From positions 1 through 56,931 of the IMG/VR virus record IMGVR_UViG_3300011114_000582: 56,931 nucleotides of DNA; one strand, 5' to 3'. Each line of letters opens with the position of its first letter. Position 1 is the stretch's first letter. This document shows positions 1-56,931 of the stretch, in pieces. Both the position numbers and the translations under genes were made by a program. The notes under the pieces were generated by a model. That model searched no databases. It had not been told where the DNA came from and saw nothing but the letters and a program-made list of their open reading frames with translations. Source of the DNA: a virus (lineage: Duplodnaviria > Caudoviricetes).

Positions 1-127
1 GGAGTGTAATTATGGCTACCAGCGACACAGAACAAATGGGTCAAGATGTACGTTATCACAAGCGTTTGGCTATGGGCGCGAAGCTCGATGGCTCCTCGCT
101 TGGTGCTAAAGAACCCGCGAAGACGCC
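1..127. repeat. Terminal direct repeat, copy 1 (identical to 56805-56931); circular-assembly overlap
   Basis: ggagtgtaattatggctacc...gcgaagacgcc occurs at both ends; 127 nt is a common assembler k-mer length. Confidence 0.95.
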
Positions 128-179
128 TAGTGCGCCCAAGCGTGGCGGCGGTGCATTAGCACAAGCCAAGAAGAAATAA
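12..179 (+). CDS. Small basic hypothetical protein (55 aa) following the portal
   Basis: Manual translation MATSDTEQMGQDVRYHKRLAMG...KRGGGALAQAKKK; GGAG upstream; stop overlaps next ATG (TAATG). Confidence 0.7.
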   Translation: MATSDTEQMGQDVRYHKRLAMGAKLDGSSLGAKEPAKTPSAPKRGGGALAQAKKK

Positions 180-364
180 TGCGATACGTCAGTGACCTCG
201 TCGGTGCTATCGAGGTCCGCAAATCGGCGATCGCGCAGTCATTGGTGAACGGCAATGCCGTCACCTTTGAGGCCTACCAACGCTTAGTTGGCCAGCACCA
301 AGGGCTTGAAGAAGCTCTGGTAATTTTAAATGACCTTTTAACAGAGGAAGACAGTAATGAGTGA
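179..364 (+). CDS. Hypothetical protein (head module)
   Basis: 61-aa ORF translationally coupled to neighbours. Confidence 0.75.
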   Translation: MRYVSDLVGAIEVRKSAIAQSLVNGNAVTFEAYQRLVGQHQGLEEALVILNDLLTEEDSNE

Positions 365-791
365 TACTCAACCGGTGGCTTCGGATGAAGCCGCGTTGCA
401 GGAAGCATTTCCCGCAGTAGATCCCGGTGCCTTGCCTGTAGGTGGACGTATTCTTGTGCAGTGGAGAGCCGCCAAGAAGACCGTCACGTCATCAGGAATT
501 GTACTCGTTGAGGAGACGAAGGAAACGGAGAAGTGGAATAACCAAGTGGCGAAAGTCATCGCGGTAGGTCCACTGGCTTTCAAAAAACGCGATACACTCG
601 AACCGTGGCCCGAGGGCAACTGGATCGATGTCGGCGACTATGTTCGCATGCCAAAGTGGGGCGGCGATCGCTGGGAAGTACCTTACGGTGACCCAACGAT
701 AGGCGAGACCGCACTTTTTAGTGTTTTTAACGACCACGAAGTGATTGCAAAAGTCACTGGTGATCCCTTGAAAGTAAAGGCGTTCCTATGA
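357..791 (+). CDS. groES: GroES/Cpn10-like co-chaperonin
   Basis: PVGGRILV, mobile-loop-like KTVTSSGIVL, KVIAVGP, VGDYV...KWGG, NDHEVIAKV match the GroES pattern. Confidence 0.85.
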   Translation: MSDTQPVASDEAALQEAFPAVDPGALPVGGRILVQWRAAKKTVTSSGIVLVEETKETEKWNNQVAKVIAVGPLAFKKRDTLEPWPEGNWIDVGDYVRMPKWGGDRWEVPYGDPTIGETALFSVFNDHEVIAKVTGDPLKVKAFL

Positions 792-1783
792 CACCCAACG
801 ATAAACTCGACTTACAACTCGCGGAAGAACCCGATGGGTCCGCAGTGGTGTCTTTGCCCGACGGCGAAGCACCGAATACCGCCGATAACGCTGGCGAAGG
901 TCTAGCGACCGGTGGCCGCGTAGACGCGGATGACGGCGACGATGATGATAATCCCGCCGACAATATACCCCACGCCGATCCCGAGCGCGAAGCAATTCGA
1001 CTGGCCCGTCGCGAAGAGCGACAGCTCAAGAAGAAGCTTCAGAAGGCCAAGGCGACCGAGTCGAACCACCTGATCACGTCGCTGAAGCGTCAGAATGACC
1101 AGATGGCGGAGCGACTGGCGATTCTCGAGAAGCGCACAGCCGGTTCGGACCTCGCTCGACTGGACAAGGCGATCGAAGACGGTAACTTGCGACTGCAGTA
1201 CGCCAAGATGAAGGTGAAAGAGGCCACTGAGATGGCCGATGGAGCCTCCGTGGTGGAAGCGCAAGAGGCGTGGTACGAGGCTCGACGTCAAGTCGAAGCA
1301 CTCGAAGCTCTGAAGAAGAAGGCGGTAGCCAGCGAGCCGACCCGCAATTCAGTGCCCCAAGCACCCGACCCCCTGCTGAAGCGTCACGCCTCGGACTGGA
1401 TGGCTCGGAACGACTGGTATGACCCGAACGGTCGGGACATGGACTCCCAAGTCGCCACCAAGGTGGATGAGGCTCTCGTGGCCGAAGGCTGGGATCCGAA
1501 GACCGCCGATTACTGGGAAGAACTGGACAATAGATTGACAAAATATTTGCCGCACCGTTATAATAGCGGCAACGACAATCCGTCGTCAAATCGGAGACCC
1601 CGAACTGTGGTAACTAGCTCTGGACGTGAGACACAATCGACACCTCGTGGAAACGAGTTCCGACTGTCGCCTGAGCGAGTTCGCGCCATCAAGGAAGCCG
1701 GTAGATGGGACAACATCACCGAGCGTAACAAGATGATTCGTAAATACGCGGAATATGACCGCATGAACACAAATAAGGGTTAA
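788..1783 (+). CDS. Putative capsid scaffolding protein
   Basis: Acidic N-terminus, long coiled coil, position between portal and capsid genes. Confidence 0.6.
   Translation: MTPNDKLDLQLAEEPDGSAVVSLPDGEAPNTADNAGEGLATGGRVDADDGDDDDNPADNIPHADPEREAIRLARREERQLKKKLQKAKATESNHLITSLKRQNDQMAERLAILEKRTAGSDLARLDKAIEDGNLRLQYAKMKVKEATEMADGASVVEAQEAWYEARRQVEALEALKKKAVASEPTRNSVPQAPDPLLKRHASDWMARNDWYDPNGRDMDSQVATKVDEALVAEGWDPKTADYWEELDNRLTKYLPHRYNSGNDNPSSNRRPRTVVTSSGRETQSTPRGNEFRLSPERVRAIKEAGRWDNITERNKMIRKYAEYDRMNTNKG
1535..1564 (+). promoter_or_regulatory. sigma70-type promoter inside the scaffold gene
   Basis: TTGACA-N18-TATAAT. Confidence 0.5.
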
Positions 1784-1787
1784 GATT

Positions 1788-2327
1788 ATGAGAGACGATC
1801 GATTGAAAAAGAATCTTTCCGGTGGTGGCCGTGAGTCCCGCGCAGAGCAGGATAGCGAACGCGGATCAGCATCGAAGGAACTGGCGAGCGCGCAAGAACG
1901 TCGTAGGATGTTCAGTTCGGAATGGATTCAAGAGTCCCTTCCAAAACCTCCGGATATTCCGGGATTTCACGTATGTTGGCTTTCAACGACCAATGGGTAC
2001 GACCCTATCCACAAGCGTATGCGCATGGGTTACGAACCAGTAAGGATTGAAGAGGTTCCGGGCTTTGAGAACTATAAAGTTAAAGCCGGTGAACACACTG
2101 GATTCGTCGCTTGCAATGAAATGTTACTCTACAAGTTGCCTGAGGATGTATATCAGGACATCATGGCAGAGTTGCACCATCACGCTCCTCAGGATGAGGC
2201 GGACAAAATCCGCGTTCAGGCTGAGCAGACAATGGGGCGCGACAGTAATGGCAGGCGTCTTGGTCAGATTGAAGGTGAAGGCATCAGTGAACTTGATAAA
2301 CCTATGCCCGTCCCTACTTTCCAGTGA
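1788..2327 (+). CDS. Hypothetical head-module protein
   Basis: 179-aa ORF in operon order upstream of the capsid genes. Confidence 0.75.
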   Translation: MRDDRLKKNLSGGGRESRAEQDSERGSASKELASAQERRRMFSSEWIQESLPKPPDIPGFHVCWLSTTNGYDPIHKRMRMGYEPVRIEEVPGFENYKVKAGEHTGFVACNEMLLYKLPEDVYQDIMAELHHHAPQDEADKIRVQAEQTMGRDSNGRRLGQIEGEGISELDKPMPVPTFQ

Positions 2328-2359
2328 CGGATTCTGAACCATGATTTGGAGTGACTAAT

Positions 2360-2932
2360 ATGTCTTCAACAAATGCACCGTTCGGTTTGCGCCCCTCGTT
2401 CCATCCTTCCGGTTTGGACCGTGCGGTCGCTTTGACTGACGGTATTCTGTCTGGTTATACCAGCAACATCTTGAAGGGTCAGCCCGTCAAGTTGGCCACA
2501 ACTGGCCTTTTGCAAGCCGCCGCCGCTGGTGACGCGTTCTTGGGTGCCTTCGCTGGCGTCCAATGGACCGACACTACTGGCCGTCCCCGTATCAGCAATT
2601 ATTGGCCCGCCAATACTGCCTACGTGACTGGCTCGCTCGTGGCTTATTACTACCAAGATCCCGCGATCGTTTATGACATTCAAGCCGACGGCTCGTTGCC
2701 ACAAACTGCGTTGGGCGCACAATCGGATTTCAGCAATGTTACCGATGGTTCCACGACCACTGGATTGTCTCAGTGCACTATTAGCACCTCGGTTGTTGCC
2801 GCTGGTTCTTCTGCGCAATTGAAGATTATTGGTTTGACCCCCGGCGTTGATAACGCATGGGGAGATGCGTACACTGTTGTACAAGTTCAAGTTAATGAGT
2901 CGCAGTTCAATGCGTCCGTTAACGCTATTTAA
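2360..2932 (+). CDS. Putative capsid decoration/cement protein
   Basis: NAPFGLRP N-terminus, beta-rich Ala/Gly/Thr composition, directly upstream of the major capsid gene; GGAG RBS. Confidence 0.6.
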   Translation: MSSTNAPFGLRPSFHPSGLDRAVALTDGILSGYTSNILKGQPVKLATTGLLQAAAAGDAFLGAFAGVQWTDTTGRPRISNYWPANTAYVTGSLVAYYYQDPAIVYDIQADGSLPQTALGAQSDFSNVTDGSTTTGLSQCTISTSVVAAGSSAQLKIIGLTPGVDNAWGDAYTVVQVQVNESQFNASVNAI

Positions 2933-2945
2933 GGAGGACTAAAAA

Positions 2946-3860
2946 ATGGCCGCTCCAATGCGCAGTACCGACTTTCGTAGTATCGTCGAGCCAATTCTGA
3001 ATGAATGCTTCGACGGTATCTACGAACAGCGTAAAGACGAATGGTCCCGTGTCTTCCGTGAAGAACAGGGCATTCCCCGTAACTACCATGAAGAACCCGT
3101 CTTGTACGGATTTGGTGCCGCTCCCCAGTTGCCTGATGGTACTCCCGTCAGCTACCAACAGGGTGGTGTGCTCTTCTTGCAACGCTATGTGTACAATGTG
3201 TATGGCCTCGCCTTCGCATTGACCAAAGTGTTGGTGGAAGATGGCGACCACATCCGTATCGGTCAGGTGTATGCTAAGCATTTGGCTCAATCATTGATTG
3301 AGACTAAAGAGACTCTGTCCGCCAACGTTTTGAACCGCGCTTTCAACGGTTCTTACGTCGGTGGTGACGGCGTGTCGCTGATTAGCACTTCACACCCAAT
3401 CGTGAATGGTACATTCTCTAACCAATTGTCTACAGCCGCAAATCTGTCACAAACATCGCTTGAGCAGATGTTGATCCAGATTCGTCAAGCAGTGGATAAC
3501 AACGGCAAGAAGATCCGTTTGGTGCCCCGCCAGTTGGTGGTCGCCCCCGGCAATATCTTCCAAGCTGAAGTTCTGTTGAAATCAGTGCTCCGCGCTGGTA
3601 CAACGAACAACGACATCAACCCCGTCAAGTCTATCGGCTTGTTGGACGAAGGTGCCGCAGTCTTGAGCCGTTTGACCAATGCTAACGCATGGTGGGTCCA
3701 GACCGACGCTCCCGAGGGCATGAAGCTCTTGATGCGCCGCGCTTTGGAGAAGACCATGGAAGGTGATTTCGAGACTGACTCGATGCGCTACAAGGCAACT
3801 GAGCGTTATCAAGTGGGCTGGACTGACCCCCGTGGCATGTACGGCACTGCTGGCGTCTAA
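2946..3860 (+). CDS. Major capsid protein (HK97 fold, Mu gpT-like)
   Basis: 304 aa, strong AGGAGG RBS, PRQLVVAP and C-terminal RYKATERYQVGWTDPRG typical of this capsid family; followed by a hairpin. Confidence 0.85.
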   Translation: MAAPMRSTDFRSIVEPILNECFDGIYEQRKDEWSRVFREEQGIPRNYHEEPVLYGFGAAPQLPDGTPVSYQQGGVLFLQRYVYNVYGLAFALTKVLVEDGDHIRIGQVYAKHLAQSLIETKETLSANVLNRAFNGSYVGGDGVSLISTSHPIVNGTFSNQLSTAANLSQTSLEQMLIQIRQAVDNNGKKIRLVPRQLVVAPGNIFQAEVLLKSVLRAGTTNNDINPVKSIGLLDEGAAVLSRLTNANAWWVQTDAPEGMKLLMRRALEKTMEGDFETDSMRYKATERYQVGWTDPRGMYGTAGV

Positions 3861-3865
3861 TCAAC

Positions 3866-3887
3866 AGTGGGGGGTTCGCCCCCTGCT
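3866..3887 (+). terminator. Stem-loop after capsid gene (weak terminator or mRNA stabiliser)
   Basis: GGGGG-TTCG-CCCCC without a U-tract. Confidence 0.5.
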
Positions 3888-3906
3888 CCATTAAGGAGAA
3901 AAGACA

Positions 3907-4296
3907 ATGGCATACAACAACAACGTGTCTAATGCGGCAGGTATACTGTCCGCTATTACCGCGCCTTTCGATTACACGAGCACCACTGTTACCGTTGGTA
4001 CAATCCCCGCAAACGCACAAATCGTCGACATTAACATCGACGTGACTACTGCTTTTGATGCGGCTGGTACTGATTTGGTGACTGTTGGTAAGACTGGCTC
4101 TGCCGCCGCGTACGTCACATCGACGAGCGTTGCGACTGCTGGTCGTGCTTCAGTCGCTACGACTGGTGTGTACAGTGCTTGGGCTGACGTGGGTTCCGCT
4201 GACGTTACATACGCCACGCTGACTTACGCCTACACAAGTACAGCACCTACCGCTGGCGCTGGCCGTGTGACGATTGTTTACAAATCGTACGCATAA
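3907..4296 (+). CDS. Small virion structural protein
   Basis: Thr/Ala/Val-rich beta protein after the capsid gene; AAGGAG RBS. Confidence 0.65.
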   Translation: MAYNNNVSNAAGILSAITAPFDYTSTTVTVGTIPANAQIVDINIDVTTAFDAAGTDLVTVGKTGSAAAYVTSTSVATAGRASVATTGVYSAWADVGSADVTYATLTYAYTSTAPTAGAGRVTIVYKSYA

Positions 4297-4307
4297 GGAG
4301 CATCATC

Positions 4308-5096
4308 ATGGGCGAATTTAAACCAATGGTGAAGATGTACACTACCGAACCTTCAGTGGAATTGAAGCTGAAGAAAGGTGGCTCCGCCACTCACAAGCGT
4401 ATGCACGCTGAGGGTGCTAAAGCGGGCTTCAAGCCCGTAAAAAAGATGGACGGTGGGGTAATGGGCAGTTTAGCGGGTACACCCGCCGCTCCGATGGGTA
4501 ATCCCGTCGCGGCTCGCGCGATGGCCGCTAAACGAATGGCCGCACGCCCCACACCTCCAGCTCGCGGTTTGCCCGCACCTGCTCGTCCTGCTATGCCCCC
4601 GGCCGCACCCATGGGTCGCCCCATGATGAAAAAGGGTGGTGAAGTAGAGTCTGCATCGATGCATAAAGCTGAGATGAAGGCGATCAAGGGCGTCGGCAAA
4701 GAGCTGAAGCACCACGAAGGTATGCCCGCGTCTAAAGCCCACAAAGGCTTGAAGACTGGTGGTATCGCCAAGTCCACGAAACCCGGCGGTTACAAAACCG
4801 GCGGCGTAGTAGACGGACAAGGCGGTTTCAAAAATGGCGGTATCATCAAGACGATGACCAACAAGACGACGAAGGTTGTGGGTGCTACACCTGACAACAA
4901 TTCTGCGCCTACTGGTGACGTCAAGATGGGTAACGCTGGCGGCTACAAAAAAGGCGGTGCCGCAAAAAAGCATTTTGCTACGGGGGGCGTAGTTGATACC
5001 GGCCGCGCCGTAGCAATGCCAAAGAAAGCTCCGAGTTCCCCAGTGGCGATTTCCGAACTTTCGGGAACGTTCAAAAAGGGTGGTCGGGTCTGTTAA
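4308..5096 (+). CDS. Lys/Gly/Met-rich protein with about nine [FYML]-[KA]-x-G-G repeats; probable internal virion protein
   Basis: LKKGG, KMDGG, MKKGG, LKTGG, YKTGG, FKNGG, YKKGG, FATGG, FKKGG; AAGGAG RBS. Confidence 0.75.
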   Translation: MGEFKPMVKMYTTEPSVELKLKKGGSATHKRMHAEGAKAGFKPVKKMDGGVMGSLAGTPAAPMGNPVAARAMAAKRMAARPTPPARGLPAPARPAMPPAAPMGRPMMKKGGEVESASMHKAEMKAIKGVGKELKHHEGMPASKAHKGLKTGGIAKSTKPGGYKTGGVVDGQGGFKNGGIIKTMTNKTTKVVGATPDNNSAPTGDVKMGNAGGYKKGGAAKKHFATGGVVDTGRAVAMPKKAPSSPVAISELSGTFKKGGRVC

Positions 5097-5100
5097 ATAA

Positions 5101-5127
5101 GACGGGGGCTTCGGCTCCCGTTCTTTT
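5101..5127 (+). terminator. Rho-independent terminator
   Basis: GACGGGGGC-TTCG-GCTCCCGTT followed by CTTTT. Confidence 0.75.
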
Positions 5128-5140
5128 AAAAGGATAGGTC

Positions 5141-5545
5141 ATGGCTGATGCAGTCACTAGTCAGACGTTGCTCGATGGAGAACGCCTCGCGATTATGAAA
5201 TTTACGAACATTAGTGACGGTACCGGTGAATCGGCAGTCACTAAAGTCAATGTGGCTAACTTGAGTCCGAATGGATTCGGTCAGGCTTGTACGGGTGTCA
5301 CGGTGAACAAGATCACCTCGGTGTGTCATGGCATGGAAGTGCGTATGTATTGGGATGCGACGACCGATGTCCCATTCTTTTTGGGCACTGTGAATACCAA
5401 TTACCAAAACGACTTCTCGAGCTTCGGCGGCATCACTAACAATGCAGGTGCTGGAAAAAATGGTAACATCGTATTTAGCACTGCTGATGCCACAGCAGGC
5501 GATACCTACACTGTAGTGCTTGAGATGATCAAGTCTTACGCCTAA
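5141..5545 (+). CDS. Hypothetical structural protein
   Basis: 134-aa beta-rich ORF with RBS. Confidence 0.7.
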   Translation: MADAVTSQTLLDGERLAIMKFTNISDGTGESAVTKVNVANLSPNGFGQACTGVTVNKITSVCHGMEVRMYWDATTDVPFFLGTVNTNYQNDFSSFGGITNNAGAGKNGNIVFSTADATAGDTYTVVLEMIKSYA

Positions 5546-5547
5546 TC

Positions 5548-5934
5548 ATGCCCAGCAAATCCGCCGCTCAACACCGATTGATGATGGCCGCCGCCCACAC
5601 TAAGGGCGGTTTCGGCGGTGTTTCACAAACGGTCGGCAAGGAGTTCGTCAAAGCCGACGAAGGTAAGAAGTTCAAGAAGGGCGGCCCGAGTCTAGCCATT
5701 GGCCGGGGCGAGAAGCTCCCGGTCGAAAAGGGCGCGGGATTGACAGAAAAGGGTCGGGCAAAGTATAATCGGGAAACTGGCAGTAATCTGAAAGCCCCAC
5801 AGCCCCAAGGCGGACCTCGACGGGATTCATTTTGCGCTAGGATGGAGGGCAATCCGGGGCCTCTCAAGGACGATCAAGGCCGTCCGACCCGTAAAGCCGC
5901 ATCACTTAAACGTTGGAATTGCCCGGGGTGGTAA
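5548..5934 (+). CDS. Basic phage protein, DUF6321-like
   Basis: RRDSFCARM...ASLKRWNC motif; also carries FKKGG. Confidence 0.6.
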   Translation: MPSKSAAQHRLMMAAAHTKGGFGGVSQTVGKEFVKADEGKKFKKGGPSLAIGRGEKLPVEKGAGLTEKGRAKYNRETGSNLKAPQPQGGPRRDSFCARMEGNPGPLKDDQGRPTRKAASLKRWNCPGW

Positions 5935-5937
5935 TAA

Positions 5938-7011
5938 ATGGCAACATCTGGGACAGTAGGATTAACGACAGTCAGCGTACAGAACCTGATTGACGATGCG
6001 GCTCGGGCTTCCGGAAAGCTCGCTGAAGAGCTGACGGTCGAGCAAGTGCTTTCGGCCAAGCGTAATCTCTTCTATGTCCTCTCGTCCCTGATTAACAAGG
6101 GTATTCAATACTTCGCGATTAAGAAGACTGTGATCGGTCTGAACGCGGACCAGTACATTTACAATATGCCCGTTGGGTCCAACGACGCCCTGAATGTGCT
6201 CTACAGGCAGATGGAGAGACCCTCCGGGAGTTATACATCTTCGGCCGGGGGTACAGTAGCAAATGTTTACGATAACGACACTAGTACGTATTGTCAACAA
6301 GCATCGGCCAATGGTAACATATCTGTTAACTACGGTACTAGCAATCCTGTCTACATTGGCTCTATTGGCATTTTGCCATTTGTTAGTGGTGGTGGCAGTG
6401 CCACTTGGACAATAACGTACGAATACTCCGTGGACGGATCCACGTGGAACACCCTTTACGACCTCGGTCAGGTAGTAGTCTCGGACAATGAGTGGCTATG
6501 GACCGACATCGACCCCGGGCAGGATGTGATCGCATACCGCGTCCGGGCCTCCGGAGGTACCACGCTTGCGCTTCGTGAATTCTATCTTGGTAATAATAGC
6601 CGAGAGATTCAGATGGCCCGTCTGAACCGTGACGACTACACCAATCTGCCGAATAAGAATTTTACCGCGAACCAGCCTTATCAATTCTGGTTCGACCGCA
6701 CTATACCAGTGCCCACGATCTACCTGTGGCCAGTGCCCTCGGATCCCTTCATCCAGATGACCGTCTGGTATTCGGCACAAGTCGAGGATATCGGGGCACT
6801 CTCGGGCGAACTCGCCGTGCCCGATCGCTGGCTTCTCGCCGTGGAGTCGATGCTGGCTCACCGGATGTCGCTGATCCTGCCCGCCGTTCCGCTGGAGCGT
6901 GTTAAATACCTCGAAGGCCAAGCCGACCGTAATTTCAACGATGCGGAGCAAGAGGAGCGCGATAAGTCCCCAATTTACTGGGCACCGAACATCTCGGTGT
7001 ACACGTCGTAA
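5938..7011 (+). CDS. Head-tail adaptor / tail tubular-like protein with a discoidin (F5/8-type) insertion
   Basis: Helical N-terminus, NVYDNDTSTY...YSVDGSTW insertion, C-terminal PYQFWFDR...IYLWPVP adaptor motif. Confidence 0.55.
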   Translation: MATSGTVGLTTVSVQNLIDDAARASGKLAEELTVEQVLSAKRNLFYVLSSLINKGIQYFAIKKTVIGLNADQYIYNMPVGSNDALNVLYRQMERPSGSYTSSAGGTVANVYDNDTSTYCQQASANGNISVNYGTSNPVYIGSIGILPFVSGGGSATWTITYEYSVDGSTWNTLYDLGQVVVSDNEWLWTDIDPGQDVIAYRVRASGGTTLALREFYLGNNSREIQMARLNRDDYTNLPNKNFTANQPYQFWFDRTIPVPTIYLWPVPSDPFIQMTVWYSAQVEDIGALSGELAVPDRWLLAVESMLAHRMSLILPAVPLERVKYLEGQADRNFNDAEQEERDKSPIYWAPNISVYTS

Positions 7012-7385
7012 TGCCAAGATTCCTCGACACCACCGGACTGACCTCGGTTGCCATTGGTGTGTGCGACCGGTGCAAGATGAAGTACGCGTTCGTTCGCCTT
7101 GGACCCGATCCCAATTTCCCCGGACTTCGGGTGTGCGACACTGGGTGTCGCGACCAGTTCGACCCGTACCGTCTGCCCGCTCGCAAGACTGAGCGCATTA
7201 ACCTGCGTTTCCCCCGTCCGGATGTGAGTGTTGCGGCGAATGATGATTACCTGATGACCGGCAGTCAGTCGATGGACGGCTCCAGCCAGTTCCAAATCTC
7301 TACGGAGGGGAACACGCAAACGCCGTCTACTAATGGCAATCGGGACACTATCGCTCCGAGTCCACCTAACAATACGAGTACATAA
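7011..7385 (+). CDS. Hypothetical protein with Cys motifs
   Basis: CDRC...VCDTGCRD; coupled to neighbours. Confidence 0.65.
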   Translation: MPRFLDTTGLTSVAIGVCDRCKMKYAFVRLGPDPNFPGLRVCDTGCRDQFDPYRLPARKTERINLRFPRPDVSVAANDDYLMTGSQSMDGSSQFQISTEGNTQTPSTNGNRDTIAPSPPNNTST

Positions 7386-9823
7386 TGTCAGCACAAGTAG
7401 CCATTACCCAACTACCCGCCGCCGGTGCAATCACTGGCACTGAGGCGGTCCCGATTGTACAGAACGGTGTGACGGTTCAGACGACGACCGGCGCGATCTC
7501 GGCGTCTCCATCGCAGACGCAGACATTCCTAACCAAAAATCAAGAGCCTACACTTCCCAACAGTCGCTACCTGTCCACTACGTCCGGTCTGACCTTGACC
7601 GACGGCGGGGCACAGTCTTTCTATCGAATCGCGCTCGATGGTGCGGCGGCGAGTCTTAACACCGCTGGCGGTGGTATCATTGTCAAAGACAGTAGCAATA
7701 CAGTCATCAACCGCTCGATCGCAGTGTCGGGCAGTGGTCTAAGCGTTTCTAACGGCGATGGCACAGGCGGTAATCCGACGCTTGAATTGACTGGTATCGC
7801 GGCCTCTATCGCCGCGCTGTCCGGCACTGGCATGCTGGCGATTACCGGTGGTGGTACTTCGATTTCGGGCCGTACGCTAGCGGGAACCGCGAACCAGATC
7901 AACATTGCGAACGCTAACGGTGCGGCAAGTGCTCCGGTGTTTAGCATCGCGGATGACGCGGTACTTCCCGGTACTGGAGGCGTTGTAGTTCCTAATGGTA
8001 CCACCGCACAGACTCCATCGGGCACTTCTGGTCAAATCAGATATAACACTGACTCACAACTATTCGAAGGCTTTGCGAATGGCTCTTGGACGCCCTTCAG
8101 CTTAGCCGGTGGCGTGTCTACCTTTAGCGCGGGATCAACTGGGCTTACCCCATCCGCGCCCGCCAGTGGTGTGGTGACACTCGGCGGTACATTGAACGTA
8201 TCGAGTGGCGGTACTGGCGCGAATACTCTCACTGGATATATTAAGGGATCCGGAACTTCGTCAATGACGGCCAGTGCTACAATCCCAAATACGGATATTA
8301 CTGGCTTGGGTACAATGTCCACGCAGAATGCTAGCGCAGTCGCGATTACTGGTGGGACGATTACTGGCGCAACGGTCACTGGTGGGACTATCGACAATAC
8401 CACGATTGGTGCTACGACAGCCGCCGCCGGTACTTTTACTAGCGTAGCGATGACTACAGGTACGATCGCTACCGCCCCCTCTTCGAACACAGACATCGTA
8501 AACAAAGAATATGCCGACTCGATTGCTTCGGGTCTAAATTTCCATCCAGCTTGCGATTACGCGACGACGGCGGATCTGGGCACTGTTCTGTACAACAATG
8601 GTGTGTCGGGTGTCGGTGCGACATTGACCAAGACTGTGCCTTTATCTACGCTGACAATTGATGGTCATACGTTTGTAAGTGGCGATATTGGCAAGCGCGT
8701 GTTGCTCAAAAACGAGACGAATAGCGCGTACAACGGCGTATATACCGTGACGGCTGTAGGCTCCGGTGTAGCGGCATGGGTTCTTACCCGTGCGACTGAC
8801 TACGATACGAGTGGAACTGGGACCAATGAGATCGACCAAGGCGATTTTGTGTTGGTCTTGTCCGGTTCGGCTAATGCTAACACATCTTGGGTTCAGCAGA
8901 CACCTTTACCTATTACTGTTGGCACAACTGGCATCACCTTTGTTCAGTTCGGCGCGCCTTTGACCTACACTGCTGGTACGGGTTTAAATGAGTCGCCTTC
9001 CTATACATTCAACATTGCTAACACTGGCGTGACTGCGGCGACCTATGGCTCAGCCTCACAAGTCCCAGTACTCGCGGTTAATGCGCAAGGTCAATTAACC
9101 TCGGTCACTAACACTTCGATAGCGATCTCAGCCGGTGCGGTGTCCGGTCTTGCGGCATCTGCGACCACTGACACTACTAACGCATCAAACATTAGCTCCG
9201 GAACGCTTGGAACGGGCCGTTTGAGTGGTTCTTACACTGGCATCACAGGTGTTGGTACACTGACCGCTGGCACATGGAACGGCTCAACAATTGGCATCGG
9301 TTATGGCGGCACAGGTCTGACAGCTACGCCTACCAACGGTCAGTTGGCCATTGGTAATGGTTCTGGTTACACATTGGCGAACCTGACCGCAGGAACGAAC
9401 GTCAGCATCTCAAACACCGCTGGTGGCATCACAATCTCTGCCACACCATCTTTCGGTGGGACTGTGACAAGTGTGGACATGACTGTCCCATCGTTCTTGT
9501 CAGTCTCTGGTAACCCGATCACGACAAGTGGCACTTTGGCTGTTACTTACTCTGGCACAGCTTTGCCAGTGGCTAATGGCGGTACAGGTGCAACAACGCT
9601 TTCAGGCTACTTGTTTGGTAACGGCACAAGCGCAGTAACAGCATCCACGACCATCCCTAATACAGCGATCACTGGTTTGGGAACAATGTCAACACAAAGT
9701 GCTGGCGCAGTAGCTATTACTGGTGGGACAATTAACGGAACATCGATTGGTGCGACAACGACATCAACGGGTGCATTTACTACTGTGACTGCCACTACTG
9801 GCATCTTCGGAGGAACCTTCTAA
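7385..9823 (+). CDS. Tail fibre protein
   Basis: 812 aa Thr/Gly/Ser-rich with repeated GGTG fibre motifs, NKEYAD and RVLLKNET...NGVY fibre segments. Confidence 0.75.
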   Translation: MSAQVAITQLPAAGAITGTEAVPIVQNGVTVQTTTGAISASPSQTQTFLTKNQEPTLPNSRYLSTTSGLTLTDGGAQSFYRIALDGAAASLNTAGGGIIVKDSSNTVINRSIAVSGSGLSVSNGDGTGGNPTLELTGIAASIAALSGTGMLAITGGGTSISGRTLAGTANQINIANANGAASAPVFSIADDAVLPGTGGVVVPNGTTAQTPSGTSGQIRYNTDSQLFEGFANGSWTPFSLAGGVSTFSAGSTGLTPSAPASGVVTLGGTLNVSSGGTGANTLTGYIKGSGTSSMTASATIPNTDITGLGTMSTQNASAVAITGGTITGATVTGGTIDNTTIGATTAAAGTFTSVAMTTGTIATAPSSNTDIVNKEYADSIASGLNFHPACDYATTADLGTVLYNNGVSGVGATLTKTVPLSTLTIDGHTFVSGDIGKRVLLKNETNSAYNGVYTVTAVGSGVAAWVLTRATDYDTSGTGTNEIDQGDFVLVLSGSANANTSWVQQTPLPITVGTTGITFVQFGAPLTYTAGTGLNESPSYTFNIANTGVTAATYGSASQVPVLAVNAQGQLTSVTNTSIAISAGAVSGLAASATTDTTNASNISSGTLGTGRLSGSYTGITGVGTLTAGTWNGSTIGIGYGGTGLTATPTNGQLAIGNGSGYTLANLTAGTNVSISNTAGGITISATPSFGGTVTSVDMTVPSFLSVSGNPITTSGTLAVTYSGTALPVANGGTGATTLSGYLFGNGTSAVTASTTIPNTAITGLGTMSTQSAGAVAITGGTINGTSIGATTTSTGAFTTVTATTGIFGGTF

Positions 9824-10287
9824 TGGCGGCTACTGGCTACACCCCAATTTCGCTGTACTACAGCACCACGGCTTCTGCCGTACCTTCTGCTGGCAACCTT
9901 GCTAATGGCGAGCTTGCGCTGAACATTGCTGACATGAAGCTGTATGCAAAGAACGGCTCAGGTGTTGTGACGCTATTGGCATCAAATGCGGCAACGTCTG
10001 GTGTCAGCACCATTTCATTTGGCTCCACGGGCTTAACGCCAAGCACAGCATCAAATGGTGCAATTACTGTGGCAGGTACGTTGGCGGTCTCAAACGGTGG
10101 TACAGGGTCTACTAGCCTGACAGCAAACAATGTGTTGTTGGGTAATGGTACTTCTGCGTTGCAGGCGGTGGCCCCCGGCACCTCGGGCAACATCTTGACC
10201 TCTAACGGCACAACATGGACATCCGCCGCAAACACAGGCGTTTCAACAGGTAAAAGCATCGCAATGGCGATGATCTTCGGGTTCTAA
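9823..10287 (+). CDS. Tail fibre-associated protein
   Basis: GELALNIADMKLY motif plus a GGTG repeat homologous to the upstream fibre. Confidence 0.65.
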   Translation: MAATGYTPISLYYSTTASAVPSAGNLANGELALNIADMKLYAKNGSGVVTLLASNAATSGVSTISFGSTGLTPSTASNGAITVAGTLAVSNGGTGSTSLTANNVLLGNGTSALQAVAPGTSGNILTSNGTTWTSAANTGVSTGKSIAMAMIFGF

Positions 10288-10297
10288 GGAGCAATAA

Positions 10298-10669
10298 ATG
10301 GCAAATCCAAACATCGTAAACGTCACGTCGATCTACGGCAACACGTCTTACCTTATTCCTAGCACGACAAGCGCAACCACTTGGACTGCGTTGACTCCTG
10401 CAACTGGCACTGTTAACAAGATTGACAACATCGTTGCGGCCAATGTGACAGCTTCTGCTGTTGCTGTGACTGTTTCGATCAATAGCGCAACTGGTGGTGG
10501 CGGTACAGCTTACCGCATCGCCTACCAGATCAGCGTCCCTGCCAACGCATCACTCATCATTGTGGACAAGACAACTGCTTTCTACTGCGGTGAAGGTCAA
10601 TCCATTGTGGTGACTGTTGGCACTGGCAGTGCAATTGAATTGACAGCAAGCTACGAAGCAATCACCTGA
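10298..10669 (+). CDS. Small tail-associated beta protein
   Basis: 123-aa ORF with AAGGAG RBS in the fibre cluster. Confidence 0.65.
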   Translation: MANPNIVNVTSIYGNTSYLIPSTTSATTWTALTPATGTVNKIDNIVAANVTASAVAVTVSINSATGGGGTAYRIAYQISVPANASLIIVDKTTAFYCGEGQSIVVTVGTGSAIELTASYEAIT

Positions 10670-10682
10670 TAGGAGCGACTCT

Positions 10683-11819
10683 ATGTCGATGCGCTATCAA
10701 GCCGCCATATTGACGGCATCGTATTTTCCGTTGCAGACGCCTGATGCTCCTACGATTGGTACAGCCACGGCTGGAAATACTCAAGTTTCTGTTGCTTTTA
10801 CCGCCCCTACAAATGTGGGTGGTGGCGCAATCACGTCTTACATTGCGATTGTAAAAAACTCATCAACAGGCGATGTAGTGACAAACACAGGCGCATCTTC
10901 TCCAATTGTCGTAACTGGTTTAACAAATGGGGTTGCTTACACAGCTACCGTATCTGCTACAAATGCTTACGGTACTGGCCCTGCAAGTTCGGCAAGTGGT
11001 TCGTTTACTCCAGCCGCTCCAACTAACCCTTCATCAGTTGAGTATTTAGTAGTTGCTGGTGGCGGTGGTGGTGGTTCAACGCGAGGCGGTGGAGGCGGTG
11101 CAGGCGGCTACAGAACAGCCAGTGGTTTTGCAGTTACTGCTGGAACTCCAATTACCGTTACTGTTGGCGGTGGTGGAACTGGGTGGAATTGGACGACTTC
11201 TGCTCCCGCTGGTGGCAATGGAAGCAATTCTGTATTTAGTTCTATTACTTCTGTTGGCGGTGGTTTGGGTGGTGGTAGAAGCCCGAGTCAAGCAGGCCAA
11301 ACTGGAGGTTCTGGTGGTGGCGGAGAAGGGGATGGAGGAGTTGCGGCAAATGGTGGTGCTGGCACTTCTGGACAAGGAAATTCTGGTGGAACATCTTCTG
11401 GAAACTACGGTTCTGGTGGTGGTGGCGCAGGAGCCGCTGGCGCCAATGCATCAAGCGCAACAACTGCTGGTGGTGTCGGTTTAGCATCTTCAATTTCTGG
11501 CTCTAGCACATATTACGCTGGAGGAGGTGGTGGTGGCGCTTTAACTGGTGCTGGTAGTGCTGGAGGAAATGGCGGAGGTGGTACTGGTGGCAACGGAACT
11601 ACAAATACTGCTGGAACTGATGGAACTTCAAATACTGGTGGCGGTGGTGGCGGCGGCGGCGATAATGCAAATGGTGGCAACGGCGGCTCAGGCATTGTGA
11701 TTATTCGCTACGCTGACACATACTCAGCCGCAACATCTACCACTGGTTCGCCAACAATTACTGTGGGTGGCGGTTATCGTATTTATAAATGGACGGGCAG
11801 TGGCTCGATTACTTTCTAA
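10683..11819 (+). CDS. Fibronectin type III plus glycine-rich (polyglycine II-type) receptor-binding/fibre protein
   Basis: PDAPTIGTATAG...VTGLTNGVAYT FN3; VEYLVVAGGGGG...GSGIVIIRY Gly-rich domain. Confidence 0.75.
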   Translation: MSMRYQAAILTASYFPLQTPDAPTIGTATAGNTQVSVAFTAPTNVGGGAITSYIAIVKNSSTGDVVTNTGASSPIVVTGLTNGVAYTATVSATNAYGTGPASSASGSFTPAAPTNPSSVEYLVVAGGGGGGSTRGGGGGAGGYRTASGFAVTAGTPITVTVGGGGTGWNWTTSAPAGGNGSNSVFSSITSVGGGLGGGRSPSQAGQTGGSGGGGEGDGGVAANGGAGTSGQGNSGGTSSGNYGSGGGGAGAAGANASSATTAGGVGLASSISGSSTYYAGGGGGGALTGAGSAGGNGGGGTGGNGTTNTAGTDGTSNTGGGGGGGGDNANGGNGGSGIVIIRYADTYSAATSTTGSPTITVGGGYRIYKWTGSGSITF

Positions 11820-11828
11820 GGATAGTCA

Positions 11829-13034
11829 ATGCCTAATTTCAATGGACTTTGGACATCACGACAACAGTTGCAAGCAATTGCGGCCAGTCTTTGGCCGTCC
11901 AAACCCGGTGCGCCAACGATCGGAACCGCAACAGCGGGGAATGCCAGCGCATCCGTAACTTTTACTGCGCCATCGCAAACTGGCTATCCAACAAGTCTTA
12001 CCTATACCGTGACTTCAAGCCCCGGAGGTTTTACTGGCACTGGGTCATCTTCTCCAATTACTGTTTCTGGCTTGACAAATGGAACTGCGTACACATTCAC
12101 AGTAACTGCAACAAATGCAACTGGCACTGGGCCAGCAAGCGGAGCTTCTAATAGCGTAACGCCAGTTGCTCCATCAAGGATTTTCACGATCTCCCCTTCG
12201 GTGTCTGGTAAGTCAACATGGAATCTTGATGTCGACGGGCCTCTTACATTGTCTGCATACGGTGATTGGACTATTACACCAAGTTCCACCTTTTCAGCAT
12301 CAGTCAAAATGTGGGGTGGTGGTGGCGGTCGAGGTAATAACACAGGCGCAACGGGTGGTGGTGGCGGCTATGCGGGTGCTACTGTTTCGTTCACTAACGC
12401 CCAAGCGCACATTCTTTCTGTCGGGCAAGGCGGATTGTTTGGCAATCCATCGGGCAGTGCATTTAATGGTGGCGGCCCCGGTAAAGGGAGTTCGCAAAAT
12501 GCTGGCGGCGGCGCTGGCTACACTGGAATTTTTAGGTCTTCCAAGACACAAGGGAATGCCGTTCTGATCGCTGGTGGTGGCGGTGGCAACGGTTATTCAT
12601 TTGGCACAAACCAAGGTAACGGTGGCGCTGGAGGTGGCTCTAGTGGTCAATCTGGCTATGGCGGAAATCCCGGTGGTGATGTAAACAATCAAGGCACACA
12701 ATCTGCTGGAGGCCCAAGTGGTAGTGGCTCTGCAACTTCTGGCTCTGCATTGCAAGGTGGTGATGGAACTGGTGGCAGTTACAACGGAGGCGGCGGTGGC
12801 GGCTATTACGGTGGTGGTGCTGGCGGTACATTTAGCACCCCGATTAGCACTAATTATGCAGGTGGAGGTGGTGGCTCAGGCTACTACAACCCAACTTACG
12901 CCTCCTCTGCCACACTGACAACTGGCAGTTACTCAACACCCGGCAACAGCGGGGATGCAAATCGCGGAACATCTGGCAATGGTTCAACATCGCAAGATAC
13001 TGCTGGCAATGACGGCAAAATCTACATCGTATAA
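11829..13034 (+). CDS. Fibronectin type III plus glycine-rich receptor-binding/fibre protein
   Basis: PGAPTIGTATAG...VSGLTNGTAYTFTVTATN FN3; KMWGGGGG, LIAGGGGG Gly-rich domain. Confidence 0.75.
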   Translation: MPNFNGLWTSRQQLQAIAASLWPSKPGAPTIGTATAGNASASVTFTAPSQTGYPTSLTYTVTSSPGGFTGTGSSSPITVSGLTNGTAYTFTVTATNATGTGPASGASNSVTPVAPSRIFTISPSVSGKSTWNLDVDGPLTLSAYGDWTITPSSTFSASVKMWGGGGGRGNNTGATGGGGGYAGATVSFTNAQAHILSVGQGGLFGNPSGSAFNGGGPGKGSSQNAGGGAGYTGIFRSSKTQGNAVLIAGGGGGNGYSFGTNQGNGGAGGGSSGQSGYGGNPGGDVNNQGTQSAGGPSGSGSATSGSALQGGDGTGGSYNGGGGGGYYGGGAGGTFSTPISTNYAGGGGGSGYYNPTYASSATLTTGSYSTPGNSGDANRGTSGNGSTSQDTAGNDGKIYIV

Positions 13035-13043
13035 AGGACAAAA

Positions 13044-13406
13044 ATGGCACATTACGCACAACTTGATGAAAACAACATCGTCTTGCAAGTCATCGTTGTT
13101 CACAACAACGACTGTATGCTTAATGGTGTAGAAGACGAAGAACGTGGTGAATTGTTTTGTAGAAGTCTTTTTGGCATAGACACCATTTGGAAAAAAACAA
13201 GTTACAACGCAACTATTCGTAAGAACTATGCTGGAATTGGCTACACATACGATGCAACTCGTGATGCATTTATCCCCCCACAGCCATTTGCAAGTTGGAT
13301 TTTGAATGAAAGCAATTGTCATTGGGAATCGCCAACTGCCATGCCTACTGATGGCAAACAATACCAATGGGATGAGTCGTCTACTTCTTGGGTGGAGATT
13401 GTATGA
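13044..13406 (+). CDS. Hypothetical protein typical of Gly-rich fibre clusters (possible assembly chaperone)
   Basis: MAHYAQLDENNIV...RKNYAGIGYTYD...FIPPQPFASW motif. Confidence 0.65.
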   Translation: MAHYAQLDENNIVLQVIVVHNNDCMLNGVEDEERGELFCRSLFGIDTIWKKTSYNATIRKNYAGIGYTYDATRDAFIPPQPFASWILNESNCHWESPTAMPTDGKQYQWDESSTSWVEIV

Positions 13407-14335
13407 GTGAACAATATCCCGGTGGGTTTATAACCAAGACCGCACCAACTGTATCGACATCGTCGGCACAGGGGATGTGGACTCTTTCTCAGCAGGCAGG
13501 TTATCAAAAGCAAGGTGTTTGGCCTCCAACATCTGCGTCTTCTGTTGAATACTTGGTCGTCGCTGGTGGTGGTGGTGGCGGCAATTACGTCGGTGGTGGT
13601 GGTGGCGCTGGTGGTTTTAGAACTGCTACAGGTCTTGCCGTAACTGCGGGTTCTGCAATAACAGTTACCGTTGGTGCAGGTGGTGCAGGAGCCACAACGG
13701 GCGGTCAAGTAAACAACGGTTCAAACTCTGTATTTAGCTCAATCACTTCAACTGGCGGTGGAGGTGGCGGCTCTTATTTTGCTGGTTTTAGAAACGGCGG
13801 TAATGGTGGTTCTGGTGGTGGCGGTTGTCCAACTGGTTCTATTGGTACTGGAGGTACAGGAACATCTGGTCAAGGAAATGCGGGTGGTTTGTCAATTTCT
13901 GTAACTGGTACTGCGGATGATTACAACAGGGGTGGTGGTGGTGGTGGAGCTTCTTCTTCTGGAGCTTATGGAGGTTCTGGCGGTAATGGCGGCTCTGGAA
14001 CATCAAGCAGTATTTCTGGCGCATCTGTAACTTATGCGGGTGGCGGTGGTGCGGGTGTTCAAAACAATACAGAAAGTTCTGGTGGTTCTGGTGGCGGTGG
14101 TTTAGGTGGTGGCGGTAGCATTAACAACGGCGGTGCGGCTACGACTAACACTGGTGGTGGCGGTGGCGGTGGTGGATCTGGGTTCAATGGCGGTAATGGT
14201 GGTTCTGGAATAGTAATTATTCGTTACGCAGACACTTTCCCAGCCGCAACCTCAACCACTGGTTCGCCGACAATCACTGTGGCTGGTGGATACCGCGTAT
14301 ACAAATGGACATCTTCTGGCTCAATCACTTTCTAA
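13403..14335 (+). CDS. Glycine-rich fibre/receptor-binding protein
   Basis: VEYLVVAGGGGG...GSGIVIIRY; paralogous to 10683-11819; ATG overlaps upstream stop. Confidence 0.75.
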   Translation: MSEQYPGGFITKTAPTVSTSSAQGMWTLSQQAGYQKQGVWPPTSASSVEYLVVAGGGGGGNYVGGGGGAGGFRTATGLAVTAGSAITVTVGAGGAGATTGGQVNNGSNSVFSSITSTGGGGGGSYFAGFRNGGNGGSGGGGCPTGSIGTGGTGTSGQGNAGGLSISVTGTADDYNRGGGGGGASSSGAYGGSGGNGGSGTSSSISGASVTYAGGGGAGVQNNTESSGGSGGGGLGGGGSINNGGAATTNTGGGGGGGGSGFNGGNGGSGIVIIRYADTFPAATSTTGSPTITVAGGYRVYKWTSSGSITF

Positions 14336-14344
14336 GGAATAAAA

Positions 14345-14491
14345 ATGCATCTACAACTACCAATTGAAACAGTCAATCAAGTTCTTGGTTACCTTGGCAC
14401 ACGCCCCTATCAAGAGGTGTACAGCCTGATTCAAGCAATTCAAGACGCCGCAAAACCACCAAAGGTCGAAGATGGAAACAGTGGAGACTAA
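14345..14491 (+). CDS. Small hypothetical protein (48 aa)
   Basis: Manual translation MHLQLPIETVNQVLGYLGTRPYQEV...; AAGGA RBS. Confidence 0.6.
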   Translation: MHLQLPIETVNQVLGYLGTRPYQEVYSLIQAIQDAAKPPKVEDGNSGD

Positions 14492-14666
14492 ATTGTCCGT
14501 GCATGAAGCAGTGTGCGCCCAGCGTTACGAGCGTATTAACGAATCGCTGGACAGCGGTAAAAAACGTATGAAGACGATAGAAATATTGCTTTACATCACT
14601 ATTGCCGCAGTGCTTCTTGGTCCCGGCGTTGCCGCCGAGTTTGTTAAAAAGCTATTGGGGATCTAA
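14472..14666 (+). CDS. Small membrane protein, holin/XhlA-like
   Basis: HEAVCAQRY coiled segment plus C-terminal TM helix, upstream of the lysin. Confidence 0.5.
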   Translation: METVETKLSVHEAVCAQRYERINESLDSGKKRMKTIEILLYITIAAVLLGPGVAAEFVKKLLGI

Positions 14667-15160
14667 TGTTCGAACTCGTAAGTGGTGGACTGTTCGGCGG
14701 TTTGATCGGAGGTCTCTTCCGACTCGCTCCCGAGGTGCTCAAGTATTTCGACAAGAAGAACGAGCGAGAGCATGAACTCGCGATGTTTGCCCGCCAATGT
14801 GAACTCGAGACGCTCCGGGGCCAGCAAAAGCTCGCCGAGATCGGGGCACAACGCGAAGCCGCCGTGGACGTCGGGGTCATGGACGCGTTCAAAGCGGCGA
14901 TCGACCAGCAAGCCGAGATGGTCAAAGCCGCCGGAGGCTGGTCCGCGAGCCTATCAGCTTCCGTCCGACCCGTGGTCACCTACTGGATTATGGCTTTGTG
15001 GTCGTTCATTCACCTCTGGTTCGCGTGGCAAGCTCATCGCGCCGGAGCCTCGCCCGAGGTGGTGTTCAAGACCATGATGACCGTGGACTTCTGCGCTTTG
15101 GTGTCGGGCACCATCAACTACTGGTTCCTCGACCGCACCCTCAAGCAACGCGGGCTATGA
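14666..15160 (+). CDS. Putative holin
   Basis: N-terminal hydrophobic Gly-rich helix, SVRPVVTY, further TM segments, YWFLDR end; directly before the lysin. Confidence 0.55.
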   Translation: MFELVSGGLFGGLIGGLFRLAPEVLKYFDKKNEREHELAMFARQCELETLRGQQKLAEIGAQREAAVDVGVMDAFKAAIDQQAEMVKAAGGWSASLSASVRPVVTYWIMALWSFIHLWFAWQAHRAGASPEVVFKTMMTVDFCALVSGTINYWFLDRTLKQRGL

Positions 15161-15615
15161 ATCTGGAACTGGCCGCCGAACTTTGCCGCAGGTTCGAAGG
15201 CTACCGGGCGAAGCCCTACCTCTGCCCGGCCGGAGTGCCGACTATTGGGTACGGCTCCACATACTACGCTGATGGCCGTAAGGTGACTCTCGAGGACCTC
15301 CCAATGGACGAACCCACGGCTCGTGCGCTCTTAATGGCGGAGTTACTCCACACCTACGCTCCCGGTGCTATACGTCAGTGTCCGAATCTCCTCGTCCTCG
15401 CCGCGCAGGGCGACCCCCGGAAGCTGAATGCGATCGTGGACTTTTGCTACAATCTCGGTATCGGGCGGCTTCAGACCTCGACACTCCGGCGCAAGATCAA
15501 CGCTGGCGACTGGGAGGGCGCGAAAGAGCAATTGATGCTGTGGACCCGGGGTGGCGGCAAGGTGTTGCCGGGGCTACTCAAGAGGCGCACCGCCGAGTGT
15601 GCTTTGCTGGATTGA
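15157..15615 (+). CDS. Endolysin, GH24 lysozyme
   Basis: FEG...PYLCPAGVPTIGYG catalytic region, FCYNLG, LPGLLKRRTAE. Confidence 0.9.
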   Translation: MNLELAAELCRRFEGYRAKPYLCPAGVPTIGYGSTYYADGRKVTLEDLPMDEPTARALLMAELLHTYAPGAIRQCPNLLVLAAQGDPRKLNAIVDFCYNLGIGRLQTSTLRRKINAGDWEGAKEQLMLWTRGGGKVLPGLLKRRTAECALLD

Positions 15616-15640
15616 CCTGATGCTAAAAACATGGTATAAT
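15612..15640 (+). promoter_or_regulatory. sigma70-type promoter for the distal tail/ejection operon
   Basis: TTGACC-N17-TATAAT with extended TG. Confidence 0.65.
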
Positions 15641-15675
15641 TTCGTCCAACGTTGCCATTCGTGTGAAGGACTTCT

Positions 15676-16311
15676 ATGACTGCCGCGTCGGTGATGACCT
15701 ACGACTCCCTTGTTGAAAACATCCAGTCCTATCTGGAGCGTAACGACACCGCTACTCTCGACAAGATCCCTCTCTTCATCATGCTCGCCGAGCAGGTGAT
15801 CGCGTCCAAGATCAAATTCCTTGGTAACTTGACCGTCAACACGAGTAACATGGTGGCCAACAACGCCGTGATCGCGAAGCCCGCTCGGTGGCACAAGACA
15901 GTATCGATGAATATCACAGTAGCCGGTGAGCGTCAGCCCGTGCTCCTGCGCAAGTACGAGTACCTTCGTAACTATGCTCCGGACCCCACCGAGACTGGGA
16001 TGCCGAAGTATTACGCGGACTACGATTATTCGAATTGGCTCGTCGCCCCCACGCCCGATTCCGCGTACGACTTCGAGGTGTTGTACTACGAGCGGGTGCA
16101 ACCACTGGACTCAAGTAACCAGACGAACTGGTTCACGGTATATGCACCGCAAGCATTGCTCTACGGCTCGCTCTTGCAAGCGATGCCATTCCTGAAAAAC
16201 GACGATCGTATTCCGATGTGGCAAGCGCAATACGACGCTATCATGGCCACATTGAGCGAGGAGGACAAACTCCGTGTCGCTGATCGCCAAGCTATTGCGG
16301 TGGATTCATGA
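15676..16311 (+). CDS. Head-tail adaptor-like protein
   Basis: PKYYA...LVAPTPDSAY, NWF...APQALLYGSL adaptor-type motifs. Confidence 0.6.
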   Translation: MTAASVMTYDSLVENIQSYLERNDTATLDKIPLFIMLAEQVIASKIKFLGNLTVNTSNMVANNAVIAKPARWHKTVSMNITVAGERQPVLLRKYEYLRNYAPDPTETGMPKYYADYDYSNWLVAPTPDSAYDFEVLYYERVQPLDSSNQTNWFTVYAPQALLYGSLLQAMPFLKNDDRIPMWQAQYDAIMATLSEEDKLRVADRQAIAVDS

Positions 16312-17543
16312 GCTACGTCAGTCCATTCACCGGTGACGTCATTCAGCCGACAGATGTCAGCTTTCGGTCTGTAACGCTTTCGGCCAATACTCAGCTCCAA
16401 TGGCCCGTTAACGGCAACACGAACACGGACTACGCTACCCGAATTATGCAGGTAACGGCGACGGCGGGGGGCCTCAGCCTCTACATGCCGCCTGCAAACC
16501 AGAACTCGGTGGGCAATGATGCGCTGATCCGCAACATTGGCTCGAACACGTTCACCGTCAAAGACTATGCGGGCACGAACACCATCGTGTCGATTGCGGC
16601 GGGCGAGTCTAAGTACATCTACATCACGACGAACCCCGATGCTCAAGGCACTTGGGGCAATATCTCATTCGGCACTGGAACATCTTCTGCTGACGCCGCG
16701 ACACTTGCGGGTTATGGACTTGTAGCCAGTGGTGCAACACTGAATCAGAGCCACCCAAGCGCGGCGATAACTAGCGGCTCCACGTTTGCGACGACCGATC
16801 GAGCACAGACTCGTATGTGGTCAAGCGGATCTGGTACTGCCACACTCCCACTTTCCGCGACACTTGGTAATAACTGGTTCACACTATTTAAGAACGACGG
16901 TTCGGGATCTTTTACGATTTCTTGCTCTGGTGCTGAACTGATCGATGGGAACTCGACCAAAACGTTCAACCCGTCAGAATCTGCGTTCATTGTGTGTACT
17001 GGAACTGGTTATGTAACGGTCGGCTACGGCGTTAGCTCACAATTCGTATTTACTGCCTTAACCAAGAATGTTACCGGCGGCAGTTACGTATTGACGAACA
17101 ACGAAGCCGCAAACACGATTCAAGAATATGTCGGCAGTCTCGTGAGTAATGTGACTGTGACGTTCCCGCCCGTAGTGAACTTGTACGTGATCTCGAATCA
17201 AACGACCGACAATGGTTACAGTTTAACTATTACGACTGGACTTGGATATACAGCTATAATTCCTCCGGGTCAGCAAGCTACATTGATCTGCGACGGCACT
17301 AATTTCCTCAATGCCAACACTACCCAAGCGGGCGCGACTTCGGTCAGTCTAGTAGATGGCACAGTTGGTACTCCATCGCTCAACTTCGCGGCTGAAACTA
17401 GTACAGGTATTTATCGTCCCGGCTCTGGTCAACTCGGTATTTCGGTGCTTGGTACTGAAATCGTGAATGTGAATGCCAGTGGTGTTGATGTCACTGGCGT
17501 TGGTACATTCTCCGGCGGCATCGCAGGAGGTACGTTCACATGA
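16308..17543 (+). CDS. Tail structural protein
   Basis: 411-aa Thr/Gly/Ser-rich ORF ending in the GTVGTPSLNF...TGIYR fibre motif. Confidence 0.6.
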   Translation: MSYVSPFTGDVIQPTDVSFRSVTLSANTQLQWPVNGNTNTDYATRIMQVTATAGGLSLYMPPANQNSVGNDALIRNIGSNTFTVKDYAGTNTIVSIAAGESKYIYITTNPDAQGTWGNISFGTGTSSADAATLAGYGLVASGATLNQSHPSAAITSGSTFATTDRAQTRMWSSGSGTATLPLSATLGNNWFTLFKNDGSGSFTISCSGAELIDGNSTKTFNPSESAFIVCTGTGYVTVGYGVSSQFVFTALTKNVTGGSYVLTNNEAANTIQEYVGSLVSNVTVTFPPVVNLYVISNQTTDNGYSLTITTGLGYTAIIPPGQQATLICDGTNFLNANTTQAGATSVSLVDGTVGTPSLNFAAETSTGIYRPGSGQLGISVLGTEIVNVNASGVDVTGVGTFSGGIAGGTFT

Positions 17544-19525
17544 CCAAAAAGGTCTTTGCCCTTGATACAAAACCCGGCGTCCAGCGCGACGGTACGATAT
17601 TCGACAAGCAGTTTTACAATTCCGGCCGCTGGGTACGCTTTCAGCGTGGGCGTCCACGCAAAATCGGCGGTTATCGCGAGATCGTTAACGACTTGGCTGG
17701 TCCTTCTCGTGGCATCTATCTCAATCCCCAGCAGAATTTCAACAATGTGTTTAGTGGTTACTCGGACGGCCTTCAGCTCCTGCCTATTAACAATAGCGGC
17801 GTGGGTTCCGGCATCACTGACATGACACTCACTGGGTTTACTCCCAGTGATTACAATCTGTGGCAGTTCGACACATTTTACGACGTGAGCGGATCGGGCG
17901 ATAACCTACTCTTAGCGCATCCCGGCCAGAATCTCGCACTGATCGATAACAACGTCAATACGCCAGTGCTCGGCGGTTCCGTTACCGGTACTAGCCTGAG
18001 TCCGATCGGAGTATTCACACAGGTCGCCGCGACAATCACATCAGGCTCTCCAAACATCACACTGTCCACTGCGAATATTCAGATCGGAGCGGGACAGTCG
18101 GTGTCCGGCACTGGTATTCCAACTGGTGCGACCGTGGTGTCAATCACTACAACGGCTTTGGTGATCTCCGCGCCAGCCACGGCGAATGGATCCTCAATTA
18201 CGTTAACATTCGACAATAATATTTCGGTGTCTGGTGGTGTAGTGACACTTCACCCCTATGTATTCGTGTACGGCAATAGCGGTCTGATTAAGAACTGCTC
18301 GGCTGGCAACGCACAGGATTGGGTATCGGCTGATGCCAATGAGGTGTCGGTGGCTACCGGCAAGATCGTGCAAGGCCTCCCAGTGCGTGGTGGTTCGAAC
18401 GCTCCATCCGGACTCTTTTGGAGCTTGGACTCACTTATTCGCGTGTCCTATATTGGCGGTGTGGGCACTCCTCCACAGTTCTGGCGATATGACCTGATTT
18501 CGAGTCAATCCTCGATCTTGTCCTCGCAGTCCGTCATCGAATACGACGGCGTGTACTATTGGTGCGGCGTCGATCGATTCCTGCTCTACAATGGTGTCGT
18601 TAAAGAGATTCCGAATACGTTTAACCAGAACTACTTCTTTGATAACCTGAACTACGCACAACGCGAAAAAGTGTGGGTATCTAAGGTCCCACGGTTCGGC
18701 GAGATTTGGTGGTTCTACCCACGCGGCGACGCGACTGAATGTACAGACGCGATCATTTACAACGTGCGCGAGAATTGCTGGTACGACGCTGGCGAATCGG
18801 TCGGTGCACAAAGGTCTGCCGGTTACTTCTCGCAGGTGTTCCACTATCCAATTACTGCTGAATGGAATACGAATGCTACTGGTGGCGTGCTCGAGTTCAC
18901 ACTAACTAATGCGGGATCTGGGTATACTAACGGTACGTACAACAACCAGCCATTGACCGGCGGTATTGGCACAGGAGCAACCGCTAACATTGTGGTCGCC
19001 GGTGGCGTCGTAACTTCCGTCGTAATCAATGGTCACGGCACCGACTACACAGTCGGCAATGTGTTATCCGCCGCGCTCCCTGCCGGATCGAATTTCGCGA
19101 TCACCGTAGATTCCTTGATGAACTTCGTGTCGCTGTGGCAAAACGAGATCGGCACTGACAAAGTACAGGGCGCGACTGCGCTGGCGATCGAATCGTACTT
19201 CGAGACCAACGACCTCGGGTGGGTGTCGGGCGGTCCTGCACAGCCCTCGCCCGAAGGCCTGAACAAGGCATTACACCTCGAACGTGTAGAACCCGATTTC
19301 GTACAAGCGGGCGAAATGGAGCTGTACGTCACAGGACGTCCATTCGCTCAAGCCGATGATGTGACCACTGGCCCCTATCTCTTCAACCCCGACACACGCA
19401 AGATTGATATGCGTGAACAACGTCGCGAACTGCGCCTGAAATTCGTGTCGAATGTGGCGGGCGGTAACTACCAACTTGGTCGTGTGATCCTCGACGCTGA
19501 CACTGGCGATGTGAGACCGTACTAA
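17540..19525 (+). CDS. Tail nozzle / DNA stabilisation protein (P22 gp10 / tubular B-like)
   Basis: WVRFQRGRPRKIGG start, beta-propeller-like repeats, FGEIWWFYP, YNVRENCWY. Confidence 0.6.
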   Translation: MTKKVFALDTKPGVQRDGTIFDKQFYNSGRWVRFQRGRPRKIGGYREIVNDLAGPSRGIYLNPQQNFNNVFSGYSDGLQLLPINNSGVGSGITDMTLTGFTPSDYNLWQFDTFYDVSGSGDNLLLAHPGQNLALIDNNVNTPVLGGSVTGTSLSPIGVFTQVAATITSGSPNITLSTANIQIGAGQSVSGTGIPTGATVVSITTTALVISAPATANGSSITLTFDNNISVSGGVVTLHPYVFVYGNSGLIKNCSAGNAQDWVSADANEVSVATGKIVQGLPVRGGSNAPSGLFWSLDSLIRVSYIGGVGTPPQFWRYDLISSQSSILSSQSVIEYDGVYYWCGVDRFLLYNGVVKEIPNTFNQNYFFDNLNYAQREKVWVSKVPRFGEIWWFYPRGDATECTDAIIYNVRENCWYDAGESVGAQRSAGYFSQVFHYPITAEWNTNATGGVLEFTLTNAGSGYTNGTYNNQPLTGGIGTGATANIVVAGGVVTSVVINGHGTDYTVGNVLSAALPAGSNFAITVDSLMNFVSLWQNEIGTDKVQGATALAIESYFETNDLGWVSGGPAQPSPEGLNKALHLERVEPDFVQAGEMELYVTGRPFAQADDVTTGPYLFNPDTRKIDMREQRRELRLKFVSNVAGGNYQLGRVILDADTGDVRPY

Positions 19526-19785
19526 TGGCGAACATTCTTAATCCCACTCAGGTCTATGACCCTCGTTACCACACTTTCGAGTCGTGGGCGTGCCTTATGT
19601 GTGAACTCTACGCTCCACAACAGCTCTCGATTCCGGACGCAAGCACTGACTGGAAAGATTGGGGTGCGGGCTTGAAAGCGATCGACGTCTTCACGAATGA
19701 GGGTATTCCCGGGCCTTACCAGTTCGATGATTGGCAAGAGTGGGCCGAGCAACTCGTTAACGCTGTTAACCCTGCGGTGAACTAA
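19525..19785 (+). CDS. Hypothetical protein
   Basis: 86-aa Trp-rich ORF coupled to neighbours. Confidence 0.65.
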   Translation: MANILNPTQVYDPRYHTFESWACLMCELYAPQQLSIPDASTDWKDWGAGLKAIDVFTNEGIPGPYQFDDWQEWAEQLVNAVNPAVN

Positions 19786-19786
19786 C

Positions 19787-22700
19787 ATGGCACTCTACGA
19801 ACAACTCTCCGCCGCTAGCACCCCCGAAGATATTGCCGCCGCCTATAACGAATTCGTAGGCCTCGCAGGTGGTGATACTGCCGCTGTGCAACAACAAGCA
19901 ATCGATTATCTGAGCACGCTTGGAATTGGTGCCCCCACCATCTCGCAAGCCTACAATATCTACTCGCAACCGCAGGCTGAAGCCCCTGCAGTGCAATCAC
20001 CGCTGGCTACTGTCGCTGGCACTTTGTCGAAGGCGAATAGCGATACAGTCTCGAATGCTCCAGCTAATGTTTTAGGTGGTGTGATTTTGGCTGGGGACAG
20101 TTGGCTAGCCGGTGATGAGAAAACTAATCTTGCAAACTCGGCTTTCGGTCAAAATGTTACTAATGTGGCAGTTGGTGGATACAAGACACAAGATGTCTTA
20201 AATCAGCTTAATGCATTCGAAAGTCAAGGCGGCACATTCGCTCCCGGCACTACTGTGGTGCTCGATATTGGTGCGAATGACATAGCGTCCGGCGTTGATC
20301 GTGATACGGTACGTAGTAATATTAACGAAATCGTCTCAAGATTAGATGCGGTAGGCGTCAATGTCGTTTTGTCTGGTGCACCAACCGCTACTTCGTATGC
20401 AGATGCGATTGCACGTTCAGATTTAAAAATGGATGATCTGTACAGGGATGTTGCAAGCAATAATAGCAACGTCACCCTTGTTGATGCGATGTCTGGATTG
20501 CTGAACGACAAGACTTTGATGGATGAAAGTGGGTTTCATTTAAAAGATGATGCCTCCAAAGCTTTATTCATTAACCAACTCGCCGACGCCTATCAAAGCC
20601 TCACCCCATTACAGAAAACGGCAGTATCGAATAAAGTGGCAGATGCTGGTTCATCTGATCCCGCTAGTTTAGCCAAAGCGATTGACGAAGTCGCTGGAAC
20701 TAATCTAGCCACGACATCTACCAAGTCTCAAGCTGTAGATTTGACCAAAGCTACTGATTTGAATAATGGGACATTTCTTACTCCGTCTGGGCAAATCGTC
20801 GACTCCGAAGGTAGTTTAGTAAAAGATACAGGTTCGTCTGCTACTGCTACATTAACTCAACAAATACTCGCACAAAATCTTACCGATAAATGGTCGGGTC
20901 AAGGTTACGGAACAGCTCAGGCCAATGCCGCAGACATGGCCGGGATTATGGCAAGTATCGGGATAACCGATATAAATCAATTCGGTGAGATCACAAAAAC
21001 TATCCCAGCGTATTATATTGATACTGAGAATGGTCAAGAGTATGTCCCAGAGCAAACTGTTAAAACTTACGGAAATAAGCTGACGGGTCAAGAGGTGCCA
21101 AACACCTATAGCGAACGCCAGACGGGTAATGCTTGGGGCGGCACATTCGCTGGGTCAGGTAATACAGGCTATCGTGTGCAATTCACACCCGATGGGAAAC
21201 CGATCTTTTATACGACTGGAGCTTCAAGTAGCGATATTGGCCAAATCGCCCCATTCCTCGCGATAGCTCAATTCATCCCGGGTGTTGCCCCATTTGCCAT
21301 GGCCCTAAACGCCGCGATCGCTATTGACCAAGGTGACGTGCTCGGCGGTCTCGCAAGCATGGCCGGTCTTGGTGGATACACTGATATCGCCACCGGCTTG
21401 CGCGTAGCGAAGGCTATCGACCAAGGCGACATGGGTGCGCTGGCGATGTCGCTGTTGCAAAACGAGACAGTGGGCCAGATGGCTGGTAGCACGATGCTTA
21501 CCGATACGATCTCACTTGCCGACGCTGGAAATGCGTACAGTGTGGCCGATAATGTGAGCAAAGGAAATTACGCTGGTGCTCTGAATTCACTCGGTACGCT
21601 TACAGGTAGCGCCGATACTAAGACTGCAGGAGCCGCACTGAATCTGGTTAATGCGATTAATTCGGGCAACGAAGTCGCCATTATTAACGCCGTGGCTGGA
21701 CTTAACAACACGATCAAAGCGGCTGACAATCTTGCGAATGCTAACATCGCCAAGTCCGTAGCCACCAGTGTGTCCAGTGGTGCCGATGCATTCGTACAAG
21801 CCAAGCAAGCTGGTGCGACAGATGAGGATGCGTTGAGTGCCGCCAACACTGTGACCGGTACGACCAAGACTACTCAAGTCACCGATAACCGTGCGCAGAA
21901 TACACTAAACCTTGATAATGCGGACGTTAATTCGCTCGATGAGGCCGCCGCACTCGCGATTGCTAAAGGCAACGATTCATTCACTGTGGACGGCAAGACT
22001 TACATTGTGAACAAGGCGACCGGTGATCTGCCCGCAGACGAGAAGCAAGCGGCTGACACTCGACTTGTAAAGAGCTACTTGAACTCGCTGGGCAAGACTG
22101 ACGTGGCTCAGCTCACTGACGCAGAGCGACAAAATTACCTGAATAATTACGACAAGTTTACTGCTGGTGGTACTGGCGTACTCAAGGCCGCTACACTCGC
22201 CGACGTATTGAGTGGTAATTCAACGTACAGTGCGGCTGAATCGATCGAGAACAGTAAATATACTAACCCATTCACGGTCGAGGTCAGGGGAGTGGGTAGC
22301 ACCGGGGTTGAGACTACCCCCGAAGTCTCGAACGTCGCTAAGGCCGGTGACGAGCTAACTAAGTGGGCGAATAGTCTCACGGGACCTGAGGCCGATACGA
22401 TCAAGCAATTGATTTCCACCACCTCCGGCTTACTTGGCGAGCAACTCGCAGATATCGGTACGGCCGCCAGCCAAACCGGGCTAGTTGGCCGCTACAACGC
22501 GTTGGTGCAATTCGGTCAACAGCTAGAGAAGGTCGGTAAAGACCTCGAAATTCCGGCGGTTACGGCCGCAAACCAGAATTTCTGGGACAAAGTGCAAGCC
22601 GAAGAGGGCTACACCGGCAAGCTCGCCGCCGCGCTGAAAGCTATTCAAGAACAGCCATTGGCGCTCGTCGCCGCCGCTAAAGAGGTGGGTCAAGAGGCAC

Positions 22701-24676
22701 TGCCGATGCTCCTCGGCGGAGCCGCGTTCAAGTATGGCGGCAAGATGCTCGGCGTACTCACTGACATGAGTGCCAATGCGCTCGAGTCCATGGGTTCGAA
22801 TAATCGCCAAACATTCAATGACGAGCTGGCTAAGGGCACCCCTGCTGATCAAGCCGAGAAGATCGCGGAACGTAATGGTATCCTCGCTGGTGCGATCACG
22901 ATGGGAACCGCTGGGCTGGTGGACACGACCCTAATCAAGTCTTATGAGAAAGCACTTGAGAAGTTCACTGGCCGCGTGGCGGCTGGGGCTGGCAAAGAAT
23001 TCCCCGAAGAGAGCTTCGAGGAACTGGCGATCGCGTTGGCTACCGGAGATGACCTTAACACTGCGCTCACCAAATCGGTGATCGGCGGCTTCACAGGTGC
23101 CAAGGCATCTGGCACGATTTCCGGAGTCAGTGGTACATCACACGGCAGTGTTAATACCGAATTGAAGAACGCTTTCGCTGAGCAAGGCCTCACCTCCACC
23201 GATGGTTCTTTCCGTCCCGAGACTATCACGAAGATTACTGACACTGGTGCAGGCACTACAGGTGGCAAGACCACCGTGACTGAAGTTGATACAGGTGCGA
23301 GCACTAATGCGGCCACGGATTTTGCGTCGATCTTCGAGACGACCGGCAATACTACGCAAGCTGTCGATTCCTCAGTGAGCAATGCTGTAAGCAACGGCGC
23401 GAATGTGGATACCACCATCTCCTCTGTCGTGAACGCCGCGACCAACACCGGGGCTAATGCCAACGCTGTCGCCGCCACCGCCGCCAATGCCGCAGTGCTG
23501 TCGGGTGCGAATGTAACCACGGCATCCAACGCCGCTACAACAGCCGCGTCCAATGTGACCACGGGTACTAACACCACAACCGGTGCGAATACCAACACTG
23601 GTACAAACGCGAACAGCAATACGAGCACCAACGCCAACACCGGCGTGACTACCAACACCACAGTCGATACTAATACGAACTCGGCGACTACGACGACGAC
23701 TAACACGAATACCAACACGAACACGTCAGTCAACACGAATACTAATACGAATATTAATACTACGGTTAACACTAACAACAACACCGGTATTAATACTAAC
23801 ACCACAGTGGATAACAACACCGGGGTGACGACGAACACGGTGACTGACACCAACACGAATACCACCGCTACGATTACCACCAACACCGACACGGGTGAAG
23901 TGACCAGTGTGGACGGCCCGGTGACTGTGATTAACAAAGACGTGGTCAAGATCGGTGACACAGTAGTCAATATCAACACGGGCGAGGTGCTCGACCCCAG
24001 CGTTGTCACCAAGACCACGCCGGTTACTAAGACTCCCACCACCCCTTCTACTCCTTCCAAGCAGGTGTTGATGGGTGGTTCGGGCCTCATTGAACCCACT
24101 TACGCCGCCAAAGACCACGACATCTCGGAGACGTGGCTCGGTGGCCGATTCCGAAATATCGCCCCGCTTGCCGGGATGGGAATACTAATGCCGGAGAGCA
24201 CCCCTATGTTCCAAGAAACACAAGCACTTTCTGCCCTGCGCCGTGCCGCCGGACTCGAAGACGAGGCCAAGAAGCCCGAAGCGGACTATTACGCCTACGG
24301 CACAGAGCCGTCCTACTCGAAAGTCCTCGAGCCGTTCATGAACGGGGGGACTGTACAGAACCATGCCGACGGTGGTAAAATAATGGCTTCTCCACTCATG
24401 GCGGCGTCAGGCGGCGATGTACCACACAAAGGCTCACACTACGTGCAAGGCGCAGGAGGCGGCCAAGACGACCTTATCCCCGCCAAGCTCGCCGATGGTG
24501 AATATGTCTTCGACGCTGAAATCGTGGCCGCACTGGGCGACGGTTCGAACAAAGAGGGTGCCAAGAAGCTGGATGCAATGCGGGAAGCAATCCGCAAGCA
24601 CAAGCGTGGCGGTTCACTCAAATCAATTCCTCCCAAGGCTAAATCGCCCTTGGCATATCTGAAAGGCGCATTATGA
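19787..24676 (+). CDS. Large internal virion/ejection protein with an SGNH-hydrolase domain, a Thr/Asn-rich tract and a C-terminal GxGxxDxIPAxLxxGEYV domain
   Basis: 1629 aa; GDSW, AVGG, IGANDI and DESGFH SGNH blocks; several xxGG motifs near the C-terminus. Confidence 0.7.
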   Translation: MALYEQLSAASTPEDIAAAYNEFVGLAGGDTAAVQQQAIDYLSTLGIGAPTISQAYNIYSQPQAEAPAVQSPLATVAGTLSKANSDTVSNAPANVLGGVILAGDSWLAGDEKTNLANSAFGQNVTNVAVGGYKTQDVLNQLNAFESQGGTFAPGTTVVLDIGANDIASGVDRDTVRSNINEIVSRLDAVGVNVVLSGAPTATSYADAIARSDLKMDDLYRDVASNNSNVTLVDAMSGLLNDKTLMDESGFHLKDDASKALFINQLADAYQSLTPLQKTAVSNKVADAGSSDPASLAKAIDEVAGTNLATTSTKSQAVDLTKATDLNNGTFLTPSGQIVDSEGSLVKDTGSSATATLTQQILAQNLTDKWSGQGYGTAQANAADMAGIMASIGITDINQFGEITKTIPAYYIDTENGQEYVPEQTVKTYGNKLTGQEVPNTYSERQTGNAWGGTFAGSGNTGYRVQFTPDGKPIFYTTGASSSDIGQIAPFLAIAQFIPGVAPFAMALNAAIAIDQGDVLGGLASMAGLGGYTDIATGLRVAKAIDQGDMGALAMSLLQNETVGQMAGSTMLTDTISLADAGNAYSVADNVSKGNYAGALNSLGTLTGSADTKTAGAALNLVNAINSGNEVAIINAVAGLNNTIKAADNLANANIAKSVATSVSSGADAFVQAKQAGATDEDALSAANTVTGTTKTTQVTDNRAQNTLNLDNADVNSLDEAAALAIAKGNDSFTVDGKTYIVNKATGDLPADEKQAADTRLVKSYLNSLGKTDVAQLTDAERQNYLNNYDKFTAGGTGVLKAATLADVLSGNSTYSAAESIENSKYTNPFTVEVRGVGSTGVETTPEVSNVAKAGDELTKWANSLTGPEADTIKQLISTTSGLLGEQLADIGTAASQTGLVGRYNALVQFGQQLEKVGKDLEIPAVTAANQNFWDKVQAEEGYTGKLAAALKAIQEQPLALVAAAKEVGQEALPMLLGGAAFKYGGKMLGVLTDMSANALESMGSNNRQTFNDELAKGTPADQAEKIAERNGILAGAITMGTAGLVDTTLIKSYEKALEKFTGRVAAGAGKEFPEESFEELAIALATGDDLNTALTKSVIGGFTGAKASGTISGVSGTSHGSVNTELKNAFAEQGLTSTDGSFRPETITKITDTGAGTTGGKTTVTEVDTGASTNAATDFASIFETTGNTTQAVDSSVSNAVSNGANVDTTISSVVNAATNTGANANAVAATAANAAVLSGANVTTASNAATTAASNVTTGTNTTTGANTNTGTNANSNTSTNANTGVTTNTTVDTNTNSATTTTTNTNTNTNTSVNTNTNTNINTTVNTNNNTGINTNTTVDNNTGVTTNTVTDTNTNTTATITTNTDTGEVTSVDGPVTVINKDVVKIGDTVVNINTGEVLDPSVVTKTTPVTKTPTTPSTPSKQVLMGGSGLIEPTYAAKDHDISETWLGGRFRNIAPLAGMGILMPESTPMFQETQALSALRRAAGLEDEAKKPEADYYAYGTEPSYSKVLEPFMNGGTVQNHADGGKIMASPLMAASGGDVPHKGSHYVQGAGGGQDDLIPAKLADGEYVFDAEIVAALGDGSNKEGAKKLDAMREAIRKHKRGGSLKSIPPKAKSPLAYLKGAL
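23560..23895 (+). repeat. Low-complexity Thr-Asn repeat tract (coding)
   Basis: TNTNTNT / TGVTTNTTVD repeats; AAC/ACC/ACT-rich DNA. Confidence 0.8.
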
Positions 24677-25644
24677 GCATCCTCCAAGGTGATCCTCTAC
24701 CGAATATCACGACTACCAAAGAGGTAGAGACCAAGGGTCCCGACTGGTACAACCAATACCTCGAGAGCCTCGCCGCCCCCGGCACCGAATTGCTCGGCAA
24801 GACCGGTGCAGAGCTGGTCGCACCCATGTCCGAACTCCAGACCGGGGTGCTCGATACCGCCAAGTCGGGCGGGTTGGGTGGCTACGAGACGATGCTGGGC
24901 GAAGCTCAAGACACGGCACGACTCGCGGCCGCTGGCGTCACACCCGAGATGATCCAAGGGTTCATGAATCCCTACACCTCCGGTGTGGTCGACGAAATGG
25001 AGCGACTCCAACAGCAGAATCTTCAGCGTTCACTGATCCCCTCGCTCAAAGGCGCATTTGCCGGTACTGGTGGTGTGGGTAGTCAACGGATGTTCGGCGC
25101 GATGGGCCAGATGGGAGCGGACGTTCAGGCGAACTTGCTCGGTGCACAGACTAAGCAATTGGCATCCGGCTACGACAGCGCACTGAAAGCGGCGATGGAC
25201 CAAGCTAATCTCTACCGCTCAGCGGCCGAGACCGAAAAGGGACTTGCTACCACCGAACTTGACGCGAAGCTTAAAGAACTCGAGCGCATGTACAGTCTTG
25301 GTGGCGAGGAGCAGAAGCTGGAGCAGGCCCAGATTATGGCACCACTCACTGCCGCTACTGGTGCGGCCAATGTGTTCTCGAATGTCAAAGTGCCGAGCAC
25401 TGTGTCCGAGGAAGCCAACGCTCCGATCCCCGGCGCCTACTCCACGTCGCCGCTGGCCCAAATCGCCGGTCTCGGTTCACTGTTCGCCGCCGCACCTAGT
25501 GGCACAAGCGCCGCGTCGGGATTTGGCAATGCAATCAGCTCGTTGGGTTCCTCACTGAGTAATATTTTCAGTGGTAACAATAACCTTTTGAATCAACGTG
25601 TTAACATGCCATCTGATATTACTCAGATGGACTGGGAATCTTGA
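24673..25644 (+). CDS. Putative DNA ejection/pilot protein
   Basis: FMNPYTSGVVD...GAFAGTGG motif, Gln/Ala-rich, hydrophobic Gly-rich C-terminal segment. Confidence 0.55.
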   Translation: MSILQGDPLPNITTTKEVETKGPDWYNQYLESLAAPGTELLGKTGAELVAPMSELQTGVLDTAKSGGLGGYETMLGEAQDTARLAAAGVTPEMIQGFMNPYTSGVVDEMERLQQQNLQRSLIPSLKGAFAGTGGVGSQRMFGAMGQMGADVQANLLGAQTKQLASGYDSALKAAMDQANLYRSAAETEKGLATTELDAKLKELERMYSLGGEEQKLEQAQIMAPLTAATGAANVFSNVKVPSTVSEEANAPIPGAYSTSPLAQIAGLGSLFAAAPSGTSAASGFGNAISSLGSSLSNIFSGNNNLLNQRVNMPSDITQMDWES

Positions 25645-25652
25645 GGTAAGCT

Positions 25653-27272
25653 ATGGCAGACACTGCAGAAGATACAAGCGGCTACAGCCCACTGCTGGCG
25701 CAGATGCTCAAGATCGACCCCGAGAAGATCGGGAGTGTATCGCTCTCGGCTCTTGGACGACAGGCGATGGGCGCGGATACCGACGCCTATAAAGCCGCGA
25801 AAGCGGAAGTGGACGCGGCACGCGAGACGATGAAGCAGGCGTTGCAGGACCGTAAGGGCCGCATTGACCCCACCTACCTTGCACTTGCACAGGGCTTCCT
25901 AGCTCCTACCCGCACTGGCTCCTTTGGCGAATCACTGGGCACTGCCGTTGGTGGTTACAGCAAAGCGCAAGAAGCCGAAGCCGACCGAAACGCTCAGCTC
26001 GCCAAGATGCGCTACGAGTTGGCCTTGAAAGCCGTGGACGAGGAAAAAGAAGCCGCACGCCTCGGTCTCAATGTGGTGTCCAAGCTCACGCCAAAGCTTA
26101 CCGCGTACCAGCAACAGGTGCAATCCGAGGGTGTCGATCCGCGCTCACCCGAAGGCATCTCGCGCATCAAAGAACTGCTCGCGGTGGACAAGGCTACACC
26201 CGAGATGAAAGCGTACGCCGCGCAAGCTGGTATCTCGCTCACAGATCCACAGTTCGCGATGAAGTTCAAGATGTACGAGGACACGAAGAGCCTACGCGAC
26301 ATTGCCACTCGCCTGAACCTCAATCTTAATGATCCCGCACAACTCGTGCAAGCCCAGCAAGAGGCCCAGCGCGATGCGTTCCGCAAGGATAACAAGCTCG
26401 TGGCCGACGCCTTGCAGACTTTTGGTGGCGATCCGCTTAATCCGAAGGACCTCAAGCGTGCGCAGGGTATCGTGGACGAGAATGTGCGTCTCGAACAACA
26501 AGGCAAGCGTGCTACGATCGCTCAGCAGATCGCTCAGACCACCCGCACCAAGCAAGAGATCGATGACCACATTCGCAGTGGCGATTTTAACGCGGTGGCC
26601 GCGAAAGCCGTGGACGTTGGTGTGCCGATCGATCCGAAGGTTTCCTACGCGGGCCTGAACAAGCTCGAGGCCGCCAAGAAGCGCGAACACGATCTGAACG
26701 AGTCCGCAAAATACATCCGCGAGAAGATCTCGCCGTTTACCTCCGGGATCGACGACGACATTCAAGACCTGCGCCGTGCGCTGAAGCTCAACTCCGAAAT
26801 TAGCACTGGGTACACCTACGGCATGGGCCTCGGCATTGGCGACCTCGCGAAGCTCACCTCCGGGGATCGCGCCAAGATCAACGAGTTTGACTCGCTCTCC
26901 GCACTGGCCGCGAAGCAGAACCGCATTCCGGGCGATTCCAATGTGTCGAACTTGGACGTCAAGATGATGCAACTCGGTACGTTCAGCTCCGACAAAGAGC
27001 CTTCGACCAACGAGACCCTCATCAAGTTCAAGCTTGCACAACGCGAGCGCGACAAGGACTTCAACAAGTACATGGCCGACTACGCCGCCGTGAATGGTGC
27101 CATTACACCTTATGCTGAAGCCCAGTGGCGTCGCTATCTAGATGCTAACCCCATCACCACTCGCGACGAAAAAGGCAAGGTTACGATCAACCCGAACCGC
27201 ATGACTTATCAGCAATACTTCAGCATGCCCCGAGTGCGTGTTGACAGCCAAGGACGGGAGACTCAGCAATGA
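25653..27272 (+). CDS. Putative DNA ejection protein
   Basis: Helical 539-aa protein, LALAQGFLAPTRTGSFGESLG N-terminal motif, position after the tail genes. Confidence 0.55.
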   Translation: MADTAEDTSGYSPLLAQMLKIDPEKIGSVSLSALGRQAMGADTDAYKAAKAEVDAARETMKQALQDRKGRIDPTYLALAQGFLAPTRTGSFGESLGTAVGGYSKAQEAEADRNAQLAKMRYELALKAVDEEKEAARLGLNVVSKLTPKLTAYQQQVQSEGVDPRSPEGISRIKELLAVDKATPEMKAYAAQAGISLTDPQFAMKFKMYEDTKSLRDIATRLNLNLNDPAQLVQAQQEAQRDAFRKDNKLVADALQTFGGDPLNPKDLKRAQGIVDENVRLEQQGKRATIAQQIAQTTRTKQEIDDHIRSGDFNAVAAKAVDVGVPIDPKVSYAGLNKLEAAKKREHDLNESAKYIREKISPFTSGIDDDIQDLRRALKLNSEISTGYTYGMGLGIGDLAKLTSGDRAKINEFDSLSALAAKQNRIPGDSNVSNLDVKMMQLGTFSSDKEPSTNETLIKFKLAQRERDKDFNKYMADYAAVNGAITPYAEAQWRRYLDANPITTRDEKGKVTINPNRMTYQQYFSMPRVRVDSQGRETQQ

Positions 27273-29314
27273 CCATCGAGCGAGTAATCAACGGCACGAT
27301 CTACGAATTCCCCGATGGTACACCCGAAACCACCATTCGGAAGTTCACACTGACGAAGGCTGGGACGCCCGAATCTGCGGCTCCAGCGGCTCCTGCACAA
27401 CCGCAAGCCAAACGTCCTGAAGCCTTTTTGCCCGGTGCGGCGGGTCAGGCACTACAAGGCTTGTCCATGGGCTTCTCCGACGAAGCCATTGCTCGGATGC
27501 GCTCACTGGGCGGTGACCAGAGCTACGAGGATTTGGTGAAAGCCGAGCGCGAAGGTCTGCGTAAATACGCTGAGGAGAACCCCCGCACTGCCGTGGCGTC
27601 GGAATTGGGAGGCGCACTCGTGCCCGCTCTTTTCACCGCCGGGGCTGGCGCGATCCCACAAGTGACTAAGGCCGTTGGCCCCAAGCTCGCGAATTTGCTC
27701 TTCGGTACTGCTCCAAGCATCCCCCGCATGATGGGGTACGGTGCCGGATCCGGTGCAGTGACCGCCGTTGGAACTTCCGAGAAGGAACCCGCCGAATGGG
27801 GCGGGGAGGCTCTGCGCGGCGGTGCCGCTGGTGCCGTTACTACCGGTGCGATGGGACTGCTCGGCAAATACGCCTTGATGCCCGCATTCCAAAAGATCAA
27901 GACCACGATGGGTTTCGGCGACGCGAATAAGGCGGCCGACCTCGCGATCGTGAAGGCACTGGAGAAGGACGGGATGACCCCCGACCAAGCGTTGGCTAAG
28001 ATGCAAGCCATGTCCCGTGGCGAGATCACCCTCGCGGACCTCGGCGAGAACACTGCCGCACTCCTGCGTCGCGCCACTGCCGCTCCGTCGCCCGCCCGAA
28101 TCATGGGCAAGTCCGAACTCGCTACCCGCGAGATGGAGCGCATCCCCCGGGTGTCGGAGGACCTTCGTACCCTGATGTCCGGCTCCAAGGATTTCTACAC
28201 GGACGTGCTCGATCTCACTAAAAAGCGTGCTCAAGAAGCCGAGCCTCTGTACAAAGCCGCGTGGGACAGTGCCCCGACGTTCAGTCCCACCACTGCACCC
28301 GACATCGCCAAGCTCCGGAATCTCCCTACCTTCAAGGAGGCGATGAAGATCGGTGCGAAGCGTATGGCGGACAACGAGCTGGATATTGCCGATCCCAAGA
28401 ATACCCTACGTGCTTTGCACGAGACCAAGATCGCACTGGACGACATGATCGAGAGCGCGATGCGCGAGGGTAAAGGCGGTCAGGCCGGTACGCTCTTAGA
28501 TATGAAGAAGCGGCTCCTCGCCGACATGGAGAAAGCTTCACCCGAGTACCGGATCGCACGGCAAACCTTTGCCGGTGATTCCGAGCTGTTGACGGCGATG
28601 AAGGAGGGCCAGCGTATTTACACACTGCCCGAGATGGACATGCGCAAGCTCATCGATCGTTTCAAGGATTCGCCCTCGGAGTACGATGCTTTCCGCGCTG
28701 GTATTTCCCAAGCGATGCTGGAAAAGCTCCGCACTGCGGGTCCAGCCGCTGACCCCATGAAGTCGATTCTGTCTCGTGACGCCGAGCAAAAGCTTCGCCG
28801 CGCATTCCGCGATGACGCCGCATTCGACGAATTCAAAGACCGTTTGGTTCAGGAGCAACGGATGCTCCAGACCGAGAAGTCCGGATTCCGTCGCACGCCA
28901 CTGGATACCGACCTCGACCAAGGCGCGGGTGGAGTGGGTGCCGCCGCGAACTTGATGGCCGGTCGCCCTTTTACCGCCGCCGGAGATGCCCTGCGCGCCC
29001 AGTTCCCAAATCTCGTAGGTATGCCCCCTCGGATCGCCCAGCCGACCACCGAGAAGCTCCTGACGCCCACGGCCAAGGTGGATTCGGTGATCGAGAGTAT
29101 CATGGACTCGCTGAAACAGCAGGAGCAGTCGCTCTTGACTTCCAGCCGTGTCACGACCGGTGGTGCCACCCTCGCTGGGGGCCTTGCCGCCGCCCGAGAT
29201 CCCAAGAATCAGTACCCCGAGGACATGATGCGCCCACCGAAGATCGAGCTTAGCGGCATGGCCAACCCGCCCGCCGGTCCCGCACCATCTCCCTTGGGTT
29301 CTCTCGGCCAGTAA
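27269..29314 (+). CDS. Putative DNA ejection protein
   Basis: YEFPDGT start, QGLSMGFSDE motif, Gly/Ala-rich membrane-type helices. Confidence 0.55.
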   Translation: MTIERVINGTIYEFPDGTPETTIRKFTLTKAGTPESAAPAAPAQPQAKRPEAFLPGAAGQALQGLSMGFSDEAIARMRSLGGDQSYEDLVKAEREGLRKYAEENPRTAVASELGGALVPALFTAGAGAIPQVTKAVGPKLANLLFGTAPSIPRMMGYGAGSGAVTAVGTSEKEPAEWGGEALRGGAAGAVTTGAMGLLGKYALMPAFQKIKTTMGFGDANKAADLAIVKALEKDGMTPDQALAKMQAMSRGEITLADLGENTAALLRRATAAPSPARIMGKSELATREMERIPRVSEDLRTLMSGSKDFYTDVLDLTKKRAQEAEPLYKAAWDSAPTFSPTTAPDIAKLRNLPTFKEAMKIGAKRMADNELDIADPKNTLRALHETKIALDDMIESAMREGKGGQAGTLLDMKKRLLADMEKASPEYRIARQTFAGDSELLTAMKEGQRIYTLPEMDMRKLIDRFKDSPSEYDAFRAGISQAMLEKLRTAGPAADPMKSILSRDAEQKLRRAFRDDAAFDEFKDRLVQEQRMLQTEKSGFRRTPLDTDLDQGAGGVGAAANLMAGRPFTAAGDALRAQFPNLVGMPPRIAQPTTEKLLTPTAKVDSVIESIMDSLKQQEQSLLTSSRVTTGGATLAGGLAAARDPKNQYPEDMMRPPKIELSGMANPPAGPAPSPLGSLGQ

Positions 29315-29334
29315 GCTACTAATATAGCTCCCCA

Positions 29335-29365
29335 CCCCTTCGACGCGCTCGGAGGGGCTTCTCTT
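29335..29365 (+). terminator. Hairpin ending the structural operon
   Basis: CCCCTTCGA-CGCGC-TCGGAGGGG followed by CTTCTCTT. Confidence 0.55.
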
Positions 29366-29382
29366 CACCCCGCCTTACGTTC

Positions 29383-29667
29383 AGCTTACGTGCGCATGCA
29401 CGAGAGAACCCCTGTATAGACTTCCTGTTCCATTAAGATGGTACGGCGTCTGGAACGCTCTAGTGTCTCGAAGCCCGCGTCCTTCGGGGCTTGAATGTGT
29501 CGTGTTCCGTTGTATCCCCCGTTCCATCATATACCCCCCTATTCGAACCACGGCGTTGACAGAGCATTCCCCCCGCGTGCGCATGGAACAATGGTACAGA
29601 GGGCCTGTCTGTCGAATGGGAGAGGGTGTTCCATCATGTGTTCCATTGCTATGGAACGGTGGAACAA
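29383..29667. repeat. Non-coding element A (iteron/dyad-rich, origin-like); inverted homologue of 50620-50940
   Basis: About eight GTTCCA/TGGAAC hexamers, GTTCCA-N6-TGG(A/T)AC dyads at 29427 and 29640; reverse complement aligns by eye to element B. Confidence 0.8.
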
Positions 29668-29677
29668 ACGGTGGGGA

Positions 29678-29706
29678 TTGCTGTTCCGATGGCGAGATGT
29701 TATAAT
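29678..29706 (+). promoter_or_regulatory. Promoter for the primase operon
   Basis: TTGCTG-N17-TATAAT with extended TG. Confidence 0.55.
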
Positions 29707-29760
29707 TCTACCAGCCCACAGCGGTGGTGTCAATATATAGACGTATAGAGAGGTGAAACG

Positions 29761-31323
29761 ATGACTAGTCTAGTTCAAGACTACGCGAATCTGTTCGCTG
29801 GGAATCTGCGGTCCTTTGGACAGTGGGACCCGGCTACTGGTAATATGGTAACGGAGAAATCCGAGGTAACGCTCCAGCACTACGCGGACCATTTGGAGGG
29901 TCGGATGGGGCTGGGTATAGTCCCAATCACGGACGGCGGTACGGTGCTCTTCGGGTGTATCGATGTGGATAATCACGGCAAAGGCTCGGATGGGTCCGAC
30001 ATCGACATCCCGAAGCTTGTGGAGAAGATCGAGCATTATCGGCTCCCGCTGGTAGCTACCCGGAGCAAGTCGGGTGGAGCACACTTGTACCTGTTCGGCG
30101 AGGAGTATCTTCCGGCCAAGCTCGTGATTCGGCTCCTGAATTCGTGGCGCGACATGCTCCAAATCCCGAACCACGTGGACATCTTCCCGAAGCAGGACTC
30201 GCTGACCACGTCCAGTGGCGAGAAGTCGCTCGGGAACTGGATTAACCTGCCGTTCTTCGACAAAGACAAGACGGTGCGGTACGCGGTGGATGACAAAGGT
30301 CAGAAGATGTCGTTCGAGCTGTTCATTACCTACGCCCAGTCGCGTCGGGTTACAGTGGCGGCACTGCAGGAGATGGCCCACCGGGAGCACTTGGAGGCCC
30401 CGCCGTGCATCCAAAAGATGATCCACACGGGCGTCGAATCCGGTTCTCGCAACGACTCAATGTATAATGTGGTGGTGTATCTTAAGCGTGCCCGCCCCGA
30501 CACGTTCTTTGACGATGCGATGGCACTGAACCGCACAATGTTCGACAAGCCGCTCGGTCCCGCTGAAGCCAAGAAGGTGATTCGGTCCGCGTCGCGCCGT
30601 GACTACTTGTACAAATGTAGCGAGGAGCCGTGCAAGTCGCTCTGCGACCGCAAGGTGTGCGTAACCCGCGAGTTCGGTATCTCGACCGAGGAGAGCAAAG
30701 AGCTTGATGCACAGGACCAACTGCCGCAGTTCACCGAACTGATCGAGTACCAGTCTGAACCCCCACGCTGGGGCATCCACGTCAACGGGAAGCTTATCGC
30801 GAACATCCCGACTATTATCCTACGTGACCCCGCCGCAATGGGCACGCTGATCTTCGAACAGCTCAAGATCAATATCCCCAAGATTACTCAAGATTCGTGG
30901 CGACGCCGCATTCTCGACCCGCTCATCCCGACCTTACGGGTGATCGAAGTGCCAAAAGAAGCGAGTGCGTCGGGTATCATTGCCGCGAAGTTCAACGAAT
31001 TCGTGCAAAAGGCCGACCTGACCTCCGATGGCACCAACACTGAGGATCGCAAGGCACTGACCCGCAACATCCCTGTGGTGCAAGTCATCAACGGCGTGCG
31101 GTGTATCGTGTTCCGGGGCACGGCCTTCTCCGAATTCCTCAAGCGCAACAAAGCCGAGGTAATGACGGGGATGGACTTGTGGACGTCATTGCGGCGAGAC
31201 TGTGGCGCGGACCACGACAAGCTCCGAATCCCGGGCGGCAAGCCCATCAATGTCTGGTATGCTCCTATAACTGAAGATCACGAGGTGAAAGTCGATGAAC
31301 CCAAGTTCCGATCAGAATTCTAA
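29761..31323 (+). CDS. Archaeo-eukaryotic (AEP, TOTE-like) primase with PriCT-like domain
   Basis: GCIDVD motif I, RSKSGGAHLYLF motif II, IFPKQ...GNWINLP, PPC...GSRND, Cys cluster CSEEPCKSLCDRKVC. Confidence 0.8.
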   Translation: MTSLVQDYANLFAGNLRSFGQWDPATGNMVTEKSEVTLQHYADHLEGRMGLGIVPITDGGTVLFGCIDVDNHGKGSDGSDIDIPKLVEKIEHYRLPLVATRSKSGGAHLYLFGEEYLPAKLVIRLLNSWRDMLQIPNHVDIFPKQDSLTTSSGEKSLGNWINLPFFDKDKTVRYAVDDKGQKMSFELFITYAQSRRVTVAALQEMAHREHLEAPPCIQKMIHTGVESGSRNDSMYNVVVYLKRARPDTFFDDAMALNRTMFDKPLGPAEAKKVIRSASRRDYLYKCSEEPCKSLCDRKVCVTREFGISTEESKELDAQDQLPQFTELIEYQSEPPRWGIHVNGKLIANIPTIILRDPAAMGTLIFEQLKINIPKITQDSWRRRILDPLIPTLRVIEVPKEASASGIIAAKFNEFVQKADLTSDGTNTEDRKALTRNIPVVQVINGVRCIVFRGTAFSEFLKRNKAEVMTGMDLWTSLRRDCGADHDKLRIPGGKPINVWYAPITEDHEVKVDEPKFRSEF

Positions 31324-33037
31324 AGTGCAGATCGCCTACGATGCAAAGACCAGTCGATTCGTTATCCACTCGCCGCCGTGGATGGTGGACAAGATTCGCC
31401 GTATTCCCAATCGGCGTTGGGATTCTCGTCGCCGCGTGTGGACAGCTCCTGCTCTACGGGCTAATAGCGAGTTCCTGCTTGGTAATTTTGACGCTGACAC
31501 ATTTACAAGCGATGCTCGCACGGTTGCAACTGAGACTATCGAGCGCGTACGCACGAATCAAGTAGCGGCGTTTCCGCCGGTCTACACGTTCAAGACTACG
31601 CCACGACCCTACCAGCTCAAAGGCCTCGATCATGCGTGGAATAAGAGCACATTCGCGTTCTACATGGATATGGGTACGGGCAAGACCAAGACTTCGCTCG
31701 ACCTCTTTGCCGCCTACTTTATGGACGCCAAGGTGGACCGAGTGCTGATCGTCACCAAGTTCAGCACACGCAAGAACTGGGAACGTGAGGTCCTCATCCA
31801 TTGCCCGATGGAGTGCGACACGATGATTCTCGACACCGGGAAGCCCAAGGCGTTCGAGGAGTGGAATACCGCGACCGATGGCCGCCTGAAGTTTCTGATC
31901 GTCGGCACCGAGTCGCTGGCGGCCGGTGGTGCGGTGCATCTTGCGCAAAAGTTCGTGGACTGCAGTACCCGCGTCGGCATGATCGTGGACGAGGCGCATA
32001 TGATCAAAAATCACTCAGCGGTGCGCAGTAAGAACTGCGTCAAGCTGGGCAAATCCGCGAATTACAAAGTGATCATGACGGGCACGCCAGTGGCGAATGG
32101 CCCCATGGACATCTTCATGCAATTCGAGTTCCTCGATCCGAACATTATCGGGATCGGGGATTTCTACTCTTTCCGCAATCGGTACGCGATCATGGGCGGG
32201 TATGAGGATCGGCAAGTGGTGGGCTACCAGAATATGGAAGAGCTTATCGAGCTGATCTCGCCGTTCATCTACCAAGTTCGCAAGTCCGAGGTGCTGACGG
32301 AGTTACCACCAAAAGTGTATCAGACCCGCGAGGTCCAGCTAACTGATGAACAAAAACGACTATATAAAGACATTGCTAAACGTGACAAGACGGTATCTGG
32401 AGATCAAGGAATCACCGTCAAGACGGTGCTTGAGCGAATGCTCCGGCTCCAAGAGATCGCCGGGGGTATCATCACCTTCGAGCGCAACCCCGACCTCTAC
32501 GATGCGGCGAAGTTCACGCACAATCGCATTGCAGGAAAGAATCCGAAAGTCGAAGAGCTACTCGCTATAGCCGAGGAGAACGACGCCAGTACGATCGTGT
32601 GGTGCCGGTTTATCGAGGAAATTCGTATGGTGTGCGAGGCCCTGCGCGAGAAGTACGGGCACGACTCTGTGGTGGAAATCCATGGCGGCATCTCCGAGAA
32701 TGACCGCGACCACAACGTGCAGAATCTGTTCCAGACTGGCAAAGCGCGATTTCTTGTGGGCAACGCGGCCACCGGCGGTGTAGGTCTGAACATGACTCGT
32801 GCGGAGTTGGTAGTGTACTACTCCAATTCGTTCTCTTTCACCGATCGCGAGCAGTCCGAGGACCGTGCACACCGGATTGGGCAGACGCGAAGCGTAACGT
32901 ACATCGACATCATCGCCGAAGGCACTGTGGATGCGGCCGTCACGCAAGCGTTACGCGAGAAAAAGGATGTGAGCGAGTTCGTGCGGACGAGCATCAACGA
33001 CCGAAACGATCGGAACTTGCTAGGCACGCTCGTGTAG
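31295..33037 (+). CDS. SNF2-family (SF2) helicase
   Basis: MDMGTGKT, DEAH, MTGTP, GGVGLNM, QSEDRAHRIGQ. Confidence 0.92.
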   Translation: MNPSSDQNSKVQIAYDAKTSRFVIHSPPWMVDKIRRIPNRRWDSRRRVWTAPALRANSEFLLGNFDADTFTSDARTVATETIERVRTNQVAAFPPVYTFKTTPRPYQLKGLDHAWNKSTFAFYMDMGTGKTKTSLDLFAAYFMDAKVDRVLIVTKFSTRKNWEREVLIHCPMECDTMILDTGKPKAFEEWNTATDGRLKFLIVGTESLAAGGAVHLAQKFVDCSTRVGMIVDEAHMIKNHSAVRSKNCVKLGKSANYKVIMTGTPVANGPMDIFMQFEFLDPNIIGIGDFYSFRNRYAIMGGYEDRQVVGYQNMEELIELISPFIYQVRKSEVLTELPPKVYQTREVQLTDEQKRLYKDIAKRDKTVSGDQGITVKTVLERMLRLQEIAGGIITFERNPDLYDAAKFTHNRIAGKNPKVEELLAIAEENDASTIVWCRFIEEIRMVCEALREKYGHDSVVEIHGGISENDRDHNVQNLFQTGKARFLVGNAATGGVGLNMTRAELVVYYSNSFSFTDREQSEDRAHRIGQTRSVTYIDIIAEGTVDAAVTQALREKKDVSEFVRTSINDRNDRNLLGTLV

Positions 33038-33045
33038 TGTATAAT
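33017..33045 (+). promoter_or_regulatory. sigma70-type promoter
   Basis: TTGCTA-N17-TATAAT. Confidence 0.55.
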
Positions 33046-33077
33046 AGAGCACATAGAGATTAGAACATAGAGGAAGT

Positions 33078-33419
33078 ATGCAAAAACCCGTAGTATTCGT
33101 TACTCAAGAAGTTACGACCGCCAACTATCAGGATGTGGAACGCTTTGGCGAACCCGTATTCCTGTCCACCAGCGAGGTGTCGAATGTCCCGGATTCCCTC
33201 CACAATCAAAAGCTCATCGCCTTCATCCGAAGCCGATTCGACAAGTACGACCCCGCCGTTGACTTCATCGCCCCCAGCGGAAGTCCTATCGTCGCGGGGT
33301 TGGTATTTGCGATGGCTCGAGAAAGAGGAGACACCTTCAACATCCTCAAGTGGAACAACCGCGATCGCCAATACACAGCGATCCGAATCGGAGTAAAGGG
33401 AGAAAAGAATGTCTACTGA
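33078..33419 (+). CDS. Hypothetical protein
   Basis: 113-aa ORF with ATAGAGGA RBS. Confidence 0.75.
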   Translation: MQKPVVFVTQEVTTANYQDVERFGEPVFLSTSEVSNVPDSLHNQKLIAFIRSRFDKYDPAVDFIAPSGSPIVAGLVFAMARERGDTFNILKWNNRDRQYTAIRIGVKGEKNVY

Positions 33420-33846
33420 GATCGATAACGAGTACTCGAAATACGATAATGTACCGCTTGTCGAGTTGGTGCACGCGATGTCCACGATGCAGAATCGCAA
33501 AGAGGCACTCGAGGACCAGCTCAAGATCGTGAACAAGGAATTCGACTTTCTGCGTATCACGAAGATTCCCGCCAAGATGGAAGAGGACGGCGTGGACCGC
33601 ATTAATGTGACCGGCATTGGCCGCGTGTCGCTGACAGCGGACATGCACGTGTCGGTAAAGGCCGACCAAAAGTCCGAATTCTTCACGTGGCTCCGCGACA
33701 ATGGTCGTGGCGACCTCTTGCAGGAGAATATCAACCCGTCTACTCTTAAGGCGGCCGTGAAGAAGATGTTCCGCGAAGGCGAAGAAGTGCCAGATACTCT
33801 TCTGAATGTGTCACCTTTTACGCGTGCGTCAATCACGCGGACCTGA
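33409..33846 (+). CDS. Hypothetical replication-module protein
   Basis: Coiled coil plus FFTWLRDNGRGDL...NPSTLKA motif typical of phage replication modules. Confidence 0.7.
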   Translation: MSTEIDNEYSKYDNVPLVELVHAMSTMQNRKEALEDQLKIVNKEFDFLRITKIPAKMEEDGVDRINVTGIGRVSLTADMHVSVKADQKSEFFTWLRDNGRGDLLQENINPSTLKAAVKKMFREGEEVPDTLLNVSPFTRASITRT

Positions 33847-33905
33847 ATTCGGCAATAATGCCGGACAACCCGCACGCGATGCGTGCATGTAACTAGGAGC
33901 TAGCG

Positions 33906-34649
33906 ATGGCTAAAAATCAAGTAGCAGTAAAAGAAGAGTTCGAACTTGTGACTAACGAGATTCCGGATTTTTTAAAGCAAGGTAATCGGGGCGCGGAGAA
34001 TGTCGGTACTGACGACATGATTATCCCCCGCATAGAGCTGATCCAAGCACTGTCCCCAGTGCGCAAGAAAAGCGATCCCGCCTACATCGAAGGCGCAGAG
34101 GAAGGAATGCTGTACAATAACGTCACTCGCACGCTGTACGGCACTGAGGTCACTGTGGTGCCGGTGTACTACACGAAGCAGTTCCTCGTGTGGAAAGACC
34201 GTAAGGCGGGCGGTGGTGGTAGCAACGGCTTCCGTGGAGCGTTCGCCACAAAAGAACTGGCCGACCGCGCAATCGCGGAGCTGGCCGAAGAAGCGTTGGA
34301 AGTGTCCGATACGGCTCAACACTTCGTGCTGGTTCGCAATGGCGACGACTGGCAAGAAGCGGTGATCTCGATGGCCAAGTCCAAGATCAAGGTGTCCAAG
34401 CGTTGGAATTCGCTGATGCGACTCACCAACACGGACTCGTTCAGCCGCGCCTACAAGCTGTCGGCAGTGACCGAGACCAATGCAAGGAACGAAAGCTACT
34501 TCAACTTCAACGTCTCGGCCCTTGGGTTCGTGAATAAGGACCTGTACGAGCGTGCCGAGAAGCTGTATGAAACGATCCGCGCCGGTGGTGTCAAGGTCTC
34601 CAATGACTACGACGGCGAAGTGAACGAAGTCGCAGAATCCGAGTATTGA
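33906..34649 (+). CDS. Putative ssDNA-binding/annealing protein
   Basis: GAENVGTDDMIIPRIELIQALSP motif, aromatic-rich core, acidic C-terminus ending in Tyr. Confidence 0.55.
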   Translation: MAKNQVAVKEEFELVTNEIPDFLKQGNRGAENVGTDDMIIPRIELIQALSPVRKKSDPAYIEGAEEGMLYNNVTRTLYGTEVTVVPVYYTKQFLVWKDRKAGGGGSNGFRGAFATKELADRAIAELAEEALEVSDTAQHFVLVRNGDDWQEAVISMAKSKIKVSKRWNSLMRLTNTDSFSRAYKLSAVTETNARNESYFNFNVSALGFVNKDLYERAEKLYETIRAGGVKVSNDYDGEVNEVAESEY

Positions 34650-34657
34650 TTAACCAC

Positions 34658-34673
34658 GGGGGCTTCGGCCCCC
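34658..34673 (+). terminator. UUCG hairpin after the SSB-like gene
   Basis: GGGGGC-TTCG-GCCCCC; no U-tract. Confidence 0.5.
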
Positions 34674-34687
34674 ACTAAAGGACTAAT

Positions 34688-34969
34688 ATGGCTACTAAAA
34701 AGCAAGTCGAGACACCGGCAGAAGACGTGCTCGAAGAATTCAAAGAGATCGTATCCACGATGCCTATCCCTCCAGTTTCACAGGACGAGAGCGACGAAGA
34801 GCGTCGGGTTCGCAATATCAACACGTCTTTTGACGCGAATGTTCACTATCTGCGCACTCTACGCGACGCCTACCACGACAGTGCGGTGCAAGAGATGTTT
34901 ACCACAGCGATCGCGCACACAGTCACGGCTCAAATGTGGGCAGTGCGTGCAGTGAAGTATCGCGGCTAA
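34688..34969 (+). CDS. Small protein, possible Acb2/Tad1-like helical hairpin
   Basis: C-terminal TAIAHTVTAQMWAVRAV resembles the Acb2/Tad1-type helix. Confidence 0.4.
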   Translation: MATKKQVETPAEDVLEEFKEIVSTMPIPPVSQDESDEERRVRNINTSFDANVHYLRTLRDAYHDSAVQEMFTTAIAHTVTAQMWAVRAVKYRG

Positions 34970-36384
34970 TGCAAGTTCACGCCATCTACGGACCCCCCGG
35001 GACTGGCAAGACCACGGAGCTGTTGCGGCGAGTGAAGGAGACTCGCGATTCAGGCATTCAAGCCGAACGAGTCGCTTTCGTCTCTTTCACCCGTGCGGCG
35101 GCATCCGAGGCACTCTCCCGGCTGGGTCTCAAGCGATCGGACAATGTGTCCACCATCCACGCGATGGCTTTTCGTCACATGGGCTTGCGGCAAACGCAAG
35201 TAGTGGACGCGATGAAGCTTCGCGAATTTTCAACAGTAATGGGGATACCGATTATTGGTAAATCCCCGGAAGACGATGAGGAGCGTGCCGATGGAGACTT
35301 CTACCTTGACCTACTCAATTACGCCCGGAACACCTTTTCCAATCCGGCAGAGGTGTACGACATCTCGGACCGGCCGGGTACTCGGGCCGAGTTTAATGCG
35401 TTCGTTCGGGCATACGCTGATTGGAAATCTACGTATGGCTATTACGACTTCACCGATATGCTTGAGCGTGCCGCCACTGGCGCGGTTCGAGCGGACGCCG
35501 AGGTTGTATTTGTCGACGAAGCTCAAGACCTATCACCTCTTCAGTGGGCTGTTATCGAGAAGCTCGTCAGACGTTCTCACGAAGTGCATATCGCAGGGGA
35601 CGACGATCAGGCGATTTATACGTGGGCCGGTGCGGATGTACACGGTATGGCACGATTCACACAAAAGCACAAGGGTGATAGCCATGTGCTCTCGTACTCG
35701 CATCGACTTCCTGCTTCAGTCCACGCACGATCTCAAGACCTCATCCGTCGAGTCGCATTCCGCGTGGATAAGGAGTTTAGTCCCAAAGCAGATTTGGGAT
35801 TGGTCCGATTACACGGGTCGATACACTCCGTGGACATCACGCATGGAGAAGATATACTTCTACTGGGACGGACGCATTCAGTCCTTCGGGAAGTTGAGCA
35901 ATCGCTCATCGAACGTCGGATTCCGTACACACGCGAATCGGGACGCCCTGGACTTTACCAGAATCGTTATGCCGCCGGTCTCCGAGCGTTCCGCAAGATG
36001 GGCCGAGGCGAGCGAATCACCGATGGGGAGCGAAACGCAATATTCACCATTTCCAGTGCTGAGACTCGCAGGCTTCTTGAAGCGGGCGACCTCGCCACTC
36101 TTGGTCGAACCCCATTTTACGTGGCCCTCCAAATCCCCGGCCGAGTCGTGGACTTTTACGCAGACGCTGACCTCGACACTGAGCCGACTATCCGACTCTC
36201 TACGATTCATGCGGCAAAAGGCCATGAAGCGGATCGAGTCATTCTTCTCACCGACATGACCACGCGGGTACAGCAGACCGCCGAGAAGTCACCGGACGAC
36301 GAGGTCCGAGTGTTCTACGTCGGAATGACTCGATCCAAGCGCGTACTAGATATAGTGGAGGGGTACAACGGCTACAAATTGTGA
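34969..36384 (+). CDS. UvrD/Rep-like SF1 helicase
   Basis: GPPGTGKT, SFTRAAA, STIH, VDEAQDL, GDDDQAIY, STIHAAKGHE, YVGMTRSK. Confidence 0.92.
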   Translation: MQVHAIYGPPGTGKTTELLRRVKETRDSGIQAERVAFVSFTRAAASEALSRLGLKRSDNVSTIHAMAFRHMGLRQTQVVDAMKLREFSTVMGIPIIGKSPEDDEERADGDFYLDLLNYARNTFSNPAEVYDISDRPGTRAEFNAFVRAYADWKSTYGYYDFTDMLERAATGAVRADAEVVFVDEAQDLSPLQWAVIEKLVRRSHEVHIAGDDDQAIYTWAGADVHGMARFTQKHKGDSHVLSYSHRLPASVHARSQDLIRRVAFRVDKEFSPKADLGLVRLHGSIHSVDITHGEDILLLGRTHSVLREVEQSLIERRIPYTRESGRPGLYQNRYAAGLRAFRKMGRGERITDGERNAIFTISSAETRRLLEAGDLATLGRTPFYVALQIPGRVVDFYADADLDTEPTIRLSTIHAAKGHEADRVILLTDMTTRVQQTAEKSPDDEVRVFYVGMTRSKRVLDIVEGYNGYKL

Positions 36385-36387
36385 TAG

Positions 36388-36416
36388 TTGACAGACAGTA
36401 TCGTGGGTGGTATAAT
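36388..36416 (+). promoter_or_regulatory. Consensus sigma70 promoter for the polymerase/Z-biosynthesis operon
   Basis: TTGACA-N17-TATAAT with extended TG; ATAGAGGAC RBS downstream. Confidence 0.8.
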
Positions 36417-36453
36417 AGCCACTTCAGTAACCAACAGATAGAGGACATTCAAG

Positions 36454-36717
36454 ATGGCGTACGACAACACTAATTCGGGCATGATGGCTCGAAATGAGAA
36501 TCGCAAGACCGACAAGCACCCGGAATTCTCCGGCTCGATCAACGTAGAGGGTGTGGATTATTGGCTCTCGGCGTGGGTAAACGAGGGCAAGCCCGGCGGG
36601 AAGCTCGAAGGCAAGAAATACTTCTCCATTAAGCTGTCGCGCAAAGAAGGCGGTTCTGCCGCTACTGGCCGTCCAGCCAGCGACTCCAATTTCGTGTCTG
36701 ACGACATCCCGTTCTGA
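36454..36717 (+). CDS. Small OB-fold SSB-like protein
   Basis: KHPEFSGSINVEGVDYWLSAW core and SSB-type DDIPF tail. Confidence 0.65.
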   Translation: MAYDNTNSGMMARNENRKTDKHPEFSGSINVEGVDYWLSAWVNEGKPGGKLEGKKYFSIKLSRKEGGSAATGRPASDSNFVSDDIPF

Positions 36718-38552
36718 TGACCGAATTCCCACGCATTGACCACGCTCCGGTGGTGGTCATCGACACCGAGACCACGGGGCTGAAGTGGTGGGCCGACAAG
36801 CTGTTCGGCATTTCCATCGCGCTCCCCGGGTTCTCGGGGTACTGGGACGTCCGGTCCGATCCTTACGTGATCACGTGGCTCAACGACCTAATCGCCGAGA
36901 AACGTGTCGATCTGTGGGTCGGCCATAACCTCAAATTCGACCTCCACTTCCTGCGGGAAGCTGGTGTGGCGATTCCGCTGGACCGAATCGACTGCACGAT
37001 GACCCGTGCCGCCCTGATCTCGGAGCACGAACCCACGTACGCACTCGACTTCCTCGCCCGCAAATACTGCGGGATGAAGAAGGACGACGAGATCTACGAG
37101 GAGATGTCGCGCATCTTCGGTGGCCGCCCGACTCGCAACGCGCAGATGCCGAACATTTCACGCGCTCCGATCAGCATTGTGTCCAAGTACGCGATCCAAG
37201 ACGCCGTGGTGACGCTGGCACTGTACAACTGGCAAGAGGAGCAGATGCGGACGCAGAATCTCGCGCAGGTTCACAAGCTCGAGCGCGACCTAATGCCCGT
37301 GATTATGGATATGGAAGAGCAGGGTGTGCGGGTGGACGTTGGGCTGGCTGAGAAGGCCGTCCGTGACCTCACCGTGCGCGTTGACAATATGCAGAGGGAT
37401 CTGAATAGCTTGGCCGGTTTCGAGGTCAACCCGAACCCTTCCGGATCGATCGCCGATCTGTTCAAGCCCAAGCTCGGGGACGATAATGAGTGGTATCTCA
37501 TCGACGGCACGAAAGCGGACAAGACCGACGGCGGCAAGGCCTCGATCAACGCCGACTGCTTGCGACGCATGAAGCACCCCGCCGCGAAGATGATTCTCGA
37601 CTTGCGCAAAATGCTCAAGACTCGCGACACTTTCCTTTCGGGCCACATTCTCGGACATGAACACGATGGCATCATTCATTGCAACTATAACCAGACTAAG
37701 AATGACAGTGAAGCGGGTACAGGCACTGGACGGCTCAGTGTTACAAATCCGGCTCTACAACAAATACCTTCGCGGGACACTGCTATTAAGGCGTTGGTCC
37801 GGCCGATTTTCAAGTCGGATTTTGGAGCTAAATGGCTGGGTCTGGACTGGTCCCAATTCGAGTTTCGGGTCGCTAACCATTACGGTCAAGTTCCCGCGAT
37901 CTTGGAGGCGTACAAGGCGAACCCGCAACTAGACTTCCACCAATTGGTGTCGGACATGACCGGGATCCCCCGCAACGCCCAGTACGCCGGTGGCCCGTCC
38001 TCCAAGGCGATTAACCTCGGACTCGCGTTTAACATGGGATCCGGCCGACTGGCACAGGAGTGCGGATTGCCCTACACCGAGGAGGTGGGACCCAGTGGCA
38101 ACGTGTTCCTGAAGGCGGGACCCGAGGCGATGGCACTGTTCGAGAAGTACCACGCCGCGAACCCCGGGATGCGCAACACCGCGCAGAAGGCGAGTAACAT
38201 CGCGAAGGAGCGTGGCTCAGTGCACTCGGTGATGGGACGCCGCTTGCGCTTTCCCGGTGGACAATTCGTGCACAAGGCGTCGGGGCTGATCTACCAAGCC
38301 ACCAGCGCGGACTGCATGAAGCAAAAGCTCATCGAACTGCACAAGTACTTAACCGCCGAAGGCTGTGGGCGACTACTGCTGACGGTACACGACGAGGTGG
38401 GTATATCGCTCGATAATGACTCACTCGACAAAGCGCATGAGGTAGCACGAATCTACACGACCTTTGATGGTGTAGAATGCCCCATTCATCTACGTGTTCC
38501 AATCACGTGCGACTGGGGTGTAGGCGAAGACTGGTACGAAGCGAAAGGATAG
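36717..38552 (+). CDS. dpoZ: Family A DNA polymerase with 3'-5' exonuclease, DpoZ type
   Basis: DTETTG and HNLKFD exo motifs; TGRLS, LDWSQFEFR (A), KAINLGLAFNMG (B), TVHDE (C); immediately upstream of purZ. Confidence 0.8.
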   Translation: MTEFPRIDHAPVVVIDTETTGLKWWADKLFGISIALPGFSGYWDVRSDPYVITWLNDLIAEKRVDLWVGHNLKFDLHFLREAGVAIPLDRIDCTMTRAALISEHEPTYALDFLARKYCGMKKDDEIYEEMSRIFGGRPTRNAQMPNISRAPISIVSKYAIQDAVVTLALYNWQEEQMRTQNLAQVHKLERDLMPVIMDMEEQGVRVDVGLAEKAVRDLTVRVDNMQRDLNSLAGFEVNPNPSGSIADLFKPKLGDDNEWYLIDGTKADKTDGGKASINADCLRRMKHPAAKMILDLRKMLKTRDTFLSGHILGHEHDGIIHCNYNQTKNDSEAGTGTGRLSVTNPALQQIPSRDTAIKALVRPIFKSDFGAKWLGLDWSQFEFRVANHYGQVPAILEAYKANPQLDFHQLVSDMTGIPRNAQYAGGPSSKAINLGLAFNMGSGRLAQECGLPYTEEVGPSGNVFLKAGPEAMALFEKYHAANPGMRNTAQKASNIAKERGSVHSVMGRRLRFPGGQFVHKASGLIYQATSADCMKQKLIELHKYLTAEGCGRLLLTVHDEVGISLDNDSLDKAHEVARIYTTFDGVECPIHLRVPITCDWGVGEDWYEAKG

Positions 38553-38557
38553 AGGTA

Positions 38558-39685
38558 ATGGACAATATTAGAATCGTAGTCGATCTGCAATACGGGAGCA
38601 CCGGCAAGGGGCTGATCGTGGGCAAGATCGCGGAGGACGTGGCACCCGACACGGTGATCACCGCGTGGGCACCCAATGCGGGGCACACGTACATCGCCAA
38701 AGACGGACGCAAGTTCATCCACACACACCTTGCCAATGGCATCGTGTCGCCCGGTCTCCGTCGAGTGCTACTCGGCCCCGGCTCGTTGATTAACCCTCAG
38801 CAACTGCTGGCCGAGATCGCCGCGTGCTCCGATTTACTCGAGGACGTGCAGATTCTCATCCACCCGCACGCCGCCGTAGTGACAGACCGTCACATCGAGG
38901 AGGAAGCCGGGCCGATGACCAAGATCGGTTCGACTAAAAAAGGCGTGGGTGCCGCAATGTGCCAGCGCATTCGACGCGATCCGGATGACCTGAATATCGC
39001 CGCCGATTGTGAGGAACTGTCGAAATATGTGGTCACTGTAGCCGCCTATCGCACCGCACTGCGCGACGCCAAAACCGTGCTGGTCGAAGGCGCACAGGGC
39101 TACGGGCTGTCGATGTACCACGGCTTTTACCCCTACACTACCTCGCGCGACGTGAGCCTGTGGCAGATCCTTGCCGATTGCGGTATCCCGTACGACTTGC
39201 TCCCACATATCATGGGCGAGCTGGCGATCAACGTGGTCGGCACGTGCCGTACCTACCCAATCCGAGTGGCGAACCGATTCGACACGCACGGCACACAAGT
39301 CGGGTACTCCGGCCCGTGCTACGGCGACCAAATCGAGATCTCGTTCGAGGAGATCGGGCAGAAGACCGAGCTGACCACTGTCACCAAGCTCCCACGCCGC
39401 ATCTTTACGTTTAGCCGCCAGCAGATCGCGGAGGCGATCGAGTACAATGGTGCTCGCGAGATCTTCCTGAACTTCGTTAATTACTGCCGGAGCGAAGAAG
39501 AGGTGCGCGACATCGTAGAATCAATCGAACGCACGCCGGAGACGGTGGTCAGGTGGATCGGACTGGGACCCGAGTACAAAGACGTGTATTCAATGCCACA
39601 GTACGGTGCCGAGGCGCGAATTGCGCGAATTCTTGAACTTTGGAGAGCTTATGCTACAGGTAGAATCAACAGTACACACGGATGA
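38558..39685 (+). CDS. purZ: PurZ, N6-succino-2-amino-2'-deoxyadenylate synthase (PurA paralogue)
   Basis: DLQYGSTGKG (Ser where PurA has catalytic Asp in GDEGKG), NAGHT, IGSTKKGVG, EGAQG, YPYTTSR, TTVTKLPRR, FLNFVNY. Confidence 0.92.
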   Translation: MDNIRIVVDLQYGSTGKGLIVGKIAEDVAPDTVITAWAPNAGHTYIAKDGRKFIHTHLANGIVSPGLRRVLLGPGSLINPQQLLAEIAACSDLLEDVQILIHPHAAVVTDRHIEEEAGPMTKIGSTKKGVGAAMCQRIRRDPDDLNIAADCEELSKYVVTVAAYRTALRDAKTVLVEGAQGYGLSMYHGFYPYTTSRDVSLWQILADCGIPYDLLPHIMGELAINVVGTCRTYPIRVANRFDTHGTQVGYSGPCYGDQIEISFEEIGQKTELTTVTKLPRRIFTFSRQQIAEAIEYNGAREIFLNFVNYCRSEEEVRDIVESIERTPETVVRWIGLGPEYKDVYSMPQYGAEARIARILELWRAYATGRINSTHG

Positions 39686-40154
39686 AGCCAATGAACTTCC
39701 ATGGGCGATTCATCCCGAACGGGCGGCAGAAATTGTCGATGCGCAAGGCGCAACCGTCGCGTCTTTCGAAGTCCGTCACCACTTGCGTGGTGTTATGGGG
39801 AACTGCGATAAAAATGCCGACCTTGCGGTCCGTGCGGTCAACGCGTATAAAAAGCGTGGTGGCGCAGATATCCGACAACTTCAGGATCGAATTACCAAGT
39901 GGGCTGACGCGAACTTTCCGGCGCGTACCACTGCGGACATCCTCCTCAAGCTCTACGAGGAGGTGGGCGAGTACGCTCGTAACCCAAAAGCCGCTCTCGA
40001 AATGGGTGACATCATGATCCTCTTGCTCGACGTCGCACACAAAAACGGTATAGACGTACATAGGGCAGTGGAGGAGAAGATGGACATCAACGAGACCCGC
40101 ACGTGGGCGGTGGATAGTCACACGAGGATCATGCGCCATGTCGAAACGGAATGA
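39651..40154 (+). CDS. mazZ: MazZ (MazG-like dGTP diphosphohydrolase) with an extra N-terminal domain
   Basis: LQDRITKWAD...LKLYEEVGE...LEMGDIMILLLD...EKMDINETRTW; adjacent to purZ. Confidence 0.8.
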   Translation: MLQVESTVHTDEANELPWAIHPERAAEIVDAQGATVASFEVRHHLRGVMGNCDKNADLAVRAVNAYKKRGGADIRQLQDRITKWADANFPARTTADILLKLYEEVGEYARNPKAALEMGDIMILLLDVAHKNGIDVHRAVEEKMDINETRTWAVDSHTRIMRHVETE

Positions 40155-40353
40155 CGAATTTAACAAGTGGTACGAGCAGACCTTCGGTGGTGTGCTCGGG
40201 TCCGAGGACGACGAGAATCGGGAAGCGGTGAAGAAGATCTGGAATGGCGCACTGGAGCACATCGCTCGCCGGTACGAATTTCAGCTCTTCGACGAACTGT
40301 CGGGCGACCAGATTGCGGACCAGATCCGCCGACTGCAGGCGGTGAAATCATGA
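40138..40353 (+). CDS. Hypothetical protein
   Basis: 71-aa ORF, coupled. Confidence 0.65.
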   Translation: MSKRNDEFNKWYEQTFGGVLGSEDDENREAVKKIWNGALEHIARRYEFQLFDELSGDQIADQIRRLQAVKS

Positions 40354-40646
40354 ACACTGAGCATATCGAACATATGTGGAAGGTGGCGAGCAATGATCCG
40401 AATCATGACACGAATTGGCATGACCCAGTTGTCGTAGCTTTCGCTAACTTGGTTGCAAAACACACACTTGCAAACATTGACCCAAGCAGTTTTATGTCAT
40501 GGCAAGAGGGGTACGAGGCAGGTAAGCAGACTGAGCGTGAGGCGTGTGCAAAGGTATGTGATGAATACGATGTAGCAGAGGATGTGAATTCCTGCGACAC
40601 GGCTGAAGGAATTGCCATTGCCATCCGAGCAAGGGGACAAGCATGA
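40350..40646 (+). CDS. Hypothetical protein (EREACAK...AIRARG family)
   Basis: ATGA-coupled ORF ending AIRARGQA. Confidence 0.65.
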   Translation: MNTEHIEHMWKVASNDPNHDTNWHDPVVVAFANLVAKHTLANIDPSSFMSWQEGYEAGKQTEREACAKVCDEYDVAEDVNSCDTAEGIAIAIRARGQA

Positions 40647-40849
40647 ACACACAACCCGAAGCCCTGAGGTTTGCAAATGCATTGGATGTAATGGCGCGTG
40701 GACTTATTGGAACGGCGAATCATATAGAAGCCGCTTCAGAACTGCGCCGCCTGTTTCAGTTGGCACACGATCAGCACACGGAGATTTATGGTTTGAAACT
40801 TGAAGTGGAAAACCTGCGCGCCGCCATCCGAGCAAGGGGGCAAGCATGA
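40620..40849 (+). repeat. Direct repeat GCCATCCGAGCAAGGGG(A/G)CAAGCATGA at 40620-40646 and 40823-40849
   Basis: 27-nt near-identical repeat forming the 3' ends of two consecutive ORFs. Confidence 0.8.
40643..40849 (+). CDS. Hypothetical protein
   Basis: QPEALRFANAL...AASELRRL, ends AIRARGQA. Confidence 0.65.
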   Translation: MNTQPEALRFANALDVMARGLIGTANHIEAASELRRLFQLAHDQHTEIYGLKLEVENLRAAIRARGQA

Positions 40850-40941
40850 CTTGGCCCTTCCCACCCTTCCCGAATCCGAAGCACAAAGATGTGCGCAAGC
40901 CTAAATTTAACCCCGAGAATTACGAGGACGCACCCATATGA
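40846..40941 (+). CDS. Tiny Pro-rich hypothetical protein (31 aa)
   Basis: MTWPFPPFPNPKHK...; ATGA overlaps at both ends. Confidence 0.5.
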   Translation: MTWPFPPFPNPKHKDVRKPKFNPENYEDAPI

Positions 40942-41501
40942 GTTTAACAGTATACGAACAACTTCGCGCATGCCACGTTAGACGCTGGCACATCGTGCAG
41001 ACGTCGCGAGAGCAGACGCTGGCCGAGCATTCTTTCGCAGTCGCGGTGATAGCGGGGTCCCTTGCGGCGGCTATGCGCTGGAACGGACTCTTGCAGGAGT
41101 CGGGCAAGCTCAAGCTCTTGCAGTGGGCACTCGCGCACGACATCATCGAGGTGCGCACCGGGGATATGCCGACGCCGTTCAAGCGAGACCTAGAAGCCGT
41201 AGGGGGTAAGGGTATCGTGGAAAAGGCCGAGGACCGAGTGGACGCCGACACGATGGCCGCTTACCGTCAGGTGCGCGGGACCGAAGTCGAGACGATCGTC
41301 AAGCTCGCGGACCAGATCGAGGCGATCTTTTTCCTGCAGGACAACGGAGTCGGGGCACACGCCAAGCAAGTGCTCGATGGCCTTCGTGCGATCCTGTCCG
41401 ACATGGTGAACGAGGCCGAACGCCAGTTCCCCAAGCTGTCGCCCCGCGAGTCGGTGCGCCGCGTTTGCAACGATATAGGCATTACAGGGGGATGGTTATG
41501 A
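40938..41501 (+). CDS. datZ: DatZ, HD-domain dATP triphosphohydrolase
   Basis: YEQLRACHVRRWHIVQT...LAEH...ALAHD..E.RTGD.PTP...KLAD..EA..FL..NG.GAHA; in the purZ cluster. Confidence 0.85.
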   Translation: MSLTVYEQLRACHVRRWHIVQTSREQTLAEHSFAVAVIAGSLAAAMRWNGLLQESGKLKLLQWALAHDIIEVRTGDMPTPFKRDLEAVGGKGIVEKAEDRVDADTMAAYRQVRGTEVETIVKLADQIEAIFFLQDNGVGAHAKQVLDGLRAILSDMVNEAERQFPKLSPRESVRRVCNDIGITGGWL

Positions 41502-41740
41502 ACTGCATCAAGTGCGGCGAGGACACCCGAGTCACGACCACGTACCAAAACGCCAATGGCATCACCCGCCGTCGCCGGATTTGTAACCACTGCGAATTTC
41601 GCTTCACCACCCGCGAAAAGGCCGACGAGCGCGATATAGAGCGTGCCGAACTGCCCGAGCCGCCGAAGGACAAGAAAAAGAAGGGGGTTGACAACCTATC
41701 GCAGGTGTGGTATAATTCGTCCCCTACCAATAAACCATAG
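41498..41740 (+). CDS. NrdR-like N-terminal zinc ribbon protein (no ATP cone)
   Basis: MNCIKC...TRV...RRRRICNHCEFRFTTRE. Confidence 0.75.
   Translation: MNCIKCGEDTRVTTTYQNANGITRRRRICNHCEFRFTTREKADERDIERAELPEPPKDKKKKGVDNLSQVWYNSSPTNKP
41688..41716 (+). promoter_or_regulatory. Consensus promoter for the HDAC-like gene
   Basis: TTGACA-N17-TATAAT; spacer holds CAGGTG (reverse of the CACCTG box). Confidence 0.8.
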
Positions 41741-41753
41741 AGGACACCACACG

Positions 41754-42611
41754 ATGACGATTCGCACCCCCGTATTCTACCACCCGGCCCAAGAGGTCTC
41801 CTACGACTTTATCTCGGTGAGCAAGATCCCCAAGTTCATCGCCCAGTCGGGTGCGGAGGTGCGTTCCGACTTCGGTCCCTACACGACGGCTGACTTGGAG
41901 GAGGCCCACAGCCGTGAGTATGTCCATGGGGTCCTCGACCATACCACTCCGAACGGCTTCGGCACGATCGACCCCGAGCTTACTAACTCGCTCCTGTACT
42001 CGAACGCCGGCCACTGGACGGCGGCTCGCCACGTGCTCCAGCACGGCGGTGTCGCGTGCTCCGCGACGCAGGGCTTCCACCACGCGCACTTCGAGGACGG
42101 CTACGGCTACTGCACGTTCAACGGCCTGATGATCACCGCGATGAAGGCACTGCGCAACGGCGCGAAGAACGTGCTGATTATCGACGGCGATGGACACCAC
42201 GGCGATGGCACCGAGGACGTGATGGACCACCTGATGATCCGGGGCCGCGTGGTGCACATCACTCGCCCCGACATAGGACGCCCTATCCACTCGCAGTGGA
42301 ATGCCAAGATGTGGCAGTCGTTTGCTAAGGGATTGATTCGAGACTCGAAGGCGGGTATAATTCTGTATCAGGCCGGTGCTGACGCTTGGGACCGCGATCC
42401 CTATGGCGTCGGATACCTGTCCAAGGAGGGTCTTGCGGCCCGCGATCGTGGCATCTTCACCGCCGCACGCGACGCCGGGGTCCCATTAGTCTGGAATCTG
42501 GCCGGTGGATACGCGAAGAAGATGCAAGACACGATCGACATCCACCTGCAAACGCTGGCAATCAGCGACGAGGTCTACCATGCCACTGCCGAATCAACTG
42601 TCGTTCGCTGA
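41754..42611 (+). CDS. Zn-dependent histone deacetylase (HDAC/AcuC/APAH) family protein
   Basis: GFHHA, GYCTFN, IIDGDGHHGDGT, YQAGAD..D, LAGGY all present; ATAGAGGAC RBS. Confidence 0.9.
   Translation: MTIRTPVFYHPAQEVSYDFISVSKIPKFIAQSGAEVRSDFGPYTTADLEEAHSREYVHGVLDHTTPNGFGTIDPELTNSLLYSNAGHWTAARHVLQHGGVACSATQGFHHAHFEDGYGYCTFNGLMITAMKALRNGAKNVLIIDGDGHHGDGTEDVMDHLMIRGRVVHITRPDIGRPIHSQWNAKMWQSFAKGLIRDSKAGIILYQAGADAWDRDPYGVGYLSKEGLAARDRGIFTAARDAGVPLVWNLAGGYAKKMQDTIDIHLQTLAISDEVYHATAESTVVR
42333..42361 (+). promoter_or_regulatory. Possible internal promoter for the downstream 423-aa gene
   Basis: TTGATT-N17-TATAAT inside the HDAC gene. Confidence 0.35.
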
Positions 42612-43851
42612 CCTAATGCAAGGGGTGGGTAAGGGCCATCGCGCTCTTGCCGCTCTCCCCGAAGCCCAGCGTATTCCGCTCGGAATGCGGCAAGCGCAGA
42701 AGACCATGCTCCCCGCCGAGGTGCTGGAGCAGTACAACAAGGCCGGGATTTTCGGCAAGACTACCAGCGGCGAGCCGATTCGTGCCACAATGTCCTCGAT
42801 GAATCAGGATGCCGTGAAAAGCGGATTCATGCCGCAGACGGGCAAGATCCGACTTGACCCCGAGAGCAAAGTGCCAAAGGACCTCGACGAGGCGCACGCA
42901 CGCGGCTACCACCCGAACATCACTTGGGACCGTGGACGAGTGCGTCCCGGTAAAGAGGATATGGGGTACGGCCTCGAGCAGTACATGATAGCGGCGGCGG
43001 CACGGGATCCCCGCTACCAGTCCGCGATGCGTCAGCCCTTTTCCAGCTCGCGCCCCGATCCGGTAATGACCGAACTGTACGCGATGGACGTCAAGCCCGA
43101 CGCCTACGGAATGCGGGACCCCGATTCCGCATGGTGGAAGAATCTACCGGCGAAAGGTAAAGAGCTGTACGCGCTGGCGTACGACATGATGCGAGCACAG
43201 GGCCACGGCAATGTGTCTTCGCACCTGACCGATGTGAACACCGCCCGACGACTGGGCAACATCGCGTCGCACTCGCTCGGCCACGGCGACCTCGGCTTCA
43301 TCGCTCCGGTGGAGGAATGGGGCCATATGCCCGGAATGTCGGGCCAGCTCTTCTCCAGCCCCGTCCAGTCCGCACACGCCGAGGACTACTACCTCAAGAA
43401 GCTCTTTGGCGGCCCCGGTCTCAAGACGAACCAAAAGACCGACGAACTGATGGACGCGGCGGCGGACCTGCGCACGCCCGATTTCTTGCAGATGACGCCG
43501 GACCAGACCCTCGGCACGCTTTTCACACGCGAAGCGCAGATGGCGGGAGCCTATGGCCCCGGCACTGGCACCCAGTCGCCCCTGCGAGTCAGCCAAGTGC
43601 GTCCCTACGAGAACGTCTTGCTCAAGAATCTAGCCGAGCCTCAAGTGCTCGCGAACCCCGGTAGCATCCAAGGCGCGATGGGTCCCACAACGCTGGGCCG
43701 ACAGGCGACCACCGAGGCGATCATTCGCGGAATGCTCAAAGGGTACGAACCCGAGGAGGTGATCGAGCGTTTGGTGCTCGAAGCCCCCGCCGGTGCCTAC
43801 AAGGGCCGGTACAAAAAAGGAGGACTGGCTCATGCCGCAGTCATCGCTTGA
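42580..43851 (+). CDS. Hypothetical protein with a GNAT-like segment and C-terminal YKKGG motif
   Basis: 423-aa ORF with GAGG RBS; ELYAMDVKP...KGKELYALAYDMMRAQG...LTDVNTAR; the ORF is solid, the function tentative. Confidence 0.6.
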   Translation: MPLPNQLSFADLMQGVGKGHRALAALPEAQRIPLGMRQAQKTMLPAEVLEQYNKAGIFGKTTSGEPIRATMSSMNQDAVKSGFMPQTGKIRLDPESKVPKDLDEAHARGYHPNITWDRGRVRPGKEDMGYGLEQYMIAAAARDPRYQSAMRQPFSSSRPDPVMTELYAMDVKPDAYGMRDPDSAWWKNLPAKGKELYALAYDMMRAQGHGNVSSHLTDVNTARRLGNIASHSLGHGDLGFIAPVEEWGHMPGMSGQLFSSPVQSAHAEDYYLKKLFGGPGLKTNQKTDELMDAAADLRTPDFLQMTPDQTLGTLFTREAQMAGAYGPGTGTQSPLRVSQVRPYENVLLKNLAEPQVLANPGSIQGAMGPTTLGRQATTEAIIRGMLKGYEPEEVIERLVLEAPAGAYKGRYKKGGLAHAAVIA

Positions 43852-44137
43852 TCTAGATGGGGTGGTCGCGGAGCGCGGCGCATCGTACGGCGACTACACG
43901 ACCCAAGCCGAGATCGCCCAAACGCTGAAGGACCTATTTCGCGAGTGCCCCGGCTGGGAGCGGCTGGAGTACCACCAGCGCGAATCGCTCGACATGATCG
44001 CGTGCAAGGCCTCCCGGATTTTGAACGGCGACCCGAATCACCTCGACTCGTGGGTGGACATCGCGGGGTACGCGACCATCGTGGCGGCACGAATACCGAA
44101 GGGGGGTATTGACAAGGCTACCCCACCTGTGGTATAA
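43832..44137 (+). CDS. DUF6378-like protein
   Basis: ERGASYGD...LDMIACKASRILNGDPNHLDSWVDIAGYA; GGAGG RBS. Confidence 0.75.
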   Translation: MPQSSLDLDGVVAERGASYGDYTTQAEIAQTLKDLFRECPGWERLEYHQRESLDMIACKASRILNGDPNHLDSWVDIAGYATIVAARIPKGGIDKATPPVV

Positions 44138-44138
44138 T
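44109..44138 (+). promoter_or_regulatory. Early promoter with CACCTGTG box
   Basis: TTGACA-N18-TATAAT. Confidence 0.8.
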
Positions 44139-44207
44139 ACAGGTTCTGGGTTGATAAGACGATCCAGTACCCCATCAATCGATAGACACTATAGAGGACA
44201 CACAATC

Positions 44208-44504
44208 ATGGCAAAGACTACTACTAAACCCGTCGCGATCACTACCGACATGGTGGACGAACTCGCCAGCGTACGTGACCAGCTCAAGGCCCTGACCGCC
44301 CGCGAGAAGTACCTGAAGGGGATCTTCCGCAAGGGCGGCGACGCGATCTACCGTGGTGACCAGCACCAAATCGAGATCAAGTTCACGACCCGCCCACAGC
44401 TCGACATGGATGCCGTCCGCGCAAAGCTCTCGGCCGAGTGGATCGAAGAGCACACCGGCGAAGTCGAGGTGATGAACATCCGCCAGATGGAGATCGTAAA
44501 ATGA
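44208..44504 (+). CDS. Hypothetical early protein
   Basis: ATAGAGGAC RBS; coiled coil plus beta segment. Confidence 0.7.
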   Translation: MAKTTTKPVAITTDMVDELASVRDQLKALTAREKYLKGIFRKGGDAIYRGDQHQIEIKFTTRPQLDMDAVRAKLSAEWIEEHTGEVEVMNIRQMEIVK

Positions 44505-44719
44505 AGGTGACCCCCTACACGACCAAGACCGGCATCCAAATCGGGTGCATGTACCAGCCGAAGCAGACGTGGGAGCCGAGCGCGGACATGGAAAGGCTCC
44601 AGCTCTCGCTACTCAACCCCAGCTATCGCCCAACGGCCACGTTAGTGATCGACACGATCTTGTGGCTCGCGAGTGTGGTACTGATCGCATTGTTAATCGT
44701 AGGAGTACACTATGCTTGA
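44501..44719 (+). CDS. Hypothetical membrane protein
   Basis: PYTTKTGIQIG motif, C-terminal TM helix. Confidence 0.6.
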   Translation: MKVTPYTTKTGIQIGCMYQPKQTWEPSADMERLQLSLLNPSYRPTATLVIDTILWLASVVLIALLIVGVHYA

Positions 44720-44900
44720 AGACGACGAAGTCGAACAGGACGAGGGCGAGAACACTTGCCCCATTTGTAACGCTGGCATGGAGGCCCGGTGCTTGGAGTC
44801 CAAGACCGACCCCCGGCACGACATCTTTTGGGCCAAGTACGGCTACGAGTGCGGCGAGTGTGGTCACAAAGGCGACACTTGGGAAGTACTGGCGGATTAG
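44712..44900 (+). CDS. Small zinc-ribbon protein
   Basis: CPIC...CGEC; AGGAG RBS. Confidence 0.65.
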   Translation: MLEDDEVEQDEGENTCPICNAGMEARCLESKTDPRHDIFWAKYGYECGECGHKGDTWEVLAD

Positions 44901-44907
44901 ACGATAC

Positions 44908-44936
44908 TTGACAGGTTATTCCACCTGTGTTATAAT
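44908..44936 (+). promoter_or_regulatory. Early promoter with CACCTGTG box
   Basis: TTGACA-N17-TATAAT. Confidence 0.85.
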
Positions 44937-44972
44937 TCATTCTTCATCAACACATAGAGGACACTAGACATC

Positions 44973-45953
44973 ATGGCACACGAACTACACACAAATGCGG
45001 CTGGCAAGGCATCAATGGCTTACGCGGGCGACACCCCTTGGCACGGCTTGGGTCAGCGACTCACACCCGACGCACCACTCGACGTTTGGACTCGCGAAGC
45101 GGGACTCGACTGGGAGGTGAAAAAAGGCGCGATCGCCTACGAGGTGCGCGACGAGGAGGACAATCCGGTCCGTATGCAGACCGTCCCCGCACGTTGGGCA
45201 CTGTACCGCTCCGACACCGGTGCGCCCCTGTCCGTGATGTCGAGCAATTACCACATCACTCAGCCCCGCGCCGTGATGGAGTTCTTCCGCGACCTGACTG
45301 AAGGTGGCGATTTCAAGATGGAGACCGCTGGCGTCCTGCGCAACGGCTCCACCTACTGGGCGTTGGCCAAGGCCGAGGATTCGTTCGACGTGGGCGGCGG
45401 TGACGTGGTCCTGCCCTACCTCTTGCTCGCGACGTCTTGCGACGGCTCGATGTCGAACACCGCGCAGTTCACGACCACCCGAGTGGTGTGCAACAATACG
45501 CTGTCGCTCGCCGTGGCGAACAAGACCGGCCAAATCCGCGTGCCGCACAGCACCCAGTTCAACGCCGAGAAGTTCAAGGCAGAGCTTGGCCTGTGCGCGG
45601 ATACTTGGAGCCAGTTCAAGACGAACGCGACCACGCTGTCCAAGCGCAAGGTGTCGAAAGAGGAGGCGGCCCGCTACTTCCTCGACGTATTCTACGGCGA
45701 GGAAGCCGAGTCGATCGACGTCGAAGCCAAGCGTCCGATGATCGAGCTGGTGACCAAGATCTACCTCGACGGTGTGGGCCAGCGAGCCAAGACCGCACAA
45801 GGCACCGCGTGGGGACTGCTCAACGCCGTCACCCGATTCGCCGACCACGAGCGCAAAGCCGCGTCCCGCGACACTCGCCTCCAGTCCGCTTGGTTCGGTG
45901 CCGGTGCCCGACTGAAACGCGACGCCTTGACACAGGCTCTCGCGCTGGTATAA
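44973..45953 (+). CDS. DUF932 (phage/plasmid LGT family) protein
   Basis: PWHGLG, AGLDWEV, METAGVLRNG, RVVCNNTL, GTAWGLLNAVTRFADH. Confidence 0.85.
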   Translation: MAHELHTNAAGKASMAYAGDTPWHGLGQRLTPDAPLDVWTREAGLDWEVKKGAIAYEVRDEEDNPVRMQTVPARWALYRSDTGAPLSVMSSNYHITQPRAVMEFFRDLTEGGDFKMETAGVLRNGSTYWALAKAEDSFDVGGGDVVLPYLLLATSCDGSMSNTAQFTTTRVVCNNTLSLAVANKTGQIRVPHSTQFNAEKFKAELGLCADTWSQFKTNATTLSKRKVSKEEAARYFLDVFYGEEAESIDVEAKRPMIELVTKIYLDGVGQRAKTAQGTAWGLLNAVTRFADHERKAASRDTRLQSAWFGAGARLKRDALTQALALV

Positions 45954-45954
45954 T
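45927..45954 (+). promoter_or_regulatory. Promoter overlapping the DUF932 stop codon
   Basis: TTGACA-N16-TATAAT with extended TG. Confidence 0.55.
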
Positions 45955-45990
45955 TGGGGTTCATGGTTCTGCAGTTGCCGTGAGATTTTA

Positions 45991-46014
45991 AAGGGGCTTC
46001 GGCCCCTTCTTTTT
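45991..46014 (+). terminator. Rho-independent terminator
   Basis: AAGGGGC-TTCG-GCCCCTT followed by CTTTTT. Confidence 0.8.
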
Positions 46015-46032
46015 AAACACATAGAGGAAATT

Positions 46033-46809
46033 ATGACTAGAATAGTCTGGACCAACGAGGAAAAGGTCGCTATCTTCGCCCACATGATCGAGGTCTTCCG
46101 GCAGTTCCCGAAGCTCGGTCGTAAAGAAGCACTCAAGCGAGCGCAGACCGTACTAAACGCCAGCCGGTGGATCAAAGTCACTGACCAACGCGTGTTCAAC
46201 TACAAAGACCGCATTGAAGTCGCCCGGCAGAAGGCCCAGCAGGAGTCGAAGAAGAAGCCTCCGGAGGCCGTCGTCGCCCCTGCCCCTATACTAGCCCCAA
46301 CCCCCGCGCCCGAGCGCAAGGAGAGTACCACGGAACGCCTCGCTCAGGCATTCGAGCGACTGCTGGACATTATGGCCGACGCGGTGGCGGCTAAGGTGGC
46401 CGAGCGGATCACTCCACCGATGTCTCGCGAGGAGCTGACGCGGCACGTGGACCAACAATTCGAGGCGGAGTTCACCAAATACCCGAGGCCCCGCCACGAC
46501 CCCCAGCCCATTCGTCACCCTACCGGCTACGCGAAACCCGGCGTGCTCGTAATCGGACTACTACCGGCACAGGCTCATCACGTGAGCCACCTGTTGGCCC
46601 AGTATTTGGACCTGTCCTTTTTCACCGCTGAGGAAGCCATCACGTTCCCCAAGCTCACCCGGGCACACACGGTGCTGATGACCAAGTTCATTTCGCACGC
46701 CGTGCAGGACAAATACCGCAAGTCCCCGAAGCTCCACTTCTGCAACGGAAGCGTGGCCGTGCTGATTAGCCTCCTCGAAGGAATCTACAAAGAGTCGAGG
46801 GGTACTTGA
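46033..46809 (+). CDS. Hypothetical protein (possible N-terminal DNA-binding helices)
   Basis: 258-aa ORF, ATAGAGGA RBS, WTNEEK start. Confidence 0.7.
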   Translation: MTRIVWTNEEKVAIFAHMIEVFRQFPKLGRKEALKRAQTVLNASRWIKVTDQRVFNYKDRIEVARQKAQQESKKKPPEAVVAPAPILAPTPAPERKESTTERLAQAFERLLDIMADAVAAKVAERITPPMSREELTRHVDQQFEAEFTKYPRPRHDPQPIRHPTGYAKPGVLVIGLLPAQAHHVSHLLAQYLDLSFFTAEEAITFPKLTRAHTVLMTKFISHAVQDKYRKSPKLHFCNGSVAVLISLLEGIYKESRGT

Positions 46810-46834
46810 CAGATTGTAGCACCTGTGTTATAAT
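46806..46834 (+). promoter_or_regulatory. Early promoter with CACCTGTG box
   Basis: TTGACA-N17-TATAAT. Confidence 0.85.
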
Positions 46835-46868
46835 ATAACCTTTTTAACAACACATAGAGGACAACACC

Positions 46869-47126
46869 ATGCAAGCTAAAACCTACACCAGCCCCGAGCA
46901 GTCTATGTACGGGTGCGACATCGAAGAGTTCAAGGCGTCTGTACGCCGCTCGATCACCTACCGCTTCACCGGCGGCAACATGGTCGTCGCGGGTCTGATG
47001 TCCGACGCGCAGGAGCTGATGGCCATGGGCGATAGCGAGACCGCCCGCCAGTACCTGAACCGTGCAAAGTCGATCCTGTTCGACATCATGGACGGCGAAA
47101 TGTCCGGTAGTGCGGAGGTGAAGTGA
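46869..47126 (+). CDS. Hypothetical early protein
   Basis: ATAGAGGAC RBS; MSDAQELM...ARQYLNRAK motif. Confidence 0.7.
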   Translation: MQAKTYTSPEQSMYGCDIEEFKASVRRSITYRFTGGNMVVAGLMSDAQELMAMGDSETARQYLNRAKSILFDIMDGEMSGSAEVK

Positions 47127-47368
47127 TGAACCGCACGATCTCCTACACTGACCTCGCGGCACTCTTTCGCCGCAAATTCGCCCACTCCGATTTGTACTCG
47201 TGCGAGTGCGCCCTGCGCGACTGCTATGACGCGCTGTTAGCCGTCGGTGAGCACCGCGACCCCGAATACGCTCGGAAGCTGTGGTGCGAAATCGACGCCA
47301 TCCGCGATCGCCAAATGGCGATCAATAAGAACGCTCGTGAACTCAAAGAAATGAGGGCCTACCCATGA
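47123..47368 (+). CDS. Hypothetical early protein
   Basis: GGAGG RBS, coupled. Confidence 0.65.
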   Translation: MMNRTISYTDLAALFRRKFAHSDLYSCECALRDCYDALLAVGEHRDPEYARKLWCEIDAIRDRQMAINKNARELKEMRAYP

Positions 47369-47640
47369 TGATACTCAACTCCGCCATGGACCTGATCGAC
47401 GCGATCGCCAATCGGGACCTCAAGCCCATTGCCTACTCGGGGCACGAATACGGACGCAACTGCGTCGCCTGTATCGTCGAAGCTGGCTCTTGGCTCGGAC
47501 TCGAGGGCTTGCCCAAGGCGGGTGCCACGGTGGACCAGATGGGCAAAGACTATATCGTCTACTGGCCCCGTGCCGAATGGACCGAGAGCGTGCAAGAGTA
47601 CGTTGACACCATCTACGACCCGTCGGGAAAGGTAGAATGA
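47365..47640 (+). CDS. Hypothetical early protein
   Basis: YSG...DQMGKDYIVYWP motif, coupled. Confidence 0.65.
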   Translation: MMILNSAMDLIDAIANRDLKPIAYSGHEYGRNCVACIVEAGSWLGLEGLPKAGATVDQMGKDYIVYWPRAEWTESVQEYVDTIYDPSGKVE

Positions 47641-47672
47641 CCCTATTCGCTGTAGGGTCGTTTGCGGGGGTA

Positions 47673-47702
47673 TTGACAAACCCATTGCACCCGTGTTATA
47701 AT
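47673..47702 (+). promoter_or_regulatory. Early promoter with CACCCGTG box
   Basis: TTGACA-N18-TATAAT; leader duplicated from the 44109 promoter. Confidence 0.85.
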
Positions 47703-47770
47703 ACAGGTTCTGGATTGATAAAACGATCCAGTGACCACAACCCCACATAATCTTATAGAGGACACGCACC

Positions 47771-48274
47771 ATGAAAATCGCAACACGCACAGCTACTAAG
47801 ACTCAAGTCGAAATCGTCTCCGTGAACGGCGGCTGGACCACAATCCGCGCTATCGGCCAGCAGAAGACCCTCAAGGTCCGCAACGGCGAATTGACCGGCC
47901 ACACCACAATCACTAAGGCCACGCCTACTACCGCCGAATTGGTGATCGCCAAGGCACAGGCCACCGCCCGTACCAAGATGGACATCAACGAGCGCAAAAA
48001 CGGCAAAGTCGATCCGCTCTACTTGCCCCAGTACACCGCGTACGCCATCCAGCTGGCCGACGGCACGAAGAAGCGTTCGATCGACAAAGGCGACGCGGTG
48101 GCCACGTCACTGCGCAAGCTGACTCTCGACGCCGTGTACGCGACAGCGTCCAGCGCGACCGGCATCTCCCAAGTCGGCCTCCGCGATCGCTTCGCCCACC
48201 TCAACCCCGGCATGCAACGCATGAACCTTGGCAACATGATCCGCAAAGCACTGAAGGAAACCGCAAATGCCTGA
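47771..48274 (+). CDS. Hypothetical early protein
   Basis: ATAGAGGAC RBS; HLNPGMQRMNLGNMIR motif. Confidence 0.7.
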   Translation: MKIATRTATKTQVEIVSVNGGWTTIRAIGQQKTLKVRNGELTGHTTITKATPTTAELVIAKAQATARTKMDINERKNGKVDPLYLPQYTAYAIQLADGTKKRSIDKGDAVATSLRKLTLDAVYATASSATGISQVGLRDRFAHLNPGMQRMNLGNMIRKALKETANA

Positions 48275-48482
48275 TACGAAAAAAGAAGTCCGGGTGCGCT
48301 TGCACTCGGCCACCCTCACGGGTGAAATGCTACTGGACGGCCAGCGCATCGCCTTCCGCGCCGAAATCGACGGCGGCAAGGTGGATGCGTGGTTCGATCC
48401 GACGAAGGACGGACAAGTCGTGGACCGCTGGGTCGCCTTCCGTGCTTTGGACCGATGGATTGACGATAACCTCCGGGGCTAA
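48267..48482 (+). CDS. Hypothetical early protein
   Basis: 71-aa ORF, AAGGA RBS. Confidence 0.6.
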   Translation: MPDTKKEVRVRLHSATLTGEMLLDGQRIAFRAEIDGGKVDAWFDPTKDGQVVDRWVAFRALDRWIDDNLRG

Positions 48483-48486
48483 CGCG

Positions 48487-48636
48487 GTGCAGTTCTGTGC
48501 GAAATGCAAAGCCGAGCGGCTGTCCGGCGGCGGCGTCGAAACCCGCCCCGGCCGGTGGCTGTGCGCGAAATGCTGGGTCTCGTTCACCCAACGGAAAGTA
48601 GGGGGGATTGACAAAGGTATGGCACCTGTGTTATAA
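48487..48636 (+). CDS. Small zinc-finger protein (start uncertain)
   Basis: FCAKC...WLCAKC. Confidence 0.45.
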   Translation: MQFCAKCKAERLSGGGVETRPGRWLCAKCWVSFTQRKVGGIDKGMAPVL

Positions 48637-48637
48637 T
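48608..48637 (+). promoter_or_regulatory. Early promoter with CACCTGTG box
   Basis: TTGACA-N18-TATAAT. Confidence 0.8.
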
Positions 48638-48672
48638 TCGTCTTTTTACTTCAACAGATAGAGGACACCGCA

Positions 48673-48897
48673 ATGACTGACACGCTCGCCACCCTGATCG
48701 CCACTCCAATCGCTGGTAACTACGCCGCTGACGCCGCCCTCGTCAAGCGCATCAACCGATTCGCCGAGTCCGACGCCCCCGTCGCCGACCGCGCCGATGC
48801 CGTCCGCTTCCTGTCCCGCGTCGTTTACGGTCTCCACGACCCGCTGATGTCCTACGATGACGCGACTCTCCTCCGGATCTTCCTGACCGGCGAGTAA
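48673..48897 (+). CDS. Hypothetical early protein
   Basis: ATAGAGGAC RBS. Confidence 0.65.
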   Translation: MTDTLATLIATPIAGNYAADAALVKRINRFAESDAPVADRADAVRFLSRVVYGLHDPLMSYDDATLLRIFLTGE

Positions 48898-48900
48898 TAC

Positions 48901-48930
48901 TTGACAAAGGTACCGCACCCGTGTTATAAT
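48901..48930 (+). promoter_or_regulatory. Early promoter with CACCCGTG box
   Basis: TTGACA-N18-TATAAT. Confidence 0.85.
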
Positions 48931-48963
48931 AGACATTTTAACCAACAGATAGAGGACAACACC

Positions 48964-49239
48964 ATGAACAAGCAACGCCGCGCCAAGATCGAAGCCGAAC
49001 TGCTCGCCGCCCGTACCGCGATCGAGTCCCTGCGCTTCGCGCTGGAGAACCTGCAAGACCTCGCGAACGAAGAGCAAGAATGCTTCGACAACATGCCCGA
49101 AGGCCTCCAAGCGTCCGAGAACGGCCAGCGCATCGAGACGATCGCGCAAGAGTTCGATTCCGCTTGCTCCACGCTCGATTCCGCAGTGGACGAGGTGGGC
49201 AGTGCGCTGGACGACATCGAATCCGCAGTGGACCAGTGA
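48964..49239 (+). CDS. Acidic coiled-coil hypothetical protein
   Basis: MNKQRRAKI...EEQECFDNMPEGLQ.SE.G motif; ATAGAGGAC RBS. Confidence 0.7.
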   Translation: MNKQRRAKIEAELLAARTAIESLRFALENLQDLANEEQECFDNMPEGLQASENGQRIETIAQEFDSACSTLDSAVDEVGSALDDIESAVDQ

Positions 49240-49253
49240 AAGGAGCCGACGCT

Positions 49254-49682
49254 ATGGACTTCGCACCCCTGACCGAGCACTCTCCCCGTCCCAATGGGGA
49301 CCCCGACTACGTGCCCTACTGGGCAAAGGGCGAGTACGCCCGTGCCAACGGCACCAGCTACACCACCGAATCTGGCGTCACAATCGTCGGCGGCCGGGCC
49401 ACCGGAAGGCTCCCCGTGGCTTCGAGACCCGCCCCGGTACCTAAGGTCCAACCCGCCGCCCCAAGCGTCCCGGAGACCCCGCGGAAGGCCTCGGCGACCC
49501 CTCCGAAGCCCACCCGGACCCCGGACCTCGTGGCCCAGCTCCTCGCCGTGCACAAAACCCGCGAAGCGCGGCTCGGACTGTGCGCGAAATACGGCGTCGA
49601 TCCGGCGATCTTCACGAACGCTCCGAACCCGGGCGTGGCCGCTATGCGGCTGGCCAATGCATTGCGCGCGAAGGTGCTGTAA
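49254..49682 (+). CDS. Hypothetical Pro-rich early protein
   Basis: AAGGAG RBS; C-terminal NPGVAAMRLANALR. Confidence 0.65.
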   Translation: MDFAPLTEHSPRPNGDPDYVPYWAKGEYARANGTSYTTESGVTIVGGRATGRLPVASRPAPVPKVQPAAPSVPETPRKASATPPKPTRTPDLVAQLLAVHKTREARLGLCAKYGVDPAIFTNAPNPGVAAMRLANALRAKVL

Positions 49683-49697
49683 TGTACAATCGGCCCC

Positions 49698-49838
49698 ATG
49701 GCCGACACCACGCTCGTACTGCTTGCCCTCCTCGGACTCGGGGTGGGCACGCTGTTGTGGGCGATCCACGAACTCAATCGAGGACTGAACGATGACAAAG
49801 ACGACGATTCAGACGATGGCGGCTCGCGCCTTCCCTGA
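49698..49838 (+). CDS. Possible small membrane peptide (46 aa), leaderless
   Basis: MADTTLVLLALLGLGVGTLLWAIHEL...DDKDDDSDD; ATG 7 nt after TACAAT; overlaps next ORF. Confidence 0.4.
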   Translation: MADTTLVLLALLGLGVGTLLWAIHELNRGLNDDKDDDSDDGGSRLP

Positions 49839-50004
49839 CCTACCCCAGCTCCAGACGATGCTCGCCGACGTGTACGACATCGCGTACCAGCAAGCACTCG
49901 ACGACGCGGCGTACAAAATCTCCACGCTGACCGCGCTGGGCGACACCGCCGCCTCCTTCGCCGTATTCGTGCGGGACTTACGGAAGCCTCTCGGAGACGC
50001 TTGA
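49792..50004 (+). CDS. Hypothetical protein
   Basis: 70-aa ORF, GAGGA RBS, GDTAASFAVFVR motif. Confidence 0.6.
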   Translation: MTKTTIQTMAARAFPDLPQLQTMLADVYDIAYQQALDDAAYKISTLTALGDTAASFAVFVRDLRKPLGDA

Positions 50005-50104
50005 GAGATGCCAAGCTATTACCATACCGGTACTATATCTCCTGACGCAAGGAAGACCCCAAGGAAGGCCTCGGAGAGGTATCGGAGCAAGGTGCGGAGG
50101 TCCG

Positions 50105-50548
50105 GTGCGACTGCCTGAGCAGAAGCTCTACGACTGGCTGGTCCGCAAGGTGGGCCACATCGCCCTACTGGAGCGTGTTGAGAACCGGGTGAAAAAAGAC
50201 ACCCCGGACCTGTACTTCGCCACCAAAGCCCACTGCCTCCCCGACCGCCCCTTGATCGGCTGGATCGAACTTAAAGTCCTCGACGCCTTCCCCGCGAAAG
50301 CCACCACCACCGTCAAACTCCCGCACTGGACCAACGGCCAACGCTACTGGGCGATCCGGCACCGAACGTACGGCGGCAACACATGGCTCGTGGTCCAAGT
50401 CGGCGACGAGGTGTTCCTGCACAACGGCCCGGAGCTTGCAACCAACGACTGGACCCAAGCGGAGTGGCGCACCTACGGCGTGCGGCTGGACAAACGGAGC
50501 TGTACCACCGAGGCCGTACTTGCAGGGCTGTACGAACTCATGTTTTAA
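50105..50548 (+). CDS. PD-(D/E)XK nuclease, VRR-NUC / Holliday junction resolvase-like
   Basis: E...RVEN...TPDL...WIELKV...Q..W; GGAGG RBS with GTG start. Confidence 0.75.
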   Translation: MRLPEQKLYDWLVRKVGHIALLERVENRVKKDTPDLYFATKAHCLPDRPLIGWIELKVLDAFPAKATTTVKLPHWTNGQRYWAIRHRTYGGNTWLVVQVGDEVFLHNGPELATNDWTQAEWRTYGVRLDKRSCTTEAVLAGLYELMF

Positions 50549-50619
50549 TTCTCCCACGGCGTGCAACGCGCCGCTCGGGGTGATCTCACCCTCGGAACCG
50601 GTTAGTGACCACTAACCTC

Positions 50620-50940
50620 TTGTTCCACCGTTCCACAATGATGGAACGCCAGATGGAACGCTTCTCCCATTCGAAAAAAGACCCGGTGTTCCATTGTTAC
50701 ACACGCACGCGGGGGTATTGCCCTGTCAACGGCATGGTTTAATATATATGGGTATATGATGGAACGATGGTACACGGGCTGTGTGTCTCGAAACCCGCGT
50801 CGGACGGGGCTTGTGAGGCAGTAGTGCGTTCCATCGCCGTTCCATCATTATGGAACAAACCACAGTCTTCAGACGTCGAATATTCTTCCACCACCACTCA
50901 GGGCCTCTCTGATCCTTCCTCGTGTACGCGCATGAAAGCT
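50620..50940. repeat. Non-coding element B; inverted homologue of 29383-29667
   Basis: About nine GTTCCA/TGGAAC hexamers, GTTCCA-N6-TGGAAC dyads at 50630 and 50839, central imperfect hairpin. Confidence 0.8.
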
Positions 50941-51038
50941 TTATAACTCCGGGTTATGTTCAGCCGCTTGCTCATAACGCCCGGTCATACAACACGGCAT
51001 ATTGTGTGGCTCGTGGCATCTGTGTTTTAATTCGCCCC

Positions 51039-51698
51039 ATGGCCTTACCAGACGAACGCAAACTGCTAAAAGATATCGGATCGGAGACGATTGCCGAATA
51101 CGAGCGTCGTGCCGGGATCTCTGTGCAAACACTGCTGGACGCCCTTGTGCGTGACCGCGTGCGGCACCCACCCAGTGATTCTAGCCAGCTGGCGCACTCG
51201 CCCACGTGCAACGACCCGACGCTGAAAGCGATCGGCGACCTTGCACTGCTCGAGGAAACGCGAGCGTACAAAATGCTCCAGATCATCGCCGAATTTCGCG
51301 ATGGTCCGCCCGAGGCGCGATTTTCCTTACGTCATGCTTACACCACGGCGGGCATCCACCGGCAAACGCTGATTGGGTGGCGGCACGACCACAAGCTATT
51401 CGACAGTGTGATGGACAGCATTCAGGAAGAAATGGTCGACACAATGCGTGCGGAAGCGTACCGCCGCTCGGTGATCGGACACGACGAGCCGCTGGTACAC
51501 CAAGGTCTCAAGACCGGCGACACTGTGAAAAAGTTCAGTGATTCATTGCTCCAGTTCACCCTCATGGGGTACGATGCGAAATTCCGCTCGAAAGATGTCA
51601 ACATGAACGTGTCGGGCCAGCTGGACTCGAACATCAATATTGAGGGTCTCCGTGATCGACTTGCCCAACGTCTTAACTCGCGCTCAAAGGCGGAGTAA
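51039..51698 (+). CDS. terS: Terminase small subunit
   Basis: HTH-like AGIHRQTLIGWR, EAYRRSVIGHDEP, KKFSDSLLQFTL; directly upstream of terL. Confidence 0.75.
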   Translation: MALPDERKLLKDIGSETIAEYERRAGISVQTLLDALVRDRVRHPPSDSSQLAHSPTCNDPTLKAIGDLALLEETRAYKMLQIIAEFRDGPPEARFSLRHAYTTAGIHRQTLIGWRHDHKLFDSVMDSIQEEMVDTMRAEAYRRSVIGHDEPLVHQGLKTGDTVKKFSDSLLQFTLMGYDAKFRSKDVNMNVSGQLDSNINIEGLRDRLAQRLNSRSKAE

Positions 51699-53088
51699 AA
51701 AGTCAACGATCGTTGATTCGGCGAACTGGCACGAGTTCGTGGACGAGCTGTCGGACCGCGAAGCACTCGAACTCTTTTACGACTGGCAAACGTGGGCACG
51801 TCCCAACCAGATGCTCCCACCCGGCACCGACTGGACCGTGTGGATGATCCTCGCCGGACGGGGCTGGGGCAAAACCCGCTGTGGTGCCGAATTCGTGCGC
51901 TACCACGCCGAGAACGGACTGGCGGGCCGCATTGCACTGATTGCCGAGGACGCGGGGGACGCTCGCGACGTGATGGTCGAGGGCGAATCGGGCATCTTGG
52001 CCATCTCGCACCCCAAATGCAAACCGGTATTCGTCCCCTCCAAACGGCGACTCGAGTGGCCCAACGGCGCGATCGCCACGATCTACTCGGACAACGACCC
52101 CGAGACACTGCGCGGCCCCCAGCACGATTTGGCGTGGGTGGACGAACTGGCGAAATTCCGCAACGCCGAGGATATGTGGTCCAACCTGATGTTCGGCCTT
52201 CGCCTTGGCCAAAAGCCCCGCGTTTGCGTGACCACGACGCCCAAGCCCATCCCCATCGTCCGTCGCCTGATCTCCGAGGAGAGGGTCTACGTCACCACGG
52301 GCACGACACACGAGAATTTCAATAACCTCGCCCCCACGTTTCGCGACGAAATCATCTCGCAGTACGAGGGCACACGCATTGGGCGGCAAGAGCTGTACGC
52401 GGAGGTCATTGACCCCGAAGACTACGGTATCGTCAAGCGCGAGTGGTTCAAGCTGTGGGATGCGAACAAGCCACTGCCCGAATTCATCTACGTGCTCCAG
52501 TCCTACGACTGCGCGTACACTGAAAAGACGCAAAACGATCCGACCGCGTGTTCCGTGTGGGGCATCTTCCGGCCGAACGAGGACAGCGGGCTGTGTGCCA
52601 TGCTCATCGACTGCTGGGAGGACTTCCTCGCGTACCCCGACCTCCGACCCAAGATCATCGACGAGTACGGCTCGATCTACGGCGAACCCGGCAAAAAGGT
52701 AGACCTCGTGCTCGTTGAGGACAAGGCGTCGGGCATCAGCATTTTGCAGGACCTCCAGCGTGCCGGGGTGCCGTGCCGCGCCTACAACCCGGGCCGTGCC
52801 GACAAGGTCCAGCGTTTGCACTTGGTGGCCAACATCATCGCCCACGGCCGCGTCTACATTCCCGAGTCGCTCGTCCACCGGGGCCAGCCACGCGACTGGG
52901 CCGAGCCGCTGGTGAGCCAAGTGTGCTCGTTCCCCGAGGCGGACCGCGATGACCTGACCGACACGCTGTCGCAAGCACTCCGACTGCTGAAAGATATGTC
53001 GTTCCTGCAAATCGACCCGGTGGCACCGGACAACGATTACGTGGACGACGAGTACAGACCGAACCGAGGAAATCCTTATGCCCAGTAG
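51652..53088 (+). CDS. terL: Terminase large subunit
   Basis: ILAGRGWGKT Walker A, LRGPQHDLAWVDE Walker B, TTTP, SYDCA, VEDKASG, DDLTDTLSQ nuclease. Confidence 0.95.
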   Translation: MIDLPNVLTRAQRRSKKSTIVDSANWHEFVDELSDREALELFYDWQTWARPNQMLPPGTDWTVWMILAGRGWGKTRCGAEFVRYHAENGLAGRIALIAEDAGDARDVMVEGESGILAISHPKCKPVFVPSKRRLEWPNGAIATIYSDNDPETLRGPQHDLAWVDELAKFRNAEDMWSNLMFGLRLGQKPRVCVTTTPKPIPIVRRLISEERVYVTTGTTHENFNNLAPTFRDEIISQYEGTRIGRQELYAEVIDPEDYGIVKREWFKLWDANKPLPEFIYVLQSYDCAYTEKTQNDPTACSVWGIFRPNEDSGLCAMLIDCWEDFLAYPDLRPKIIDEYGSIYGEPGKKVDLVLVEDKASGISILQDLQRAGVPCRAYNPGRADKVQRLHLVANIIAHGRVYIPESLVHRGQPRDWAEPLVSQVCSFPEADRDDLTDTLSQALRLLKDMSFLQIDPVAPDNDYVDDEYRPNRGNPYAQ

Positions 53089-54280
53089 CCCACTCGACGA
53101 ACTGTTGCAAGGTGTGGACCCAATGGACGCGGCCACGATATTTGCCGGTGTGCGCAACACTGTGCCGCTGGCCATGGCATTTCGCTCCGGCGAACTTAAC
53201 ACGGGCGAAATGGAGGAGCTGGCCAAGCGTCGAGGATCGGCCACAATCGACGCCCCGCGACCCCTCAGCCCGGACGAGGTGAATCGCCGAGCGCGGATGG
53301 ATTTCGAGATGCAGTACCCCGACCCGCGCATCCGCGAATTGCTCATCGCCGAAATGCTGAAGGAAGCACGCAATCCGTACAGCCCGACGACTGCGACTCG
53401 CCGCAAGGATTTCGAGGAAGCCCCGATGTCGGCCCCGCATTCACTGCGTGCCGCACCGAAGAAATACGCCAACGGTGGTGCGATCGATTTCTCCATACCC
53501 GACATGGCTGACGGTGGTCAGTTCATCCCCGACCCCCAGCCCTACAACAAGGGCGGTAGTGTAGCCAAGTCGCTGGACCAGATGGCGGCGGAGATGATGC
53601 AAAAGGGCGTGAAGCTCGAATCGCCCGCACGTCGTGGATTTCTCGGCCTTGGTAAGGCGGCGGATTTCCCACTCGCCAAGATGGACACCAAGGCACTGGA
53701 GCGGATGCAGTCCGAGATGCGGGGTGCGCCAGCCGTCACTGAGAAGACTGTGACCGTTGATCCCGGCAAAGGCGCGGCAAAGTCTACGCTCAAATCAATC
53801 AGCGAAACGCCCATGACTCGCCGCGAGGTCCTGCAATCGGCCGCTGGTCAGGCAATGCGCGGCGTGCTCCCCGATCTGGGTGGCATGGGCGAGGTGGCCA
53901 AGATCGCCGAGACTGCGGCACCCGCGTTCTCCTTTGACATGGTCCCCGCGCTGGTCGCCGAGGCTGTGCGCAAGGGCATGAGCGAAGAGCAAGCGATGGC
54001 CTTCATCCGTGGCATGATGCCAGCCGCCGAGAAGCGATTCCGCATCGAGGACATGTACGACGCGTACAAAAATCCCGAATTCTTCACCGCACTGGAGGGT
54101 AAGGCTGGCCCCGGCGAAGTGATGCGTAGCATGATGGGAGCGTTGCCCGAGTCGCTGACTGGTGCGCCCCTTTCGAGCATTAGGCCGCAGATTCGTGCGA
54201 TGCGCGAGCGTGCGCCAGAAGTGTACGACCAGCTACGGCAGACAGCGAAAGACATTGGTGAGTATGGTCACGAGAACTAA
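53078..54280 (+). CDS. Hypothetical protein between terL and portal with xxGG motifs and internal twin-Arg-like motifs; probable internal virion protein
   Basis: YANGG, MADGG, YNKGG; ARRGFL, TRREVL. Confidence 0.65.
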   Translation: MPSSPLDELLQGVDPMDAATIFAGVRNTVPLAMAFRSGELNTGEMEELAKRRGSATIDAPRPLSPDEVNRRARMDFEMQYPDPRIRELLIAEMLKEARNPYSPTTATRRKDFEEAPMSAPHSLRAAPKKYANGGAIDFSIPDMADGGQFIPDPQPYNKGGSVAKSLDQMAAEMMQKGVKLESPARRGFLGLGKAADFPLAKMDTKALERMQSEMRGAPAVTEKTVTVDPGKGAAKSTLKSISETPMTRREVLQSAAGQAMRGVLPDLGGMGEVAKIAETAAPAFSFDMVPALVAEAVRKGMSEEQAMAFIRGMMPAAEKRFRIEDMYDAYKNPEFFTALEGKAGPGEVMRSMMGALPESLTGAPLSSIRPQIRAMRERAPEVYDQLRQTAKDIGEYGHEN

Positions 54281-54314
54281 GCCGTGTTAAAATCGCACAT
54301 ATTAAAGGCTGACT

Positions 54315-56813
54315 ATGGCAACTGAATTCCCACAACCGCAGATGGAAGCACCCGCAGGTCCAGAGGACACGCAGGGTATGGTGTTCGACCTTGACATGGA
54401 GGACCCCTACGCCGAAGTCGAGGAGCAACCCGACGGCTCCGCAATCGTGCGGATGGACGAATTCAAAGGGCCGACCGAAGATCGCGATTTCTACGCGAAT
54501 CTGGCCGACGAACTCGACCCGTGGAAGCTGGACAAGCTGGCGATGCACTACCTCGATCTGATCGAGAAGGACAAAGAGGCGCGCAAAGAGCGGGACAAGC
54601 AGTACGAAGAGGGCCTGAAACGCACAGGACTCGGACACGACGCCCCCGGTGGTGCGCAGTTCCAAGGTGCGAGCAAGGTGGTGCACCCCGTGATGGCTGA
54701 GGCCTGTATTGATTTCGAATCGCGTGCCATTAAAGAGCTGTTCCCACCGGATGGCCCAGTACGCACGAACATCCTCGGCGAAGTTACCGAAGAAGAGACC
54801 AAGCGTGCAGAACGCAAGCGCGACTTCATGAATTGGCAACTCACCGAGCAGATCGAGGAATTCCGCGACGAGCAGGAGCAGATGCTGACTCAGTTGCCAC
54901 TCGGCGGCTCGCAGTTCATGAAGCTGTGGTACGACGAGCGCAAAAAGCGACCCTGCGCTGAATTTGTGGCGATCGACAACATCCTACTGCCTTTCTCGGC
55001 TGGTAATTTCTACACTGCACAGCGTGTGACTGAGGTGCAGGACATCACCCAGCAGGAATTCGAGTCGCGCATGGCATCGGGCCTCTACCGCGACGTGACT
55101 TTCACTCGCGCCAGCATGGAACCCGAGCCGACCTCCCCCGAGAAAGCGAATAACAAAATCGAGGGTAAGCAGTGGAGTGACGACACGGACGGTTTGCGTC
55201 GCGTGTACCACATCTACGCGTTTATCGCCGAGGAGGATGATTCGCACTCGAAAGGCGAACTCGCACCCTATGTGCTCATGATCGACGAGAACAACACTGA
55301 AGTCGTCGGTATGTACCGGAACTGGGAAGAGGGCGACGAGGCGATGACGAAGCTCGACCACATTATCGAGTTCAAGTTCATCCCATGGCGTGGTGCCTAC
55401 GCGATTGGTCTCCCACATTTGATCGGTGGACTGTCTGCCGCGATCACTGGTGGCTTGCGTGCTTTGCTCGACACGGCACACATTAACAACGCCGCCACGA
55501 TGCTCAAGATTAAGGGCGCAAAGATCTCGGGACAGTCGCAGAACGTCGAAGTGACTCAAGTGACCGAGATCGAAGGTGCGCCGGGTGTGGACGATATCCG
55601 CAAGATTGCCATGCCGATGCCTTTCAACCCACCGAGCGAGGTGCTCTTCAAGCTCGTGGGCTTCCTGACCGACGCCGCAAAGGGTGTGGTGACTACCTCC
55701 GAGGAGAAAATCGCGGAGCTGAATGCCAACACACCAGTCGGCACGACTCAGGCGATGATCGAGCAAGGCTCGAAGGTATTCTCGGCTATTCACGCACGAC
55801 TGCACGACTCTCAATCGCGTGTCCTGAAGGTACTTCAGCGTATCAATCGCTGGTATCTGGAAGAGATGCGAATGGGCGACGTGGTGCAAGAGCTGGACAT
55901 TCGACGCGAAGACTTCAATCGCAATACCGACGTGATACCGGTGAGCGATCCGCACATCTTCTCCGAGACTCAGCGCATGGCCCAGACCCAAGCGGTGATG
56001 GCCTACATGGACAAGTACCCCGATCTTTTCGATCGTCGTGCAGTGGTCCAACGTGCTCTGAAGCAGATGAAGATACCAAACGTGCAGGAATTGATGCCCG
56101 CGACTGCCGAGCCAATGGAGATCAACGCGGCGGAGGAAAATGCGGCAATGTCGATTGGTCGTGCCGCGTACGCTTACCCGCACCAGAACCAACTGGCGCA
56201 CATCCAAAGCCACCTCGATTTCGCGCTGAACCCAATGCTGGGGTCCAATCCGATCATCGCGCCAGCGTTCTTGCCCGCTTTCCTCGAGCACTTCAAGCAA
56301 CACTTGATGCTCTGGTACCTCGGCCACATGAATGGCTATGTCGAGGAATCGCTTGGCCGTCCTGTGAAGGACTACGACATCGCAGGGATTACCGGAGAGA
56401 TCGACAAGCTGTACGCACTGGCGTCCCAACACACCCAGATGGATGCGAAAGAAGCGTTTGCGAAGGTCATGCCCGCAATGCAGAACATTTTGCAGATGGT
56501 GCAGAAGCTCAAGCCACAGCCACAGATGGACGGCTCGGATCAGGTGATCCTCCAGACGTCGATGGCCGAGACCAAGCGACGTGCAGAACGCGACGCAAAA
56601 GAGCTGGCACTCGAAGAAGAGCGCATCAAAAACGACGCATTGAGCAAAAATCGCGAACAGCAGATCAAGATCGCGCTGAACGCATCCGATAACTTGACCG
56701 AGGAACGGATCAAGACTGCAGAATTGACGCACGACGCGGCGATTCTGAAGCACGAGCAGGAGCAGACTGCATTGGCCGCGCAAGAGAGCGCACAACGAAC
56801 TTTAGGAGTGTAA
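54315..56813 (+). CDS. Portal protein
   Basis: 832 aa after terL; GASKVVHPVMAEA, LPLGGSQFMKLWYD, YAIGLPHLIGGL, PVGTTQAMIEQGSKVFSAIHARLH, C-terminal coiled coil. Confidence 0.85.
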   Translation: MATEFPQPQMEAPAGPEDTQGMVFDLDMEDPYAEVEEQPDGSAIVRMDEFKGPTEDRDFYANLADELDPWKLDKLAMHYLDLIEKDKEARKERDKQYEEGLKRTGLGHDAPGGAQFQGASKVVHPVMAEACIDFESRAIKELFPPDGPVRTNILGEVTEEETKRAERKRDFMNWQLTEQIEEFRDEQEQMLTQLPLGGSQFMKLWYDERKKRPCAEFVAIDNILLPFSAGNFYTAQRVTEVQDITQQEFESRMASGLYRDVTFTRASMEPEPTSPEKANNKIEGKQWSDDTDGLRRVYHIYAFIAEEDDSHSKGELAPYVLMIDENNTEVVGMYRNWEEGDEAMTKLDHIIEFKFIPWRGAYAIGLPHLIGGLSAAITGGLRALLDTAHINNAATMLKIKGAKISGQSQNVEVTQVTEIEGAPGVDDIRKIAMPMPFNPPSEVLFKLVGFLTDAAKGVVTTSEEKIAELNANTPVGTTQAMIEQGSKVFSAIHARLHDSQSRVLKVLQRINRWYLEEMRMGDVVQELDIRREDFNRNTDVIPVSDPHIFSETQRMAQTQAVMAYMDKYPDLFDRRAVVQRALKQMKIPNVQELMPATAEPMEINAAEENAAMSIGRAAYAYPHQNQLAHIQSHLDFALNPMLGSNPIIAPAFLPAFLEHFKQHLMLWYLGHMNGYVEESLGRPVKDYDIAGITGEIDKLYALASQHTQMDAKEAFAKVMPAMQNILQMVQKLKPQPQMDGSDQVILQTSMAETKRRAERDAKELALEEERIKNDALSKNREQQIKIALNASDNLTEERIKTAELTHDAAILKHEQEQTALAAQESAQRTLGV

Positions 56814-56931
56814 TTATGGCTACCAGCGACACAGAACAAATGGGTCAAGATGTACGTTATCACAAGCGTTTGGCTATGGGCGCGAAGCTCGATGGCTCCT
56901 CGCTTGGTGCTAAAGAACCCGCGAAGACGCC
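56805..56931. repeat. Terminal direct repeat, copy 2
   Basis: Identical to 1-127. Confidence 0.95.

Follow-up and report, generated by a model that had tools for sequence, protein, structure and literature searches.

The window (the whole stretch of DNA that was analysed, 56,931 nucleotides) holds a complete, one-strand phage genome with a Z-genome gene set, in that PurZ, MazZ-like and DatZ-like genes all lie beside a PolA gene. Judging from this gene content, the phage genome is probably made of 2-aminoadenine DNA. Two intergenic gaps of 446 bp (29315-29760) and 490 bp (50549-51038), filled by the elements that we call A and B, respectively, are the limits of the primase-to-early-gene arm (Table 1). 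A was previously said to precede the primase gene and B the terS gene, and the gene positions (29761-31323 and 51039-51698) agree with this, the start of terS being placed at the ATG at 51039 instead of 50922.

Table 1. Elements A and B, their sub-features and the neighbouring genes and signals (window coordinates).
Feature	Position	Strand	Remarks
Element A	29375-29700	+	iteron-bearing module between late-operon terminator and primase promoter
Element B	50590-50945	-	paralogous copy of A, inverted; between early-operon end and terS
Four-hexamer cluster of A	29628-29665	+	GTTCCA at 29628, 29640; TGGAAC at 29652, 29660
Four-hexamer cluster of B	50622-50659	-	mirrors 29628-29665
Outer dyad of A	29427-29456	+	GTTCCA-N6-TGGTAC-N6-TGGAAC
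Outer dyad of B	50828-50856	-	
G+C-rich conserved hairpin of A	29470-29492	strand-neutral	T-run absent on both strands
G+C-rich conserved hairpin of B	50791-50812	strand-neutral	
Conserved non-hexamer core of A	29554-29581	+	CGTTGACAG...CCCCCGCGTGCG; withstands hexamer masking
Conserved non-hexamer core of B	50704-50731	-	same as that of A
Conserved TCGAATGGGAG box of A	29612-29622	+	
Partner box of B	50664-50674	-	
Outer-end motif GCGCATGCACGAGAG of A	29392-29406	+	
Partner motif of B	50917-50931	-	
Primase promoter, A-specific	29678-29706	+	TTGCTG-N17-TATAAT, TGT extension; kept in 18 of 19 distinct clade sequences
Minus-strand promoter directed into A	29705-29733	-	TTGACA-N17-TAGAAT; overlaps primase promoter; kept in 14 of 19 distinct clade sequences
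Terminator-like hairpin with T-rich tail	29335-29367	+	end of late (structural) operon, just before A
Terminator-like hairpin	50600-50617	+	end of early operon, just before B
AEP primase	29761-31323	+	AEP domain, PriCT-1, four invariant cysteines at 286-300, winged-helix-like C-terminus (~396-516)
PolA	36717-38552		
PurZ	38477-39685		Adenylsucc_synt (Pfam) and phrog_1211 matches
MazZ-like	39606-40154		dATP-dGTP_PPHyd match
DatZ-like	40938-41501		HD/YfbR-like match
terS (small terminase)	51039-51698	+	first gene past B

A and B are homologous on opposite strands, as the preliminary description had claimed. In a BLAST comparison against the genome, 29383-29700 matches 50620-50857 on the minus strand (75% identity, E 3.3e-33), and when A is aligned by MAFFT to the reverse-complemented B, the homology reaches the outer ends (29392-29406 versus 50917-50931). 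The longest and second longest inverted repeat pairs of the window are 29546-29606/50679-50739 (61 nt, 80%) and 29628-29672/50615-50659 (45 nt, 80%). The hexamer GTTCCA occurs 48 times in the window versus 30.7 ± 5.5 times in shuffles, one shuffle out of 100 reaching 48. The eight to nine GTTCCA/TGGAAC copies reported per element were found as eight exact copies in A (29427-29665) and nine in B (50622-50856), each set packed in about 240 bp with 8- and 12-bp steps, and the four GTTCCA-type dyads (at 29427, 29640, 50630 and 50839) have the sequences attributed to them. That the hexamers are better conserved than their spacers holds both for the A/B pair (72 of 96 hexamer columns identical versus 143 of 271 other columns) and for an alignment of 12 elements (mean majority fraction of 0.93 in 66 hexamer columns versus 0.68 in 176 others; Mann-Whitney p 7e-19). 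After masking of the hexamers and their one-mismatch variants, two stretches of A and B are still alike, one of 28 nt (89%; 38 bits) and one of 31 nt (87%; 39 bits), and no shuffle out of 200 scores above 22 bits. The homology therefore does not reduce to the repeats, and the loss of significance on masking that the preliminary description had listed among its refuting outcomes did not occur. We conclude that A and B represent a single cis-acting module of ~320 bp, present in two copies that are old and have diverged. Each copy comprises 8-12 short repeats, arranged in direct and dyad arrays with 8- and 12-bp phasing, together with a G+C-rich hairpin and a further two or three conserved boxes. 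Selection maintains the repeats in both copies.

Within the module, the four-hexamer cluster, with steps of 12, 12 and 8 bp in A, is nearly invariant in all 12 aligned elements; the G+C-rich hairpin folds in 10 of them, and CGTTGACA, a part of A's non-hexamer core, is also present in both copies of phage SH-Ab 15497. The hairpin is conserved with changes on both sides of its stem and the minus-strand promoter directed into A is conserved too, as could be expected if each element encoded a structured non-coding RNA, but we give this explanation almost no credence: an Rfam scan returned zero matches, the folding energy is no better than that of shuffles (z of -0.51 and -1.00 for the plus and minus strands), the hexamers in direct repeat change along with those in dyads, and the sense of the elements with respect to flanking transcription differs between genomes with direct and with inverted copies. 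A tRNA scan gave no match either.

The check in related genomes proposed in the preliminary description revealed the same paired architecture in all 13 sufficiently complete genomes examined, cultured phages among them. The primase-side copy is always upstream of the AEP primase gene, and the second copy closes the arm at its other end. Seven genomes have inverted copies (the window, G001-G005 and SH-Ab 15497), the other six direct ones (PMBT28, PSA28, Kokobel2, K21lambda1, G007 and G008). Each of the six genomes of the window's own clade has exactly two hexamer clusters, one in the gap between the last structural gene and the primase gene, the other in that between a 147-aa nuclease-like gene and terS. 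The cultured relatives (primase 40-44% identical) have the same pair. In SH-Ab 15497, the pair (20925-21146 versus 43173-42959) is 71% identical over 233 nt (E 2e-25). In PMBT28, PSA28, Kokobel2 and K21lambda1, TGGAAC is repeated in tandem at two sites separated by 21-23 kb (0 matches for a control pattern); three of these genomes have one extra minus-strand match ~200 bp past the second site. The pair also occurs in G007 and G008 (primase 35-36% identical; 37% G+C), in which no PurZ homologue was found. The primase-side element has two of the five perfect DnaA boxes of the G008 genome and one of the three of G007; the lowest 40-nt windows of the G007 elements have 12% and 17% G+C, the 12% patch, in the primase-side element, being below the 1st percentile of that genome. 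Together, these data show that all examined phages with the AEP-primase/SNF2/gp32-34-like/UvrD/PolA module have the pair as a fixed feature, and that copy A has a constant orientation and place, directly upstream of the primase promoter. In our own reading, the order of the sub-motifs toward this promoter is colinear in the window, PMBT28, PSA28, K21lambda1, Kokobel2 and SH-Ab 15497.

The orientations bear on the earlier proposal that A and B are two mirror-oriented, strand-specific origins, each priming one strand for a primase/PolA strand-displacement system in the manner of ssiA/ssiB of RSF1010. Such a role would suit the seven genomes with inverted copies, the single conserved hairpin of each element and the RepB'-like N-terminal domain of the primase (see below). 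It is nevertheless very improbable, and the comparison of genomes does not support it: six of the 13 genomes share the replication module and have direct copies, so the mirror layout cannot be a requirement, and each element is internally dyad-rich, so a single element is not strand-specific.

That the repeats are recombination substrates, which would invert the 21-kb arm or serve a site-specific recombinase, had been suggested as well. We consider it extremely improbable, even though B is flipped between lineages and the copies display partial concerted evolution (A/B identity of 79% within G002 versus 47-68% to the elements of other genomes; spacer strings common to the two copies of one genome in G001 and G002). 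First, primase, PolA, terS and terL lie on one strand and in the same order in all six clade genomes, and what differs between lineages is the orientation of a ~350-bp element, not that of the arm; the split into seven inverted and six direct genomes is evidence against an inversion switch. Second, direct copies, as in six genomes, would delete an essential arm. Third, A and B are just 75% alike, with short perfect runs. Fourth, the absence of an evident recombinase gene was borne out by a Pfam scan of 40 ORFs lying between and around the elements (PHROGs for 30 of them as well), a result which, with the single arrangement of the six clade genomes, sets this locus apart from invertible segments of the Gin/Cin/Hin type. 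Contigs of four public runs compared with 27500-32500 showed no joints, assembled contigs being uninformative on isomers, coverage and molecule ends; one 25-kb contig from the probable source run spans A, and short loose ends correspond to low-depth relatives. Of the alternative put forward in the preliminary description, boundary or recombination sites, the boundary site is a live rival.

The repeat word varies by lineage and is identical in both copies of one genome: GTTCCA, GTTACA (G002, L024, L025), GAGCAACC (SH-Ab 15497) or TGTTAC (G007, G008). Genomes with GTTCCA also have GTTACA/TGTAAC as a minority variant, and the shift in G002 may lie within the tolerance of one protein and have spread by gene conversion. 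The common word of the two copies supports a shared factor, as far as sequence comparison can tell. We propose, with an even chance of being right, that A and B are a pair of binding arrays of origin type, both recognised by a single conserved replication protein. The hexamers would be iterons bound by this protein, A would be the replication origin, and B would be another array recognised by that protein and active in either orientation; it could be a second origin, an auxiliary site pairing with A, or a site of fork stalling ahead of terS. The inverted orientation in the window's clade would then be a lineage state and not a mechanism. Of the earlier interpretation, two points are supported: that the elements are conserved binding-site arrays recognised by a common factor, and that they go with the primase and replication module. 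A functional role of the inverted orientation is not supported.

The best candidate for the hexamer reader is the primase, possibly through its modelled C-terminal winged-helix-like domain, which would bind the iterons. A is separated by 60 bp from the primase gene, and the primase-side copy lies beside that gene in 13 of 13 genomes, which is not the case for B. Pfam recognises AEP-TOTE and PriCT_1 alone in the primase, without a helicase domain, the helicases SNF2 and UvrD being encoded by separate genes, and its N-terminus resembles Prim-Pol domains (E 2e-10) and RepB' (3h20, E 2e-4). In the C-terminal model (pLDDT 84.8), residues ~396-516 align by VIA with winged-helix domains at Z 5.0-7.1, values under 8 that may reflect a common arrangement; matches include the pCW3 oriT-binding protein (7.1), the C-terminus of the Cch helicase (6.2), and SaPIbov1 Rep, ORC2 and the MCM8 WH (5.8 each). 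Foldseek gave zero matches at E <= 0.001 for this model, the P4 winged-helix structure 1ka8 is absent among the best 50 matches listed for it, and a sequence search of solved structures returned none for the primase C-terminus, the gp34-like protein or the 147-aa protein. Only four primase substitutions set the GTTACA clade apart, each of them conservative and in the N-terminal part, and the putative recognition helix of the primase differs between the window and PMBT28, yet both have GTTCCA; the primase is therefore a candidate reader only. Co-variation with the repeat word did not single out a reader. Divergence of the gp32-like protein is greater in the GTTACA clade (56-59%), but the value for phage L022, which has GTTCCA, is 62%, so this does not discriminate; the 147-aa protein resembles, by eye, a PD-(D/E)xK nuclease instead of a hexamer binder.

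With respect to base composition, the GC skew has no clean switch at A or B, its profile being dominated by glycine-rich genes and coding bias; we counted this against an origin reading. The lowest 40-nt window has 42% G+C in A (about the 5th percentile of the genome) and 33% in B (below the 1st percentile), and the lack of a marked AT-rich unwinding patch in A was likewise counted against that reading. According to PMC8342488, an AT-rich patch may melt no more easily in 2-aminoadenine DNA.

The main rival is transcriptional control: both elements lie at operon boundaries and have promoters beside them, which is just as compatible with a regulatory reading. The hexamers might be bound by an early phage protein that switches on the middle (primase) and late (terS) operons, or insulates them, replication starting elsewhere; we consider this unlikely, but take it seriously. 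Each element stands between a terminator-like hairpin and the next operon; the last hexamer of A ends 12 bp before the weak -35 (TTGCTG) of an extended -10 promoter that is kept in 18 of 19 clade sequences, and the second element of PMBT28 is directly followed by TTGACA-N17-TATAAT. Furthermore, the six near-consensus sigma-70 promoters at 44.1-48.9 kb suggest an early class read by the host RNAP, the primase and late operons needing something more, and a search upstream of terS found no sigma-70-like promoter. Against such control, the distance from the hexamers to the primase promoter varies, from ~12 bp here to ~100 bp in PMBT28 and K21lambda1, and, B being flipped in this clade and in SH-Ab 15497, its promoter-proximal cluster lies ~400 bp from terS and faces away. 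Moreover, 10-12 sites, a hairpin and conserved boxes over 320 bp exceed the usual needs of an operator, and the element of the AT-rich relatives contains DnaA boxes.

The twin arrays can be set beside several known replicons. In the plasmids P1 (incC/incA) and F (incB/incC), two iteron arrays flank the initiator gene, the second acting by titration or pairing; those arrays consist of 19-22-bp iterons, lie ~1 kb apart and serve plasmid copy control, whereas A and B belong to a virulent phage and are separated by 21 kb. In RSF1010, a single origin contains both ssi hairpins, and RepC, a separate protein, reads the iterons; this plasmid resembles the window in the AEP-related primase fold of RepB' and in hairpin-bearing origin DNA, and differs from it since the window has one hairpin per element and elements 21 kb apart. 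Satellite phage P4 has short octamer iterons in ori and also in crr, several kb away and in opposite orientation. The C-terminal winged-helix domain of the P4 alpha primase reads the origin (PMC2777425), and alpha is a fusion of a DnaG-type primase with an SF3 helicase, whereas the window protein is an AEP primase without a helicase domain, whose modelled C-terminus gives a weak winged-helix match. A precedent for two similar origin elements bound by one initiator is the Bacillus phage SPP1, a lytic pac-type siphovirus with two distant elements of like build, oriL and oriR (PMC6316719). One of them is located next to or within the replication genes, the other in a late-gene intergenic gap; in the published model, fork stalling at the second site brings about the change to concatemer synthesis (PMC6316719; PMC3485210). 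SPP1 has a dedicated initiator (gp38) and a DnaB-type helicase, uses the host primase and has oriL inside gene 38, whereas in the window phage the element is intergenic with an AEP primase neighbour, the repeats measure 6-8 bp and the two elements enclose the replication/early arm as a whole. The window elements have no sequence relation to oriL/oriR, and protein binding is here deduced from sequence. It is conceivable, although we think it quite unlikely, that the arrays are the ends of a functional unit: one replication protein would join A and B, or B would act as a programmed fork barrier before terS, the arm would be a separate domain, and theta replication from A would give way to concatemer synthesis at B, feeding headful packaging. 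Z-genome members would then have an origin using iterons and a G+C-rich hairpin, independent of an easily melted AT-rich patch.

The preliminary description knew of no account of this layout, and we found none of the paired elements in the literature searched, which left most subscription papers and supplements outside. They are not described in the whole text of the PMBT28 announcement or in the accessible part of PMC8342488, and the accessible part of bioRxiv 10.1101/2025.10.22.683976 makes no mention of a replication origin, inverted repeat, intergenic or iteron. The elements are concrete, conserved origin candidates for a phage family that includes the cultured Z-genome phages SH-Ab 15497 and PMBT28, so the question of how Z-genome phages start replication becomes directly testable in the laboratory, and they might provide Z-DNA replicons with the cis element that these require. 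With its two sites, the layout persists across primases only 35% identical while one site flips, which makes it a natural test case for two-origin models of the SPP1 style in unrelated phages.

At larger distances, a 16-mer scan of viral contigs gave mostly chance matches, which were discarded. In the phages 023Pt_psg01, DSL-LC04 and HTVC027P (primase 27-31% identical), the gap before the primase gene, the one region inspected in them, is only ~50 bp long, so the paired layout is not extended to these phages. The pair was not seen in G006, a 64%-complete contig, which has a 650-bp tandem duplication beside its primase gene.

As claimed in the preliminary description, the two large non-coding gaps of the window are homologous on opposite strands: its two longest inverted repeats connect A, the element upstream of the AEP primase gene, with B, the element upstream of terS (75% identity over about 240 nt; BLAST E 3.3e-33). 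Alignment of A with the reverse complement of B extends the homology to 29392-29406 versus 50917-50931, and reveals a 40-nt stretch present in B and absent from A. The hexamer GTTCCA occurs eight times in A and nine times in B, the remaining 31 copies being scattered across the other 56 kb, and all four dyads reported earlier were recovered. The hexamers are indeed better conserved than the spacers (identical A/B columns: 72/96 in hexamers versus 143/271 elsewhere). After masking of every hexamer and its one-mismatch variants, the local similarity still scored 38-39 bits, versus at most 22 bits in 200 shuffles. Because the similarity persists in this way, A and B are homologous elements, not just two accumulations of one word. 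Single-nucleotide indels argue against a coding function, as does the finding that no open frame is common to both copies. That A and B encode a structured RNA is unlikely, given no Rfam hit and folding z-scores of -0.5 and -1.0.

The window is a complete phage record of 56,931 bases from a viral-contig collection, the initial 127 bases of which recur at its end. All its genes that found a family lie on the plus strand. Because it possesses PurZ, MazZ-like and DatZ-like genes, the DNA of this phage probably carries 2-aminoadenine instead of adenine. PurZ homologues occur in the five whole-genome relatives of its clade (G001-G005), and none was found in two more distant uncultured relatives, G007 and G008.

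Gene layout of the window and anatomy of the elements A (features listed in the direction of the primase) and B
Feature	Coordinates	Strand	Remark
Structural and late genes	terS, terL, across record end/start, to 29314
Large non-coding gaps	29315-29760; 50549-51038
Terminator-like hairpin before A	29335-29357		ends late operon; outside homology
Outer motif of A	29392-29406
Dyad and third hexamer of A	29427-29456
G+C hairpin of A	29470-29492
Forward hexamers of A	29505-29526		two or three
Short AT patch of A	between 29505-29526 and 29554-29581		between forward hexamers and conserved box
Box CGTTGACAG...CCCCCGCGTGCG of A	29554-29581
Reverse hexamer pair of A	29584, 29592		8 bp apart
TCGAATGGGAG box of A	29612-29622
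Four-hexamer cluster of A	29628-29665		nearly invariant
Primase promoter, extended -10	29678-29706	+	after A; outside homology
AEP primase	29761-31323	+
SNF2 helicase, Pam3 gp32-, gp33- and gp34-like proteins, UvrD helicase, short SSB-like protein	primase to PolA		replication genes
PolA	36717-38552	+
PurZ	38477-39685	+	PurZ-like adenylosuccinate synthetase homologue
MazZ-like dATP/dGTP pyrophosphohydrolase and DatZ-like HD hydrolase	after PurZ, to 41501		beside PolA
Small early genes	44.1-50.5 kb		downstream of six near-consensus sigma-70 promoters
Terminator-like hairpin before B	50600-50617		ends early operon
terS	ATG at 51039	+	start as placed in this analysis
terL	51640-53088	+

B is the mirror image of A, and is followed by about 100 bp specific to B, then by terS. 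Upstream of terS, a B-only module (50941-50978) comprises three GTTAT(G/A) words, two of which form a dyad; recognisable in at least four of the six aligned B elements, it could be a late-promoter or a TerS/pac-related site. On the minus strand at 29705-29733, a near-consensus promoter-like TTGACA-N17-TAGAAT stands back to back over the primase promoter and is directed into A. Of 19 distinct clade sequences, 14 retain it and 18 retain the plus-strand primase promoter. The spacer of the minus-strand site also folds into a small hairpin, located at the primase mRNA's 5' end, and either the promoter or the hairpin could account for the conservation. If this promoter is real, A would be entered by transcription from the same relative end as B is by early-operon readthrough, which could be relevant to origin activation. 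We build nothing on it because, by reading of the sequence, there is none like it in the cultured phages PMBT28 and SH-Ab 15497.

A search of viral contigs with the primase returned 29 loci. All five whole-genome clade relatives, the primases of which are 77-98% identical to that of the window, share its architecture: the two copies lie on opposite strands, at a distance of about 21 kb. Each of these six genomes possesses exactly two clusters of at least seven hexamers, of which one separates the last structural gene from the primase and the other separates the 147-aa gene from terS, and in all six the primase, PolA, terS and terL are co-oriented. In the alignment of the 12 elements, the columns that never vary belong to the hexamers, to TCGAATGGG, to part of CCCCGCGTGCG and to the outer motif; hexamer columns have a majority fraction of 0.93, compared with 0.68 for all others (p 7e-19). 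Sequence change in the elements is rapid: two genomes with primases 98% identical share 92% identity in A and 84.5% in B. The duplication that gave A and B is old, because A/B identity within a genome (52-71%, G002 apart) resembles A/A identity between genomes (57-73%, omitting the near-identical window/G005 pair, 93%). In the exceptional clade genome G002, A/B identity reaches 79% and most hexamers are GTTACA in both copies, which points to occasional gene conversion between them. These GTTACA words may reflect a changed preference of the binding protein, a reading weakened by the single occurrences of TGTAAC in other genomes as well.

A protein search also identified cultured phages with primases 40-44% identical to that of the window. 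SH-Ab 15497 is a known Z-genome phage (2-aminoadenine replacing adenine). Its genes are all on one strand, and it has two gaps, one ahead of the primase and one ahead of terS, which are homologous and inverted (71% over 233 nt, E 2e-25), with the repeat GAGCAACC at an 8-bp period. In PMBT28, PSA28, Kokobel2 and K21lambda1 the hexamer is TGGAAC/GTTCCA, as in the window; all four carry tandem TGGAAC runs at two same-strand sites 21-23 kb apart, i.e. direct copies, with a lone minus-strand match about 200 bp past the second site in three of them, while a control pattern gave no hits in these four genomes. In G007 and G008 (primases 35-36% identical; 37% G+C), there are two TGTTAC-type repeat clusters, one ahead of the primase and the other where the structural arm begins, and the non-palindromic portions of the two clusters align as direct copies (E 7e-16 and 3e-21). 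By our reading, a GTTnC core is common to the repeat words (GTTCC, GTTAC, GTTGC). The upstream gap, the one inspected, is absent in three phages with primases about 31% identical or below. G006, an incomplete 30.7-kb relative, has a 650-bp tandem duplication (contig L172, 14421-15725; 76% identity) that overlaps the region upstream of the primase as well as the 5' end of that gene.

The primase-side element of the AT-rich relatives contains perfect DnaA boxes (two of the genome's five in G008, one of three in G007). The elements of G007 (L168+L169, 6432-7100 and 26950-27850) enclose 40-nt patches at 12% G+C, in the primase-side copy, and 17% G+C. The AT patch of the window is weak in A (42% G+C) and clearer in B (33%), and the primase-side patches of the three Z-genome phages checked (38-45%) are much weaker than that of G007.

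All 13 adequately complete genomes thus carry the element pair, with inverted copies in seven and direct ones in six. Judging from motif order, the copy beside the primase points toward that gene in the same way in the window, PMBT28, PSA28, K21lambda1, Kokobel2 and SH-Ab 15497, and the far copy is the one that was turned between lineages. Since about half of the family carries direct copies, a function dependent on mirror symmetry, be it arm inversion or the twin strand-specific origins envisaged earlier, cannot be general. The other early proposal, recombination sites, fares no better: no arm inversion was seen in the six clade genomes, and recombination of direct copies would delete essential genes. 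Consistently with the initial impression, the ORFs scanned around and between the elements (40 with Pfam) yielded no match to a recombinase family.

From the following lines of evidence taken together, we propose that A and B are most likely iteron-type assembly sites for a putative conserved replication protein. First, both copies of a genome use one repeat word, which drifts among lineages, and the repeats are many, short and phased. Second, extra conserved boxes and a hairpin accompany them. Third, the element holds a fixed position beside the primase gene. Fourth, it is conserved throughout the range of one replication module. One such protein would assemble on the phased repeats of both A and B. 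As the main alternative, the elements could be sites for a regulator that sets the timing of the middle and late operons, or they could act as an insulator, as they lie exactly at operon boundaries, with a terminator on one side and the next promoter on the other, and 12 bp separate the last hexamer of A from a weak -35. We consider this less likely, because the hexamer-promoter spacing varies among relatives, B faces away from terS in two lineages, and the elements are more elaborate than usual operators.

Duplicated origin-like iteron elements are also carried by P4, as its ori/crr pair, and by the plasmids P1 and F. They are already known in SPP1, the oriL/oriR of which are the nearest worked-out case to the A/B pair. 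These two sites are organised alike, and gp38 binds both; replication begins at oriL, and gp38 bound to oriR has been proposed to arrest the fork, thereby triggering the switch to concatemers (PMC6316719; PMC3485210). On the SPP1 analogy, B may act as an additional origin or as an auxiliary site; lying immediately before terS, it would conceivably be well placed for a hand-over to packaging. The new aspects of this module are its association with an AEP-primase replication cassette, its retention throughout a family with cultured Z-genome phages among its members, the way in which it brackets the whole replication/early arm, and the free orientation of the far copy; as first surmised, no description of the module was found in the literature searched (of partial coverage).

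As a step towards the protein that reads the hexamers, we noticed that the pair-bearing phages all share the primase, SNF2, gp32-, gp33- and gp34-like proteins, UvrD, PolA and a small nuclease-like protein, among which only the primase has a large unassigned part. Its model comprises an AEP domain (Prim-Pol of CAPP, E 2e-10; RepB', 2e-4) and four invariant cysteines at 286-300. In its C-terminal half, modelled alone (pLDDT 84.8), the last 115 or so residues align to winged-helix domains with a moderate Z of 5.0-7.1 for this predicted structure, several matches being from replication initiators or oriT/origin binders. A primase can carry an origin-reading winged helix, as described for P4 alpha (PMC2777425). 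We name the primase as leading candidate only, because the winged-helix match is moderate and co-variation tests gave no tie between primase and hexamer word.

Other genes deserve mention. Directly upstream of B, a 147-aa protein (50105-50548), conserved in G006-G008, matches PHROG 2165 (labelled 'DNA helicase') and, as read by eye, has a D...ELK motif resembling PD-(D/E)xK nucleases. Within the replication/nucleotide arm, a 91-aa protein (41465-41740) is an NrdR-type zinc ribbon alone (E 2.5e-8), without ATP-cone, possibly a small DNA-binding protein, and a 322-aa protein (41643-42611) has a histone-deacetylase-family domain (E 2e-26). The six sigma-70 promoters at 44102-48966 (TTGACA-N17-TATAAT plus a TGT extension) share a leader containing AACA(C/G)ATAGAGGACA ahead of ATG and probably form an immediate-early class. 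Three adjacent paralogous ORFs (10683-14335; 378, 401 and 315 aa), rich in GGT-type glycine repeats and with common blocks 74-78% identical, presumably encode tail fibre or collagen-like proteins, and dominate the GC-skew profile of the window.
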